A stretch of DNA of 64,000 bases from Gammaproteobacteria bacterium (GTDB taxonomy: Bacteria; Pseudomonadota; Gammaproteobacteria; Eutrophobiales; Eutrophobiaceae). Both the position numbers and the translations under genes were made by a program. The stretch is taken from positions 1,280,001 through 1,344,000 of the forward strand of contig CBDCTH010000012.1 in NCBI GenBank assembly GCA_965222155.1. The letters are read 5' to 3'. Shown here in pieces: positions 1 to 64,000 of this stretch (positions within the stretch are counted from its first letter, which is position 1; the number at the start of each line of letters is the position of its first letter). A model generated the notes under the pieces. That model worked only from the letters and a program-made list of their open reading frames with translations, was not told the DNA's origin and made no database searches.

Positions 1-169
1 GACACCGCTGGCTGATACAACATAGAAAACCCGCCCCCGGATCAAGGCGGGATACGTGAATACTTACCGGGTTACGACAGGTGGTTTACGGCTGAACCGC
101 AATGAGGCACCTGTGGGCATATCCAACCGATGCACAACTGCGCATCGGTTGGATTGACATTAGCTGTTT

Positions 170-838
170 TCAGTCTCTGCCGGCAAATGCACCGAGCAGG
201 TGCAGCAGGCTGGTGAACAGGTTAAAGATGGCGACGTACAGGGTTATCGTGGCCATGATGTAGTTGGTTTCGCCACCGTGGATCATCTCACTGGTCTGGT
301 ACAGGATCAGGCCGGACATCAACAGGATGAATATGGCTGACACGGCCAGCGCCATGACCGGTATGCTGAATATGGCAGCGCAGATCCCCATCAAGAAGGC
401 GACCAGTATCCCGACCATGAGGAACCCGCCCATGAAACTGAAGTCCTTGCGGGTGGTCAGGGCATAGCCGGACAATCCAAGAAAGATAACGCCGGTGCCG
501 CCCAAGGCCAGCATTACCAGTTGCCCGCCGTTCGAGAAGTATTGCATATAGGCGTTCAGGAATGGCCCTAAGGTCAGGCCCATGAAACCGGTCAGGGCAA
601 ACACCGCAGCCAGTCCCCAGGCGCTGTTTCTCAGTGCAGACGTCAGGTACAACAGACCGAAATAGCCTCCCAGGGTAATGAGCAGGCCCATGCTGGGAAA
701 GTTTAATACAATGGAGATGCCCGCCGTCAGCGCACTGAACAGTAAGGTAAGGGACAGCAGGATATAGGTATTACGTATCAACTTGTTCGTGGCCAGCACC
801 GACGGGGCCGGTTGCGCTACTGCATAACGTTGATTCAT
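170..838 (-). CDS. yccA: Bax inhibitor-1/YccA family membrane protein
   Basis: 222 aa with about 7 hydrophobic segments, 'NKLIRNTYILLSLTL' N-terminus and 'GGETNYIMAT..LY..IFNLF' C-terminus; lies next to tRNA-Ser(TGA) as in other Gammaproteobacteria. Confidence 0.92.
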   Translation of the reverse strand: MNQRYAVAQPAPSVLATNKLIRNTYILLSLTLLFSALTAGISIVLNFPSMGLLITLGGYFGLLYLTSALRNSAWGLAAVFALTGFMGLTLGPFLNAYMQYFSNGGQLVMLALGGTGVIFLGLSGYALTTRKDFSFMGGFLMVGILVAFLMGICAAIFSIPVMALAVSAIFILLMSGLILYQTSEMIHGGETNYIMATITLYVAIFNLFTSLLHLLGAFAGRD

Positions 839-1130
839 TTCAAACCTCCGGTGATTATAAAAATAACAGAATCATATTAAGTGCTATAACGTTGCTTTTC
901 AAGTTATAGCACTTAATATATGGTGACTTCTACTCCCTGTATACTAGCGCAGAATTTTGAAAATTCAATAACAATATAAAGCCGGGATATACGGGTTGTG
1001 ATAATATCCCGCATTCTGTCCTGCAGAGAGGCTGGCCCGCAAGGGTGACCTACAGGGAAGTAGGTCACAGTGCATCGGTCTGCGGTGCGTAGTAACCTGG
1101 ACTACGTTGAAAATATCGAGTATCCAGTTT

Positions 1131-1221
1131 GGAGAGGTGGCAGAGCGGTTGAATGCACCGGTCTTGAAAACCGGCAAGGGTTAGTAGCCCTTCGTGGGTT
1201 CGAATCCCACCCTCTCCGCCA
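1131..1221 (+). tRNA. tRNA-Ser (anticodon TGA)
   Basis: GGAGAGG...CCTCTCC-GCCA acceptor stem, anticodon arm CCGGT-CTTGAAA-ACCGG, long variable arm, GGTTCGAATCC T-arm, encoded CCA. Confidence 0.97.
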
Positions 1222-1290
1222 TAGGTGTTACGAAATTGTTGCTAAAATAGGGCTTTCGCGCCAACTCCTTGAATATTCGGGAGTATTTTT

Positions 1291-1560
1291 ATGAGCGCCC
1301 GCCCGAGAGTGCCTGTCGATGTATCGAATCCCTTAACTGACACCGCGGGTAGGATTCAGGTCAATCATTGCCGTATGCCGGATTGCGACAATTATGGTGT
1401 CGCGGCCCGCACGACCCCTGTCAAACCCGGCCCGTCTACAGACAACGACCCGCATTACAAGGTCGCCAGTACCAACAAGGGTCGGGTGTCCGCGCTGGTT
1501 TGCAAGTGTTGCGGTGAGAAACCGCCCATTAAATCCAACCAAGGGATTGCCGAGTATTGA
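1291..1560 (+). pseudogene. Truncated Zn-ribbon DDE-like transposase (N-terminal part)
   Basis: IQVNHCRMPDCDNYG...LVCKCCGEKPPIKSN is near-identical to the N-terminus of 11475-; ORF stops just before the IS5 insertion. Confidence 0.75.
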
Positions 1561-2008
1561 CAACAACGCCGAGACCGGTCCTAATTAGTCGTCCCTGAAT
1601 AACCCCAAAAGCTATTCTAACCTATTGATTATATTTATGTAACCTGCATTTTTTCCTGCATTTTTTCCTGGACTGATATTGCCGGTTTTGGTATCATGGA
1701 CCTTCATTTTCTTGCAATATCGGAGATAAAAATGACGCCCAGACAACCTGACGCCGCTACCCGCACCTCAACCGACCTGTTCCGCGAACGCCTGGACACT
1801 ATGCTCAACCAACGCCATGCTTTATATCGCCTGGCCGACCGGGTGGACTGGTCGGTGTTTGATAAGGCATTCGGTGCGCGGTACTGCCCGGATAACGGCT
1901 GTCCGGGGAAACCGACCCGGTTGCTGGTGGGGTTGCACTATCTGACGCATTGTTACGGGTTATCCGATGAGGCGGTGGTGTCGGGCTGGGTGGAGAATCC
2001 GTACTGGC

Positions 2009-3868
2009 GTGTGCCACGAACATCAGCGGGGACGCTGATGGAGCTGTGTTGAAGATGGGAGTGTGGCCTCCCGGAGTCGGCCTGCAGGGGCAGGCTCCAA
2101 ACCACCGCCTGCTGCTGCGTGTAAGAGACGTGGTGGTGAGCGATGAGGAAAAGGCGGCAATAAAGCCGTCAGGTGAGTGATGAGAAGATGCGCGCGAGCG
2201 AACCGCTGATGACGCATCGAAATGGGGTCAAGACGCGGTCAAAACGGGTGCCGGTCAGTAGCACCCGGATAAGTGTGGACGGTGCCTGCGTACGCTCTGC
2301 GCGCCACCCGGTGATTAGGCGGCATGCTCGCATCACAGGCGTCAACACGGCACGTGGGCACCTGGCATGGGGTGGTAAGGAAAAGCCACAAGTGGCTCAC
2401 ACCACGAGGGAGAATACCGATACCCATGACAGGGTCGGAGCAACCCGTAGTAGTGCCGAAGGGGCGGTAATGGCGCTGGAGCGAAGGGGTTGCGTTATCC
2501 AGTCTGAGCCGTCACATCAACCGGGCCGAGCGGGAGGAGTGTGAGGGGTTCAGACAAACCGTTACCGGTCACCAGGCGCAGGGTCTGGGAGGCCTATACG
2601 TGGGTGAACGGGAAGGGAAAAGCGGCGGGCGTCGAGGGCCAGCGCCTCGCTGACGTTGCTCAGGACCTTGAGACTAACCTGTACAAGTTGTGGAATCGGC
2701 TGGCGTCGGGCAGTTACTTCCCGCCACCGGTACGGCGTGTAGCGATTCCCAAGGCCGCGGGCGGGGGCCGACCGCTGGGTAGTCCGACGGTCTCGGACCG
2801 CATGGCACAGAGGGTGGTCAAGCAGTATCTGGAGCCGGAGTGGGAGGTACTGTTCGACTCTGATTCCTACGGCTTCGGACCGGGCAAATCGGCCCATCAA
2901 GCGGTGGAGCAGGCGCGTAGGCGCGGCTGGGAATAGGACGGGGTCGTAGACCTCGACATGAAAGGCTTTTATGACACGATTGACCAGGAGCTGCTGAGGC
3001 GTGCGGTTCGCCGGCACACCCAGGAGAACGGGGTGCTGAGCTACATCGAACGATGGCTGAAAGCGCCGGTGGAAGTACCCGAGGGGTCAAGTCAGGAAAG
3101 ACTGACCGGCACGCTGCAAGGCGGGGTGGTCAGTCCGCTGCGGGCGAATGTGTGTCTGCATTATGCGTTGGACCAATGGCTGCGACGGAGTTACCCGAAC
3201 GTCCCGGTCGAGCGCTATGCTGATGACGCTGTTTGCCATTGCCGCACGCGGTGGCAGGCGGAGAAGCTGAAGTCGGCGCTGGAGGAGCGATGTGCCACCT
3301 GCCAGTTGACGCTACACCCGGAGAAGACCCAGGTGGTCTACTGCCAGGACAGCAATCGACGGGGGTCTTAGTCCCACCTCCGGTTCACCTTTCTTGGCTG
3401 TTGCTTCCGACCGCGCAGGGCAAAGAACCGTTGGGGGAAGCTCTTGACCAACTTCCTGCCGGCGGTAAGCCCGCAAGCACTCAAACGGATGCGGGCCCGA
3501 ATACGGAGGTGGCGCGTGCCGCAGCATGCGCCATGACCGCTGGAAGATAGTGCGCGTAGTCTCAATCCCGTTCTACGGGGCTGGGATCAGTACGACGGGC
3601 GATGCTACCCCACAGAGATGTGGACACTGTTCAAGTACGTTGACGAGCGACTCGGGGCCTGGCGCCGAAGGAAGTATAAGTCGCGCAAAGAGCACCGCGG
3701 GCGTAGCCGGCGGAGAGTGAACAACCGGGCCCGGCGAAACCCGTATCTTGTTGTCCATTGGGAACGACTTGGTCATGCAACGGTTGGATAACAAGAGCCG
3801 GATGAATCGAGAGATTCACGTTCGGTTCTGTGAGGGGCTGGGGGTGAAACTCCCCCGGTCTACTCGAC
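2009..3868 (+). mobile_element. Group II intron (bacterial class D-like)
   Basis: 5' GTGTG; domain V/VI GAGCCGGATGAATCGAGAGATTCACGTTCGGTTC...CTACTCGAC 3' end; loop GTCAGTA (2254-2260) complementary to the 5' exon end TACTGGC. Confidence 0.9.
2541..3790 (+). pseudogene. Group II intron reverse transcriptase/maturase, inactivated
   Basis: NLYKLWNRLASGSYFPPPVRRVAIPK, GTLQGGVVSP and RYADD motifs, split by in-frame stops (2934, 3369, 3535). Confidence 0.88.
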
Positions 3869-5056
3869 AGTCTGTCTGCGGGGCGGTGTACGTTCAGCAT
3901 GAGGCGCCGGTCGACCCGAGCAGCCTGACGCGCTGTCGCCGACGCATTGGGGAGTCGGGGTGTGCGCGGATTTTACAGGTGACGGTGGTGGCGGGGGTGC
4001 AGAGCAAGGCAGTGAAGACGACGGACTTCAAACGGGTGACGGTGGATACCACGGTACAGGAGATAAGCGGTGAGTTATGCGACCGACAGCAAGTTGCTGA
4101 ATCGGTCACGAGCGCGTCGGGTACGGTGATGTCGCAAGCAGGGGGTCACAGTACGTCAGAGCACTGCCCGCCAGGGACCCAAGGCGCTGCAACAGGCCAA
4201 TCGCTACGGTCATGCCAAACAGTATCGGCGGCTGCGGCGCGAGGTGAAGCGATTACGCACCTCCCCCTGCTCAACTCCATACAGGGGCAGGCTCTGGGGC
4301 GGGTGGTGCGTGACAGTGAGCGTAACACCGCGGGCAATCCGGCACAGCAGCGTATCTTTGCCGATGAATTGGCCTTAGCCAAGCGGCTGCTGGCGCAGCA
4401 GAAACAGGATAAACACAAGCTGTACAGCCTGCACGACCCGGAGGTGGAATGTATCAGTAAAGGGAAGGCGCACAAGCGGTATGAATTCGGGGTGAAGGCG
4501 AGTATTGCCACCACGAACAAGAGTAACTTCGTGGTGGGGGGTATGGCCTTGCCGGGCAGTCCGTATGACGGGCACACCTTGAAGGAAGCCCTGGCACAGG
4601 TGCGGCGCTTGACCGGGACGAGTATTGATGAGGCGTTTGTGGACAAGGGGCTATCGGGGGCATGATGAAACGGCGAGTACGGTGTATATCTCCGGGCAGA
4701 AGCGCGGCATTAAAACCCAACGATTGAAACGGTCGCTCAAGCGCCGCCAGGCAATTGAACCGGTCATCGGTCATTTGAAAGCCGACGGGCTGTTAGGGCG
4801 CAATCACCTGAACGGGACACAAGGCGACCAATTAAATGTCCTGTTGAGTTGTGCTGGCCACAACCTGCGCCTGATCCTGAGACGACTCAGGTTTTTTTGT
4901 CTCGAAAAAAGGATACTTATACTGGCTTGGCTCCGCGTGTTGGTGCCCGCAGAGCGTCTGTCAGGCATCGGCACACAGTTGAACCAAAAGCTGGCTGGTC
5001 TGGCTCCGCTACCGACGCCCATAATGGCAGCCTGAAATCGGGTTTTTCAGGATCGA

Positions 5057-5344
5057 CTAACTATTTGTTCCAGTTCAGTTTATGTGCCATATGCGCCTGT
5101 TATTTCCCCTTACCCCCCCTTTTTGCAATCAAAATCAAGGTGGTAACATCCCCATGCCAGTTTGATGATATTACTCTCCTGATTCGCTGTAGTCTGCTTG
5201 TGCAACGTCTGATACTTCTTCCTTAAAGTCCTTTTGTGGCGTATGAAAATCGCTGTTTAAGCCTATTGAAAGCACGTCTTTTGTAACAGTTTCCCTTTAT
5301 TATCAGTAGGCTCCGTCAGGCTGGACTGGTCTGACCCTATACTG
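5057..5344 (+). repeat. MITE-like repeat copy A (left end missing, abuts IS5)
   Basis: Near-identical to 5883-6190. Confidence 0.8.
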
Positions 5345-5430
5345 GTATCACACATTAAAGGGAACCTCTATTTATTTAGCCCATGATATAATATCGGTGA
5401 CTGATTTCAACACGTTGGTATGGAGATGCT

Positions 5431-5875
5431 ATGAAGACACAAGACCTGTTCGGTTCCTTTTTTGACCCTCAAGACAAACGACTGGCTAAACTGGGTGATC
5501 CGTTACTGCGCTTAGCGGAGACGGTAGACTGGGAGCAGTTTCGGCCGCTGTTGGAGCAGGTCAAGCCATCGGTGCGCAAGAGCAATGCGGGGGCGCCGCG
5601 GCGGGATGTGGTGCTGATGTTCAAGGGGTTGGTGATACAGGATTTGTACGGATTGAGTGATGAACAGTTGGAGTATCAGATTGAGGACCAGCGTAGTTTT
5701 CAGCGATTTTTGGGGTTGGACAGTTATCGTCGGGCACCGGATGCGAAGACGTTCTGGGCGTTTCGGGAGCGGCTGGTGGCGTTAGGGCTGATGGGAGATT
5801 TGTTTGAGCAGTTTGCAGGGCAGTTACAGGGTTTGGGGTATCGGGCACGCAAGGGGCAGTTGGTAGATGCCTATC
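5431..5875 (+). pseudogene. Second IS5-family transposase, N-terminal fragment
   Basis: DPLLRL..VDWEQFR, YGLSDEQLEYQI.D..SFQRFLG, PDAKT.W.FRE; truncated at MITE copy B. Confidence 0.8.
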
Positions 5876-5882
5876 GGGCGCT

Positions 5883-6190
5883 CAGGATAGGGTCGGACCC
5901 GCCTAACTATTTGTTCCAGTTCAGTTTATGTGCCATATGCGCCTGTTATTTCCCCTTACCCCCCCTTTTTGCCATCAAAATCAAGGTGGTAACATCCCCA
6001 TGCCAGTTTGATGATATTACTCTCCTGATTCGCTGTAGTCTGCTTGTGCAACGTCTGATACTTCCTCCTTAAAGTCCTTTTTTGGCGTATGAAAATCGCT
6101 GTTTAAGCCTATTGAAAGCACGTCTTTTGTAACAGTTTCCCTTTATTATCAGTAGGCTCCGTCAGGCTGGACTGGTCTGACCCTATACTG
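5883..6190 (+). mobile_element. MITE-like element copy B (~308 bp, complete)
   Basis: 17-bp imperfect TIRs CAGGATAGGGTCGGACC / GGTCTGACCCTATACTG; no credible ORF; multicopy. Confidence 0.75.
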
Positions 6191-6677
6191 TAAACTAAAA
6201 CCATGGCACACCGCAAAAAAATGAACATCCGTGACCTGAACCGCAACCAACTGATCAAAACCAGCACGGCAAACTCCGTATGCAAATCCGGCACGAACTA
6301 CAGCACAACGAACACCCTTTTTAACCAGTACAAACCCAATCCGGTCCACACTCTGCTATAAACCATGAACATCCCTTTTTTGCATCGGCCCTCTTCATCA
6401 GTTTACTGGTTGCGATCAGACATCAAACACCTCAGAGATGATTTGAAAGAACGTCTGGACAAACAGGAGGAACGATTAAGTGATCTCTCACCCAGGTAGC
6501 TGCGCTCAAAGCCACGATAGAAACATTCTTCCGGGTCCGAATTATCCGCCGCCATCGCCGGAAAAACACGACCAGGCCGCCTGACCTCGCCGTCAAGACC
6601 AACAAAACACACGCAACCTCTCAACCGGCCCGACACCGACAATAAACACCGCGCGCCGCACCCTGCCTGCGGGCGCT

Positions 6678-6938
6678 CAGGATAGGGTCGGACCCGCCTA
6701 ACTATTTGTTCCAGTTCAGTTTATGTGCCAATGCGCCTGTTACCTTACCCCCCCTTTTTGCCATCAAAATCAAGGTGGTAACATCCCCATGCCAGTTTGA
6801 TGATATTACTCTCCTGATTCGCTGTAGTCTGCTGCAACGTCTGACAGTCCTTTTTTGGCGTATGAAAACTGTTTAAGCCTATTGAAAGCACGTCTTTTGT
6901 AACAGTTTCCCTTTATTATCAGTATCCGTCAGGCTGAC
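6678..6938 (+). repeat. MITE-like repeat copy C (internal deletions)
   Basis: Same sequence as copy B with patchy small deletions. Confidence 0.7.
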
Positions 6939-7393
6939 TCGTATTTCACAGCAAAGCTGCCACCGATTACACGGCAAAGCTGCCACCCCCAAGCAGGTAG
7001 ATAACCGGCGCGTTTGACGTGGATAACCAAGGGTATCTGTCCTTATTTCTACTGAAACAGGTAGATGCGCTCAAATGGTTGTCCATGAGAAAGATAAAAG
7101 ACGTATTACGCCTGTGCTGGAGACATAGCAAACACAGGAGTTGTGGCATCTTCAGCCGAGATTGATTTGGAAAGCCCCAACCTGGTCACACATTCATCGG
7201 GAAACCGGAATGAACGATCACCCGCAAGGCTATCAACGGATCGTCAGGCTGGTACGCCAGGTAGCCTGCGCTCAAAGCCAACCGGGGAAGTCGTGAGGCA
7301 GAGGTGTTTGTGGCAGCGCTGGGCGCGTCGAACTACACCTATGCCGAGGCCACCTGGACCCAGGGCCTGGAAGATTGGATCGGCGCCCACGTC
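6939..7393 (+). mobile_element. IS21-family remnant
   Basis: Terminal direct repeats GCAAAGCTGCCACC (6951-6964, 6974-6987); IstA-like fragments 'LSMRKIKDVLRL' and '[33 protein letters not shown]'. Confidence 0.7.
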
Positions 7394-7588
7394 TTCCGGG
7401 TCCGAATTGATCCGCCGCCATCGCCGGAAAAACACGACCAGGCCGCCTGACCTCGCCGTCAAAGACCAACAAAACACACGCAACAACCGGCCTCTGCCAC
7501 CGACAATAAATACCGCCGAGTGGAAGCAGGCGCGGGATCGACTACACCGACAATAAACACCGCGCGCCGCACCCTGCCTGCGGGCGCT

Positions 7589-7969
7589 CAGGATAGGGTC
7601 GGACCCGCCTAACTATTTGTTCCAGTTCAGTTTATGTGCCATATGCGCCAGTTGTTATTTCCCCTTACCCCCCCTCGCCGAGCAGACCGAGTTTTGCCAT
7701 CAAAATCAAGGTGGTAACATCCCCATGCCAGTTTGATGATATTACTCTCCTGATTCGCTGTAGTCTGCTTGTGCAACGTCTGATACTTCCTCCTTAAAGT
7801 CCTTTTTTGGACTCCTCCAGGACAACGTATCGCCAAGGGCTTAAAGTCCTTTTTTGGCTGTTTAAGTTTAAGCCTATTGAAAGCACGTCTTTTGTAACAG
7901 TTTCCCTTTATTATCAGTAGGCTCCGTCAGGCTGGACTGGTCTGACCCTATACTGGTGACCCTATACTG
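7589..7969 (+). repeat. MITE-like repeat copy D (insertions, duplicated right end)
   Basis: Same TIRs and body as copy B. Confidence 0.72.
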
Positions 7970-8014
7970 GTATCGATAGCAGCGGCAGGTCTTATCTCCT
8001 GTATGGGTTGACAT

Positions 8015-8054
8015 CTGTACGTTCATTACATATTATATTGTTATTAACGAACAG
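8015..8054. promoter_or_regulatory. Inverted-repeat operator in the AbiE promoter
   Basis: CTGTACGTTCATTACA...TGTTATTAACGAACAG (13/16) directly after TTGACA at 8008. Confidence 0.55.
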
Positions 8055-8075
8055 TTATCAGGGTGTTTAAATTCC

Positions 8076-8612
8076 ATGAACCAGGTCCGTGCCATTCACC
8101 GGTTAACGGCTCAGGACAGGCAGGGCAGGCAGGTATTCACTCATCGCGACCTCGCCACACTGTTCCCTGAGGACAACCCGCGCACGCTTCAGGCCGGCCT
8201 GGACAGGCTTGTCAAAAACGGTGTGCTGGTGCGCGCCGTGAACGGGGTCTATATCAATGCATTGTCGGCCGGCGGGTTTACTCACACGCTGGAAAACATT
8301 GCCAAGGCGATGCGCCGGGGCGAATACAGCTATGTCAGCCTCGAGTCCGCGTTATCCGAGTATGGGGTGATCTCGCAGATTCCGATGCGCCTGACCATCA
8401 TGACCACCGGTCGAAAAGGCGAGGTCACTACCTCATTCGGCACCATTGAGTTCACGCACACGGCACGCCCAGTGCATGACATTCTTGATGATATTCACGA
8501 TGTCGGCAGGCCGCTCAGACTGGCCGGCAAGCACAAGGCCTGTCGCGACCTCAGGCGGGTGGGGCGCAATACAGAACTTATTGATGAGGAGATGCTCCAT
8601 GAAAGTGACTGA
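8076..8612 (+). CDS. Type IV TA antitoxin, AbiEi family
   Basis: N-terminal wHTH (L.RLVKNGVLVRAVNGVY); SYVSLESALSEYGVISQIP motif; overlaps the toxin start. Confidence 0.85.
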   Translation: MNQVRAIHRLTAQDRQGRQVFTHRDLATLFPEDNPRTLQAGLDRLVKNGVLVRAVNGVYINALSAGGFTHTLENIAKAMRRGEYSYVSLESALSEYGVISQIPMRLTIMTTGRKGEVTTSFGTIEFTHTARPVHDILDDIHDVGRPLRLAGKHKACRDLRRVGRNTELIDEEMLHESD

Positions 8613-9528
8613 GGTGGATTTCGACACACTGGTTGACAGGGCAATGAGTGACCCGCATGTTGCCGACATGGGTCCCGTCATTCGAAAGGAACTGTTGCAC
8701 TACGACATTCTGTTCTGTCTGGCTCAGTCCGGTATGCTGGATGATCTGGTCTTTCAGGGCGGCACATCATTACGCTTATGCTACGGTTCCAGGCGTTACA
8801 GCGAGGACCTGGATTTTGTGGGCGGCAGGGGGTTTACATCATCCGCCCTCAAAGACATGAAAAATTCTCTTGAAGATTATCTTGTTGCCCGGTACGGATT
8901 AGAGGTCACGGTTAAAGAACCCCCGGTTCTGAGGCAGGAACCGGATTATTCAGCGCTGAAAGTTGACAAGTGGCAAATATCAGTCGTGACCTATCCCGGA
9001 CGCCGTGACCTGCCCAGGCAACGCATCAAGATTGAGGTGGCCAACATTCCTGCCTACACGAGAGAAGTACTTCCATTGAGGAAAAACCACCCGTATTTGC
9101 CGGACGGCTACGATGATATCCTAATCGCCGTAGAGTCACTTGATGAGATTATGGCTGATAAGTTAGTGTCGCTTGCAGCGGCGGAGCATGTGCGCCATCG
9201 CGATATCTGGGATCTGTCGTGGCTGCAGCAACAGGGGGCCGGTATTCGATCTGATCTGGTAATGAGTAAGATTGATGACTACCGGGTAACCGGTTATCCG
9301 GCTCTGGTTGACAACATCATTGACCGATGCCCTTCTATCATAGATGGAGATTCCTTTCAAAATCAGATGAGACGGTTCCTGCCGACCGACATCCACAAGC
9401 AGACTCTGGGCAAGAACAGGCACAGGGGGGCACTGGCCGTTTCAATAACCGATTTGTATAAGGAGCTCAAACAGCGCTTGCTTGATGAGACAGACGACAA
9501 CGACGGCGGGGAGCAGTCACTTTCCTGA
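8599..9528 (+). CDS. Type IV TA toxin, AbiEii nucleotidyltransferase
   Basis: FQGGTSLRLCYGSRRYSEDLDF, ADKLVSL and RDIWDL motifs; ATG at 8599 overlaps the antitoxin end. Confidence 0.88.
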   Translation: MKVTEVDFDTLVDRAMSDPHVADMGPVIRKELLHYDILFCLAQSGMLDDLVFQGGTSLRLCYGSRRYSEDLDFVGGRGFTSSALKDMKNSLEDYLVARYGLEVTVKEPPVLRQEPDYSALKVDKWQISVVTYPGRRDLPRQRIKIEVANIPAYTREVLPLRKNHPYLPDGYDDILIAVESLDEIMADKLVSLAAAEHVRHRDIWDLSWLQQQGAGIRSDLVMSKIDDYRVTGYPALVDNIIDRCPSIIDGDSFQNQMRRFLPTDIHKQTLGKNRHRGALAVSITDLYKELKQRLLDETDDNDGGEQSLS

Positions 9529-9544
9529 ATTTGGGAACGCCTAG

Positions 9545-9554
9545 CTCTCCGCCA
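9545..9554 (+). repeat. Copy of tRNA-Ser 3' end (CTCTCCGCCA), putative target-site duplication
   Basis: Identical to 1212-1221 and 11396-11405. Confidence 0.85.
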
Positions 9555-9728
9555 TAGGCGTTCAAAATATACTGGCATAACAACAGGCCAGTCCCACCAT
9601 TTCCAATATTGTGATATAATGCACAATATACTTCACATAAACGTTAATAATGTCTATAATAGTGTTTGTTATAACTATTGTATCAACCTGTAATCAGTAT
9701 GAATCAGACACCAAATAAAGCCTATCAC

Positions 9729-10016
9729 ATGTCCATACATGTCAAGCGTGCATTACGTGAACTGGGCGATGATATCCGCAAGGCCAGACTACGCAGGCGC
9801 CTGCCGATGGCTGTTGTCGCCGAACGCGCATCTATCAGCCGCGCCACGCTTACCAAAATTGAACGGGGCGACGGTGGTGTTGCGCTGGGCAACTACGCAA
9901 TGGTGCTTCATGCCTTGGGGCTACTTGAAGGTTTGCGTGAATTGGCTGCTTCAACGAATGACATAGTAGGACTTGCACTAGAGGAAGAGAAGTTGCCGCG
10001 CAGGGTACGCATGTAA
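9729..10016 (+). CDS. XRE-family HTH antitoxin (HipB-like)
   Basis: IRKARLRRRL...VAERASISRATLTKIERGD; directly upstream of hipA. Confidence 0.82.
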   Translation: MSIHVKRALRELGDDIRKARLRRRLPMAVVAERASISRATLTKIERGDGGVALGNYAMVLHALGLLEGLRELAASTNDIVGLALEEEKLPRRVRM

Positions 10017-10033
10017 CGACAGTAGGAACCAAC

Positions 10034-11365
10034 ATGAATGAAGTGTACGTGTATGCTGATCTGGAAGGTGCGCCGCAATTTGTCGGACGTCTGTGGACAC
10101 GTTCGCGCAAATACCATGAAGCCGCATCATTTGAGTACGATAAAACGTGGCTGTCATCAATTCAAAGATTTGCTCTGGAACCGGCACTGGCGCTCGGTAA
10201 AGGAGCGTACCATACCAATCAATCAGAACGGATGTTTGGCGCCATGGGCGACTCGGCGCCAGATCGTTGGGGTCGCTCACTCATGCGGCGCGCCGAAAAC
10301 AAGCGGGCAAGGAAAGCAGGCGAGACACAACGCACATTGATGGAACGGGACTATCTTCTTGGAGTCAATGATATGGCCAGGCAGGGTGCCCTGCGGTTTG
10401 CAGAGAAGCAGGGGGGACCGTATCTGTCAGAACCTGACGGCGGGCGGGGAGGTGCCATACCCCCCCTTATTTTTCTGCCTCGCCTGCTTGCTGCATCAGA
10501 CAACATCATCAATGAGACGGAAAGCGATGATGACCTGAACCTGCTGCTGGCACCCGGGGCGTCATTGGGCGGTGCGCGTCCCAAGGCTTCAGTCTTGGAC
10601 AGGGATGGTCATTTGTTGATCGCCAAGTTCCCGCGCGGGGATGATGAACATAACAAGGTTTTGTGGGAAGCTGTTGCGCTGGAACTCGCCAAAAAAGCCG
10701 GTGTTCCTGTACCGGATTACGAGGTAACATATGTTGCTGAAAAACCTGTTCTGCTAGTCCGCCGTTTTGACAGAAATGCCGGTACCCGAGTCCCGTATTT
10801 ATCCGCCATGAGCATGCTTGGCGCACAGGACCATGAACATCACAGTTATCTGGAAATAGTTGATGCGCTTCGTCAGCATGGCGCCGAAGCGCGCGCGGAC
10901 ATTGCCCAATTATGGCGTCGTATCGTCTATAACGTGATGGTGACGAATACGGATGATCACTTGCGCAACCATGGTTTTTTATACCAGAAACAAACCGGTT
11001 GGAGGTTGTCGCCTGCGTTTGATCTCAATCCTAGGCCAATTGATGCGGGTCACCGCATACTAACGACAGCGATTGACCTTGATGATAACGAGGCATCTCT
11101 GGCACTGGCATTACGCGTAGCAGGGCATTTTGAGTTGACCCTTAATGACGCCATAGAAACAGCCCGTGAGGTGGCTCAGGCAGTATCCAAATGGCGAGAT
11201 GTGGCTACCAAATTCAAATTATCCAGACAAGAGATTGGGCGCATGTCTTCAGCGTTTGAACATCGGCATCTTCAAGATGCGCTGAACAATTCAGTGACAT
11301 CATCCCATTCTTTTCCTAGCGAAACCACGGAAAGAAAAGATATCAACAAACCACCAAAGAGATAG
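10034..11365 (+). CDS. hipA: HipA-family kinase toxin
   Basis: DSAPDRWGR, SLGGARPKA, RRFDR, NTDDHLRNHGFL and LSPAFDLNP motifs. Confidence 0.9.
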   Translation: MNEVYVYADLEGAPQFVGRLWTRSRKYHEAASFEYDKTWLSSIQRFALEPALALGKGAYHTNQSERMFGAMGDSAPDRWGRSLMRRAENKRARKAGETQRTLMERDYLLGVNDMARQGALRFAEKQGGPYLSEPDGGRGGAIPPLIFLPRLLAASDNIINETESDDDLNLLLAPGASLGGARPKASVLDRDGHLLIAKFPRGDDEHNKVLWEAVALELAKKAGVPVPDYEVTYVAEKPVLLVRRFDRNAGTRVPYLSAMSMLGAQDHEHHSYLEIVDALRQHGAEARADIAQLWRRIVYNVMVTNTDDHLRNHGFLYQKQTGWRLSPAFDLNPRPIDAGHRILTTAIDLDDNEASLALALRVAGHFELTLNDAIETAREVAQAVSKWRDVATKFKLSRQEIGRMSSAFEHRHLQDALNNSVTSSHSFPSETTERKDINKPPKR

Positions 11366-11395
11366 CTGTTATGCCAGTATATTTTGAACGCCTAG

Positions 11396-11430
11396 CTCTC
11401 CGCCATAGGCGTTCAGAATTTACTGGCAAA
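11396..11430 (+). repeat. tRNA 3' copy plus left end of TIR unit 3
   Basis: CTCTCCGCCA then TAGGCGTTCAGAATTTACTGGCA, similar to the unit 2 TIR. Confidence 0.8.
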
Positions 11431-11474
11431 ATTAAAAATGGTATTATTTCTTATATATTACAAGGAGTTATGCC

Positions 11475-13428
11475 ATGATTGCACGGCCAGGAGTCCCTGT
11501 CAGTGTAGAAATTCCTATAGTCGGCAAGAAAAGCGATATTCAGGTCAATCATTGCCGCATGCCAGACTGTGATAACTACGGAATTCCCGCCATAACGACC
11601 CAGATTAAGCCCGGACCGTCACCTGACCGGGACATGCATTACAAGGTGGCAACCACAAATAAAGGTCGTGTGTCCGCACTGGTCTGCAAGTGTTGCGGTG
11701 AGAAACCACCCATTAAGTCCAACCTGGGGATTGCGGAGGAATTGGCCAGAATCAGCGATTTGCTTCTGGGGCCCGACCCGGGATGTCCTCGCAAGGACTG
11801 TGAAAATCATGGCAAAAGCACGGAAGCACATCCAAAACGTTACCATAAGCGCGGTCTTGATAATCACACGGGAAGGCCGGTAAGAGGCTGCAAGGCATGT
11901 GGTGGACGATTTCTCATCGGCATGGTTCCCCCACGAGTTCATCCGCAACACCATCACTTGGCGTCATCTGTCTTCAGCAGAGTGGTGAACAAAGCGCCGG
12001 TACGCCGCACCCTGCAAGGCATCGGCCTACTAGACAAGCCACAACTGTATTACGACATCATCCGCTTCATTCGACGGCGCTGCAATCACTTGATCGGCGG
12101 TCTGGAGCGGGGCATGTTGCGCGGGCAGGTACCGTTACCTGCAAACCTGCACCTGGTCACCGACCTGCAGCAATACCAGCTCAACTGGACAGACCGGTTG
12201 GACAAGCGCAATCCGATGTTCTCGGCCGTCTGTACGGTAGACCGTGACAGCCGTTACGTGTTCGGCCTGCACGCCAACTATGACCCCGATGCCGACGCCT
12301 TCGCCATTGCCAAGGAGGCCGCTGAGCGAGGGGATTTCGAGCAGTCGGAAGCATTTCGCCGTCATGCAAGGCTCTGGTTGCCGGGCGCTGAATTGATGGG
12401 TGGGCGCGCTGCCGGCGAGCGCCTGGGACTGGCTCGAGTGCGGGCACTGCAGAAACAGTTGACGGAGATTTATGCGTCCGCGGTGAGCCGGGCTGATGTC
12501 GAGGACCGGGAACTGCAGGAGATGCACCCGGGGTTGCACAACTCGCAGGCCGGCACTGGCGCAGGTGCACGTGCTGTACACGGTGTACGCACACTTCTTC
12601 CTGATGCGCCAGTTGCTGCTGGGCGCCGGGGTCAGGCAGGTAGAGTACTCCATGGATTGTGAGTCCCTGCTGCGCGGCGCTTTCCTGAGTGCCTACCGGG
12701 ACGAGGTAAAGGACGGCACAGCGCACGGGTTTTACGTGCGTCATCATAAATACCTGACCGTCACGGAGCGGGAAACGGCTAAAAAAGAAGCCCGAGCACG
12801 TTTGGCGGTCTTTCGGGCAGGCTTGCCGGAAGATCAGCAGCGTGAGGCGGCACTGCTGTTGATGATGCGCAATATTGAGGCCGCTACCGCTTATGGAAAA
12901 TGGCAGGACCGCTGATTTAACCACCCGCTGCCGACCATGAACGAGCCGGAAAAGGCCGTGTGCTGGTTGACGTAGCGTAATGTTGACCTGAACAGCCGGA
13001 CACTGGCAGGGATGGCCATGCGGGCTGGTCTGGGGCCGGTGGATAACGTGTTCCAATTGACGCGCCGTTTCATGAACGCCCTGGTGCGTCCCATCGGCAC
13101 GTCGTCCGGCTATAACACCGTCTGGCATGGTTATGCGCCGTACAACCCCGCCATGCTGCAGCAGTACCTGGATTTGTTTCGCACGGCGCACAATTTCTGT
13201 CACACGGGGGATGACAAACAGACGCCAGCCATGCGTCTGGGGCTGGCAGAGCAGCCGCTCAGCTACGATGACGTGCTGTGGCCGGGGCAAGTACCGCCGG
13301 CACCACCGGTTGAACCGCAGACAGCCGGTGTGGACCTGTTATCCCGTTGGGATGGAGAGAATGAGACGGTAACAGCAGAGCAGGATCTGCCGGCCCAGGA
13401 TCAACACCTGCCCGCGCCGGGTTTCTGA
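11475..13428 (+). pseudogene. Zn-ribbon DDE-like transposase of the tRNA-inserted elements (frameshift ~12540, stops at 12913 and 12973)
   Basis: N-terminal Cys clusters (CRMPDC, CKCC, CPRKDC, CKAC); acidic motifs LVTD, YSMD; C-terminal HNF...TPAMRLGLA resembling IS1-type transposase ends; begins 70 bp inside a TIR. Confidence 0.68.
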
Positions 13429-13452
13429 TGACTACAAGAGGAGATTAGTTCC

Positions 13453-13938
13453 ATGACAACTGAAATACATCATGGTCAAGCCGAGGCCAATGACAGTGGT
13501 GCTGTGTCACCGGCTGTTTCGCCGATAAATTCTGTACACGGTGAACTTACTGAATATGAATACGAATGTGAACTGGAAGCCACCCAGGCCGAGCGTGCCC
13601 GGATAGTGCAGGAGACTGCATGGGATTCTGACCCGGACTGGCATGCGTTTCGGACATTGTGTTATCCGGACACCGAGACGCCCGATGCAGTGGCCATCAA
13701 AGAGGGAGTAAATCACTTGATTGCAGCCGCCCAACGCGGCCATGCGCCGGCCCAATGCCGATTGGCCACGGAATTGCACCTGGGAGAGGGTCGGTTGGGC
13801 ATTCAGCCGGACGTTTGCAAGGCAGTGGCCTGGTATCGGGCAGCGGCGAAGAACGGTGACCCGATTGCGCTTCAGTCCCTGGTTGTGTTGGAGGTAACCC
13901 ATCCCGATATCATGAAGCAGGACAGTGATGCATGTTGA
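13453..13938 (+). CDS. Sel1-like repeat protein
   Basis: AAQRGHAPAQCRLA...G..LGIQPDVCKAVAWYRAAAKNGD. Confidence 0.75.
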   Translation: MTTEIHHGQAEANDSGAVSPAVSPINSVHGELTEYEYECELEATQAERARIVQETAWDSDPDWHAFRTLCYPDTETPDAVAIKEGVNHLIAAAQRGHAPAQCRLATELHLGEGRLGIQPDVCKAVAWYRAAAKNGDPIALQSLVVLEVTHPDIMKQDSDAC

Positions 13939-14024
13939 GCGGCATTCTCTGGTGGGCAAGGACTACAGCACCCCCGCCATGCGGCAAAATTCCCGGTAAA
14001 TCGTAAAAAGCCAAACCGCCGCCG

Positions 14025-14068
14025 GGAAATTTTCCGAATTGACACTGTTTCGAGGATTGCCTTATAAT
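14025..14068 (+). promoter_or_regulatory. Sigma70 promoter of DGR target 1 with upstream GGAA-N3-TTCC palindrome
   Basis: TTGACA(14039)-18 bp-TATAAT(14063); same layout upstream of all three targets. Confidence 0.75.
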
Positions 14069-14111
14069 CCTTAAACATCCTCGCACTGCAACCGGATACC
14101 TGTTTCAGTCC

Positions 14112-16805
14112 ATGACTTTCGACCACTTACATGCGCTGCCGCCCGGCACGCGCTTTGAGGAATACCGGCTGGATGTGGTGCTGGGCGCCGGGGGCTTCGG
14201 CATCACCTACCGGGCGTACGATGAAAACCTGGACAAGGTCGTGGCCATCAAGGAATACCTGCCTGATTTTGCTACCCGGACGGGGGCCAGCACGGTGGTG
14301 CCCAAATCCAGCACGGACGCTCAGGATTATCATTGGGGTTTGACCCGGTTCCTGGACGAGGCCCGCACCCTGGCGCGGTTCGACCATCCTCACATGAACA
14401 AGGTGCATCGCTTTTTCGAGGCCAACGGCACGGCCTACATGGTGCTGGAGTACATCCACGGCGAGACCCTGGCAAACCGGTTGAGCCGCGAACCGCGCTT
14501 ACCGGAGGAGACTTTGCTGCGGTTGCTGGACGAAGTCTTGTCTGGCCTGGCAGTGATACACGAAGCTAGGTACGTCCACCGTGACATCAAGCCGGGCAAC
14601 CTGATGTTGCGCGAAGAGGACGGGAGTGCGGTGCTGCTGGACTTCGGCGCGGCGCGCCAAGCCGTGGGGCAGCGTTCGCAGCGGTTGACGACGATTTTGA
14701 CACCGGGGTATGCGCCGATTGAGCAGTATGACGGCAAGGTGGACCGCGTCGGCGCGTGGACGGACATCTATGCGTTGGGGATGGTGGCGTACCGGTGTAT
14801 CAGCGGGACCGGTGATGGAGACCTGACGGATGCGGTGGCGCGTAAGCTGGCGCAACACGACGATAACGCGGGACTGGCCTCGGCTGTGGAAGCAGGAAGA
14901 GGCCGGTACAGTCCGAAGTTACTGGCGGCGATTGACTGGGCGATAGAGGTGGATGAGGAGTCTCGGCCGCAGGGGGTGAGTGAGTGGAGCGAGTCACTGG
15001 CCGGGGGGGTGAGCAAGAAACGCACAGCCAGGTCGGCACGCAAGCCCGCGACCCGGTCTGCAAAGCCCCCGACAACGGAGCGCACCGGCATGAGTTGGTC
15101 GAGCATGGCGCTGACGGTAGTGATTGTCGTGCTGCTGGGGGCGAGCGCCTGGCAGGGCTGGCGTTTGTACCAGGGGATGCCCGGGGTTGGCATGGCTGAC
15201 ACCGAAACAACGGCGGAGCCGCAGGCGGGTATTCAGACTGAACCACGAACAGGCACAGAGTCAGATATCCAGCTCGACAGTCCGGCACAGACCGCGCCAG
15301 AAACACCCGACACCAAGTTAGCGTCGGTAGACAGCACAAAGCCGGAAGCGAGCCAGCCGGTTACAGGGCCGAGCGCTTCACCGCCTCCTGAAGAAGATGA
15401 AGTCTCTCGTTTACTGGCGGCAGCCGAGGCCGACATCACGGCGCGGCGCTTGACCAGCCCTGTCGGGAACAATGCCTGGGAGAAGTATCAACGGGTATTG
15501 AGTTTATCCCCTGCCCACCCCGAAGCCATGGCGGGGATGGAGCGGGTGATGGGGAGTTACCTGGAGTTGTTCGGGGCTGCGCTGGAGCAGGAGGATTTTG
15601 ACAAGGCGGGTAGTTACCTGGGACGTATTCGTGAGTTACACCCGGACTCACCGGTGCTGGAGGAAGGTGTGCGCCGTATTGAAACGAGCAAGCAGGAGCA
15701 GGCGGACCGGTTGTCAAGGAGGCAGGCCATTCGGGCACGCCTGGACTCGTTTGAGACGGCGTTACGGCAGGATAAGCTGGACGAGGCGGCGGGTTACCTG
15801 GATCGAATACGCGCCCTGGATGCAAATGCAGCGGGGTTGGCAGAGGGGGAACAGCGTCTTGCCGAGGCCCGGCAGGCGGAGGCGGAGTTGGCGCGGCAAC
15901 GGCAGGCGGAGGCCGGCCGGCATGTAGCGCAGTTTGAGGAAGCGATGCAGGAAGGAGGCCTTGACAAGGCGGCGAGACACATCGCAGGCATTCGTAGATT
16001 ACACCCGGACTGGCCTGAACTGGGGGATGCAGAACAGCGTTTTGCCAAGGCCCGGGAGACAGAGAAGGAACGCCAGCGCAGAGAGGGCGAAGCAAGAGCG
16101 AGGGAACTGGCCGATGAAATGGTCTCGATACCCGCCGGCACGTTCCGCATGGGGGACATGAGTGGCGATGGTCAGAGTGATGAAAAACCGGTCCACCGCG
16201 TAAGGGTGTCGGCCTTCAATCTGGGCAAGTACGAGGTGACGTTTGCCCAATGGGACGCCTGCGTAGCGGACGGGGGTTGTGGCGGTTACCGGCCGGAGGA
16301 TTATGGCAGCGGCCGGGATAATCACCCGGTGATAAACGTCTCCTGGGACTATGTCCAGACGTTCATCTTCTGGTTGAATAAGAAGACCGGCGGTAATTTC
16401 CGCTTGCCGAGCGCGGCGGAGTGGGAGTATGCGGCCCGTGCCGGGAGCAAGACCAAATACTCTTGGGGGAACAGCATCGGCAGCAACCGGGCGAATTGCG
16501 ACGGTTGCGGCAGTCGATGGGATGATGACCGGACTGCGCCGGTGGGGAGTTTCTCTGCCAATGCCTGGGGGTTACATGACATGCACGGCAACGTGTGGGA
16601 GTGGACAGAGGACTGCTGGAACGACAGTTACGCGGGGGCGCCGAGTGACGGCCGCGCCTGGGAACTGGGGAACTGCGGCCGGCGTGTGCGTCGCGGCGGT
16701 TCCTGGAACGACGGGCCGTGGAACCTGCGTTCCGCCAGCCGTGACAGGTTTACCCGCTCGGACCGCCTCAACTTCATCGGCTTCCGCTTGGCCCAGGACA
16801 AGTAG
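14112..16805 (+). CDS. DGR target 1: Ser/Thr kinase - TM - helical repeats - FGE-sulfatase/CLec domain
   Basis: VAIKE, HRDIKPGN and DFG kinase motifs; TM 'MALTVVIVVLLGASAW'; FGE motifs RLPSAAEWEYAARAG, DMHGNVWEW, RGGSW...GFRLA. Confidence 0.93.
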   Translation: MTFDHLHALPPGTRFEEYRLDVVLGAGGFGITYRAYDENLDKVVAIKEYLPDFATRTGASTVVPKSSTDAQDYHWGLTRFLDEARTLARFDHPHMNKVHRFFEANGTAYMVLEYIHGETLANRLSREPRLPEETLLRLLDEVLSGLAVIHEARYVHRDIKPGNLMLREEDGSAVLLDFGAARQAVGQRSQRLTTILTPGYAPIEQYDGKVDRVGAWTDIYALGMVAYRCISGTGDGDLTDAVARKLAQHDDNAGLASAVEAGRGRYSPKLLAAIDWAIEVDEESRPQGVSEWSESLAGGVSKKRTARSARKPATRSAKPPTTERTGMSWSSMALTVVIVVLLGASAWQGWRLYQGMPGVGMADTETTAEPQAGIQTEPRTGTESDIQLDSPAQTAPETPDTKLASVDSTKPEASQPVTGPSASPPPEEDEVSRLLAAAEADITARRLTSPVGNNAWEKYQRVLSLSPAHPEAMAGMERVMGSYLELFGAALEQEDFDKAGSYLGRIRELHPDSPVLEEGVRRIETSKQEQADRLSRRQAIRARLDSFETALRQDKLDEAAGYLDRIRALDANAAGLAEGEQRLAEARQAEAELARQRQAEAGRHVAQFEEAMQEGGLDKAARHIAGIRRLHPDWPELGDAEQRFAKARETEKERQRREGEARARELADEMVSIPAGTFRMGDMSGDGQSDEKPVHRVRVSAFNLGKYEVTFAQWDACVADGGCGGYRPEDYGSGRDNHPVINVSWDYVQTFIFWLNKKTGGNFRLPSAAEWEYAARAGSKTKYSWGNSIGSNRANCDGCGSRWDDDRTAPVGSFSANAWGLHDMHGNVWEWTEDCWNDSYAGAPSDGRAWELGNCGRRVRRGGSWNDGPWNLRSASRDRFTRSDRLNFIGFRLAQDK
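16678..16796 (+). repeat. DGR variable repeat VR1
   Basis: 119-nt match to TR; 16 differences at TR adenines and 1 non-A difference. Confidence 0.95.
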
Positions 16806-16884
16806 ACCGAAGGCATTATGCCAACTATCTGTACGAAACTTTCTATCAGGATTCCCTTTAAACTTTTCCCTTTTTCCCTTTTCT

Positions 16885-16905
16885 GCCCGGCGCATAGCGC
16901 CGGGC
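16885..16905. promoter_or_regulatory. GC hairpin after VR1 (candidate DGR target-recognition cruciform)
   Basis: GCCCGGCGC-ATA-GCGCCGGGC, preceded by a pyrimidine tract shared by all three targets. Confidence 0.7.
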
Positions 16906-16966
16906 CACGATTTTTTTAGGGTTTGCCTGTTCAATCACCTCCCTGACGGAACCCCAATCACACCCC

Positions 16967-19055
16967 TCACGGAGAACAACCTGAGCCTCTGGTTACGTCA
17001 GCTATCATCTGTCTCCATGTATCCAACCACTCCAGACTGCATCGGTACAGTACCGGCTCCCCTGTGTATTCGCGGTGGAAGCATGACTCGAATGCATCAA
17101 TATGGTCATGCATGTCGCCCCACATTTTTTGACATGAAAAAGTTTCGAGATACTCGGGCAAGACAAGATTGTCTGTCCAGTTTTCGAAATCTGCCCGGAC
17201 ATGGGAACAAGGGTCGTCGACGGGATAAAGCTCCGGCGAATCACACGAAGCATTAAGGTCCAGGTCCGATTCGGGTAACGGCCGGTTATCGCCCCTGCCC
17301 CCTGGATTTTCATCCATCGATTCTGCGAGTTGCCTTGCACGTTCCATCCTTATCCATCTCTTCGTAATAGCTGTCTGTCGGATTCGCTGCCTGTTCCCGG
17401 GCGGCCCGGGTTTACCTGTCCAGGTAGGCATTGGCATCCTCTACGCCGCGTTCCAACTGTATCTCGCGATACTCTCGGGCCACGCTCCTGTCCGATCGCA
17501 GCAGGTCGGTCTGCGTCTTGATTTTTTCACGCTCCCTGCGTTCCTGCTCCTGATGGTGCTCTTCAATTTGCGGGGAAATAATATGTTCGTCTATCTCGGA
17601 ACACCAACCTGGTCCCGAACTCCCAGGAAGTCGTCAGCTTCCCGACCACTCCCAGAGCACGCGGCGCGGTCCTCGCTGCTGCGCTGAGCGTGCCCATTCC
17701 CAGCCTGCCCAAAACCTTGCCGATTTGCTTGAGTCCTGTATTCACGACGCTGTCCTCGATTTCCCCTGCAACATAGTCTTGGGATATATCGACCAGCGTA
17801 TCCCGGCAGACCACGCGGTTTGCGGACAGGTTCTCACCGGTGCAGTCTGCAGCGCGGGACATGGCGTCCATGGCGGTCTCCACCCCTTTCGGGTCGACCG
17901 TGTCTCAATCGGCGTGGCGCTGGTCATCCACGCGGGCGCGACCGGCGTCGCGGCATCTGCGGCGCTAAGCCGTTCCCCAGGCACGATCCGGAGTTCGCTG
18001 ATACGGTACGCGGAATCAACCGTGCGCTCCCAGTAAGTCAGCAAGGCGACGTCCAGCAGCGGGTTGTAGTAGAGCGCCGCGGGCGTGGGCGTGTCCGCGG
18101 CGCGTGTTTCGATGACGGCATTCTCAAAAAACGGCCCCCAGGTTTGTTTGAGCACGCTGTTGCGCTGCGCTTCCGTCGCATCCGGCGGCACCAGCCAGCT
18201 TACGCCCGGTATCAGTCCCAGTACCCGCATAGACATATCGTCGCGGTCTACGACCGAGCGGCGTAACGCCGCCGCCTGTCCGGGGAACCCCGGCGTCTCG
18301 GCAGGTTCAGCCTGCGGAACGGCCGCAACGGGAGGGGCTTCGGCCGGCGGGCCGGTAGCTGTCTCCGGCTCTGCCGCTACTGCTTGCGTCACTGTAACCG
18401 GCAGGGCAGCCTGTTCCTGCTCTGTCGGTGGCGTTTCCGGCGGCGCCGTGACCAGGTCGTAGGTCTCGATCAGGCCCAGCCGTCCCCGGACCGCGACAAA
18501 CGAACCCGTATGGGGCAGTTTGAACATGGTGACCGGCTGTTTTGCGCCGGACCCCTTGTCAGTCCAGATCAGGGAACTGGTGACGACTTTTTCCGTGAGG
18601 CTCGCCGGCACACAACGGTAATCTGGCAGGGACGGTTTTTCATATCCTGCCTGGGGAACGCTGCCCAGGCAGCGGTATTGATCGCCGGGCGGGACGGCCC
18701 GCCACATCGAACCGTCCTGCCGCGCCCCGCTGCCCTTGTCCTTCCATATCAATTCCCAGTCTACCGGTACGGCCAGTTGCGCCGAGTCCTTTACTGTCAG
18801 CACACAGTCGACACCGGTTAGTTCCTTTAGGCGGGACCCATAGCCGCCGATAATGAAATACGTCGGCTCTGCAACCGGGAGGTAAAAATAGCCGTCCAGG
18901 TCCGCGCCCGAGCCCTTGTCATCCCAGGTCTTTTCCATGGAGCACGCCGGCCTGGTATCAAGCCGGGCGCCTGTTGCCGTGGGATTGTCAACCTGGGCAA
19001 GAACGCCTGCGGAGATGAACCAGGCAAGGAACAGGAAGCAGGTAGGGCGCATCAT
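16967..19055 (-). pseudogene. Secreted protein with N-terminal Vps62-like domain, fragmented (ORFs 17742-19055, 17563-17883, 16967-17437)
   Basis: Signal peptide; three W.DKGSGA repeats with GYEKP..DYRCV; Pro/Ala linker; downstream ORFs in shifted frames. Confidence 0.55.
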
Positions 19056-19205
19056 CAGTGTTTGTTCAGTTTCCTTAAAGTCCGGTTAGTCCTGCTCATT
19101 CCGGGAATGGGATAGATACACCGGATTGTAGTCAGGTGGCGCTGATGTTGCAAGCTTTGAGGATATCCTGTATGTGGCAAACAACTACTTCGGTCCGAAG
19201 GAAAG

Positions 19206-20839
19206 CAGCTATTCCCGCTAACGCCTGGGTCGTCACGAAATCCCGATAAATACGGGGTTTTTGAGAAGGCTGAAAAAAGGTTTTCGTAAACGTTTGGCAT
19301 TGCTTCAGTATAGTAGGGAGTATTATTCAAGTCAAAAGTGAGGTGAGAAGCCATGTCTCGACCTTCGTTTCGCAAAACTTTGAGTCTCCCCGGTCTGTTA
19401 GCTGAGGTACGTCGTTGTTTTCAAGCCATCCCGGACGGCAAGGTGGGTCGGGGCTTGACCCTGACGGAGTATCTGCTGTCGGGGTTGGCGGTATTCGGTT
19501 TGAAGTACCCGTCATTATTGCAGTTTGATGCAGGCCGTCAGAACGAGGTGGTGCGTTCGAACCTGCGCACGTTATACGGGATTGTGCGGGTCCCCTCGGA
19601 CACGGCGTTGCGTGAGCGGCTGGATGAGGTGGACCCGTCCCGGTTACGGCGGGCGTTCCGGCGGGTGTTACAGGTGTTGCAGTGTGGCAAGGGTCTGGAG
19701 GACTTTCAGTGGTGGGCCGGTCATTACCTGTTATCGGTGGACGGGACGGGCTATTTTTATTCGGACCAGGTGCATTGCGAGCAGTGCTGTGAGACACACC
19801 ACCGGGACGGTCGGGTGAGTTATTATCATCAGTTGTTGGGGGCGGTACTGGTACATCCTGACCAACGTGCGGTGTTGCCGTTAGCACCGGAGCCCCTCTT
19901 ACGTGCGGACGGGGTGGCTAAGAATGACTGTGAGCGCACTGCGGCGTAGCGCTTGCTGACGGACGTGCGGCGCGAGCATCCCCACCTGAAACTGGTTGTA
20001 GTGGAAGATGCGTTGGCGGCCAACGGGCCGCATATCAAGTTATTACAGTCGTTGAAGCTACGTTATATCCTGGGGGTGAAGCCCGGCGACCATGCGTTTC
20101 TGTTTGATTGGGTGGCTACCACGCCGGGGGTGCAGAGCGCGGCGTTGACCGGGGAAGACGGCACCGTGCACCGGTTTCGTTACCTTAACGGTGCGCCGTT
20201 GAACGAGAGTCACTTTGACCTTCAGGTGAACTTCCTGGCGTATGAAGAGCAGCGTCCCTCAGGCAAGGTACGGCATTTTACCTGGGTGACGGATATACCG
20301 TTACACGAGGCCAACCTGCTGCGGGTGATGCGCGGGGCGCGGGCGCGTTGGAAGATTGAGAATGAGACATTCAATACCCTGAAGCACCAAGGCTATCACT
20401 TTGAGCATAACCTCAAGCATGGCTATCAGCACCTGTCCACGGTGCTGGCGTACCTGATGATGCTGGCGTTTCTGGTAGACCAAGTGCAGCAGCACTGCTG
20501 CGGACTGTTTCAACAGGCGTCGGCGAAGGAGAAATATAAACGCTACTTCTGGGAGACGCTGCGCAGCTTCTTCTTCACCTGGCTGCTGCCGGACTGGGAG
20601 ACGTTGTATCGGGCGCTGGCCTATGGCGCTGCCCCGCGCGTGCTGACCCCCTATGATACCTCTTAAGGGTGAGCCGTGACCGGGTAGCTCAAGGCGAGGG
20701 ACTTCAGGGGATACCAAGCTGAATACAGAACACCGGGGACAGCCGGAGGGCCGCCCATCCCCTGCTGGTCGGGTCATTGTGAAAAAAATGAATCTGGCCC
20801 GATAATGCTGCCGATCGCAGGAGTTAGCGGGAACACCTG
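19206..20839 (+). mobile_element. IS element (ISNCY/ISDol1-like) with inactivated transposase
   Basis: TIRs CAGCTATTCCCGCTAAC / GTTAGCGGGAACACCTG; flanking GAAGGAAA duplication (19197, 20840). Confidence 0.8.
19353..20666 (+). pseudogene. DDE transposase with in-frame TAG at 19947
   Basis: LSVDGTGYF, DGVAKNDCE, VEDAL, RARWKIENETFNTLK..GYHFEHN. Confidence 0.85.
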
Positions 20840-20842
20840 GAA

Positions 20843-20886
20843 GGAAATCTTCCGTATTGACACGGTTTCCGGGACTACCTTACAAT
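20843..20886 (+). promoter_or_regulatory. Sigma70 promoter of DGR target 2
   Basis: GGAAATCTTCC, TTGACA(20857)-18 bp-TACAAT(20881). Confidence 0.72.
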
Positions 20887-20926
20887 CCTTAAACGCCTCA
20901 GCACTATAAATTGAGATCACAAACCC

Positions 20927-23491
20927 ATGACCATCGATCACATCCATGCCCTGCCGCCCGGCACCCGCTTTGAGGAATACCGGCTGGATGTGGTGCTGGG
21001 GGCCGGAGGCTTCGGGATTACCTACCGGGCGTACGATGCCCACCTGGACGTGCATGTCGCTATCAAGGAGTACCTGCCCGGGGAGTTTGCAACGCGGTCG
21101 GAGGGCAGCACAGTGGTACCCAAATCCAGCACGGACGTCCAGGATTATCAATGGGGCTTGAGCCGCTTCCTGGACGAGGCCCGTACCCTGGCGCGCTTTG
21201 ACCATCCGCACCTGAACAAGGTGCGCCGCTTTTTCGAGGCCAACGGTACGGCCTACATGGTGCTGGAGTACATTCACGGCGAGACCCTGGCTGCCCGACT
21301 GGGCCGCGATGCGCGCTTGCCGGAAGCGGCGTTGCTGCGCCTGCTGGAAGAAATCCTGTCGGGCCTGGCGGTGATACACAAGGCGGGCTACGTGCACCGG
21401 GACATCAAGCCGGGCAACCTGATGTTGCGGGAAGAGGACGGGAGCGCGGTGCTGCTGGACTTCGGCGCCGCCCGCCAGGCGGTGGGCCAGCGATCCAAGT
21501 CGATCACAAGCATCCTGACCCCGGGCTATGCCCCGATAGAGCAGTATGACAGCAAGGCGGACGACGTGGGGCCGTGGAGCGATATCTATGCGTTGGGCAT
21601 GGTGGCCTACAAGTGTATCAGCGGGACGGGTGACGGGGCGTTGCCGGATGCGGTGACGCGAGGCCGGGCACAGCGCAAGGGCGGGGTGGACCTGGCCTCG
21701 GCGGCGGTAGCGGGCAAGGGCCGGTACAGTCCGAAGTTATTGGAAGCGATAGACTGGGCGATTGAGGTGGATGAGGAGGCCCGTCCGCAAGGGGTAGCTG
21801 AGTGGTTGGAAGCATTGGCGGGGGGTAGTAGCAAGCATCGTAAAACCGGCACCGGGCACAAGCCCGCGACCCGGCCTGCAAAGGCCCCGGCGACCGAGCG
21901 CACCGGCATGAGTTGGTCGAGCATGGCGCTGACGGCGGTGATTGTCGTGCTGCTGGGGGCGAGCGCCTGGCAGGGCTGGCGGCTATACCGGGGTATGCCG
22001 GTGGTTACCCCGGATGAAACGACCACCATGGCGGAGTCACAGGATGAATCACAGACAGACAGGGAATCAGACCCACAAACAACAGGGACACCGGTGGACA
22101 CAGGGTCGGACAGTCCGGCGGAGACTGCACCAGTTATGTCCGAAACTGAGCCAGTAGCGTCGGCGGACAGCGCAGCAGCGCAGCAACCGGCGGCGGACCC
22201 GGCCAAGGATGCGCCTGCTGAAGAAGACGAGGTAACCCGGTTGCTGGCGGGGGCTGATGCGGACATCACGGCGTGGCGCTTGACCAGCCCTGTCGGAAAC
22301 AACGCCTGGGAGAAGTATCAACGGGTACTGAGTTTATCGCCGACGCACCCGGCGGCCATGGCGGGGATGGAGCGGGTTATAGGGAGTTATATGGCGTTAT
22401 TCGGGGCGGCGCTGGAGCAGGAGGACTTTGACCAGGCTGACAGTTACCTTGAGCGTATCCGCGCCCTGCACCCGGACTCCCCTGCTCTGTTGACGGGGAA
22501 AAAGCAGTTGGAAGTGGCCAAACAGGCGCGTGCCGAGCGTCTGGCTGAGCAGGAGAGGCAACGTCAGGCGGAGGAAGCGGCGCGCCAGGCGGAACTGGAG
22601 CAGCAACGCATTGCCCGTGCCATTGAGGGACATTGGGAAGCGTTTGAGACTGCAATGCAGCGGGATGGGTGGGATGAGGCGGCGGGTAACCTCAATCAGG
22701 TACGCGACCTGAATCCCGATGAGCCGGGTCTGGCAACAGGGGAGCGGCGTCTGGCAGCGGCGCGGGAGGCCGCCCGGCAGAAGGCGCTGCAATATGTCGG
22801 TGAAATGGTCTCGATACCCGCCGGCACGTTCCGCATGGGGGACATGAGTGGCGATGGTCAGAGTGATGAAAAACCGGTCCACCGCGTAAGGGTGTCGGCC
22901 TTCAATCTGGGCAAGTACGAGGTGACGTTTGCCCAATGGGACGCCTGCGTAGCGGACGGGGGTTGTGGCGGTTACCGGCCGGAGGATTATGGCAGCGGCC
23001 GGGATAATCACCCGGTGATAAACGTCTCCTGGGACTATGTCCAGACGTTCATCTTCTGGTTGAATAAGAAGACCGGCGGTAATTTCCGCTTGCCGAGCGC
23101 GGCGGAGTGGGAGTATGCGGCCCGTGCCGGGAGCAAGACCAAATACTCTTGGGGGAACAGCATCGGCAGCAACCGGGCGAATTGCGACGGTTGCGGCAGT
23201 CGATGGGATGATGACCGGACTGCGCCGGTGGGGAGTTTCTCTGCCAATGCCTGGGGGTTACATGACATGCACGGCAACGTGTGGGAGTGGACAGAGGACT
23301 GCTGGAACGACAGTTACGCGGGGGCGCCGAGTGACGGCCGCGCCTGGGAACTGGGGAACTGCGGCCAGCGTGTGATTCGCGGCGGTTCCTTGTTCCACGG
23401 ACCGGGGGGCCTGCGTTCCGCCTCCCGTGGCTGGAATACCCGCTCGTACCGCGGCTCCTACATCGGCTTCCGCTTGGCCCAGGACAAGTAG
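20927..23491 (+). CDS. DGR target 2: Ser/Thr kinase - TM - helical repeats - FGE-sulfatase/CLec domain
   Basis: Paralog of 14112-16805 with intact kinase motifs and an apparently identical FGE domain. Confidence 0.93.
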   Translation: MTIDHIHALPPGTRFEEYRLDVVLGAGGFGITYRAYDAHLDVHVAIKEYLPGEFATRSEGSTVVPKSSTDVQDYQWGLSRFLDEARTLARFDHPHLNKVRRFFEANGTAYMVLEYIHGETLAARLGRDARLPEAALLRLLEEILSGLAVIHKAGYVHRDIKPGNLMLREEDGSAVLLDFGAARQAVGQRSKSITSILTPGYAPIEQYDSKADDVGPWSDIYALGMVAYKCISGTGDGALPDAVTRGRAQRKGGVDLASAAVAGKGRYSPKLLEAIDWAIEVDEEARPQGVAEWLEALAGGSSKHRKTGTGHKPATRPAKAPATERTGMSWSSMALTAVIVVLLGASAWQGWRLYRGMPVVTPDETTTMAESQDESQTDRESDPQTTGTPVDTGSDSPAETAPVMSETEPVASADSAAAQQPAADPAKDAPAEEDEVTRLLAGADADITAWRLTSPVGNNAWEKYQRVLSLSPTHPAAMAGMERVIGSYMALFGAALEQEDFDQADSYLERIRALHPDSPALLTGKKQLEVAKQARAERLAEQERQRQAEEAARQAELEQQRIARAIEGHWEAFETAMQRDGWDEAAGNLNQVRDLNPDEPGLATGERRLAAAREAARQKALQYVGEMVSIPAGTFRMGDMSGDGQSDEKPVHRVRVSAFNLGKYEVTFAQWDACVADGGCGGYRPEDYGSGRDNHPVINVSWDYVQTFIFWLNKKTGGNFRLPSAAEWEYAARAGSKTKYSWGNSIGSNRANCDGCGSRWDDDRTAPVGSFSANAWGLHDMHGNVWEWTEDCWNDSYAGAPSDGRAWELGNCGQRVIRGGSLFHGPGGLRSASRGWNTRSYRGSYIGFRLAQDK
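23364..23482 (+). repeat. DGR variable repeat VR2
   Basis: 119-nt match to TR; 19 differences at TR adenines and 1 non-A difference. Confidence 0.95.
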
Positions 23492-23570
23492 ACCGAAGGC
23501 ATTATGCCAACTATCTGTACGAAACTTTCTATCAGGATTCCCTTTAAACTTTTCACTTTTTCCCTTTTCT

Positions 23571-23591
23571 GCCCGGCGCACAGCGCCGGGC
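23571..23591. promoter_or_regulatory. GC hairpin after VR2
   Basis: GCCCGGCGC-ACA-GCGCCGGGC. Confidence 0.7.
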
Positions 23592-23848
23592 TGCGATTTT
23601 TTCAGGAGTTACCCATACAAATTCCTGCACCGACCTGAAATTCCCTCATATTTTCCAATTCACGTAACTTAACTAGAAAAAGTCCACCACAACCGCGACT
23701 CATTTCTAAAACCGTATTTCTAAAACCGTATTACTTATAGACAAACCCCCCATACTTGATTAGCATAAGTCACAAGGAGGGGCTACCGTAAACGTTGATC
23801 CCGTTACAAAGCGTCAGTCTGACATTCTCATGCGAACGCCAACCGTCC

Positions 23849-24256
23849 ATGTCCAGGATTCGTTGTTATATCGTCGGGCGTGACCCCTCCGCATCCATCG
23901 TCCTGCAGCATGAGACGGTGTCGCGCAGGCATGCAGAACTGATTCCCGTGTCCGGCGGGCAGGTATACGTGACGGACTGCGCCAGCACCTGCGGGACTTT
24001 TATCGATAAAGGCGGCCGTTGGGAGAAAGTCAGCCAGGATTTCGTCAGCGCCGGAGGCAGGGTACGCTTCGGCGACGTAGAGGTTAGCGTGCAGAGTTTG
24101 CTGGCCGATATTGCCCGCCTGCCTGCCGGCGATGGAGCGGCTCCCGGCGGTTCGGCAGATCCCGGGGGTTCCCCAGGTGTTGATAAGAAGAAACAGGTGG
24201 ATGCCAGCCACGGGGTCGTGCGCGACCCCGACACGGGGGAGCCGATCGCCATGTGA
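23849..24256 (+). CDS. FHA domain protein
   Basis: IVGRD...VSRRHAEL...VTDCASTCGTFI. Confidence 0.85.
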   Translation: MSRIRCYIVGRDPSASIVLQHETVSRRHAELIPVSGGQVYVTDCASTCGTFIDKGGRWEKVSQDFVSAGGRVRFGDVEVSVQSLLADIARLPAGDGAAPGGSADPGGSPGVDKKKQVDASHGVVRDPDTGEPIAM

Positions 24257-24271
24257 TCGGATTGACAGACC

Positions 24272-25075
24272 ATGAACCAGAGAATGACGATATTCACAGG
24301 CGCACTGGGCGCAGGCGTAGTCTTCATCGGCGTGCTCAGCCTGTTCCTGTCTGAAGGCTTTTTCGCCGATTTCCTGCTGGACAGGAATTCAAAGTTCATG
24401 CCGTATCCGGTCACCATACAGAATATCATGTGGCTGGTATTCTTCATCGGGGCAGGAGAACTGTTGTTGCGCTACCTGCAAACAGACCGGGAAATAAGTC
24501 AGATCCGCCTGGGACTCCTGCCGGAGGACAGCACGACCTTGTTGCGCAAGCAGGACCTTGGCGGCGTATATCAGCGCGTCAAGGAGACCATGTATCCGGC
24601 ACCGGGCGAGGTAGGCACGTTCGGGCGCAGCAAGGGTGCGGCTGATGATTCCTATTTCCTGCAACGCCTGTTGTCCCGTTGTATCCTCCAGTTCCAGGTC
24701 AGCGGAGCCATCGACAAGGCGAACAACATGTTCAACTCCAGCCTGGAACTGTTCCAGCACGAGGTCGAACTGAGATACAACGCCATACGCTATATCGTCT
24801 GGCTGATCCCAACCCTGGGTTTTATCGGCACCGTCGTCGGCATCGCGCTGGCGCTCAGTGACGCAGGCAGCGTCGAGAACTACCAGGACCCCACTCTGCT
24901 TAAACAGCTCACGCAGAGTCTCGGCGTCGCCTTTTTTACCACCCTGCTGGCACTGTTGCAGTCCGCTGTGCTGATGTTCGCGCTGCATGTCGTCCAGGGT
25001 CAGGAGGAAGCATCGCTGAACAGGATTGGACAGTATTGCCTGGATAACCTGATTAACCGGTTGTATGAGACCTGA
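24272..25075 (+). CDS. MotA/TolQ/ExbB proton-channel family protein
   Basis: IPTLGFIGTVVGI and LGVAFFTTLLAL TM motifs. Confidence 0.85.
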   Translation: MNQRMTIFTGALGAGVVFIGVLSLFLSEGFFADFLLDRNSKFMPYPVTIQNIMWLVFFIGAGELLLRYLQTDREISQIRLGLLPEDSTTLLRKQDLGGVYQRVKETMYPAPGEVGTFGRSKGAADDSYFLQRLLSRCILQFQVSGAIDKANNMFNSSLELFQHEVELRYNAIRYIVWLIPTLGFIGTVVGIALALSDAGSVENYQDPTLLKQLTQSLGVAFFTTLLALLQSAVLMFALHVVQGQEEASLNRIGQYCLDNLINRLYET

Positions 25076-25181
25076 TGCGCGGCGCTTGTGAATTCCGCCG
25101 ACCGGACGGGCCTGTAATTTGAATACGCCGTGTTTGTCTGTTAAATTTTAATGCACTGAAAACTGCGAAGGGGAGAAAATC

Positions 25182-25844
25182 ATGCCGGTAAAACGCGACG
25201 CGGACGGGAATATCATCGAGGAAAAGACAAGAATCGCCGGGGGGTTCGATCAGGTTTCACCGACGTTAGCGGGGCAATCACCCGTTGGCGCCACGGTCGG
25301 TCCCGGCAAAAACCCCCAGTCCGATCCTGGCCGGCAATCGGGTTATGAGGCCCAGACGGTCCTGGCAGGCTCAACCCGCGCCGCCGGTGGGGAAGCCAAG
25401 ACCAGGATATACCGGCCCGGCAGGACGGAGCGGGGGCAGCCGGGGACGACGTTGTCAAGTACGGATACTGAGGATTCGCCGTCCGCTGCCATGGACGACC
25501 CGCCGGTAGGGTGGCTGGTTGTCATCAAGGGGCCGGGACAGGGGAATTTCATGGCCGTCGGCAACGGTTCGAATTCGGTCGGACGCGATGAGGGCGAGCG
25601 CGTCCGTGTAGATTTTGGCGACGAGATGATCTCCCGTAGCGGCCATTCGGCGATTACCTACGACCCCAGGGGCAAGAAGTTTTACCTGCAACACGGCGCT
25701 GGAAAAAATCTGACTTACCTGGAGGGCAATCCGGTCCTGTCGCCGACGGAACTGTCCAGATTCTCCCGGATCACCATAGGGAACACCGAATTACTGTTCG
25801 TCCCGCTCTGCTGCGAACAGTTCGACTGGGATGAATATACGTAA
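25182..25844 (+). CDS. FHA domain protein with Thr-rich disordered N-terminus
   Basis: PVGWLVVIKGPGQG...NSVGR...ISRSGHSAITYDP...NLTYL. Confidence 0.82.
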   Translation: MPVKRDADGNIIEEKTRIAGGFDQVSPTLAGQSPVGATVGPGKNPQSDPGRQSGYEAQTVLAGSTRAAGGEAKTRIYRPGRTERGQPGTTLSSTDTEDSPSAAMDDPPVGWLVVIKGPGQGNFMAVGNGSNSVGRDEGERVRVDFGDEMISRSGHSAITYDPRGKKFYLQHGAGKNLTYLEGNPVLSPTELSRFSRITIGNTELLFVPLCCEQFDWDEYT

Positions 25845-25853
25845 CAGGTCATT

Positions 25854-26837
25854 ATGAATGCCGTCAAGCAGTGGGTGGCAGGGGAGCAAATCCAGGGGGA
25901 CCGAAATTACCAGGAAGACGATTTCTCGATTCGCCTTCTGTTTCAAGACCGGGACTCTCTGGATGAGGACCAGCTGCTGCTCGTGCTGGCCGACGGCATG
26001 GGCGGCCATGCCGGCGGCGCCGTTGCCAGCAAGACGGTAGTCCAGGCTTTCCAGGAGGGCTTCTACCGGAATGCGTCCGGCATCGCAGAACGCTTCAATG
26101 CCGGCATTGAAACCGCCAACAACGCCGTTAAGGAAAAGCAACTAGCCGACCTGAACCTGTCCGAAATGGGCTGCACCCTGGTCGCCGCATTGGTTGTCGG
26201 GTCGAGTCTTTACTGGACCAGTGTCGGCGACTCCATACTGTGGCTGTTCAGGCAGAACCGCCTGCAGCGGCTGAATGCGGATCATTCCATGAAGCCCCTG
26301 CTACTGGACCTGGTTGAGTTGGGTAGGATGACCGAAGAAGAGGCCTTGAGCGATTCCAGGATCAACCAGTTGCGCTCGGCCATCTTTGGCGAGGAGGTCC
26401 CGTTAATCGACATGAACGCGGACGGTTTCCAGTTGGAAGCCGGCGATCTGATTTTGCTGGCCACTGATGGCCTTGAAACCCTGTCGGAGGAAGGAATGGC
26501 GGATGTCATCAAGGCAGGCGCAAACGATGCCGATGAGATAGTGAACGCCCTGCTTGACGCCGTCGCCATGGCGGGCGTGCGCGGACAGGACAACACCACG
26601 GCGCTGGTGTACCGGGTTGGTGAGGGGAATGATTCACTGCACGGCGCGCTGGCTGGTATAAGCGCAACTGGCCAGGGAGCCGGTTTCGAGCAACAGATTA
26701 AACCCTCCCGGACATGCGAGATTCGTCCTGAACAGGATGGAGAAGCTCCGGAAAAGCGACCGGGGATTTTCGCCAGAATTATGCACGCCTTTTCGGGTAA
26801 GCCTGCGCAGGAAAACACACGGGGAAAAACGCAATGA
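25854..26837 (+). CDS. PP2C/PPM Ser/Thr phosphatase
   Basis: RNYQED, LADGMGGHAGG, MGCTL, VGDS, LATDGL, DNTT. Confidence 0.93.
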   Translation: MNAVKQWVAGEQIQGDRNYQEDDFSIRLLFQDRDSLDEDQLLLVLADGMGGHAGGAVASKTVVQAFQEGFYRNASGIAERFNAGIETANNAVKEKQLADLNLSEMGCTLVAALVVGSSLYWTSVGDSILWLFRQNRLQRLNADHSMKPLLLDLVELGRMTEEEALSDSRINQLRSAIFGEEVPLIDMNADGFQLEAGDLILLATDGLETLSEEGMADVIKAGANDADEIVNALLDAVAMAGVRGQDNTTALVYRVGEGNDSLHGALAGISATGQGAGFEQQIKPSRTCEIRPEQDGEAPEKRPGIFARIMHAFSGKPAQENTRGKTQ

Positions 26838-28921
26838 TAGCAATGCGACCAATATTATGGTGCGCGATCCTGCTGTATCTGCCGGTCGGTATCAGCCAGA
26901 CACCAGACGCCGGGTCTGAGTCTCCGGCGGAGACGCAGAATGCCCCAGCGACCGCGGAAGGGACAGGGGAAACAGCCGGCGCTGTCACCGGTACCACGAG
27001 TACCACCGTTACTCCACCCGCTGATGTCACCACACCTCCTCCTGGAGACACACCTGATCCGGCCACGGCGCCTGCTGCCACCCCGGAAACCTCTGCTGAT
27101 GCAACACCGGCCGCTCCACAAGCAGGTGCTGCTGCGCTCGCAACTGCACCCCCTGACCCGGCGGAAGAAATTGCGGCACCCGCAGATGCGCCTGCCACTC
27201 CAGCTGACGCCTCACCTGCGCCTGCCGCAGCAGTCACAGACGCCGTTGTCGAGTCGCCAGAGACTGCCGAGGTGACCACGGACACCGCTGCCGAAGCGTC
27301 CGCGGCACCAGGGAGCCCTGCGCAGGCCCCCGCCTCCTCACCGGATACGGCCGCGGCAACTGTCGCTGCACCTGCAACGCAGGTTCCCGCAACCGTCGAT
27401 TTCAGCGCAGTTCGACCCTACCTGGTCGTCGTGAAAGACGGGATGGATGCCGCCGCCCGCCAGACGCCGGGATTCAGCATCAGCGATCAGGGACATATCC
27501 TGACATACTCGGGCGAATTACGCGCCCGGGATTCTTATCTTGTCTCGATTGCCGACGGCCAGATCTTTACTGCGGCGCTGCTTGATAAAGATAAAGAAAC
27601 CGGTCTCATGCTGGTCAGGATTGCCGAAGGCGGTCACGGCCTCGGCGCCTTGAAGTTTGCGAGAACAGCGCTTGAAGCCGCGGCGCCGCTGTATGCAGTC
27701 AAATTCGACCCGGCGCAGGCAGAGCCGTTCATGCCTGTTGCCGGCACGGTCTCACGGCTGCCCGACATTGATGAGGATATCCCGTCGATCGTGCATAACG
27801 CCTTGTTCAATACGGCGGCGGCCGGGACGCCGTTGTTTAACCGGTGTTACCAGATGGTGGGGGTCAACGTGCTGCAAAAAGAGGGGTTTTCGTCGAAAAC
27901 CATCGATCCCGAGAAACAGGGCAGCGCGAGTTCCCTTGCGGCCTACCCGTTGAGTGTGTTCCTGGCTGCGGCAAACCTCACCCTGCCCATTAGTGAGGCT
28001 GAGTGCCTGAGTGTGGAAGAGGAAGCGCGGCTGCGACTGGAACTGGCCCAGCGGGAAAAAGAGGCTGCCCTGCAGGCAGAGCGGGAAAGCGCCGAAGCCC
28101 GGGCCAGGGTCGTTACGGAGGAAGCGCAACGCAGAGAAGCGGAATTGAGCAGGGAGAGGGAGGCGGCGCAGCAGCAGGTCGAGCAGGCGCACCGGGAGAG
28201 AGAGGCAGCCCTGCAAGCGGAGCGGCAGCAGGTCGAGGCCGAGAAACGCCGGCTCGAAGAAGAAGCGCAACAACGCCTTGAACAGGCGCAGCAGGAAAAA
28301 GAACAGGCCCTGCAGGCGCAACAGCAGGAGAAAGAGCAAGCCCTGCAGGCAGAGAGGCAGGAGACCGAACAGGCCAGGCAGGAAGCCAGGCAGGCAACGC
28401 ACATGGGGAAACAAATCCTGCAATTTTCCCTGATGGTCGGCCTCGCCCTGCTGCTTGTCTTCTTTCTTGTCATACGCGCCAGGCGTAAACGTTTGCAAGG
28501 CGTAGAGCAGGAAAAACAGCAGATTGCCCATGCCCTGGACAAGGCCCAGGCCGATTTGTCCGACGCCTCCGAACGGGAACAGTTGCGCGCCGTCGCCCCC
28601 GATGTCTTTATCGAGGGTATCACGCCGCAAAATGAGCTGATTGCCCTGAAAATCCCTGGCGCCTCACTGGTAGAACCCTCGGGTGCCACGGTAGGCAGGA
28701 GCCCTGTCGAATCGGCGTTCGTCATCAATCACGAACAGGTTTCACGCCGCCATTTCCGCCTCTTGCTGGTTTCCGGGCAAGTCATGATCGAAGACCTGGG
28801 TTCCACGAACGGGACCGTTGTAAACGGCGTGCCCCTCAATCCCGGCGCCCGGCAAGCACTGGGCAACGGCAGCCGCCTTGGTACCGGCCACCTGGCGTTT
28901 ACGGTGCGTTTAGGTCCTTGA
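26834..28921 (+). CDS. Membrane protein: signal peptide, Pro/Ala/Thr linker, degenerate trypsin-like domain, coiled coil, TM, FHA
   Basis: GFSISDQGHILT and AAGTPLFNRC..VGVN trypsin-like segments; TM 'FSLMVGLALLLVFFLVI'; FHA VGR..VSRRH..DLGSTNGT. Confidence 0.78.
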   Translation: MIAMRPILWCAILLYLPVGISQTPDAGSESPAETQNAPATAEGTGETAGAVTGTTSTTVTPPADVTTPPPGDTPDPATAPAATPETSADATPAAPQAGAAALATAPPDPAEEIAAPADAPATPADASPAPAAAVTDAVVESPETAEVTTDTAAEASAAPGSPAQAPASSPDTAAATVAAPATQVPATVDFSAVRPYLVVVKDGMDAAARQTPGFSISDQGHILTYSGELRARDSYLVSIADGQIFTAALLDKDKETGLMLVRIAEGGHGLGALKFARTALEAAAPLYAVKFDPAQAEPFMPVAGTVSRLPDIDEDIPSIVHNALFNTAAAGTPLFNRCYQMVGVNVLQKEGFSSKTIDPEKQGSASSLAAYPLSVFLAAANLTLPISEAECLSVEEEARLRLELAQREKEAALQAERESAEARARVVTEEAQRREAELSREREAAQQQVEQAHREREAALQAERQQVEAEKRRLEEEAQQRLEQAQQEKEQALQAQQQEKEQALQAERQETEQARQEARQATHMGKQILQFSLMVGLALLLVFFLVIRARRKRLQGVEQEKQQIAHALDKAQADLSDASEREQLRAVAPDVFIEGITPQNELIALKIPGASLVEPSGATVGRSPVESAFVINHEQVSRRHFRLLLVSGQVMIEDLGSTNGTVVNGVPLNPGARQALGNGSRLGTGHLAFTVRLGP

Positions 28922-30160
28922 ATGAACCGTCCCTTGTTACACTGGGTGATAATTCTAGGCCTCTGCGGCCTAAACAACGGAGCCCGCGCCGATTTTGTTG
29001 GCCGATCAGGGAGCGCAATGCCGCACTTCATTGACGGGTGGGCTCATATAGCGGCAACCCCGGGCCGGAACTTGCCAGGGGTTGACTGGATGGATTATAT
29101 CCCGGCCATCGTTGATATATTGCCCGATGTAGTCGATCTTTTCGATCGACCTCCCAAGGACAAGGAAGAACAGTATAGAGAGGAGCAGGAAGCGCAACAG
29201 GAACAGGATGCGGCGCAACAGGAACAGGATGCGGCGCAACGGGAACGCCAGCGGGCACAGCAGGCCGAGCAGGAAGCGCAACGGCAGCGGGAAGCGGCGC
29301 AACGGGAACGCCAGCGGGCACAGCGGGCTGAGCAGGAAGCGCAACGGCAGCGGGAAGCGGTGCATCAGTCGAGGGAAATGGCGGAAGAAGCCAGGGGCGC
29401 GGCAGAGGAAGCGAAAGGAACTGCCCGGGAGGCGAAAGGAATCGCACAAGATGCAAAAGGCGTGGCCCAGGAAGCCAGAGGTGCGGCGCAAGAGGCTAAG
29501 GGAATTTCGCAGGAGGCGAAAGGTGAGGCGCAGGCGGCAAAGGGTACGGCGGAAGAAGCCAGGGGCGTGGCGCACGAGGCGAAAGGCACGGCGGAGCAGG
29601 CACGAGGCACTGCGGTTGAAGCCCAGAGACAGGTTGAGGTAGCGCACGTACGCGTGGGCCAGCAAAACACGTTTGTGGCTCTGCTGGCCCTGTTGACCCT
29701 GCTGGCCCTGATCCTGGCCCTGAGAAAGCCCAGGCAGGCCATCGTCCGGGCTGCCGGGCACGCGATGGAACCATTGAGTCGGCGCTTCAAGCCAGCAGCA
29801 CACAAGCTGGCTCCCGGCGCAGGTCACGCCGGAACTGCAAACGTTGTACTCACGGGATTTAACAACAAAGGCAGGCCGGTCAATGTTCCGCTGCCGGAGT
29901 CGGAACTGGACCCGAAACTGGGCGGTTTCACCCTGGGACGCCATCACCTGCTGGTTGATAAGGTGCTGGACGATGATCGGGTATCGAAGCGACATGCCAG
30001 GTTCTCCCATAACGGGTGCGGTTATTTTGTCGAAGATCTCAATTCAAGGAACGGTACCGTCATTAACGGCACCCAGCCGTGCGCGCCCTTCAAACCGATA
30101 CAAATCAGATCCGGCGATACGGTGCGACTCGGTGGCATGGAGTTGATCGTGTCCGCCTGA
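28922..30160 (+). CDS. Membrane protein: repetitive coiled coil, TM, FHA
   Basis: QEQDAAQ and AxEAKG repeats; TM 'FVALLALLTLLALILAL'; FHA LGR..VSKRH..DLNSRNGT. Confidence 0.8.
   Translation: MNRPLLHWVIILGLCGLNNGARADFVGRSGSAMPHFIDGWAHIAATPGRNLPGVDWMDYIPAIVDILPDVVDLFDRPPKDKEEQYREEQEAQQEQDAAQQEQDAAQRERQRAQQAEQEAQRQREAAQRERQRAQRAEQEAQRQREAVHQSREMAEEARGAAEEAKGTAREAKGIAQDAKGVAQEARGAAQEAKGISQEAKGEAQAAKGTAEEARGVAHEAKGTAEQARGTAVEAQRQVEVAHVRVGQQNTFVALLALLTLLALILALRKPRQAIVRAAGHAMEPLSRRFKPAAHKLAPGAGHAGTANVVLTGFNNKGRPVNVPLPESELDPKLGGFTLGRHHLLVDKVLDDDRVSKRHARFSHNGCGYFVEDLNSRNGTVINGTQPCAPFKPIQIRSGDTVRLGGMELIVSA
29192..29360 (+). repeat. Coding tandem repeats (21-bp and ~63-bp units)
   Basis: GCGCAACAGGAACAGGATGCG x2 and AQRERQRAQ(Q/R)AEQEAQRQREA x2. 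Confidence 0.7.
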
Positions 30161-30173
30161 TGCAGGAGAACCT

Positions 30174-30998
30174 GTGAGGTTACGCAGTAAGGAGATCAAT
30201 GTCTTCAACATGTCCGCGCTGGACCTGTTTGCCTCCGCGCTGGGCGCTTTTATCCTGATCTCCGTTGTCCTGTTTCCCTATTTCCCCAATACGGGCGATT
30301 CACAGGAGCGCGTGGATGATGTCAAGGCGCAGTTGGAACAGGCCAATGCCGAGCTGGAGGAAACCAGCGCGGAACTGGAACAGACCAGCACCGAACTGGA
30401 AGAAGTCCGTGCGCAATTGAACCCCAACCTTCAACAGGAACTGCAGGCCGTGCGGGGACAACTCGGTTCCTGTGAGACCGAGCGCCGGGAAGCACAGGCC
30501 GCCCTCAATTCCTGCCAGACAGAGCAGCGACAGGCCGCATCGATGAATTCAGCTCTCGGCGCCTGCGAGAGCCGCAACCAGCAGATGCAGCAGGAACTTC
30601 AATCGTGTGAAACACAACTGCGCAAGAAATTCGTACTGGTCGTGATCAGCTGGGGTACGCCGGATGACATTGATCTGCACGTGACCGACCCGGCCGGGCG
30701 GGAGTTCTTTTTCGGGCGCAAATACCACTCCGGTTCCCTGGCGAAACTGGAAGAGGACAACACCCGCGGCCCCGGCAACGAAATCTGGCTACACCCGGCC
30801 GCGGAGCCCGGCAGGTACCAGGTGCACTATAAATATTTTAGGGGATCGGGCGACAGTGTATCGGTACGTGGCGCGGTGCTGACGCCGCGCGGCAGGACGG
30901 AGTTACCGGGAACGACCTTGAGGTACGTCGACGACAAGCCCCTGGTTGCTACCGTTATAGTCGATGATGAGGGCTACGCCGAAGTAATAGCGAGGTAG
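30174..30998 (+). CDS. ExbD/MotB-like N-terminal TM (conserved Asp), coiled coil, YfaP/DUF2135-like C-terminal domain
   Basis: 'FNMSALDLFASALGAFILI' TM with Asp; 'ISW...DIDLHVTDPAG...DNTRGPGNE' motif. Confidence 0.62.
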   Translation: MRLRSKEINVFNMSALDLFASALGAFILISVVLFPYFPNTGDSQERVDDVKAQLEQANAELEETSAELEQTSTELEEVRAQLNPNLQQELQAVRGQLGSCETERREAQAALNSCQTEQRQAASMNSALGACESRNQQMQQELQSCETQLRKKFVLVVISWGTPDDIDLHVTDPAGREFFFGRKYHSGSLAKLEEDNTRGPGNEIWLHPAAEPGRYQVHYKYFRGSGDSVSVRGAVLTPRGRTELPGTTLRYVDDKPLVATVIVDDEGYAEVIAR

Positions 30999-31009
30999 TG
31001 ATAGTGCCG

Positions 31010-31053
31010 GGAATTCTTCCGCATTGACACGGCTTCGCTGGCCGTCTTACAAT
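31010..31053 (+). promoter_or_regulatory. Sigma70 promoter of DGR target 3
   Basis: GGAATTCTTCC, TTGACA(31024)-18 bp-TACAAT(31048). Confidence 0.72.
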
Positions 31054-31093
31054 CCATAACCACCCGAGCGCCATAACCGGAGACTGACATCCC

Positions 31094-33038
31094 ATGACCA
31101 TCGACCACCTGCATGCCTTGCCCCTTGGCACGCATCTTGAGGAATTCAGACTGGATGCGCAGTTGGGCGCCGGGGGGTTCGGGATTACCTACCGGGCGCA
31201 TGATGAACTCCTGGACAAGGTGGTGGCCATCAAGGAATACCTCCCGAGGGATTTTGCCACCCGCACTGCCGGCAACACGGTGGCGCCCATATCCGATGCA
31301 GATGCAAGGGACTATCAATGGGGCTTGACCCGGTTTCTGGACGAGGCCCGCACCCTGGCCCGTTTTAAGCACCCGCACCTGAATCAGGTCTATCGTTTCT
31401 TTGAGTCCAACGGCACGGCCTACATGGTGCTGGAGTACGTTCACGGTGAGACGCTGGCAGACCGGTTGAGCAGGGAGCCATTTTTAGAAGAAGCGGACTT
31501 ACAACGTGTGCTTGATGAAGTTTTGTCAGGTCTGGGAGTCATGCACGAGGCCGGTTACGTCCACCGGGACATCAAGCCGGGCAATCTGATGTTGCGCGAG
31601 GAGGACGGGAGTGCTGTGGTGCTGGATTTCGGTGCCGCCCGTCAGGCGGTGGGGCAGCGTTCCAAGCCTATTACCAGCATCTTAACCCCGGGGTATGCCC
31701 CGGTGGAGCAGTATGACGGCAAGGTAGACCGCGTCGGCGCCTGGACGGACATTTATGCATTAGGGATGGTGGCGTACCGCTGTATCAGTGGGCTGGGGGA
31801 TAGTGAGTTACCCGATGCAGTGGCGCGGATGCTGGCGCACACCAGGAGAGAAGCAGTATTACTCCCTGCCATAGAGGCAGGTAAGGGCAGATACAGTCCC
31901 AAGCTGTTGGAAGCGATAGATTGGGCGATGGAAGTGAACGAACATGACCGGCCGCAGAGTGTGGACGCATGGCGTCAAGCCCTGACCGGGGGCACTCGCA
32001 GGAAGAGTCCAACGAAGTCTGTACGAAAGCCCGCAACCCAACCGACAAGAGGCACAACAACCGAGCGCACTGGGACGCGTTGGTCCAGTGTGGCGCTGAC
32101 ACTGGTGATAGTAGTAGGGGCCTTGCTGGGCGCTGGCGCCTGGTGGGGTTGGCAGGCATATCCTGAGTGGTTTGGGCAGGGTCCCGGAGGTTCTCCGCCG
32201 GTAGTGAAGCAGGCAGCGCCGGTAGAGATAGAGACAGTGACACCGGATGCAACAGAGACCGGGGAACTGGAGCGTAAGCGACAGGAAGCTCTGGAGAGAG
32301 AATTAGTTGGTGAAATGGTATCCATCCCCGGCGGCACGTTTCGCATGGGGGACTTGGGTGATAAAGGTGATGATGACGAGAGACCGGTGCACAGCGTGAC
32401 GGTACCAGCTTTCAATATGGGAAAGTATGTAGTGACATTTACCCTGTGGGACACTTGTGTTGCGGACGGGGGCTGCGGTCGTTACCGGCCGGATGATGAG
32501 GGTTGGGGCCGGGGCAATCGGCCGGTGATAAATGTCTCCTGGGACGATGCCCAGGGATACATTGACTGGTTGAATGACAAGACCGGCGGTAATTTCCGCT
32601 TGCCGAGCGAGGCGGAGTGGGAGTACGCAGCCCGTGCCGGGAGCACCACGAAGTACCACTATGGCAACAGTGAGTCACAGCTGTGCCGGTATGCCAATCA
32701 TGCAGACAGCAGCACGGATATGGACTGGCGGAACAAGGCCTGTTCTGACGGTGTCGGCATAGGCACTGCTGCGGTGGGTCGCTATCAGCCGAACAGTTAT
32801 GGACTTTACGACATGCACGGCAACGTGTGGGAGTGGACAGAGGACTGCTGGAACGACAGTTACGCGGGGTCGCCGAGCGACGGCCGCGCCTGGGAACTGG
32901 GGGACTGCGGCCGGCGTGTGGTTCGCGGCGGTTCCTGGGACTTCTTTCCGTGGGTACCTGCGTTCCGCCTTCCGTAACTGGTATACCCGCTCGGACCGCA
33001 GCAGCAACGTCGGCTTCCGCTTGGCCCAGGACAAGTAG
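31094..33038 (+). CDS. DGR target 3: Ser/Thr kinase - TM - FGE/CLec domain; +1 frameshift inside the VR (ORF as read ends 32977)
   Basis: Kinase and FGE motifs; the cognate ...GFRLAQDK* end lies in another frame after an extra G at 32952-32954. Confidence 0.88.
32910..33029 (+). repeat. DGR variable repeat VR3
   Basis: Match to TR with 18 differences, all at TR adenines, plus one inserted base. Confidence 0.95.
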
Positions 33039-33118
33039 GACGAAGGCGAGATACGATGCAGGTTGAGCAGGGCTGTCTGCCGGGATTCCCTTTAAACTTT
33101 TCCCTTTTTCCCTTTTCT

Positions 33119-33139
33119 GCCCGGCGCATAGCGCCGGGC
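33119..33139. promoter_or_regulatory. GC hairpin after VR3
   Basis: GCCCGGCGC-ATA-GCGCCGGGC. Confidence 0.7.
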
Positions 33140-33167
33140 CGTTTTTATTATTTATAGGAGTCCCGTT

Positions 33168-33521
33168 ATGCAAACCACAGATACAAACTTACCCCAGGTC
33201 ATCGATGATTGTCATGAACTGCTCAAATGGCTGATACCGTTGCTGGACAAGTTCCCCCGCGCCCGGCGCTTCACTCTGGGGGAGCGCCTGGAATCCGGCC
33301 TGCTGGCCGTCCTTGAAGAGTGTATTGACGCCGCCTATAGCAAGCACAAGCGCACCCAACTCAGTGCCGCTAACCGGCGCCTGGCCTCCGTCCGGCACCT
33401 GTGGCGCCTGGCCTATGAACTGCGGGTGATACCCCGGAATCGTTACTATCATGGGAGTCAGCGACTGGTGGGCATCGGCATACAAATCGGCGCCTGGCAG
33501 AAATCACGGGCGGCGGGTTGA
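33168..33521 (+). CDS. avd: DGR accessory variability determinant (Avd, four-helix bundle)
   Basis: LLKWLIPLLDKFPRARRFTLGERL...IGAW; basic 117 aa protein directly upstream of the RT. Confidence 0.9.
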   Translation: MQTTDTNLPQVIDDCHELLKWLIPLLDKFPRARRFTLGERLESGLLAVLEECIDAAYSKHKRTQLSAANRRLASVRHLWRLAYELRVIPRNRYYHGSQRLVGIGIQIGAWQKSRAAG

Positions 33522-33524
33522 GAC

Positions 33525-34607
33525 ATGCACCGTATCGGGCGCATCTGGGAACAAGTGGTTACCATGGATAACCTCTATTCGGCATATTGCAAGGCCAGGA
33601 AGGGCAAACGTCGCAGGCCGGACGTGGCGCATTTCAGCCTGGAGCTGGAGCAGAACTTGCTGGTGCTTCAGCAGGAACTGATAACCGGCACATATACCCC
33701 TGGCGCCTACCGGCAGTTCACCGTCTATGAGCGCAAACCCCGGTTGATATCAGTCGCGCCGTTCCGGGACCGGGTGGTGCACCATGCCGTCATGCACGTC
33801 CTGGAACCCTTGCTGGACAAACGCTTCATCCCGGACACCTACGCCTGCCGCAAGGATAAGGGCGTGCACCGGGCGGTGGACCGTTATCAGCAGTTTGCCC
33901 GGGATAACGCTTACGTATTAAAACTGGATATTGCCCGCTATTTTCCCTCCATAGACCGGACCATACTGAAACAGCAACTGGCCCGGCGCATCAAGGATAA
34001 ATATGTCCTGGACTTGTTGCACAGGATTATCGACAACGGGCCCGAAACAGACGTGCCGGTCCGGTTTTTTCCCGGCGATGACCTGGTCGCCGTCAGCGAG
34101 CGACAGCGCGGGCTGCCCATCGGCAACCTGACCAGTCAGTTTTTCGCCAACCTGTACCTGGACGAGTTCGACCACTGGTTGAAAGAGTCCCAACGAGTGA
34201 AGGGCTATCTGCGTTACGTGGATGACCTCTACTTGCTGGACAATGATAAACAAAGGCTGTGGGCGCTACGGGACGTAGTCGCTGATAAACTGCAGGAAAT
34301 CAGGTTGATATTGCACGCTGACAAAACCCAAATTTATCGTACGACGGAACGCGTGGACGTGTTGGGTTACAGACTGTCCCGTTATCGGCGCTGGCTGCGC
34401 AATGACAACGGCTTCCGGTTCCGGCGCCGGTTAAGACACATGAGCAGTATGTATCGGGAAGGACAGATAGACTGGCCAACCCTGAATGCTTTGGTACAAA
34501 GCTGGATTGGGCATGCCCGTCATGCCGAGACGGAGGGGTTGCGGGAGGTGATATTCAGTCGGGTCAGTTTTTGCAGAGGAGCGGGCCAGAGCGAAGCCAG
34601 CGTGTGA
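33525..34607 (+). CDS. DGR reverse transcriptase
   Basis: PFRDRVVHHA, LKLDIARYFPSID, GLPIGNLTSQFFANLYL (DGR-type SQ motif), RYVDD; intact. Confidence 0.95.
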   Translation: MHRIGRIWEQVVTMDNLYSAYCKARKGKRRRPDVAHFSLELEQNLLVLQQELITGTYTPGAYRQFTVYERKPRLISVAPFRDRVVHHAVMHVLEPLLDKRFIPDTYACRKDKGVHRAVDRYQQFARDNAYVLKLDIARYFPSIDRTILKQQLARRIKDKYVLDLLHRIIDNGPETDVPVRFFPGDDLVAVSERQRGLPIGNLTSQFFANLYLDEFDHWLKESQRVKGYLRYVDDLYLLDNDKQRLWALRDVVADKLQEIRLILHADKTQIYRTTERVDVLGYRLSRYRRWLRNDNGFRFRRRLRHMSSMYREGQIDWPTLNALVQSWIGHARHAETEGLREVIFSRVSFCRGAGQSEASV

Positions 34608-34714
34608 TTCGCGGCGGTTCCTGGAACAACAAACCGAGGAACCTGCGTTCCGCCAACCGTAACAGGAATACCCGCTCGAACCGCAACAACAACATCGGCT
34701 TCCGCTTGGCCCAG
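34596..34714 (+). ncRNA. DGR template repeat (TR)
   Basis: A-rich (30 A; nine AAC codons in VR frame) copy of the three VRs, overlapping the RT stop codon. Confidence 0.95.
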
Positions 34715-34775
34715 TCCGCCCGTTGCCCGGAGTGGCCGTTTTCACGGAAACGGCCAGCGCGGCAGACGGGTGTCC
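34715..34775 (+). ncRNA. Structured spacer 3' of TR (candidate DGR RNA priming region)
   Basis: TGGCCGTTTT-CACG-GAAACGGCCA hairpin within a possible longer stem. Confidence 0.45.
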
Positions 34776-35229
34776 ATGAGCCTGCTTCCGGGTTGGGCAG
34801 GGAAGCCCGGGCAAATAGCGCTGTGAGGAAGATAAGGCCGAGGCGAGTAACGGGTGCGAAAGTCTCGGTGATGGGCTTTAAGCTTGGCGTAAATCACCGC
34901 ACCAGGCAGGAGGCTTCCCCCTGCTACCCGCAATATCTGTAATCAGGCGCGTCCAAGGGCATCGGGTGTTCCCGTTAAATCGCTGAGACGGCGATTATGA
35001 CGGTCAGATTTTCCCGGACTGTGTCCAATCCAGGGAAATGCAGGTCTTCTCAATCACCCAGCCCCCAAGTTATGCCTTGTTCATGTGGTTATATTGGGGT
35101 AACACGTTCATCTTCCCGGCTGCTTTTCTGTCGGCAGAGTCCGGAGAAAGGCTGGTATTGCGTATTTACAAAATATTTTGTACTAACCAATGGATGAATC
35201 TTGTAAATCGTCTAACGGTTAACATTTTT

Positions 35230-35760
35230 CTACTGTCTTCTCCTGGCACTACATAGTCGATGTTCCGCCTCATAGTAACCATCGATGAAATCGCCATCTA
35301 TGAAACGTTTCGCAACAGTGGCAGGGTCTCCCTGGACTTCAAGTGCGTCCAGAGCAGCCGCAAACATCTTTTCGATATCGGCTTTGATATTCCGGGTAAT
35401 TTTGAATTTGCTTCTCGAACGTGACAAAAGACATTTAGAGAAATGGTTATAGTAGTCAAAGACATCTCTGGACCATAAGAAAGTATCTTTACGCATCACA
35501 AGTAAGCGTAGTCGACGATCAAACTCATATAGCATTATGACTTCGTTGAAATGAGTTCCTTCCTCATAGGTACCTGAGATGGTGCCATCCTGTTCTTTCT
35601 TGCGGAATGGGTGCCAGTAGGCGCTCAGACGGTAGTAACTGATGGTTCTGAGTTGAGATAAGGCAAAGTCATTATTATCAATAATCAGGCCGCGATCTTT
35701 CAGTTGTTGCAGTTGTTGTTCAAACGTGAGAGGAGATTTCGTGTAGACTTCAACCACTGT
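35230..35760 (-). pseudogene. Abi (AbiD/AbiF-like) family protein, N-terminal part only
   Basis: K.PLTFEQQLQQLKDRGLII...L..ISYYRLSAYW...LYEFDRRLR, then unrelated sequence. Confidence 0.7.
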
Positions 35761-35779
35761 GAGACCTCGGAGCGCAGAC

Positions 35780-35824
35780 AAAAAAAGCCGCCAAGGTTGC
35801 GCATTGTTAAGAGGCGTGACGGCT
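35780..35824 (-). ncRNA. Hairpin plus U-tract upstream of the Abi gene (possible abiF-type RNA)
   Basis: Minus strand AGCCGTCA-CGCCTCTTAACAATGCGCAACCT-TGGCGGCT-TTTTTT. Confidence 0.45.
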
Positions 35825-36105
35825 ATGTTAGATACATTGTAGCGCTAGTGGATGGCAGATTCAAGAGAATTTTGATGTCTTCCTGTAAAACAGGTAAGGA
35901 ACTGTTCCTTTGTGTAATGACATAGTCAACTTCTTGAGTACCATCCAACACATTTGAGATACTTACAAGTACAAATCATAACTCGAATCATCGAGCATGC
36001 CGAGTTCGATTCAAGACATGATCAATTACTTTTGGCTGTTTACCTAAGAAAACTCTGACTTAATCTCAGAGTTTCCCTAAATACAAAAAGTATTATAACA
36101 ACAAG

Positions 36106-36128
36106 CCGCCATAGGCGTTCAGAATTTA
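36106..36128 (+). repeat. Fourth junction: partial tRNA 3' copy plus TIR left end
   Basis: CCGCCATAGGCGTTCAGAATTTA identical to 11400-11422. Confidence 0.75.
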
Positions 36129-36263
36129 TTTGGGCAACCGGAACAAAGAGTGACGGGAAAAAGGGGAATTGAGTCGAAATTTGTTTGCTGAGGTTCACCT
36201 TGATCTTGACCAGCCACCAGACCGATTCGATCGCAATTTATACAGGGTATAATTGGAATGAAT

Positions 36264-36566
36264 TCATGGGGAGGGTGTCACGGTAGTCGCTATCTGGATT
36301 TCTGGCGGTAACCCCATAGAATCCGTCTCACCCAATATGTCTTCATTCAGCCGTGTTTCCAATGTCCTGATGTTTTCTATCAGCGATGAAAACGAAGGTT
36401 TGTCTCCGAACAACATGACTTTCATCAGGTTGTAATCGGTTTCCAGGCTTTTATGGAGTTCATCCTGGGGGATCAGCCTGATGCCGTCTGTTTCAATTTT
36501 ACCCAGTTTCATCCAGCCCCTGCGATAGAGCAATTGTGCATGTGATATGACGTTAGTGAACAGCAC
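36264..36566 (-). pseudogene. C-terminal fragment of an AbiEii-like toxin
   Basis: IRLIP...LETDY..M..MLFGDKPSF..LI..I..LE, downstream of the cognate antitoxin. Confidence 0.55.
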
Positions 36567-36783
36567 CCTATATAGACCTTGGAGAGTGAAGTCCCGCCCC
36601 TGAAAAGCAGACGCGGACGATCAGGCGCATCTGTATTGAACAGCACATCCAGTACATGGCAGGTTCAGAGGTCTTTTTCTATATATTCAGGCAGAGTACT
36701 CATTTTTTCAGCAGCAATCCTATATACATTGCGACGCTGATCGTCAGGCAAGTTAAGAAATGCGTTAATTTGCGGATTAATGC

Positions 36784-37404
36784 TCATGCCGCATCACCCT
36801 GCAGTTGCTTGATAATAGGAACCGCCCAGGACGGCAGCAGTGCAATGCCCTCCATGAGATCCCGTTTGACGTAATCGGGCAATTGACTGCGTAACCGCTC
36901 TGCGATCCTGTTCTGGGGATACGTGGCAATCCGGCGACCGAACCACAACAGGGCGTTAACGACCGGACAGCCAGGACGTCCGTACCACCGCATCAACCGT
37001 GTGCCTGCGTGCTTGAATTCAATGGTGGTCTGATTCACTTTGACATTACGGCTGGGACCGTCCGTCAGGTACATTGGTATGACCTGCACTGCATTGGTCA
37101 GTCCCAGATGGTTGGCTGCATACATACCGCCGTCGACTACACGGATACCGTCCCGGCGGGTAATAGCGGCCACGGCCTGATCCAGGTCGGGCGGCACAAC
37201 TTGTTTCGTTATAATGCACGTCTGTGGCCAGTCGTACAGGCCCCGTCCAACGCGTCGCAGGCGCCCGCGCGTCACCAGCCTGGACAAGGCCTGGTCCACC
37301 GCGGCCCGTGACCCCAGGTCCAGGAAGTCTTTAGGCGTGCAGACCCACTTGCCGCGGCCATGGCCTCGGACTCTATTCATTATTTTGTCGGACAAATGAT
37401 TCAT
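36784..37404 (-). CDS. AbiEi-like antitoxin (DUF6088 type)
   Basis: TPKDFLDLGSRAAVDQALSRL...RRVGRGLY...AANHLGLT..V...YLTDGPSR. Confidence 0.78.
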   Translation of the reverse strand: MNHLSDKIMNRVRGHGRGKWVCTPKDFLDLGSRAAVDQALSRLVTRGRLRRVGRGLYDWPQTCIITKQVVPPDLDQAVAAITRRDGIRVVDGGMYAANHLGLTNAVQVIPMYLTDGPSRNVKVNQTTIEFKHAGTRLMRWYGRPGCPVVNALLWFGRRIATYPQNRIAERLRSQLPDYVKRDLMEGIALLPSWAVPIIKQLQGDAA

Positions 37405-37482
37405 TCAACCAGTACCGTAACTATGACAGACAGCAATCATCTTAATCAGATATTATAGCCATAATATCTGACACTTTACAAC

Positions 37483-37743
37483 TTGTTGAAACAGGCTAAA
37501 GGGGTCGACTTGCTGATTCATTCTGTTGCTATTGGCAGTCGCGAACTGGAAAAAGCCGCCCCGGATTATGTCAATTATTTCTACGAATATTTGGCCAGTC
37601 CGGAAACAGCTGCACACGTACTCAGCCAAACGAAACCTGGTTTGGCTGTTTTTTCGCATGTCTTGCTTTATAGTCAAGGAAACATCGCCCGCGCCACCGA
37701 ATCGGGAATAGTCGAGCGTACGACCCACAAGTACGCCACTTAG
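37483..37743 (+). pseudogene. C-terminal fragment of an MBL-fold hydrolase
   Basis: AKGVDLLIHS...SPETAA...KPGLAVFSHV. Confidence 0.45.
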
Positions 37744-37990
37744 AACTCTGATTGTGTGATTTTCCCTGGGTAAAACAGTCCCTGCCAGCCTTAACATCAA
37801 TCGATGGTTGGCCGTCGTTGCAATAGTTCTTGCATTTTCGGCATCGTCATCGCCATTGCTGGTTTCCTGGAAGTAGCAAACATGACCATAAGGCTCGGCC
37901 AATAGTGTCTTACGTAACACTGGTAAGAGAATGATATACAGGTCTGAACTTCTGCTATAATTACATGGAAACTTACAAGGAAGTCGCAAC

Positions 37991-38275
37991 ATGGATATCG
38001 GGTTTATAGGGGACAAAGACAAATACCAGGAAGTTCGGAGGAAACACCGGATTCAGTTTTATGAGGTGGTATCCGCATTTGATGATCCGAACGGATATGA
38101 AGTTTTGCACCCGACAAGGCATGCAGGACGACGGATGTGGATAGGAGAAACAGCCGGCAGCAGGGTATTAACCTTGATATATTCAGACGAGGAGTTACCA
38201 CTGTACCGGTTAATCACTGCATTTGGTGCAGGAGGAAGATTACTGGATGAATACTACAACAGAAAAAGAATTTGA
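37991..38275 (+). CDS. BrnT-family toxin
   Basis: K...RKHRIQFYEV..AFDDP...R...IGE....LTLIY...RLITA. Confidence 0.7.
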   Translation: MDIGFIGDKDKYQEVRRKHRIQFYEVVSAFDDPNGYEVLHPTRHAGRRMWIGETAGSRVLTLIYSDEELPLYRLITAFGAGGRLLDEYYNRKRI

Positions 38276-38414
38276 TTACCAGGCTTACCTGATAGAAAAT
38301 CCTCCGGCCCTGACTGACATTCAGCGCGGGCCGGAGGCGCGTGAGAAACGCCGGGAAGCCGCCTTGAAACGGATTTTGCAGGACAAGCAGTCAGAAGACC
38401 ACGATACGCAGTAA
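38247..38414 (+). CDS. Putative antitoxin (possibly truncated)
   Basis: Small ORF overlapping the toxin end. Confidence 0.45.
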   Translation: MNTTTEKEFDYQAYLIENPPALTDIQRGPEAREKRREAALKRILQDKQSEDHDTQ

Positions 38415-38571
38415 CATTGCGTCAGTGGAGCCGGCCCCGCACGGGTAAACTACAGGGAAGTAGTTTGTGGTCCCTCTCTAATGGCAATTTTACCCTGACC
38501 CCACATACGATTGTCCCTTCTTGAATTCTGTGGGTAAAATGGCGGGTATATCCAACCATTGCAGGTGTGTC

Positions 38572-39297
38572 ATGAAAACGCATCAATCAGCCAAACTTTT
38601 TGTCTTCTGCCTTTTGGTTATTCTCTACTGCGGCAATCCTGCCGCCAATGAAGCGGAACAGCCGGTATCCCTTGAACGGCAGGTTGAGGGACTCTGGTTG
38701 TATACCGGTTTGATTACCTCAAGTGGTGAAGACTTGCCACTGAATGGAATTTTCCTGTTCAGGAATGGCATTTTTGTACAATACGCCCAGTTCAAAGGTG
38801 AGCCGGGTCAGGTTCAGGGAGCGATGGCCCATGCAGGCCCTTACTCAGCAGGTGACAATTTCATCCATTTAGTGGCTGAACAAACCATCAGCACGGCACC
38901 ATCAAAAATTCCTCCACTCACGTACCCGGGTCTCACGGAACATGACGTTGATGTCAGACGCGTGAATGATGAACTGACTTTAATCTTCAAGGGGAGTGGA
39001 ACGGTACAAATCTTTGAGCTGGCCGGACCAGGTGAAGGTAAAGTGTATAAGCTGGAAAACGGGGCACTGGCCCTCGTTGACGACTATTTTATTCTAGTTA
39101 ACGGTGATGAAAATGGCGTTGATACCGGTTATGGCAGGTATGAATCGAAAAATGATGCCATCAGGCTCGACATAGCCTACTGGACATCAGCGAATAAATC
39201 TTCAGCTTCCAATACTAACCATACCAGTATGAACGCTACGTTTGATGGCCAGAACTTGACTCTGGAAGATGGTCGACGCTTTCAGGTCCTTCCCTGA
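38572..39297 (+). CDS. Exported hypothetical protein
   Basis: Signal-peptide-like N-terminus, beta-rich body. Confidence 0.6.
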   Translation: MKTHQSAKLFVFCLLVILYCGNPAANEAEQPVSLERQVEGLWLYTGLITSSGEDLPLNGIFLFRNGIFVQYAQFKGEPGQVQGAMAHAGPYSAGDNFIHLVAEQTISTAPSKIPPLTYPGLTEHDVDVRRVNDELTLIFKGSGTVQIFELAGPGEGKVYKLENGALALVDDYFILVNGDENGVDTGYGRYESKNDAIRLDIAYWTSANKSSASNTNHTSMNATFDGQNLTLEDGRRFQVLP

Positions 39298-39353
39298 GTA
39301 TCAAGCCAAGTCCCGTAATTCGCCCGATACAATGCTGACGATGAGAGGCTGCA

Positions 39354-41153
39354 ATGTTCTATAAAATAACCGTGGCGGTGGTTTTTATGTTGCTTTTGGC
39401 GCCGCCGGCGCCAGCCCAGCACGAATTGGAAAAAAAGACGTGGAGGGAAATCGATTCAGCCCTCAAGCAAGGAATTAATACCGCTATCATTACAATTGGT
39501 TCGACTGAACAACATGGACCTCAACTGGCTCTGGCGGCCGACTCGGCCGCCGGCGACTGTCTGGCACGCGAGATTGCGGGACGGGTAGGGCAGGCCCTTA
39601 TTACGCCCAACATTCGACTCGGCATCGCCCCCCATCACATGAACTTCCCCGGTACAATCACCGTGCGCGCCCGGATACTTAAATCCCTCGTCTATGAATA
39701 CGTCCATAGTCTCGCATGGCATGGGTTTCGCCACATCGCCATTATCCCAACCCATGGCACTAACTTTGGTATGGCCGGGGAATTGGAAGCAGAACTTGGT
39801 AGACTCTATCCGCACACGAACATTTTTTCTTTTTCCGACGCCGAAGCCTACCTTGGGGCGCTTACCGATACTTCGAAACGTCTGGGTATCGATCTTGCAG
39901 AAGCAGGTTCTCACGCCGGCCTGGCAGAAACAGCAATGATGCTGGCCTGTCAACCGGAACTGGTTGATTTGGAGAACGCTGAACAGGGTTTTATGGGTAA
40001 TGCCTATGCGATGGGTGAAAAGCTCAACCGCGATGGTACTCATACAATCTCGCCGATAGGCGTCCTGGGAGATCCCCGGGGTGCGAGTGCCGAAGCAGGT
40101 AAAGAATATTTAAACAGCCTGGCTACGCTGCTTTCCACCTATGTCATGCAGCGGCGCAAGGGATGGATGCCAGGACTCCCGGGTAACCTGCCCTACGGCG
40201 GTCTGTCTGAGCCTGAAGGCAACCTGGCCGACGCCATCAAAGCGCGCCGGAGCGGAAACTTCGACACAGCCCGGCGACTGTTCAAGGAGAAACTGCGGGA
40301 ACAACCTGATGACCCCATGATACTTTTAGAAGTTGCCAGAACCGACACTCTTGAGAACAAGATTGCTAGCGCAAGGCAAAGTCTGGAGTCATTGCTTCTT
40401 AAAAGAACCAGCAATGAGACGTTAGAGAAAATTCACGACGAGTTGGCGCTGATTTCTGCATACCAGGGCAGGTTTTCTGAGGCCATAGAACACAAGCTTG
40501 AAGCTAAACGTCTTCGGGGTCTACGTAATGATGCGGAGGGTGAAGCGCATAAGCTTTTTTACGTCGCTTATTTTCAGGCGGAAACCGGTCGGGTCAACGA
40601 AGCACTCGACAGCTATCAGCAGGCACTGGAATTGGCGCGGGACACGAGTGATATAAATATTGATATTGAGCATTTAACCGGTTTGGCTATGATCAAATCA
40701 GGGCGGCTGCTCGATGCCGCCCAGCGTCTGCGGGTGATCGGTGACGCTGTTCGCGATCCTGAATACCAATCTCATATTCGTCGCTTCTATCACCTGAATG
40801 GCGAAATTCTTCTGCGACGCAACCGACCGGAAGATGCGGGCGTAAACTTTCGAGCTGCTTTAGAGATATATGACCATCCTTTATATCGTGAGAGTATGGC
40901 TCGAGCCAGATGGCAGGAAGGGGATTTAAAGGGTGCTGTTGCTGAACTGGAAACGTTGCTCGCCCTTACCGACCCCAGGTTGGACATTCCCATTCATTTT
41001 GTAAAGGCTCATTATCAACTGGGACAACTGCATGAACAGCTGGGTAATCGGGACCAGGCCCAGGATTGGTATCGCCGCTTTTTGCATTTCTGGGGGTCGA
41101 GTGATTTGGATCTTGAGGAAATCCAGGCGGCGCGAGAAAAAATTGCCGGGTAA
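39354..41153 (+). CDS. Creatininase-family amidohydrolase fused to TPR repeats, with signal peptide
   Basis: GSTEQHGPQL..AAD, HHMNFPGTI, THGTN, HAGLAET; C-terminal TPRs. Confidence 0.85.
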   Translation: MFYKITVAVVFMLLLAPPAPAQHELEKKTWREIDSALKQGINTAIITIGSTEQHGPQLALAADSAAGDCLAREIAGRVGQALITPNIRLGIAPHHMNFPGTITVRARILKSLVYEYVHSLAWHGFRHIAIIPTHGTNFGMAGELEAELGRLYPHTNIFSFSDAEAYLGALTDTSKRLGIDLAEAGSHAGLAETAMMLACQPELVDLENAEQGFMGNAYAMGEKLNRDGTHTISPIGVLGDPRGASAEAGKEYLNSLATLLSTYVMQRRKGWMPGLPGNLPYGGLSEPEGNLADAIKARRSGNFDTARRLFKEKLREQPDDPMILLEVARTDTLENKIASARQSLESLLLKRTSNETLEKIHDELALISAYQGRFSEAIEHKLEAKRLRGLRNDAEGEAHKLFYVAYFQAETGRVNEALDSYQQALELARDTSDINIDIEHLTGLAMIKSGRLLDAAQRLRVIGDAVRDPEYQSHIRRFYHLNGEILLRRNRPEDAGVNFRAALEIYDHPLYRESMARARWQEGDLKGAVAELETLLALTDPRLDIPIHFVKAHYQLGQLHEQLGNRDQAQDWYRRFLHFWGSSDLDLEEIQAAREKIAG

Positions 41154-41242
41154 TTTATTGATAGCTGGTCTGACTTGCGGGAGAAACCGCGATAAATCTT
41201 GCACCATCAATTACAAAAGCAAAAAACCACATTAAAAATTAT

Positions 41243-43195
41243 GTGGTTATTTTTGTTATTTTGCTGACAGGCAGTAGTAATCCTGTAGCGCAGGAGCAAA
41301 CTCGCGAGCAATCTGATAACAGTCCGGATCATGTACTGCCGGATAGTAGTATGTATGGATGGTCTACCTACGGCGGTTCTCCAGGAGGCGGTCAATATTC
41401 ACCACTCAGCCGGATTAATAGACATAACGTCGAAGGACTCAAGGTTGCCTGGGTATATCACAGTGGTGATGTATCGGACGGTACGGATGGTACTGCCGTC
41501 ACTCCTCTGGAGGTAAATCCCATTCTGGCCAATGGCAGGCTTTATATTTGCACGCCATTTAATCGTATCGTCGCGTTGGATGCGGGAACGGGAACCGAGG
41601 CGTGGAGCTATGATCCAGAAATAGATAAAGAGAATACTTATTCAAAAGGCAGTTATTGCAGGGGTGTGGCGTATTGGTCTGAATCTACAACAAATAATCA
41701 GGAAGACGCTTGCAATAAACGCGTGTTAAGCGGTATTGGTGACGGGCGTTTGATTGCAGTTGATGCGGATACGGGCAGGACCTGCAGTGACTTTGGAAAT
41801 AACGGTCAAATCGATTTAAATACGTTTGACTATCATGGTGAGGGCAGTATATCCCTGACTTCACCACCGGCAATTTACCAGGATGTTGTTATTGTTGGAT
41901 CTACAATCCTTGATGGCGAATGGGCGAACGCCCCGGATGGTATAGTCAGGGGATTTGATGTACGCAGCGGTCAGGAGTTATGGAGCTGGAACCCGATTCC
42001 GGAACAATTGCGTGACACTCTCGGAGGAGCAAATACATGGGCGCCGATATCAATTGACAGCAAACGCGGCTGGGTCTTTTTGCCGACCGGCAGCCCCAGC
42101 CATGATCCGTATGGATTAAACCGATCTGAAGCTATTCCTCATGGTAATGCTGTAGTGGTGTTGGACGCCCTGACGGGCGAGGAGATCTGGTCGTACCAGA
42201 CGCTGCACCACGATCTGTGGGATTACGATCTACCGTCTATGCCGGCCCTGGTTGAGCTGAACCACAATGGCAGTAAGGTGGAGGCTGTTCTGCAGGCGAC
42301 GAAAACCGGCTTCTTGTTTGTATTGGACAGGTCGACGGGACGGCCATTGTTCCCTGTGAAAGAAATGAAGGTTCCGCAATCGGACGTGGAGGGCGAGAAA
42401 TCTTCGCCTACTCAACCGGTTCCACAAGTGCCGCCACCGTTTACAGCGCAAACCATCATGGCAGATGATGCCTGGGGGCTGACATTCTGGGACAAAAAAC
42501 AGTGTCGCAACAAGATCCTGGCATTAAGAAATGAGGGTTTATTCACACCACCCGGTGTCCATGGCTCTGTGCTTTATCCTTCTGTTTCCGGAGGCAGTAA
42601 CTGGGGAGGAGTTGCCTATGATCCGGAATCCGGTCTGGCAGTTATTAACTCCACGAATATTCTGACGTCACAAAAACTGGTGCCCCGTAAAGAATTTGAG
42701 GCGTCAGGTGACTCACAAAATAAAGCCGGGCGCTCAATCGCCTTGATGCCCGGGACGCCGTTCGTATGGATACGGGAAACTCTGACATCCGGTTTCGGTA
42801 TCCCGTGTAATCCTCCTCCATGGGGTAATTTAACTGCAATCGATACTTCCACCGGGAAAATACATTGGCAAATTCCTTTCGGACGCAAACCGTTCGGATT
42901 CGGGTTGTTTCATACGCCGCGAAGCTGGGGTTCACCTAATCAAGGTGGACCGATCATTACCAAAGGAGGACTGATTTTTATCGGGGCAAGTCTTGATAAC
43001 CGGATCCGGGCATACGATCTTTACTCGGGTGAAGAATTATGGAGTGCGGAGCTTCCTGCACCCGCTAATGCCACGCCCATGACCTATTTTCATAGTGAGA
43101 GCAACCGGCAATTTATTGTTATTGCGGCGGGTGGTTACCCTACCTTTAAAACTGAATTGAGTGACGCTATCGTAGCTTTTACATTACCTGAATAA
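41243..43195 (+). CDS. PQQ-dependent dehydrogenase (glucose/quinate/shikimate family)
   Basis: YSPL..IN..NV, CRGVAYW, HHDLWDYDLPS, PCNPPPWG, GGPIITKGGLIF. Confidence 0.9.
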   Translation: MVIFVILLTGSSNPVAQEQTREQSDNSPDHVLPDSSMYGWSTYGGSPGGGQYSPLSRINRHNVEGLKVAWVYHSGDVSDGTDGTAVTPLEVNPILANGRLYICTPFNRIVALDAGTGTEAWSYDPEIDKENTYSKGSYCRGVAYWSESTTNNQEDACNKRVLSGIGDGRLIAVDADTGRTCSDFGNNGQIDLNTFDYHGEGSISLTSPPAIYQDVVIVGSTILDGEWANAPDGIVRGFDVRSGQELWSWNPIPEQLRDTLGGANTWAPISIDSKRGWVFLPTGSPSHDPYGLNRSEAIPHGNAVVVLDALTGEEIWSYQTLHHDLWDYDLPSMPALVELNHNGSKVEAVLQATKTGFLFVLDRSTGRPLFPVKEMKVPQSDVEGEKSSPTQPVPQVPPPFTAQTIMADDAWGLTFWDKKQCRNKILALRNEGLFTPPGVHGSVLYPSVSGGSNWGGVAYDPESGLAVINSTNILTSQKLVPRKEFEASGDSQNKAGRSIALMPGTPFVWIRETLTSGFGIPCNPPPWGNLTAIDTSTGKIHWQIPFGRKPFGFGLFHTPRSWGSPNQGGPIITKGGLIFIGASLDNRIRAYDLYSGEELWSAELPAPANATPMTYFHSESNRQFIVIAAGGYPTFKTELSDAIVAFTLPE

Positions 43196-43528
43196 TTATT
43201 ATCGTTCTCAAATCAGTCGGAGCGATTGCGATCCCGACCGCGACGATCGCAGCCATCCAGCCCCCGCCCGTTATGATTCGATCAACATCTCACGTGCGCG
43301 TTGCAGTTCGGCGAGCGCGTCTCGGGTAAGACCGGCCCGCGAGATAGTTGCTTCCCGAGCACTGTGTATGAGCTCCTCCGCCCTGCGCAATCTCCCCACC
43401 GCCAGCGGATGGAGATTCACGCCGTCGAGAACGATGATGGCGTCTTCCGTATGATATGAGCCAAATAATAGTTATAATCGGCTCATTTTTAAATGTATAA
43501 TGAGATGAATAGAGATTATAATCGGCTC

Positions 43529-44647
43529 ATGAAATATAACTGGCAGCAATCAGATTGGCCACGGTTTACCTATACGCTAGGGGAAGCGGAGGACATACTC
43601 TTTGAGTTTACTGAAAGGGTAGGCCGTATAAGTGGCCTGCTGGAAGGTCTGCCTGAAAACATCAAGACAGAAACCATGATCGACATAATGGTCTCTGAAG
43701 CGATTAAAACGTCGGAGATAGAAGGGGAATATTTAAGCCGTGAAGATGTCAGGTCTTCTATATGTAATCAGTTGGGTATTACCCAAACCCAGGAGCAAGT
43801 ACGTGATCAAAGGGCTAATGGAGCAGGTCAACTTATAATTACTATACGTAGGGACTATGCAAGAAGGCTTACAAAAAAAATGCTCATGGATTGGCATAAA
43901 ATGCTGATGCAAGGGAGTAAAGGCATCACTATTGGGAAATGGCGTACCCATGAAGAGCCAATGCAAGTGATCACCGGCCCAATGGGTAGAGAAAAGGTCC
44001 ATTTTGAAGCACCGCCTTCTGCCGTTGTCCCAGATGAAATGCAACGCTTTATTAATTGGTTCAATAAAACGACTCCCGGAGGCCCACAGGGAATCAACAA
44101 GCCACCGGTTAGAGCAGGTATTGCCCATCTCTATTTTGAGAGTATCCATCCGTTTGAAGATGGCAATGGCCGAATTGGCAGGGCCATTTCGGAAAAAGCC
44201 TTACTGCAAGGAATAGGGCGTCCTGCTTTATTCAGCTTGTCCAAGACCATAGAGGCTGAAAGAAGGGCTTATTATGATGCGTTAAAATCAGCGCAGCGAT
44301 CTAATGATATCACTGCATGGATAGAATATTTTATGCAAACGTGTTTGGATGCCCAGGTTCAGACTGAAGAACTTATTAATTTCACGCTCAAAAAAACCAG
44401 GTTCTTTGATTATTTTAGAGATCAGTTGAATGAACGCCAGTTACGAATTGTTCAACGTATGTTAAAAGAAGGGCCGCAAGGTTTTGAGGGAGGTATGAGC
44501 GCAAAAAAATATATCAGCATTACAAAAACCTCTAAGGCGACTGCGACCAGGGATTTACAGGACTTGGTAAAAAAGAGCGTCCTCAAGCCTAAGGGTGGTG
44601 GCCGTAGTAGCGCTTATGAAGTGAATTTGAATGTTGAAATACCTTAA
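43529..44647 (+). CDS. Fic family protein (DUF4172 N-terminus, C-terminal wHTH)
   Basis: HPFEDGNGRIGR motif; YNWQQSDWP start; SKATATRDL end. Confidence 0.92.
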   Translation: MKYNWQQSDWPRFTYTLGEAEDILFEFTERVGRISGLLEGLPENIKTETMIDIMVSEAIKTSEIEGEYLSREDVRSSICNQLGITQTQEQVRDQRANGAGQLIITIRRDYARRLTKKMLMDWHKMLMQGSKGITIGKWRTHEEPMQVITGPMGREKVHFEAPPSAVVPDEMQRFINWFNKTTPGGPQGINKPPVRAGIAHLYFESIHPFEDGNGRIGRAISEKALLQGIGRPALFSLSKTIEAERRAYYDALKSAQRSNDITAWIEYFMQTCLDAQVQTEELINFTLKKTRFFDYFRDQLNERQLRIVQRMLKEGPQGFEGGMSAKKYISITKTSKATATRDLQDLVKKSVLKPKGGGRSSAYEVNLNVEIP

Positions 44648-44991
44648 TTAGAAGCAAGTTAAATACATGGTGCGGGTGGTCGTAACTTCTCAATAACCTC
44701 GTACATTTTCCTGGGAGCGAGGGCAAGATACCATCGTTCCGGGAGAAGACCCGACACTCGAACAAGCGATTCAAGACCGTGTTCAATGGGCGAGGTCAGT
44801 TCATGAGAGTGACGACATGCCCGCTTTTGAACGTTGCCAGTCCGGTATCCGTAGCCCATTTTATGAGCAAGGCAGATTGTCCGTCCCTTACGAACGTTGC
44901 CTCTGGGAATTTAACCAATGGTGGGCGGAACAATTAGGTGAGCGAATCTTGGAAGGATAGGAAAATCTATCCGCATCCTCTTGAAAACCGG

Positions 44992-45003
44992 ATGTAATTA
45001 CAT
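44992..45003. promoter_or_regulatory. Palindromic operator upstream of mazE-like gene
   Basis: ATGTAATTACAT perfect palindrome. Confidence 0.5.
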
Positions 45004-45044
45004 TATGCTTACTTAAAGTCGTTTAATGTACAAGGATCAAAATC

Positions 45045-45299
45045 ATGGTTCACTTAGTTAAAATTGGTAATTCGCAGGGTATCAGGATTCCGAAACCACT
45101 CGTAGAACAAGCTCAGCTGGAAGGGAAAGAGCTTAAATTACAGGTAGTCAGCAACGGTCTCCTGGTTACTCCGAATAACAGGGCCAGAGAAGGCTGGAAA
45201 GAATCCATTGAGGCAGCAATAGCTACACATGGTGTTGAAGTAATAGATAATGCATGGTTGGATGCAACATTAACATCCGATGAAGAATTGGAATGGTAA
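45045..45299 (+). CDS. AbrB/MazE-family antitoxin
   Basis: KIGNSQGIRIPK. Confidence 0.88.
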   Translation: MVHLVKIGNSQGIRIPKPLVEQAQLEGKELKLQVVSNGLLVTPNNRAREGWKESIEAAIATHGVEVIDNAWLDATLTSDEELEW

Positions 45300-45622
45300 T
45301 GCCGGAAATTGCCCGCTTCCAGATCTGGCTCATAAAGCTTACTCCGACCCAGGGCAGAGAAATCGGTAAAACAAGGCCATGTATCGTGATTTCACCCAAT
45401 GAAATGGCTGCATTATCTACTGTGCTGGTAGCTCCAATGACAACAAAGGGGTTTCATTTATCCTGTCGAGTCAGGTGTGAATTTCAAGGGAAGGAAGGGA
45501 TGATCCTCCTGGATCAAATCAGGGCGGTTGATAAATCAAGATTAGTAAAAAAACTGGGTGTTATTGATGAGACTGCTCAGAAGGAGTCGTGTAGGCGCCT
45601 CCAGGAATTATTTGCGTACTGA
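45293..45622 (+). CDS. MazF/PemK-family endoribonuclease toxin
   Basis: L.PTQGREIGKTRPCIVISP...APMTT...DQIRAVDKSRL. Confidence 0.9.
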   Translation: MVMPEIARFQIWLIKLTPTQGREIGKTRPCIVISPNEMAALSTVLVAPMTTKGFHLSCRVRCEFQGKEGMILLDQIRAVDKSRLVKKLGVIDETAQKESCRRLQELFAY

Positions 45623-45748
45623 ACTGGTGGTTTCAGGCCGTGACTGCCCATACCGATGGCATGGTTAACAGATTATACCGGAGACCTTGCTAACACTTTC
45701 GCCATGAAGGGATTACCTGTCAGGGAAGTTTGCGCTATACTCTCTCAT

Positions 45749-46102
45749 ATGGGTAAATGTAGCCGACTGATGCTGTTTATTACGCTATTCTCACTCGTCT
45801 TTCAGGTCCCCGCAGGCGTATTTGAATTTTGTTCCCAGACTTCCCGCGAGAACTCCCGGTTTGAAAACCAAAAAGACGTAACAAATATAACAGTGAATTG
45901 TCACCAGACCGAGGCCGACAAGAACAATTCAACTGAAATCTGCGTTGCCCAGCATTGCTGTATCGGCGCCGGCGTCTCCGCCATGTTCCAACTTGATGGC
46001 ACGGGGCCGAATACCAATAGTACGCTCATCGCTTACTTTGGTAACGCCTACCCTTATTCTCGTCTGGACAGTATTTTCCATCCCCCAAAACTTCTCCTGT
46101 AG
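45749..46102 (+). CDS. Small exported Cys/His protein with C-terminal PP motif (CutF/DUF2946-like)
   Basis: Signal peptide, CVAQHCC, ends IFHPPKLLL; directly upstream of the multicopper oxidase. Confidence 0.55.
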   Translation: MGKCSRLMLFITLFSLVFQVPAGVFEFCSQTSRENSRFENQKDVTNITVNCHQTEADKNNSTEICVAQHCCIGAGVSAMFQLDGTGPNTNSTLIAYFGNAYPYSRLDSIFHPPKLLL

Positions 46103-46237
46103 CTCGTCTGTCTCAACAGAGAGTGCGGGCAGTTCTGTTTGATCCGGACGCGTACCCCTTGCGGGGGATATGCCAGGTCAATCCTGTATGGCCTTTGCGT
46201 AAAGGGTCAACCTGTCACATATACGGGGATATAATTT

Positions 46238-48259
46238 ATGCACAAGTTTTTGTTATCCGTACTGCTATGGCACATCCTGTCTGTGCCGTGCGGAAGTATG
46301 GCTGATATGGTCAGTCATGAGTTTGATATCGACTACCTGGATGTCAACGTTACCGGCAAACCGGTGCGTGCCATGGTGATCGATGGCAACATTCCCGGCC
46401 CGACGATACAGGCAAACCTGAATGACACGCTTAAAATTACCTTTAATAACCGGATGGACGTCGAGACTTCCATCCACTGGCATGGTGTTCTCCTGCCGAA
46501 CGATCAGGATGGCGTGCCGTACCTGACAACAGCGCCGATTGCAGCCGGAGGATCGTTAACCTTTGAATACCCCGTCACCCATTCCGGCACCTACTGGTAT
46601 CACGCCCACACCGGGTTACAGGAGCAGCGTGGACTTTATGGCGCGCTGGTATTTCACAACCCGGCAGAGACCTATCATTACGATACGGAACTGGTCCTGG
46701 TCTTGTCGGATTGGACCGATGAACACCCGGGAACGGTGCTGAGGAATCTCAAACGTGAAGCTGATTATTATGCGCTGAAAAAAAATACCGTCCAGTCCTG
46801 GCAGGGTGTGATGCAAAACGGCAGGCAGGCGCTGAAAAACAGGATCAATAGCGCCTTGATTCGTATGGGTCCCATGGACCTGTCCGACGTAGGTTATGAT
46901 GCGTTCCTGATCAATGGAAAACAAAGCCTGCATAATACTGAAATCAGACCGGGCGAGAGGGTCAGGCTCAGGATAATCAATGCTTCGGCTTCCAGTTATT
47001 TTCACGTCGAGTTCAGCGGTGGCGACATGACCCTGATAGAGGCGGACGGCGTGGCCGTCGTGGACAGAACCGTCGAGAGGTTGCGGCTGGCAACGGCTGA
47101 AACCTATGACGTAATCATTGAGATGCGCGCCGATAAACGTTATGAGCTGCGGGCAACGGCGGAAGACGGCTCAGGGTATGCCTCCTATTACCTGGGTTCG
47201 GGTGAACCGGTTCCCGTTCTCCCTGCGATAAAACCCAATCTTTACCTGGTGGGGCATGAAAGCCATAGTCGCAGGCGCGGTAAAACAGTTCACGCTGACC
47301 GGCATGGTTCCATGCACGGTACCAGCGAATATGCCGGTTTGAGGGCGAAAAACCCGACTTCTTTTGATGCGGAACGGAAAACCAGGGAAATAGCCCTGCG
47401 GTTAACCGGGAGCATGGATAGATATACCTGGTCGTTCGATGATAAAACCCTGACCGAGGTCGACAAGATCAGGATCAAAAAGGGTGAGGTTGTACGTTTC
47501 AAGTTAATCAATGAGACGATGATGCACCATCCCATCCATTTGCATGGTCATTTCTTCCGGGTACTGAATGGTGAGCATGATTACGCGCCGTTAAAACATA
47601 CGGTCAATGTGCCACCATTGGATACGGTCATTATTGAATTCGCCGCTGACGAGGAAAAGGACTGGTTTTTTCATTGTCACAACCTGTATCACATGAAGAG
47701 CGGCATGGCGCGGGTGGTGAGTTATTTGCCTGCCGGGGAAGATGATTATCGCAATTCAAGGTACTACCGGTATCACGTTGAAAACGACGATCCCTGGTAT
47801 CGCTTTGCGGATACGTCGTTTCAATCCGATATGATGGCCGGGCGGTTATGGGCGTACAACCGGCGCAATGGTGTTGAGGTGGCGTATGACTACGATTACG
47901 AGGATGAATACGATGTTGAGGTAAGTTACCTAAGACAAATAACGCGCTTCTTATCACTGTATGCAGGCGCCAACTTTGAACGGGACGAATCCGATACCGA
48001 CGACCTTGTAGTAGCGGGCGTAAACTACACGTTGCCGCTGTTAATTGATTCAGAGTTACGCATCGACAGCGACGGTCATTTCCGCTTGGAACTGGAAAGC
48101 GGTCTTCAATTGACGAACCGGCTTCGATTTGATTGGAACTGGAATACCGAAGATGAGTACCGGGTCCGGTTTTCCTATGAAATCAATAAGAAGATGGCCA
48201 TTACCGGCGGGTATGATTCAGATTTCAAGTCCGGGGCAGGGTTTGAGTATCGGTATTAA
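46238..48259 (+). CDS. Multicopper oxidase (CopA-like) with C-terminal beta-rich domain
   Basis: SIHWHG, YWYHAH, HPIHLHGH and HCHNLYHM copper ligands. Confidence 0.92.
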   Translation: MHKFLLSVLLWHILSVPCGSMADMVSHEFDIDYLDVNVTGKPVRAMVIDGNIPGPTIQANLNDTLKITFNNRMDVETSIHWHGVLLPNDQDGVPYLTTAPIAAGGSLTFEYPVTHSGTYWYHAHTGLQEQRGLYGALVFHNPAETYHYDTELVLVLSDWTDEHPGTVLRNLKREADYYALKKNTVQSWQGVMQNGRQALKNRINSALIRMGPMDLSDVGYDAFLINGKQSLHNTEIRPGERVRLRIINASASSYFHVEFSGGDMTLIEADGVAVVDRTVERLRLATAETYDVIIEMRADKRYELRATAEDGSGYASYYLGSGEPVPVLPAIKPNLYLVGHESHSRRRGKTVHADRHGSMHGTSEYAGLRAKNPTSFDAERKTREIALRLTGSMDRYTWSFDDKTLTEVDKIRIKKGEVVRFKLINETMMHHPIHLHGHFFRVLNGEHDYAPLKHTVNVPPLDTVIIEFAADEEKDWFFHCHNLYHMKSGMARVVSYLPAGEDDYRNSRYYRYHVENDDPWYRFADTSFQSDMMAGRLWAYNRRNGVEVAYDYDYEDEYDVEVSYLRQITRFLSLYAGANFERDESDTDDLVVAGVNYTLPLLIDSELRIDSDGHFRLELESGLQLTNRLRFDWNWNTEDEYRVRFSYEINKKMAITGGYDSDFKSGAGFEYRY

Positions 48260-48348
48260 AATCAATTGAAGTCCGCGGTTCCTCCTTAAATCGAAGCGAA
48301 TCGAAGCGAATTGATAATCTGTAGCCGTATGACTACAATATTATTATC

Positions 48349-48636
48349 ATGGAGCTTCATAAAACGGACGTTTATGCCAGCTGGCTTGACGGCTTGCGGG
48401 ATATCCGTGCCAGGGCTCGTGTACAGGCACGGGCCGAACACTTAGCTGCTGGAAATTCGGGAGACGCAAGGCCTGTAAGCGAAGGTGTTTCAGAATTACG
48501 AATTGATTACGGCCCAGGTTATCGCGTGTACTACAAAAAACAAGGCCAAAGAATAATTGTTTTATTGGCAGGTGGTATCAAACGCGCACAAACCAGTGAC
48601 ATCAAGAGGGCCTTGAGTCTGGCTCAAAATTTGTAA
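48349..48636 (+). CDS. RelE/ParE-like addiction module killer protein
   Basis: GVSELRIDYGPGYRVYY...LLAGG.K..Q..DI. Confidence 0.88.
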   Translation: MELHKTDVYASWLDGLRDIRARARVQARAEHLAAGNSGDARPVSEGVSELRIDYGPGYRVYYKKQGQRIIVLLAGGIKRAQTSDIKRALSLAQNL

Positions 48637-48645
48637 GTATGCAAA

Positions 48646-48984
48646 ATGACTAAAACTGTTACTTCTCCTTACGACGTGGCCGAGCACCTTCGCACACCGG
48701 AGGAAATGGCTGCCTACCTGGATGCCTGCCTGGAGGAAGCGGACGGGGATGCTGCATTCATTGCGAAGGGACTGGGCGATATCGCTCGTGCCAAGGGTAT
48801 GTCCCAGGTGGCGTATGATGCAGGCTTATCCCGCGAAAGTCTTTACAAGGCACTTTCCGGGCAACGTTGTCCCACGTTTGACACAATCCTCAAGGTCGTT
48901 CGCGCATTGGGCTTGAAGCTGAACGCTGAAGCTGTACACCCAGCCAATTCAACTGTTCAGCAAACAGTGTCAACTGATCGCTGA
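48646..48984 (+). CDS. Addiction module antidote protein (HTH)
   Basis: YDVAEHL.T.E..AAYL...GMSQVA..AGLSRESLYKALS. Confidence 0.88.
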   Translation: MTKTVTSPYDVAEHLRTPEEMAAYLDACLEEADGDAAFIAKGLGDIARAKGMSQVAYDAGLSRESLYKALSGQRCPTFDTILKVVRALGLKLNAEAVHPANSTVQQTVSTDR

Positions 48985-49513
48985 ATTCTTCAAATTCAAC
49001 CGTATCCCATTCTGATTTATTCACGGGCTTTGCTTGATTTTCGGTGTTGTAAAAGCATCAGGACACCTTTTTCAAGCAGTCGCAGATATTTGTCTGCTTG
49101 AGATTTATCCCAGTTCTAATTTGTATGACGCCAAATTTGTGCTACATCCTGGTCGGTTATTGGAGTGAGTCTGTACCTGGTCTTCATATCCGTCCCTAGT
49201 CAGAAATGGTTTAGTGGACTATAGCGAAGAACGGGGCACCTCAAGGTAGAAGTCATTTAAGAATCTGGACCGAAGATTAGGAGTGTCTCAATGCAGACAG
49301 TCACTATGCGAACAATAAATGTTCTATCTCTATGATGTAGTTGATTGTTGAATTGACTGACTTTAAATAAAAAAGTGTGCGTATTTAAGGGTAAAATCAG
49401 GAATAATCACTTCGTTAACTGACAAGGAGCTTCAACCGGACATTTTTCGCGGCGTTCTGAATTTGTCGGTGAATGAGGCATTACTCGCAAAACAATTTCA
49501 AACCGGAGAGTAA

Positions 49514-51349
49514 ATGACAAACTTCAAGGATAAAGCCAACCTTATCTGGGACGTGGCTGACCTGTTACGTGGTGATTACAAGCAGTCTGATTATGGTAAG
49601 GTCATCCTGCCAATGACGGTGTTACGGCGCTTGGACTGTGTGCTGGCGCCTAGTAAACAAAAAGTCCTTGCCTATCTGCCCAAAGCAGAAAAGTTCTCTG
49701 ACAGCGCCAAAGACCTCACATTGAATAAAATTGCCGGAGCAAACTTCCATAACCGCAGCCCGTTTGATTTTGCCAGGATCGTAGCTGACCCCAACCATGT
49801 TGCGGCCAATCTGCGTAACCACATCAATGGCTATTCGGCTTCGGCTCGGGAGATTATCGAGTATTTCAACTTTGATGATCAGATCGAACGTATGGATGAT
49901 CCCAAGGCCGATATTCTGTTTCAGGTGGTGAAGAAGTTTGCCGAGATTGATCTGGCCGATATGGACTCTATGCAAATGGGTTATGTGTTTGAAGACTTGA
50001 TCCGGCGCTTTGCGGAGCAGTCCAACGAGACAGCCGGAGAGCACTTCACCCCCCGCGAGGTGATCAAACTGATGGTGAACGTGCTGTTCAATGCCGACAG
50101 CGAATCACTGACCCAGGCCGGTATTGTCAAGACTCTCTACGATCCGGCCTGCGGCACCGGCGGCATGCTCTCCATCGGCGAACAACACCTCAAGGAGTTC
50201 AACCCTGACGCAAGACTTGAGGTATTCGGGCAGGAGATCAACCCGGAATCCTACGCCATCTGTAAATCCGACATGCTGATCAAGGGGCAAAACCCTGCCA
50301 ATATCAGGTTCGGCAATACCTTTACGGTAGATGGTCTGCGGGACGAACGGTTTGATTACATGCTCTCCAATCCACCCTTTGGCGTGGATTGGAAAAAAGC
50401 AAAAAAAATCATAGCCGACGAACACGACAACCTGGGTCATGCCGGACGTTTTGGCGCAGGGTTGCCGCGCATTAACGATGGTTCGTTGCTGTTCTTGCAG
50501 CACATGATCAACAAAATGAAACTCCCTCCACGGAATCCGGAAGAATCCGGCGGCAGTCGTATCGGGATTGTCTTTAACGGTTCTCCCCTGTTTACCGGCC
50601 AGGCCGGCAGCGGCGAGAGCAACATCCGCCAATGGATTATCGAAAACGACTGGTTGGAGGCGATTATCGCCCTACCGGATCAACTGTTTTACAATACCGG
50701 CATTTCCACCTATGTCTGGATACTGAACAATCATAAAAGCGCCGAGCGCAAAGGCAAGGTGCAATTGATCAATGCCACCGGCAGCAAGGACGAGGAACTG
50801 ATGCAATCCGGTGAACGCAATTTCAACCGCTTCTGGGAGAAAATGCCGCGCTCACTGGGTAACAAACGCAAACAGGTAGCGGAAAACGGCGAAGTAAAAG
50901 GTATAGGCTTTATCACCAAACTCTATGGGGATTTTGCAGAAAACGAGTTTGTGAAGATTTTGCCGAATGAATTTTTTGGCTACTGGCGCGTGGTGGTTGA
51001 GCGACCGCAAAAAGATGAAAACGACGCTGTCGTCACCGTGCGTGAAGGCTCACCCAAAGCGAATGCCAGCCTGCGAGACTACGAGAACATTCCGTTTTTG
51101 CGAAAAGACCCGGATGACGCGGATGGAAAATCGATCCCGCAGAGCATTGATGACTATTTCCAGCGCGAGGTCGAACCCCACTTGCCTGATGCCTGGATTG
51201 ACGAGAGCAAGACCAAAACGGGCTACGAGATTAACTTCACCAAATTCTTTTACGAGTTCAAACCCCTGCGCCCACTGGCCGAGATCAAGGCCGATATTCT
51301 GGCCCTGGAAGAAAGCAGCCTGGAACTGGAAAAGAAGGTGCTGCTGTAA
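49514..51349 (+). CDS. hsdM: Type I R-M methyltransferase subunit
   Basis: GEHFTPREV, YDPACGTGGML, NPPFG. Confidence 0.95.
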   Translation: MTNFKDKANLIWDVADLLRGDYKQSDYGKVILPMTVLRRLDCVLAPSKQKVLAYLPKAEKFSDSAKDLTLNKIAGANFHNRSPFDFARIVADPNHVAANLRNHINGYSASAREIIEYFNFDDQIERMDDPKADILFQVVKKFAEIDLADMDSMQMGYVFEDLIRRFAEQSNETAGEHFTPREVIKLMVNVLFNADSESLTQAGIVKTLYDPACGTGGMLSIGEQHLKEFNPDARLEVFGQEINPESYAICKSDMLIKGQNPANIRFGNTFTVDGLRDERFDYMLSNPPFGVDWKKAKKIIADEHDNLGHAGRFGAGLPRINDGSLLFLQHMINKMKLPPRNPEESGGSRIGIVFNGSPLFTGQAGSGESNIRQWIIENDWLEAIIALPDQLFYNTGISTYVWILNNHKSAERKGKVQLINATGSKDEELMQSGERNFNRFWEKMPRSLGNKRKQVAENGEVKGIGFITKLYGDFAENEFVKILPNEFFGYWRVVVERPQKDENDAVVTVREGSPKANASLRDYENIPFLRKDPDDADGKSIPQSIDDYFQREVEPHLPDAWIDESKTKTGYEINFTKFFYEFKPLRPLAEIKADILALEESSLELEKKVLL

Positions 51350-52566
51350 TGGAACGCTACGAAGCGTATAAAGACAGTGGGGTTGAGTGGGTCGGAGAGA
51401 TTCCACAGGAGTGGCGCGTCTCGACAATCGGTCGCATTGGGCAACTTGGAAGGGGGAGAGTTATTAGTAATGTTGAAATTAATGAAAACCCAGGCAACTA
51501 TCCCGTTTATAGTTCACAGACAAAAGATGGTGGAGTTATGGGTTATTTGGGCGTATATGATTTTGAGGGGGAGTATGTCTTGTGGACGACTGACGGAGCA
51601 AACGCGGGAACGGTTACAAGACGTGTTGGGCAGTTTAACTGCACAAATGTTTGTGGAACTTTACAACCTAAGAACTGGAATGAAATAGATCTTAGATTTT
51701 TGCCATATTTTTTGAACCTTGGTACTAGATTTTCAGTTAGGCTAGATATTAACCCAAAATTAATGAACGGTATGATGGCGAAGGTCCCTTTGGTCCTTCC
51801 ACCCAAAGACGAACAAACCGCCATCGCCAACTTTCTTGACCGCAAGACGGCAGAGATTGATGCGCTGATCGCCCAAAAAGAGCGTTTGTTGGAACTGTAC
51901 GAGGAAGAAAAAACCGTCATTATCAACCACGCCGTCACCAAAGGCCTCGACCCCAACGCGGAACTCAAAGACAGTGGGGTAGAGTGGCTAAGCAAAATTC
52001 CCGTTGGATGGGAGGTTAAGAAGCTAAAGTATACGGCATATCTAAAAAGCGGGAATAATTTAACTTCTGATCAAATTAAAGAAGACGGGGTATATCCAGT
52101 GTATGGAGGAAATGGACTTCGTGGCTATTACCATGGATTTACCCACGAGGGTGAATTCGTTTTAATAGGTCGCCAAGGTGCTCTTTGCGGAAATATTAAT
52201 TACCCAACTAATAAGTTTTGGGCTACTGAGCATGCTGTTGTAGTTGAACCACTATCAGAGTACAAATTTGTATGGATGGGTGAATTATTACGCATTATGA
52301 ATCTGAATCAGTACTCCGTTGCTGCCGCGCAGCCAGGACTTTCGGTTGAGGCGATTTGTAATCTATTCATTCCGTGGCTTTTACTAGAAGAACAGGAATC
52401 CATTGTCGAATACATCGAAGCTGAAACCGCCCGCATCGACGCCAAAATCGCCAAAACCCAGCGCATCATTGAACTTCAAAAGGAATACAGAACCGCGTTG
52501 ATTTCCGAGGTGGTCACAGGCAAGATTAAAGTACCGGAATCATCAACCCAGGAGGCATCCGCATGA
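51349..52566 (+). CDS. hsdS: Type I R-M specificity subunit
   Basis: Two KDSGVEW..IP..W repeats and two AT-richer target recognition domains. Confidence 0.93.
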   Translation: MERYEAYKDSGVEWVGEIPQEWRVSTIGRIGQLGRGRVISNVEINENPGNYPVYSSQTKDGGVMGYLGVYDFEGEYVLWTTDGANAGTVTRRVGQFNCTNVCGTLQPKNWNEIDLRFLPYFLNLGTRFSVRLDINPKLMNGMMAKVPLVLPPKDEQTAIANFLDRKTAEIDALIAQKERLLELYEEEKTVIINHAVTKGLDPNAELKDSGVEWLSKIPVGWEVKKLKYTAYLKSGNNLTSDQIKEDGVYPVYGGNGLRGYYHGFTHEGEFVLIGRQGALCGNINYPTNKFWATEHAVVVEPLSEYKFVWMGELLRIMNLNQYSVAAAQPGLSVEAICNLFIPWLLLEEQESIVEYIEAETARIDAKIAKTQRIIELQKEYRTALISEVVTGKIKVPESSTQEASA

Positions 52567-54245
52567 GCGATTTTATGCTAATGGAACCTGCCAACCAGAC
52601 TTTTTCCGAGCTGTTAAGTAACGGAGTTAAGTATACTGTGCCGCGCTTCCAGCGGGATTACTCGTGGGAGCAGGAACAGTGGGAAGACTTATGGGTGGAT
52701 ATCGAAGGTCTGGACAAGGAAGGCTTTCACTATATGGGCTATATCGTATTACAACGTAAAAACCAGCAGGATTTTGAAGTGATAGATGGTCAACAACGCC
52801 TGGTTACACTTTCTTTGTTGGTGTTGGCTACGATGCAACATATCCAGCGTTTAATCGACAACAATGAAGACGCTGATAACAATCAGGAACGCTTGCAAGA
52901 AATTACCGGACGCTATATTGGTTCGAAAGATATCGTTTCATTAAGAGTGAGCAGCAGGCTGACGCTAAATCGCAATAATGGACGTTTCTACAAAGATATC
53001 TGTTCCAACCTGCGCCCGCCCCTGGGCCGAGGCATTACCGCAACCAACAACCTGCTGAGACGGGCATTCAAATTTTTCTGCGATAAAAACGTAGGGAACA
53101 GTGGCGAGGAAATCGGTGAGTTTATTAACAGGTTTTCATCCAGGTTGATTTTTACAAAAATCGTAGTGCAAGACAGCCTGAATGCTTACAAGGTATTTGA
53201 AACCTTAAATGCCAGGGGAGTACAGCTTTCCACACCTGACCTGTTGAAAAACTATATTTTTTCGGTGGTCACCCAAAATGATGACGTGCCCGATGAAACG
53301 CTGGATGAACTTGATGAAACATGGTCAGGCATCCTGACCCAACTGGGCGAAAACGATTTCACTGATTTTGTCCGTTACCAGCATAATTCTCATCGACCCC
53401 TGGTAAGCAAGAAGGAGTTGTTTAAATCAGTCAGACAGCTTTACATCACCCCTGCACAGGCGCATGGCTATCTGAGCTCATTAACGGAGGCGGTTCCCGT
53501 CTATGCGTCTTTATCCAACCCCTATGATGAGTGGTGGCAACAAGAAGACGGTCAATACCGGGATGCCGTTCATTTCCTGGATGGCTTGAAGCTGTTTGGT
53601 ATCCGGCAGCCCTATACGATATTAATGGCGGCATTTCTTCGGAATTTCTCGCCGGAAGAGTTTATTAAAACGCTGAAATATCTTTATGTCCTGTCAATTC
53701 GTTACAACGTGATTTGCAGTTATTCGCCAAGCGAACAGGAAAAACGTTATAACAGCATAGCCATAAGGATAGCCGAGGGGGAATTTCAGCGCGCCAGCCA
53801 CATTAAGAACAGCCCTGATTACCAGGCGCTTTACCCTGCTGATGAGGTGTTTAAAAATGCCTTTGAATACTACAAAATGCCAAGCCGCCGCTCATCCAAA
53901 AAAATCCGTTTTTTGTTGGCGGAGATAGAGAATAACGCAGGGCGTAACGTGAGATACCTGGATACGACGCTTGAGCATGTCTGTCCTTACAATCCGGACC
54001 AGGAGTGGTATCAGCATTTTGGTGAGGGCGCCAATGACATTGCTGACCGGCTGGGCAATATGGTGTTGCTTGAACAGGATGACCTGAAACAGGCTGACTT
54101 TGCTACCAAGAAAGCGCACTACCTGAATACGTCTTTCAGGCTGGCCAAAAAAGTGGCTGAATATGATCACTGGGACCTGGCAAACCTGAACCATTATCAA
54201 TCCTGGCTTGCTGATCAGGCGGTAAGAACTTGGCGGGTTGATTAA
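52563..54245 (+). CDS. DUF262 + DUF1524 (GmrSD-like) protein
   Basis: VPRFQRDYSW, IDGQQRL, FETLNARG, LEHVCP...LGN. Confidence 0.87.
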   Translation: MSDFMLMEPANQTFSELLSNGVKYTVPRFQRDYSWEQEQWEDLWVDIEGLDKEGFHYMGYIVLQRKNQQDFEVIDGQQRLVTLSLLVLATMQHIQRLIDNNEDADNNQERLQEITGRYIGSKDIVSLRVSSRLTLNRNNGRFYKDICSNLRPPLGRGITATNNLLRRAFKFFCDKNVGNSGEEIGEFINRFSSRLIFTKIVVQDSLNAYKVFETLNARGVQLSTPDLLKNYIFSVVTQNDDVPDETLDELDETWSGILTQLGENDFTDFVRYQHNSHRPLVSKKELFKSVRQLYITPAQAHGYLSSLTEAVPVYASLSNPYDEWWQQEDGQYRDAVHFLDGLKLFGIRQPYTILMAAFLRNFSPEEFIKTLKYLYVLSIRYNVICSYSPSEQEKRYNSIAIRIAEGEFQRASHIKNSPDYQALYPADEVFKNAFEYYKMPSRRSSKKIRFLLAEIENNAGRNVRYLDTTLEHVCPYNPDQEWYQHFGEGANDIADRLGNMVLLEQDDLKQADFATKKAHYLNTSFRLAKKVAEYDHWDLANLNHYQSWLADQAVRTWRVD

Positions 54246-57200
54246 TGGACGCCACGTCCGAAAACACCTTTGAAACCGCTATAATTGAAAGCCTGGTAAC
54301 TTCCGGGGGTTATGTCGAAGGCGAAGCCGGCGCTTACAGCCCGGAGCTGGGCATGTTCAAGACAGAGGTGTTGCAGTTCTTACAGACGACCCAGACCAGA
54401 CAGTGGGACAAGCTGGCGGCGATTCATGGCGAGGATGTATCCAACCGCGTCATCGCGCGGCTGTATAAAGAGATGGATTTGCGCGGGGCGCTGGACGTGG
54501 TCCGCAATGGTTTTGTCGATTACGGTGTGCGTTTCAAGATGGCTTTTTTCAAGCCGGAATCGGGCTTGAACCCGGATACGCTGACGCTGTATGAGCAGAA
54601 CCGGCTCAAGGTGGTTCGGCAGGTATATTTCAGTCAGAAAAACGGGAAGTCGATTGATTTAGTTTTGTCGCTGAATGGTTTGCCGGTGGCAACGCTGGAG
54701 TTGAAGAATCGCTTTACAGGGCAAAGGGCAGCCGATGCCAAAAAACAGTACGCCGACACCCGCGATAATAAAGAGTTATTGTTTGCCTTCAAAAAACGCG
54801 CCCTGGTACATTTTGCAGTGGATGATGAAGCCGTCTTTATGGCCACGCGCATTGACGGCAGCAAAACTTATTGGTTGCCGTTTAACAAAGGCCATCGTCA
54901 TGGCGCGGGTAATGCGCCTAACCCGGCAGGTTATCGTAGCGATTACTTATGGCGCGACGTTCTCACTAAAGATAGCTGGTTGGAAATCATCGGACGCTTT
55001 ATCCACTTGCAAGTGGAAGAGTTTAAGATTGAAGGGCGTCTCCGCAAAAAAGAGAACCTGATTTTCCCGCGTTACCACCAGTTGGATGTCGTGCGGAAAA
55101 TTACTCGTCATGCGCAAGAGCATGGCGCGGGGAGCAACTACCTGGTCCAGCACTCAGCCGGTTCCGGCAAAAGCAATTCCATCGCCTGGCTCTCTTATCG
55201 CTTATCCGGGCTGCACAATGCCGATAATCAGCGGATTTTTGACGGTGTAATAGTGGTGACAGACCGGCGGGTGCTGGATTCCCAACTGCAAGATACCATC
55301 TACCAGTTTGAACATAAATCAGGCGTAGTGCAACGCATTGACAAAGACTCACAGCAATTGGCCGATGCCATTAGCGGCGGGGCAAATATCATTATTACGA
55401 CGCTACAGAAATTCTCCTTTATCGTTGAAAAGGTAGGCGATCTTCCGGACCGCAACTATGCGGTGATCATTGATGAGGCCCATAGCTCACAAGGCGGCGA
55501 GGCCAGTAAAAAGATGAAGCAGGTGTTGGGTAATGCCAATGCGTCAGAAGAGCATGACGATGGTTCATCGGAAGCGCAAGAACCGTATCCGGGATACGCT
55601 GAGGAGGATGAAGACGAGGAGATAGATTCCCAGGATATGGTCAGTGACTATATTGAACAATCCGCCGCCAGTCGCGGGCCGCAGTCCAACTTGTCCTTTT
55701 TTGCCTTTACTGCGACACCAAAATACAAAACGCTGGCGGTGTTCGGTTACCAGGATGCCCAGGGAAAGCCGCAACCGTTCCACCTCTACTCAATGCGGCA
55801 GGCGATTGAAGAAGGCTTTATCCTGGATGTATTGCAGAATTACACCACCTATCAACTCTTTTTCAATCTGTGCAAGGCAATAGAAGACGACCCCCAGCTT
55901 AACAAGAAGAAAGCCGTACAGGCGATGGGGCGTTTTATCTCGCTGCATCCGCATAACCTGGCTCAGAAGACAAAAATCATCGTCGAACATTTTCGGCAGG
56001 TAGTCGCCGGCAAGATTGGTGGAAAAGCCAAGGCAATGCTGGTAACCGGTTCACGCCTTCACGCAAAACGTTACTTTGAAGAGCTTAAAAGCTACATCAA
56101 CGAAAATGGCTACGAAAAACACATCAAAATTCTGGTGGCCTTTTCCGGCAAGGTGGCGGATGACAACTTTCCGGAAGGCGTTACGGAACCGCAGTTGACG
56201 GGCTATGGTGAAAAAGAACTGCCACAGAAATTTGCTGAAGATGATTACAAAATTCTGATTGCCGCGGATAAATTCCAGACCGGTTTTGACCAGCCTTTAC
56301 TGCACACCATGTACGTGGACAAACCATTGTCTGGTGTCAGGGCGGTACAAACCCTGTCACGCCTGAACCGAACAGCGCCGGGAAAAGAGGACACTTTTAT
56401 TCTGGATTTCGTAAACGACAGGCAGACGATTCTGGACTCGTTCCAGCCTTATTATGAAATAACCACCGTCACCGATGAACCGGAGCCCAACCACCTGTAT
56501 GACCTGAAAAGCAAACTTGACGAGCAACAAATTTACCTGGATGCGGAGGTCGACGCGCTGGCCAGGGTGTACTTCAATCCGACGACACGAATGACCGCAC
56601 GCGCACAGGCCCAGTTGTACCGCCATATCGACCCGGCGGTGGATCGTTACAAAAATATTGATACGGAAGAGGAAAAGGAAGCGTTCAAAAAGAGTTTGCG
56701 TACCTGGACCAATTTGTATGCCTTTATGGCACAGATCATGCCCTTTCGTGAAGTTGAGTTTGAGAAGTTCTATGCCTATGCAAAATTGCTTCTGACCAAG
56801 CTGCCGAAGCGCGATTTATCGGAAAGCATGAAGCTGACTGATGAGGTAGCCCTGGAATACTATCGCCTGCAAAAAATCAAAGAGGGCTCTATCGACCTGG
56901 TAACTGGCGAAGATGGCGAACTGGATGGTTTGACAGAAGCCGGCATCAAACGCGGCAAAGAAGATAAAGCGGCCTTATCGGAAATCATCTATGTATTAAA
57001 TGACCGTTTCGGCACCGAGTTTGAGGAAGCCGACCGGCTTTTCTTTGAGCAAATAGAAACGGAGTTAATGCAAGATACCACGCTACAGACTCAAGCCAGG
57101 GTCAATAAACTGGATACCTTCAAATACGCATTTGAAGAAATGTTCATCGATAAGCTGATTGACAGAATGGATCAGAATCAAGAGATCTTCGAAAAGATTA

Positions 57201-57283
57201 TTGAAGACCAATCGTTTGGTGAGCTTGTGAGGGAACTGATGATGAAAAAAATATTTGATCAATTAAATGCCGAGGTGGAATGA
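54245..57283 (+). CDS. hsdR: Type I R-M restriction subunit
   Basis: ELKN nuclease motif, HSAGSGKS, DEAHSSQ, FTATP, TGFDQP. Confidence 0.95.
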   Translation: MDATSENTFETAIIESLVTSGGYVEGEAGAYSPELGMFKTEVLQFLQTTQTRQWDKLAAIHGEDVSNRVIARLYKEMDLRGALDVVRNGFVDYGVRFKMAFFKPESGLNPDTLTLYEQNRLKVVRQVYFSQKNGKSIDLVLSLNGLPVATLELKNRFTGQRAADAKKQYADTRDNKELLFAFKKRALVHFAVDDEAVFMATRIDGSKTYWLPFNKGHRHGAGNAPNPAGYRSDYLWRDVLTKDSWLEIIGRFIHLQVEEFKIEGRLRKKENLIFPRYHQLDVVRKITRHAQEHGAGSNYLVQHSAGSGKSNSIAWLSYRLSGLHNADNQRIFDGVIVVTDRRVLDSQLQDTIYQFEHKSGVVQRIDKDSQQLADAISGGANIIITTLQKFSFIVEKVGDLPDRNYAVIIDEAHSSQGGEASKKMKQVLGNANASEEHDDGSSEAQEPYPGYAEEDEDEEIDSQDMVSDYIEQSAASRGPQSNLSFFAFTATPKYKTLAVFGYQDAQGKPQPFHLYSMRQAIEEGFILDVLQNYTTYQLFFNLCKAIEDDPQLNKKKAVQAMGRFISLHPHNLAQKTKIIVEHFRQVVAGKIGGKAKAMLVTGSRLHAKRYFEELKSYINENGYEKHIKILVAFSGKVADDNFPEGVTEPQLTGYGEKELPQKFAEDDYKILIAADKFQTGFDQPLLHTMYVDKPLSGVRAVQTLSRLNRTAPGKEDTFILDFVNDRQTILDSFQPYYEITTVTDEPEPNHLYDLKSKLDEQQIYLDAEVDALARVYFNPTTRMTARAQAQLYRHIDPAVDRYKNIDTEEEKEAFKKSLRTWTNLYAFMAQIMPFREVEFEKFYAYAKLLLTKLPKRDLSESMKLTDEVALEYYRLQKIKEGSIDLVTGEDGELDGLTEAGIKRGKEDKAALSEIIYVLNDRFGTEFEEADRLFFEQIETELMQDTTLQTQARVNKLDTFKYAFEEMFIDKLIDRMDQNQEIFEKIIEDQSFGELVRELMMKKIFDQLNAEVE

Positions 57284-57501
57284 GATGAGGCAATCGGGCA
57301 ATTTTTCTGTTGCGCTCTAACATTGCTGATGAGTCCGGCGTTTGAGGGCTAAGGGAGAATTGTGACGAAATCATTGTTACTGGTTGCTATAGGAGTTGCC
57401 ATTGGTGGAAGGGCGGGAAAGTCTGTTCGTCGGATAGCTGGAAGATCAAACGAAGAAGAATAACTAAAGGCATCCCTGGATAGAGGCGAGACGCTTCAGC
57501 C

Positions 57502-57785
57502 ATGAAGAAGACTGGCACAGCATTTGAACTCAGCGCCACCGATCTTGTCGGCTATCTGAATTGCCGACATTTATCCGACCTTGACCGCGCTGTGGCCGTA
57601 GAGGCGCTCGCCAAACCAAAGGTATGGGACCAGCTTCTCCAGGTTCTATGGGAACGCGGTTCCATTCATGAACAGAATTATGTCACCCATCTGGAGCGGT
57701 CCGGTCTGGAAGTTGTGCGCATTGATAGTGTCGATATCACGGAAGAAGCAGTGAAAGAAACGCTTACGGCAATGAAGCAAGGTGC
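57502..57785 (+). pseudogene. TM0106-family RecB-like nuclease, N-terminal fragment truncated by MITE
   Basis: LSATDLVGYLNCRHL...L.ERG..HE; sequence switches to the MITE at 57786. Confidence 0.65.
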
Positions 57786-58147
57786 CAGGATAGGGTCGGA
57801 CCTGCCTAACTACTTGTTCCAGTTCAGTTTATGTGCCATATACGCCTATTATTTCTCCTTAAAACCCCCTTTTTGCCATCAAAATAAAGGTGGTAACATC
57901 CCCATGCCAGTTTGATGACATTACTCTCCTGATTCGCTGTGGTCTGCTTGTGCAACGTCTGATACTTCCTCCTTAAAGTCCTTTTGTGGCGTATGAAAAT
58001 CGCTGTTTAAGCCTATTGAAAGCACGTCTTTTGTAACAGTTTCCCTTTATTATCAGTAGGCTCTGTCAGGCTGGACTGGTCTGTTTCCCTTTATTATCAG
58101 TAGGCTCTGTCAGGCTGGACTGGTCTCCCTATACTGTTCCTATACTG
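57786..58147 (+). repeat. MITE-like repeat copy E
   Basis: CAGGATAGGGTCGGACC start; body matches copy B; duplicated right part. Confidence 0.78.
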
Positions 58148-58164
58148 GTTGTTTAACTTTACCG

Positions 58165-59049
58165 TTATTCAGAGATTTCAATTACCTGTTTCTTTAAATA
58201 TAAATACAAAGCGCTATGGTCGAGTTCACTGAATGAATGTTCACACATGCCCTCATACAATTTCGTTATGACCGATAAAAGAGGTAATTGAATACCACAA
58301 TCCAGCGCAAGCTCATTTGCAGCGATAAGATCTTTTAACTGCGATTTTGCATGCCCTCCAGGATTATAATCATGATTTACCATTCTCAACCCATGTTGTC
58401 GAAGTATGGATGAATCCGCAAACCCACCAAATAGTGCAGTACGGACTACAGAAGCATTTGCGCCACTTTTTTCCGCCAGAATTAATGCCTCTGATACAGC
58501 TCCGATCGTAATGCCAACAATAAGTTGATTGGCTGTTTTAGCAATCTGACCGCACCCTGTCGGACCTATATGGGTTAGTGTGCCCATTGCTTCGAATACA
58601 GGGCGTGCGTATTCAATATCCTCCTTAAAACCTCCTGCCATAATTGTCAATTTCCCTTCAGCGGCACCGTGCTCTCCCCCTGAAACAGGCGCATCAATAT
58701 ACCTTGTCTTCCATCGCTTCAACCTTTCAGATTGTAATCTCGCACTGGTGACGGGTATAGAACTCATAACAACTACAAGATGATCCTGCCCTAAAGATAA
58801 AGGATTGACGTCAACATCTGTGCCAAATAACAAGGAATCACAAACGGTAGCATTAGAAACCATTAAGATGACAACACTAGATTCTTTCACTGCTTGTTCC
58901 GGAGATGTACATACATGAGCACCATATTTTTCCAACTGGCTGGCTTTTTCCGGGGTCCTGTTCCACACATGAACGGAGTGTCTGGCTTTGCAGAGATTAC
59001 GGGCCATGTGTCCGCCCATTATCCCCGTGCCAATAACTGAAATATTCAT
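58165..59049 (-). CDS. NAD(P)-dependent 3-hydroxyisobutyrate/tartronate semialdehyde reductase family
   Basis: GTGIMG Rossmann motif, DAPVSGG, K.ANQ. Confidence 0.9.
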   Translation of the reverse strand: MNISVIGTGIMGGHMARNLCKARHSVHVWNRTPEKASQLEKYGAHVCTSPEQAVKESSVVILMVSNATVCDSLLFGTDVDVNPLSLGQDHLVVVMSSIPVTSARLQSERLKRWKTRYIDAPVSGGEHGAAEGKLTIMAGGFKEDIEYARPVFEAMGTLTHIGPTGCGQIAKTANQLIVGITIGAVSEALILAEKSGANASVVRTALFGGFADSSILRQHGLRMVNHDYNPGGHAKSQLKDLIAANELALDCGIQLPLLSVITKLYEGMCEHSFSELDHSALYLYLKKQVIEISE

Positions 59050-59123
59050 AAAATATAATAAGAGAATCTCTGATTAAGTCTCCATAATATGAGATCATAG
59101 ACAAAAGTAAACCATGAGGGCCA

Positions 59124-59227
59124 CAGGATAGGATCGAACCTGCCTAACTACTTGTTCCGGTTCAGTTTATGTACCATATACGCCTGTTATTTCTCCTTAA
59201 AACCCCCTTTTTGCTATCAACATCAAA
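59124..59227 (+). repeat. MITE-like repeat copy F (left third, diverged)
   Basis: CAGGATAGGATCGAACCTGCCTAACTACTTGTTCC... Confidence 0.65.
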
Positions 59228-59240
59228 AGAATATCGCGTT

Positions 59241-60197
59241 TTACGCGACGTAGTAGCTTCCGGCCAATGCCAGGATGACACTGACAATCAGACCTGCTAA
59301 AGCCTTGAACGCATCAAGGCCGATCAGTTTAGCCGCATCTTTGAGACTACGGTTCCCCAGTTGTATCGTCATGGCAATCTCCCGTCCCGCAAGCAGGCCC
59401 AGGAACACCCATGTCGTGCTCATCGGCATGTGGCTCCATTCCTTGAAGACCAGGAGTATCAAGCCGTAGACGAAGTCAACGATGGTGGCCGAACGAACGT
59501 CGCCGGTCATCGTTTTTCTGGTAACTATTTGCTGGATGTGGCCGCCGCGTTGATAATAAATGTAGCCCTGCATCAACAACAGCAACACGATTGAAGCGAC
59601 CAGCCAGCCAAAATCAATCTGGCGCGGCGCGAAAACGTATATATTTGCCAAATCCTGGATTAACCACTGGCTCCAAAGAAAGGCTGTAGACGTCCATTGC
59701 AACACGACCCAGTGGAATGCGGTTGCTTCCCTGGATGTCGCGGTGCCATTCAGGTAAATGGTCAGTTTCCGTATGGCCCAATAGAGGAGGATCGCAACGA
59801 TGAAGGCGACGAAGTAGCCGGATAGCGACTTGACCAGCATAGCTTGAATGTTGCCCGGCGCGAAAACGCTCAGAATCAGGAAAGTCGTACTGACCGGGAC
59901 CCCGAAACGGGTCAGCATGAGGAGTGTTAATGGCGCCAGGACATGCAGCCAGTTCACGCCTCCTTCCGGTGTGGGAAAAGCTGTCAGACGACCGTAAGCT
60001 ACATCGCCGCTATTGACAATCCATCCGTACACCAGGACCGCAACGAGGATACTGCTGGAGAAGAGCCAGAGGGCCCACCAGGGGCGTTGCCTATTGGAGG
60101 CAAGGAAAGTGCCCAGCGTCTGGATCGAATCGTTGGACACTACCGAAAAAGCTGCCAGGGCAAAGCCCAGAATCATCAGTATCTCTGCAAGTGGCAT
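59241..60197 (-). CDS. Polytopic membrane protein, possibly PiT-like transporter
   Basis: About 9 TM segments; SNDSIQTLGTF, PVSTT, QDLAN and PMSTT duplicated motifs. Confidence 0.65.
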   Translation of the reverse strand: MPLAEILMILGFALAAFSVVSNDSIQTLGTFLASNRQRPWWALWLFSSSILVAVLVYGWIVNSGDVAYGRLTAFPTPEGGVNWLHVLAPLTLLMLTRFGVPVSTTFLILSVFAPGNIQAMLVKSLSGYFVAFIVAILLYWAIRKLTIYLNGTATSREATAFHWVVLQWTSTAFLWSQWLIQDLANIYVFAPRQIDFGWLVASIVLLLLMQGYIYYQRGGHIQQIVTRKTMTGDVRSATIVDFVYGLILLVFKEWSHMPMSTTWVFLGLLAGREIAMTIQLGNRSLKDAAKLIGLDAFKALAGLIVSVILALAGSYYVA

Positions 60198-60516
60198 CGT
60201 ATCGTCCCAGGGTTAGCCCGGATAATGCACCGGATTATTTGTCATAAATGGAAAGTTACTTAGTTACTCAGGCATCCTGCCGTCAAAAAATGTGAGCATA
60301 ATACCAGTAAAACTACTACATACTACAGTAACAACAGCCGGCTCAAGTCCACCACCTGGCGGAGACAGTGATCCTGGTCCTGATTTTCAACCATAGGAAA
60401 TAAATAATGGCACTACATAACGCGTCTGGAATCGCCACGTTTGGCTACCGGGGCGCTCCCGGCGAATTGCAGCAGAAACTCGACACCGCAAAGGTCGAGG
60501 TCCTGCGGGGGGTCGC

Positions 60517-61227
60517 GTGATGGACATCGCAGTCTTCGTGACGATCTGGAGCATTGCAATGAGCCCGGCGGATCTGCATGGCCGCCTGCTGGGTGAACCC
60601 CTCGACTTCCTGATGAGCGTCGGCGACGTGAAGGCTGTCGAGGTTTATCTGCCCGAACCGGGTAATGTGCCGTTAATGGACGACGTACCGGCACCTGCGC
60701 TGATCGTGCAGATCGATCTGGACTCGCCTGCTGCCGCTGCCGCCCTGGTCGGGTCGGGTGAATTCAAGCGGTTGTTCACGAATGCAGAGTCTTATCCGGC
60801 CCCGGTCGAGAAGATCAATCTCGAGACCCTTGAGGTCGTCCACTACGACCTGCCCGGTCACGAATCTCCGCTGCCCCGGACCGCACCCCTGTCCTTCGTG
60901 GTGCGCTATTACGGTCCGGTGGCCGACGCGGCTGACTTCATCGACTTCTACACGAAGAACCACCCGCCGCTGCTGGCAAAATTTCCCGGCATCCGCAACG
61001 TGCTGTGCTATCTGCCGCTGAACTGGCAATCGATGAAGGAGATTATGGACGACTATATGTTCCTGGGCAACGAAGTAGTCTTCGACGATCTGGACGCACT
61101 CAACCAGGCCCTGGCCTCGGACGTAATGCCGGAGGTGCAAGCAGACGGCGAACACTTTACCGCATACGGCTACAACACCCACCATGCCATGCAGCGGCGT
61201 CGGGTTTACGCCCGCGGCGACCGATAG
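60517..61227 (+). CDS. EthD-like (dimeric alpha/beta barrel) protein
   Basis: F.DFY..NHPPLLAKFPGIR...EVVFDDLDALNQALAS. Confidence 0.65.
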   Translation: MMDIAVFVTIWSIAMSPADLHGRLLGEPLDFLMSVGDVKAVEVYLPEPGNVPLMDDVPAPALIVQIDLDSPAAAAALVGSGEFKRLFTNAESYPAPVEKINLETLEVVHYDLPGHESPLPRTAPLSFVVRYYGPVADAADFIDFYTKNHPPLLAKFPGIRNVLCYLPLNWQSMKEIMDDYMFLGNEVVFDDLDALNQALASDVMPEVQADGEHFTAYGYNTHHAMQRRRVYARGDR

Positions 61228-61262
61228 AACCGCCACAACGCGCCGTCAAACCAGCAAACTGA

Positions 61263-63837
61263 TTATCTCTCTTTTGCAAGCACCACTTCCTCTCTCACCA
61301 TAGCTTCTATCAACTCCGCTTCCTCTGCCGTGATATCGCCATTGCCAACATGCTGATCGAGTATCCGTCTCAAATCAGTAGGAGTGAGCCTGTCTTGCCG
61401 AATCAACAACTCAAACAGCATTTGCGCAGTCAGGTTCGCGGATGTGGACGAAGCACCGGAATAAACACTCACCGCTAACTGACTGTCTTCGCTCCCTGTA
61501 ACCGACTGGATCTCCTCAGGCGCCGGTGAAGCTACATTTGACACATCATCCTCTCCCACTATAGGGTCACTATCCTGGAGCTCTGATCTGATTTCTTCCA
61601 GGACGGGCATATGTGCTGCGCTCCTGTTCCTGCGCGCACGATGATACTGATGAAGCACATACACAACTGGAGCACCAACCCCGATAAGACCGGCCAGCCA
61701 GGGAAATATTTGAATAGCGAATAACTGACCGAAGGTCAGGTTCTCCTCGCCTGCCTCTATCCTTTCCAGGTATTCCGTCAGATTGAAACCAGCAGGCGGT
61801 CCCCCACAGACGTTCGCCACGGCCAGCGGCCAGAAACATGCCCCCCCTTGGCCAAACCCGGTGGAAAGGGGTCCGATAATATTCGCGGAAATCTGTCCGA
61901 GTGTCAGAGTGAGGGACAGGATATTGATAATTACATTACGTAAAGAGCCCAAGGCAATAACCATTGTCCGGAGCAGCCGGTTGGGGATTGCGCGAAACTG
62001 TCTCAGCCATGGAATCAGATTTTGTTCATTCACTCTTTTATTGACGAAATGTACAAATAATGATGCTGATATAAGCTGGATGAGCATGCCTATGGCAGTA
62101 TAGCCGACGACAGCAGCTGCAGCCTGAGTAGGAGTCAAATTGTCATCTTCAATAGCGTTTTGAAAGACCAGATAAATAGCGACCTCGGCGTTTGTAAGAA
62201 ATGATGCAATGTAGGTAATTACATTACCAAAATGGGTGTACAACATGGAAATGAATAATCCTGAGCGGGTTTCACTCCAACCCAGCCTGTCCTGCAAAAT
62301 TCGTCTGGATATCTGGGGGGAAAAGGTAAACTGACCCAGATAAATGAAGATGTCCATAATTACCCTGATTATAATGGTAGCAATACGGGCAGGGTTCCAG
62401 GGTTGAAGCCATAAACTTGGGGACAGGCTGCCCTGTGTAACTGAAGCTTGCAAGTAGGCAGAAATGCCGGTTGCCCCGATCATTTCAGGAAGGGATACGT
62501 TCCAGTCTATACCCCTGGGTGGTCCCTTCGGCAGGTCATCAGAAGTGACCCGCGCACGGTCTTCCACCGACGGGGGATGATTCCTGAAATAGCAATTCAG
62601 TAACTATGTTGCGGGTTTACCAAAAAAAATGTCACACAGTAACATGATACATCTGGATATACCGCCAAGAAGGTTGGTTAAGAGATCCAGGGGCAGACCC
62701 ACGCCAATTATCGAGGATCCTAGCATTATGGTTGCCAACAAATTCCCTAACCCGGGCAGACTTAATGTGCCGTGATCTGCCGTTTGTATGTGGTCGACAC
62801 GGTTCGTGTAGGCGTTATGGAGAGCTAATACGGCCGGGAAATAATTTGCCATGAACTCATCAGGATCATTCTCGAATTCAGAATCCGAATCTGAATCCAA
62901 ATCCGAACCAAGAATTTCATCAGGTAAACCGGGTGCTTCGTCCTCAATGATCACCCCCATGTGTTGGATTTCGATGCTGCTTTCAGAAGGCGCTGAAAGA
63001 TCCGAATTTCCAACGAGATTGATCATTTCCAAGGAAGCCGTTTCCAGAGCAGGCATGCCATGCTCGTATTCGTTCTCCGGCTTGTCGTCCTTATTGTTTT
63101 TATCCTTCTTTCCCTTCATCTGCACGGGTGCAGTGTCACAAACGGAAGCAGCTTTGACCTGCGTGGGTTCGGCGGCTACCTGATCTAACAAGGGTTGCGC
63201 GGACTCGCCACTCAACACCGCTTGTGCGACCGCATCCGCCTGTTGTTCATATTGATCCCCTGCCACTCCGATTCCGTCCGGTAACGGCATCCTGTCTCCT
63301 AAGGCCGCCTGCTGCACCCCGTGGGCAGCTTCATGGGCCTGGGTATACAAATTCGGGGAACCCGCTATTGCCATCCGTCCTCCACACGTATACGCCTCTG
63401 CCTCTAAGGCTTCCAGCGCCAACCCTGCAACAGGCCCGGTATGCTCGCGCATCCCCCGGATATCATGGCGGCCAAAGGCCTGTTGCAGGGCATCCAGGTG
63501 AGTCAGGGGCCGGCCCGGATCCTGCAGTCCCTGTGTCGCAATCTCATGGGTCTTCCTATCCAGACCTTCCGCGTACAGTTGCCCGGCCCAGTGCAGGAAG
63601 GCGCGATTACCCAACTGCCGCCTCCCCCCGCATCGATACTGTCCATGAATTGCAGCGGCGAGCTACCCATTTTTATCCCTCTGCAGCTACCGTGTGCAGG
63701 GCAGCGTCTGTATCGTTAGCACCAGTCGGATCAGCTCCACATATGGCACCCTGGTTACCCTGGCTTGCCAAGGTTTGGTTAACCCCACGCCCAGAGTCTT
63801 GCCCAGCTTGTTTCGGGTAGATTGTAGTCTTGTTCAT
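61263..63837 (-). pseudogene. DUF4157 (eCIS core) domain protein with hydrophobic C-terminal region, interrupted
   Basis: AHEAAHGVQQ...YEQQADAVAQAV...APVQ motif; ORFs 62604-63614 and 61263-62567 are in frame across one TAG; frameshifted 5' part from ATG 63837. Confidence 0.6.
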
Positions 63838-64000
63838 ATCAGATAATTAGTTGTTTATGTGTTATTTATTCCCGAGGTGATATATGAATTTACGACTGAA
63901 AAGCGGAACCAGAACAGCAGTAAATAAAACGAGTTTGAATGCCAGAAACAATGAGAGTGCGGGAACGACTAAATTTTGTACCACTGCCCCGGGAAACAAC

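Follow-up and report, generated by a model that had tools for sequence, protein, structure and literature searches.

Receptor Ser/Thr kinases with DGR-diversified FGE domains beside a conserved FHA/PP2C/motor operon in an uncultured gammaproteobacterium: a candidate signalling module

The locus described here is located on contig CBDCTH010000012.1 of assembly GCA_965222155.1, from an uncultured Gammaproteobacteria bacterium (Eutrophobiales; Eutrophobiaceae), within a 64,000-nt stretch of DNA that was analyzed as a whole and that we refer to as the window. It consists of three receptor Ser/Thr kinase genes (targets 1 to 3), a DGR cassette with its template repeat (TR), and a block of seven co-oriented genes that Pfam domains and ORFs place between targets 2 and 3, with intergenic gaps of -4 to 106 nt (Table 1). 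G+C content reaches 58-62% over 12-34.8 kb of the window, compared with approximately 50% in the flanks. An IS-like element immediately upstream of the target 2 promoter is no part of the system, and a Vps62-like gene sits between targets 1 and 2; both had been left out of the first-pass annotation of this DNA. Toxin-antitoxin, Abi and restriction genes are present around the island in the window.

Table 1. Features of the locus, in window coordinates.
Feature	Coordinates	Strand	Details
Target 1 promoter, sigma-70-like	14039..14068	+	TTGACA-18-TATAAT, 12/12
Target 1, receptor Ser/Thr kinase	14112..16805	+	897 aa; Pfam Pkinase + FGE-sulfatase; TM 326-344, linker, helical repeats, FGE/CLec
Variable repeat VR1 (target 1)	16678..16796	+	versus TR: 16 adenine changes, 1 at T
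Terminator-like hairpin 3' of target 1	16885..16905	+	9 G-C pairs; repeat conserved 3' of all three targets
IS-like element	19206..20839	+	22-nt terminal inverted repeats, two ORFs
Target 2 promoter	20857..20886	+	11/12
Target 2, receptor Ser/Thr kinase-TM-FGE	20927..23491	+	854 aa; Pfam Pkinase + FGE-sulfatase
VR2 (target 2)	23364..23482	+	versus TR: 19 adenine changes, 1 at G
Terminator-like hairpin 3' of target 2	23571..23591	+	
FHA1, small soluble FHA protein	23849..24256	+	Pfam FHA; ORF opens 23795, conserved start 23849
MotA/ExbB/TolQ-superfamily channel subunit	24272..25075	+	267 aa; Pfam MotA_ExbB E 1.4e-10
FHA2, soluble FHA protein	25182..25844	+	Pfam FHA; conserved N-terminal Thr-bearing motif, disordered linker
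PP2C-type Ser/Thr phosphatase	25854..26837	+	Pfam PP2C; NCBIfam Stp1 family E 6e-41
Trypsin_2+FHA membrane protein	26834..28921	+	signal/TM, trypsin-like domain, coiled coil, TM 528-546, cytoplasmic FHA
Second membrane FHA protein	28922..30160	+	N-terminal signal-like segment, repeat-rich coiled coil, TM 249-267, cytoplasmic FHA
Motor partner (candidate)	30174..30998	+	274 aa; TM helix with Asp17, long helix 45-149, TerD-like beta-sandwich 154-273
Target 3 promoter	31024..31053	+	11/12
Target 3, receptor Ser/Thr kinase-TM-short linker-FGE	31094..32977	+	627 aa as assembled; frameshift truncation inside VR; Pfam Pkinase + FGE-sulfatase
VR3 (target 3)	32910..33029	+	versus TR: 18 adenine changes, 1-nt insertion near 32951-32955
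Terminator-like hairpin 3' of target 3	33119..33139	+	
DGR accessory protein Avd	33168..33521	+	Pfam bAvd E 4e-17
DGR reverse transcriptase (RT)	33525..34607	+	Pfam RVT_1; IGNLTSQ at 199-205, YVDD at 231
Template repeat (TR)	34596..34714	+	30 adenines; 10 AAC + 1 AAT codons in VR frame

The catalytic motifs GAGGFG, VAIK, HRDIKPGN and DFG are intact in all three target kinases, as they are in an alignment of 87 kinase sequences. Each target kinase contains one hydrophobic segment, C-terminal to the kinase domain, and in target 1 nine K/R residues precede this segment and one follows it. This bias orients the kinase towards the cytoplasm, and the FGE domain of the target kinases is therefore predicted to be extracytoplasmic, the location assumed in the first-pass annotation. 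The layout of kinase, single TM, stalk and FGE domain proposed there also holds, except that the "stalk" of target 1 is in fact a Pro/Thr-rich linker followed by helical repeats of ∼60 aa, and that not every gene runs to the end of its VR. A 1-nt insertion in VR3 shifts the frame and truncates target 3, whose ORF ends at 32977, with the remainder of the VR in the following frame, up to a TAG; the extra base may be an assembly artefact. The target 1 promoter is part of a 63-nt repeat that recurs 5' of each of the three kinases. Each kinase forms its own transcription unit, its promoter being near-consensus and its terminator strong, and co-regulation with the block is consequently not implied.

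FHA is a phospho-threonine-binding domain. The block encodes four FHA proteins and a PP2C phosphatase but, based on Pfam, no kinase of its own, and the kinase must therefore come from outside the seven genes. Matches to NCBIfam FhaB/FipA occur among the block proteins, and the C-terminus of FHA1 carries a conserved VRRNPxTGEII-type motif in an alignment of 37 sequences. The block content given in the initial reading (four FHA proteins, a PP2C, a MotA_ExbB protein and an Asp-containing partner) was recovered in full, together with a trypsin-like domain that it did not mention and that is without the canonical Ser motif. In the MotA-like subunit, residues P180, T181, T187, T223 and T224 are invariant, and the top structural matches to its model are ExbB, TolQ, MotA, ZorA and PomA. 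The 274-aa protein is credible as the Asp-bearing partner of this subunit, as had been proposed: Asp17 is conserved without exception in 16 full-length homologues, and residues 6-91 give a weak ZorB1/MotB match.

The description of the avd-RT-TR cassette as intact was confirmed for all three elements by Pfam (bAvd, RVT_1) and by repeat comparison. Counts of 16, 19 and 18 adenine changes in VR1, VR2 and VR3 were reproduced exactly, and the statement that the VRs differ from TR almost only at adenines stands once one change at a T, one at a G and the 1-nt insertion are added.

We consider, with a probability of roughly 60%, that the region is a single signalling module with three layers: input, relay and reset, and output. 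The input would be the three single-pass receptor Ser/Thr kinases, each with a cytoplasmic catalytic domain and an external domain of FGE/C-type-lectin fold, the binding surface of which the DGR would rewrite. Ligand binding would cluster the kinases, which may then phosphorylate FHA2, themselves (on a juxtamembrane region rich in Thr), or both. In response, the four FHA proteins, two soluble and two anchored in the membrane, would dock, and docking would switch on or localize an ion-driven motor that acts on the envelope, until the PP2C phosphatase turns it off. We infer these protein-protein steps, as well as the stoichiometry of the motor. The output would consist of the divergent MotA/TolQ-type channel subunit and its partner, the Asp-bearing helix of which most likely sits in the pore, with the long helical stalk and TerD-like beta-sandwich extending into the periplasm.

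Synteny of the block with such kinases, anticipated from the window, was found elsewhere. All nine same-genus loci with a MotA orthologue have FHA2, PP2C and kinase matches, and where a same-genus genome has the motor, almost every detected kinase paralogue lies within ∼25 kb of it. Of 370 loci in total, a cross-phylum survey covered 80, from Gammaproteobacteria, Binatia, Latescibacterota, Acidobacteriota, Gemmatimonadota and one Rhodospirillales MAG. Among these 80, matches were obtained for the partner (N-terminal homologue) in 70, kinase in 55, FHA2 in 53, PP2C in 50 and FHA1 in 49, counts that exceed the number of independent events because kin genomes are not independent. Block gene order is conserved across loci, and in most Gemmatimonadota loci the motor pair occurs with no kinase, FHA or PP2C match. 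The parts that follow the kinase (n = 83) include Ank (24), FGE (19), Sel1 (8), PG_binding_1 (7) and LRR (2). Judged from these comparisons, the module appears to be an ancient one that occurs in several phyla and whose kinases have interchangeable binder domains.

The DGR has a different distribution. An RT orthologue was found in one of ten same-genus genomes searched (G018), where the DGR, whose target is an FGE gene at a locus without a kinase match, is 1.8 Mb away from the motor. A Latescibacterota locus (L054) has the motor block and PP2C together with an FGE target, Avd, RT and TR, plus a kinase-FGE gene that contains a VR, and its RT is 49% identical to that of the window. DGR diversification at such loci was seen in the window and at two Latescibacterota loci. 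The DGR, which the first-pass annotation had treated as part of the system, is thus present in the window but appears to be a rare, lineage-specific add-on, an accessory of few lineages and not a defining part of the module.

It is conceivable, if unlikely, that these genes are neighbors and not partners, a mobile DGR and kinase cassette having landed beside an unrelated envelope-signalling operon, with the kinases acting on other substrates. The unit of promoter, kinase, VR and terminator, which gives each kinase its own transcription signals, would suit such a cassette, as would the decayed copies of the DGR/kinase cassette dispersed across the genome and the distant, non-kinase-targeting DGR of G018. 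The elevated, island-like G+C content and the IS between targets 1 and 2 mean that adjacency of the parts could partly reflect island assembly. Furthermore, one same-genus genome (G017) has nine kinase matches of the clade and no MotA orthologue with the window query; the same absence alongside kinase matches holds for G011, G014 and G016, of which G011 is incomplete, the G014 match holds two TAG stops and the G016 match is partial. Nevertheless, chance adjacency sits poorly with clade kinases flanking the block in 9/9 same-genus and 55/80 cross-phylum loci, with a block whose four FHA proteins and PP2C require an outside kinase, and with the recurrence of DGR, kinase and motor together in L054.

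Zorya is an anti-phage system with a ZorAB motor. An integrated module could, at similarly low odds, have an ion leak and not mechanical work as its output, the MotA-like channel depolarizing the membrane and halting growth of the attacked cell in an abortive, Zorya-like manner. In common with Zorya, the window has a MotAB-like pair of 5:2 type that belongs to neither flagella nor Tol/Ton and may have a role in conflict; structural comparison ranks ZorA among the top matches (TM 0.52/0.59), PADLOC profiles for ZorA2 and ZorB1 match weakly (E 7e-6 and 9e-5), and defence genes surround the island. However, that neighborhood is known from the window only, ZorC and ZorD were not found with PADLOC profiles, the long ZorA tail is absent from the 267-aa protein as is a PG-binding ZorB domain from the partner, and the conserved, elaborate periplasmic stalk and head of the partner would be superfluous for a mere leak.

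Least probable is that the DGR is a decaying relic, its VRs frozen scars and the kinases now ordinary fixed receptors: the VR3 frameshift, a remote VR-like remnant with six non-adenine changes and no large ORF, and a same-genus genome (G009) with two Avd remnants, six kinase-FGE genes and no RT point that way, but the Avd and RT ORFs are open with motifs kept, TR retains its AAC and AAT codons, the sole contig over VR3 in run X2 is without the extra base and has three TR-adenine differences from the window, and all 23 differences between targets 1 and 2 across 16115-16868 (754 nt) fall within the VR, 21 of them at TR adenines, with the flanking 566 nt on the 5' side and 94 nt on the 3' side identical. 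On this sequence evidence, the adjacent DGR appears to have been recently active.

Returning to the single three-layer module, several known systems share parts of its design. The actinobacterial cluster has the order fhaA-fhaB-pstP-rodA-pbpA-pknA-pknB. Like it, the window groups FHA proteins (one membrane-anchored in that cluster), a PP2C and receptor kinases, but has a motor pair in place of SEDS/PBP genes, and has kinases with variable binder domains where that cluster has PASTA. The P. aeruginosa H1-T6SS threonine phosphorylation pathway (TagQ/TagR, PpkA, PppA, Fha1), in the part of PMC13713981 available, likewise places a membrane machine under the control of an FGE-fold sensor in the periplasm, a Hanks kinase in the membrane, an FHA reader and a PP2C. 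In the window, by comparison, the hypermutated FGE domain is part of the kinase protein, FHA proteins number four, and no T6SS family occurs among the scanned ORFs, the candidate output being the MotA-like motor.

DGR-diversified Ser/Thr kinase-CLec variable proteins have been published for cyanobacteria (Vallota-Eastman et al. 2020, PMC7517822), and DGR-diversified kinases for multicellular bacteria (Dore et al. 2024, PMC10907252). According to the passages available from these papers, they share with the window an N-terminal Hanks-type kinase, a C-terminal FGE/CLec domain with VR, several paralogous targets per TR and an Avd-RT-TR cassette. However, the cyanobacterial kinases are mostly predicted to be cytosolic, whereas those of the window are predicted to be receptors that span the membrane once and have their VR outside the cytoplasm, and they also surround a conserved FHA/PP2C/motor operon. 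The terms FHA and MotA are absent from those passages of both papers, and PP2C from those of PMC7517822.

TolQ-like pentamers with Asp-bearing pore-helix partners have also been predicted (Williams-Jones et al. 2025, PMC12204202). As far as the main text of that paper goes, its trans-pore-helix (TPH)-vWA motors resemble the window pair in having a TolQ/MotA-like gene without adjacent tolR/exbD, a single-helix partner with a conserved Asp and a large periplasmic head, and conserved Thr in the channel helices. They differ in that the window has one partner gene, not a heterologous pair, and a TerD-like beta-sandwich on a ∼100-residue helix, not a vWA head; the terms kinase and phosphatase are absent from that text, and its lone "FHA" match is FhaC. 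The first-pass annotation had not recognized the full combination as a described system. No description of the full DGR-kinase/FHA/PP2C/motor combination was found in the literature searched, but DGR-diversified kinases and TolQ-like motors with Asp-helix partners are already published. Overall, the observations of the first-pass annotation were confirmed and its interpretation is partly supported, the supported parts being block synteny, FGE topology and the Asp-bearing partner, with the kinase-to-FHA relay, the motor as output and the immune-like character as proposals.

The most likely role of the module would be to monitor the periplasm or envelope for protein ligands that vary, whether of invader or host origin. 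The combination suggests an evolvable sensor coupled to a membrane machine, in which the DGR would be a lineage-specific route to diversify one binder type among several.

The first-pass annotation had described three kinase genes with variable C-terminal ends, one DGR cassette and a set of FHA, PP2C and motor genes; both the ORF list and Pfam bear out this gene content, and the observation is correct (see table). The three receptor kinase genes (T1, T2 and T3) are paralogues, and the seven genes between T2 and T3, referred to here as the block, all share the same orientation with intergenic gaps of -4 to 106 nt.

Features of the kinase, motor and DGR region and its neighbours (window coordinates)
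Feature	Position	Description	Source
Conflict-type neighbours	8446-11365, 35230-37404, 43493-44647, 49514-57283		
T1	14112-16805	Pkinase N-terminal, FGE-sulfatase C-terminal	Pfam
IS-like element	19206-20839	22-nt inverted ends; just upstream of the T2 promoter	
T2	20927-23491	Pkinase N-terminal, FGE-sulfatase C-terminal	Pfam
FHA1	23849 (conserved start)	canonical FHA residues; conserved C-terminal motif	
MotA_ExbB (MotA-like) protein	24272-25075	267 aa	
FHA2		conserved N-terminal motif including a Thr	
PP2C phosphatase		Stp1 family, E 6e-41	NCBIfam
695-aa protein		signal/TM segment, trypsin-like domain, coiled coil, second TM, cytoplasmic FHA	
412-aa protein		repeat-rich coiled coil, TM, cytoplasmic FHA	
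Partner of the MotA-like protein (candidate)	30174-30998	274 aa	
T3	31094-32977	Pkinase N-terminal, FGE-sulfatase C-terminal	Pfam
bAvd (DGR accessory)	33168-33521	downstream of T3	Pfam
RVT_1 reverse transcriptase (RT)	33525-34607	downstream of T3; IGNLTSQ and YVDD present	Pfam
Template repeat (TR)	34596-34714	overlaps the end of the RT gene	

The motifs IGNLTSQ and YVDD are the mark of DGR reverse transcriptases. Alignment of TR with the variable repeats of the three targets (VR1 to VR3) reproduced exactly the 16, 19 and 18 adenine changes counted earlier: TR differs from VR1 at 16 A and one T (adenine share 16/17), from VR2 at 19 A and one G (19/20), and from VR3 at 18 A plus one inserted base (18/19). 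No sequence difference is seen among the four aligned rows in the 3' end of the repeat through GGCCCAG, directly after which TR and the VRs diverge, and this shared G+C-rich end can be regarded as IMH-like. Furthermore, the VRs are located at the C-terminus of FGE-fold targets, as the DGR class requires. An RT with adjacent Avd, adenine-biased TR/VR differences, an IMH-like end and C-terminal VRs together place the cassette, as judged from its sequence, in that class. In the VR frame TR has 10 AAC codons, one AAT codon and 18 variable codons; its coding potential is approximately 1e17 protein variants, and one AAA codon could turn into a stop. Elsewhere in the genome from which the window comes (G000), a fourth and remote VR-like copy of TR at G000:C12:443888-444006 carries 21 adenine changes and six at other bases; no ORF of at least 150 aa crosses it, and a target that has since been lost probably left it behind. 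The genome also contains scattered, decayed cassette copies at G000:C12:3475667-3476789, 1017980-1018453 and 2069427-2070711, among them a copy of the kinase alone (72-80% identity), a fragment of FGE and pieces of the kinase N-terminus. Four further RVT_1 matches, one at window 2745-3401 and the others at three places elsewhere in G000, have one or two internal TAG stops each and are probably group II intron RTs.

Comparison of T1 with T2 over 16115-16868 gives 23 differences, every one of them within the VR and 21 at TR adenines, and the sequence is identical for 566 nt on the upstream side and 94 nt on the downstream side, indicating that the two genes were recently homogenised and that the VR alone has changed since. 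Logan contigs of four sequencing runs, which give no allele frequencies, were placed on 22000-34790. Just one contig of run X2 reaches the middle of VR3; it departs from the window sequence at 32942, 32943 and 32956, is without one base at 32955 and reads in frame, with all four variant places aligning to TR adenines; its depth is 25 versus approximately 150 in the flanks. This contig lends weak support to DGR activity. No long contig among those listed spans VR2 or VR3, which could be caused by VR heterogeneity or by paralogous repeats. As assembled, VR3 contains one extra base; the T3 ORF ends at 32977 and the rest of the VR is read in the following frame, as far as a TAG. Because a consensus over mixed VR alleles can create such an indel, the VR3 frameshift may be an assembly artefact. 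At window 29192, runs X1, X2 and X3 are without 21 nt of the coiled-coil FHA gene, in its region of 21-nt repeats, a difference that is a repeat-number polymorphism.

The FGE-sulfatase domain extends to the C-terminus in T1 and T2 and is truncated in T3. Each kinase has a single hydrophobic segment directly after the kinase domain, and that of T1 is preceded by nine Lys/Arg and followed by one; on the positive-inside rule this asymmetry predicts a cytoplasmic kinase and an FGE domain outside the cytoplasm, the arrangement that the first-pass annotation had proposed. The sequences GAGGFG, VAIK, HRDIKPGN and DFG are kept in all three targets, and the Hanks-type signature (Gly-rich loop, VAIK Lys, HRD catalytic loop and DFG) is conserved in an alignment of 87 kinase sequences. 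A near-consensus promoter (12/12, 11/12 and 11/12 for T1, T2 and T3, respectively) and a terminator with a stem of 9 G-C pairs are present for each kinase gene separately, both within repeats common to the three genes, which makes the kinases separate cassettes around the operon. Just upstream of T1 is a small Sel1-repeat protein (13453-13938), Sel1 also being an outer domain of related kinases. Between T1 and T2 is a Vps62-domain protein with an N-terminal hydrophobic segment (17742-19055, minus strand), for which the window query found no match in same-genus loci. Neither of the two ORFs of the IS-like element matches any family in searches that included Pfam; an 82% identical copy of the element is located at G000:C12:1153955-1155577 and partial copies are found on other contigs.

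Within the block, the canonical trypsin serine motif, GxSGxP, is absent from the alignment of the 695-aa protein and all 25 of its homologues, and four of the aligned trypsin-like proteins have a Ser one residue off that position. Given the absence of the motif, the trypsin-like domain is read as a probable pseudo-protease.

The MotA-like protein matches Pfam MotA_ExbB with E 1.4e-10 and has residues P180, T181, T187, T223 and T224, invariant in the family alignment, as fits an A-subunit with its conserved Thr/Pro in the helices that line the pore. The top fold matches to its model (pLDDT 81.6) are all ExbB, TolQ, MotA, ZorA or PomA chains, with modest scores (E 2e-3, TM 0.4-0.6). In the partner, Asp17 of the TM helix is invariant in 16/16 full-length homologues, as fits a B-subunit, and an N-terminal homologue is found in 70/80 of the cross-species loci described below. 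An AlphaFold2 model of the partner (mean pLDDT 74, >90 in the head) consists of a single long helix at 45-149 and then a beta-sandwich at 154-273, for which the best structural matches are TerD-family proteins (E 1.7e-4, TMt ~0.5). The modelled head resembles TerD and is neither OmpA-like nor ExbD-like, which sets the partner apart from MotB (OmpA-like), ExbD and TolR B-subunits; a DUF2135-like head, our first guess, gained support from no search. Pfam matched no family to partner residues 151-274, and the N-terminus has a weak ZorB/MotB profile match. PDB sequences searched with profiles of the MotA-like family and of the partner gave nothing beyond marginal PomA/TolQ matches (E 0.57) and noise from coiled coils, and complex prediction for the MotA-like protein with FHA1 scored 0.00 in both runs, giving no answer either way. 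Of 71 partner-homologous ORFs, 16 align over the full length including the head and 55 over the N-terminal part only; the helix is conserved throughout, unlike the head. Most genomes of the genus carry a second MotA/ExbB paralogue (33% identity); in G000 it is located at G000:C12:3314011-3317468, approximately 2.3 kb from another FGE-domain gene.

Full-length MotA-like orthologues (58-95% identity) are found in 9/22 same-genus genomes; across 18 genomes from other genera none reaches that level, the best match there having E 6e-18. FHA2 and PP2C matches are present in 9/9 of the same-genus loci, one of which stops inside a kinase, and FHA1 and FGE matches in seven each. Kinases of this clade match in 12/22 same-genus genomes, and where the motor is present nearly all kinase matches are within approximately 25 kb of it. 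There are exceptions: the query used here finds no MotA orthologue in G017 (94% complete), which has nine kinase matches, and G011, G014 and G016 have one kinase match each without a MotA orthologue, that of G014 with two internal TAG stops and that of G016 partial. These genomes weaken a strict kinase-motor link. Beyond the genus, a scan of one genome per species gave 370 relatives of the MotA-like protein, of which the best 80 loci, some of them short contigs, were kept and searched by tblastn with the window proteins (E up to 1e-4). By their titles, these best 80 loci belong to Gammaproteobacteria, Binatia, Latescibacterota, Gemmatimonadota, Acidobacteriota and one Rhodospirillales MAG, and several are MAGs bearing the names of sponge-associated taxa. 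Matches among the best 80 of 370 were partner 70, FHA2 53, PP2C 50, FHA1 49, trypsin-like part 18, FGE 18, Avd 2 and RT 2. Gene order is conserved across loci, and most Gemmatimonadota loci have the motor pair only. The expectation that the FHA/PP2C/MotA block would be syntenic with such kinases elsewhere therefore holds, with kinase matches in 9/9 same-genus loci and in 55 of the best 80 of 370, and a putative functional link between the kinases and the block is well supported by this synteny.

For the regions downstream of codon 300, Pfam was run on T1 and on 82 kinase ORFs; the best 80 of 370 loci contain 93 such ORFs, 11 of which were dropped as short or partial. Pfam matched Ank in 24, FGE-sulfatase in 19, Sel1 in eight, PG_binding_1 in seven, and LRR and PDZ in two each, a variety that gives the clade the look of a receptor family whose protein-binding heads are interchangeable. 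In a search of the window and 89 loci, adenine-biased mismatch repeat pairs were found only in the window and in two Latescibacterota loci, L031 and L054. The order at L054 is FGE target, bAvd, RT, TR, PP2C, motor block and kinase-FGE gene with VR, and its RT is 49% identical to that of the window. Among 10 same-genus genomes searched, only G018 has an RT orthologue (80% identity), located 1.8 Mb from the motor in a locus with an FGE target and no kinase match. In G009, six tandem kinase(-FGE) genes of 870-1250 aa adjoin the motor block (L013 and L102, G009:C1:3405001-3445000); several of these genes are followed by two FGE-domain matches, two Avd remnants and no RT are found there, and this looks like a receptor array after DGR loss. 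On this distribution the DGR is a mobile accessory, one that joined the module more than once.

No description of the full combination was found in the literature, of which the supplements of PMC12204202, PMC7517822 and PMC10907252 may list related loci. DGR-diversified kinase-CLec proteins are already published (PMC7517822, PMC10907252), and the main texts of these two papers do not contain the terms FHA or MotA; the passages searched name no downstream partners for such kinases. The main text of Kaur et al. 2020 (PMC7159879) ties DGRs to conflict systems and does not contain the terms MotA or ExbB. TolQ-like pentamers with Asp-bearing pore-helix partners carrying vWA heads were predicted by Williams-Jones et al. 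2025 (PMC12204202), the main text of which contains neither kinase nor phosphatase as a term. As set out in that main text, the heads of the TPH-vWA/TolQ-like motors are vWA and their partners form heterologous pairs, whereas here the head is TerD-like and there is a single partner gene; two partner paralogues are found in loci L026 and L027. Among known systems, Zorya is rejected: there are weak ZorA2 and ZorB1 matches, but the long ZorA tail, PG-binding ZorB, and ZorC/ZorD or equivalents that it requires are missing, and no other Zorya profile was found among the 10 proteins scanned with PADLOC. PADLOC assigned no defence system, its matches being generic kinase and RT ones and the weak ZorA/ZorB ones only. 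The nearest working precedent, on the text of PMC13713981, is the TagR/PpkA/PppA/Fha1 pathway; a T6SS regulator of the threonine phosphorylation type is rejected, since adjacent T6SS structural genes would be its output and no T6SS family was found among the window ORFs scanned. A vWA-MoxR/NTPase conflict system (PMC7159879) is dismissed, there being no MoxR-vWA or GTPase thresholding component in the block.

Window positions 12001-34800 have a G+C content of 58-62% versus approximately 50% on both flanks, and the whole kinase, motor and DGR stretch looks like an acquired island. The flanks contain AbiEii, a HipA-like kinase, an Abi_2 fragment, an AbiEi-like/DUF6088 protein and a Fic protein, as well as a type I restriction system with GmrSD; in this one window, such neighbours hint at a role in conflict.

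The locus is a new combination of known parts that gives hypervariable kinases a candidate output, and an immune-like role is possible. Our broader reading is tentative, with a probability of roughly 0.3: receptor-kinase arrays in multiple phyla would sense envelope protein ligands through outer binders that are exchanged for one another (ankyrin, Sel1, LRR, FGE) or that a DGR hypermutates in a few lineages (~1e17 variants per receptor), and phospho-threonine/FHA adaptors would gate a proton-driven 5:2 motor with a TerD-like or vWA head, forming an evolvable route from recognition to mechanical output against invaders or for host recognition. For DGR-diversified kinases, the locus supplies concrete downstream candidates, namely four FHA proteins, a PP2C and a motor pair, which are conserved with the kinase clade across phyla. 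Likewise, the recently predicted TolQ-like/Asp-helix motors gain a candidate control input, and here a natural case of a hypervariable one. Finally, given the outer ankyrin, Sel1, LRR and FGE domains and the loci in MAGs named after sponge-associated taxa, the system may bear on how symbionts recognise their hosts or invaders.
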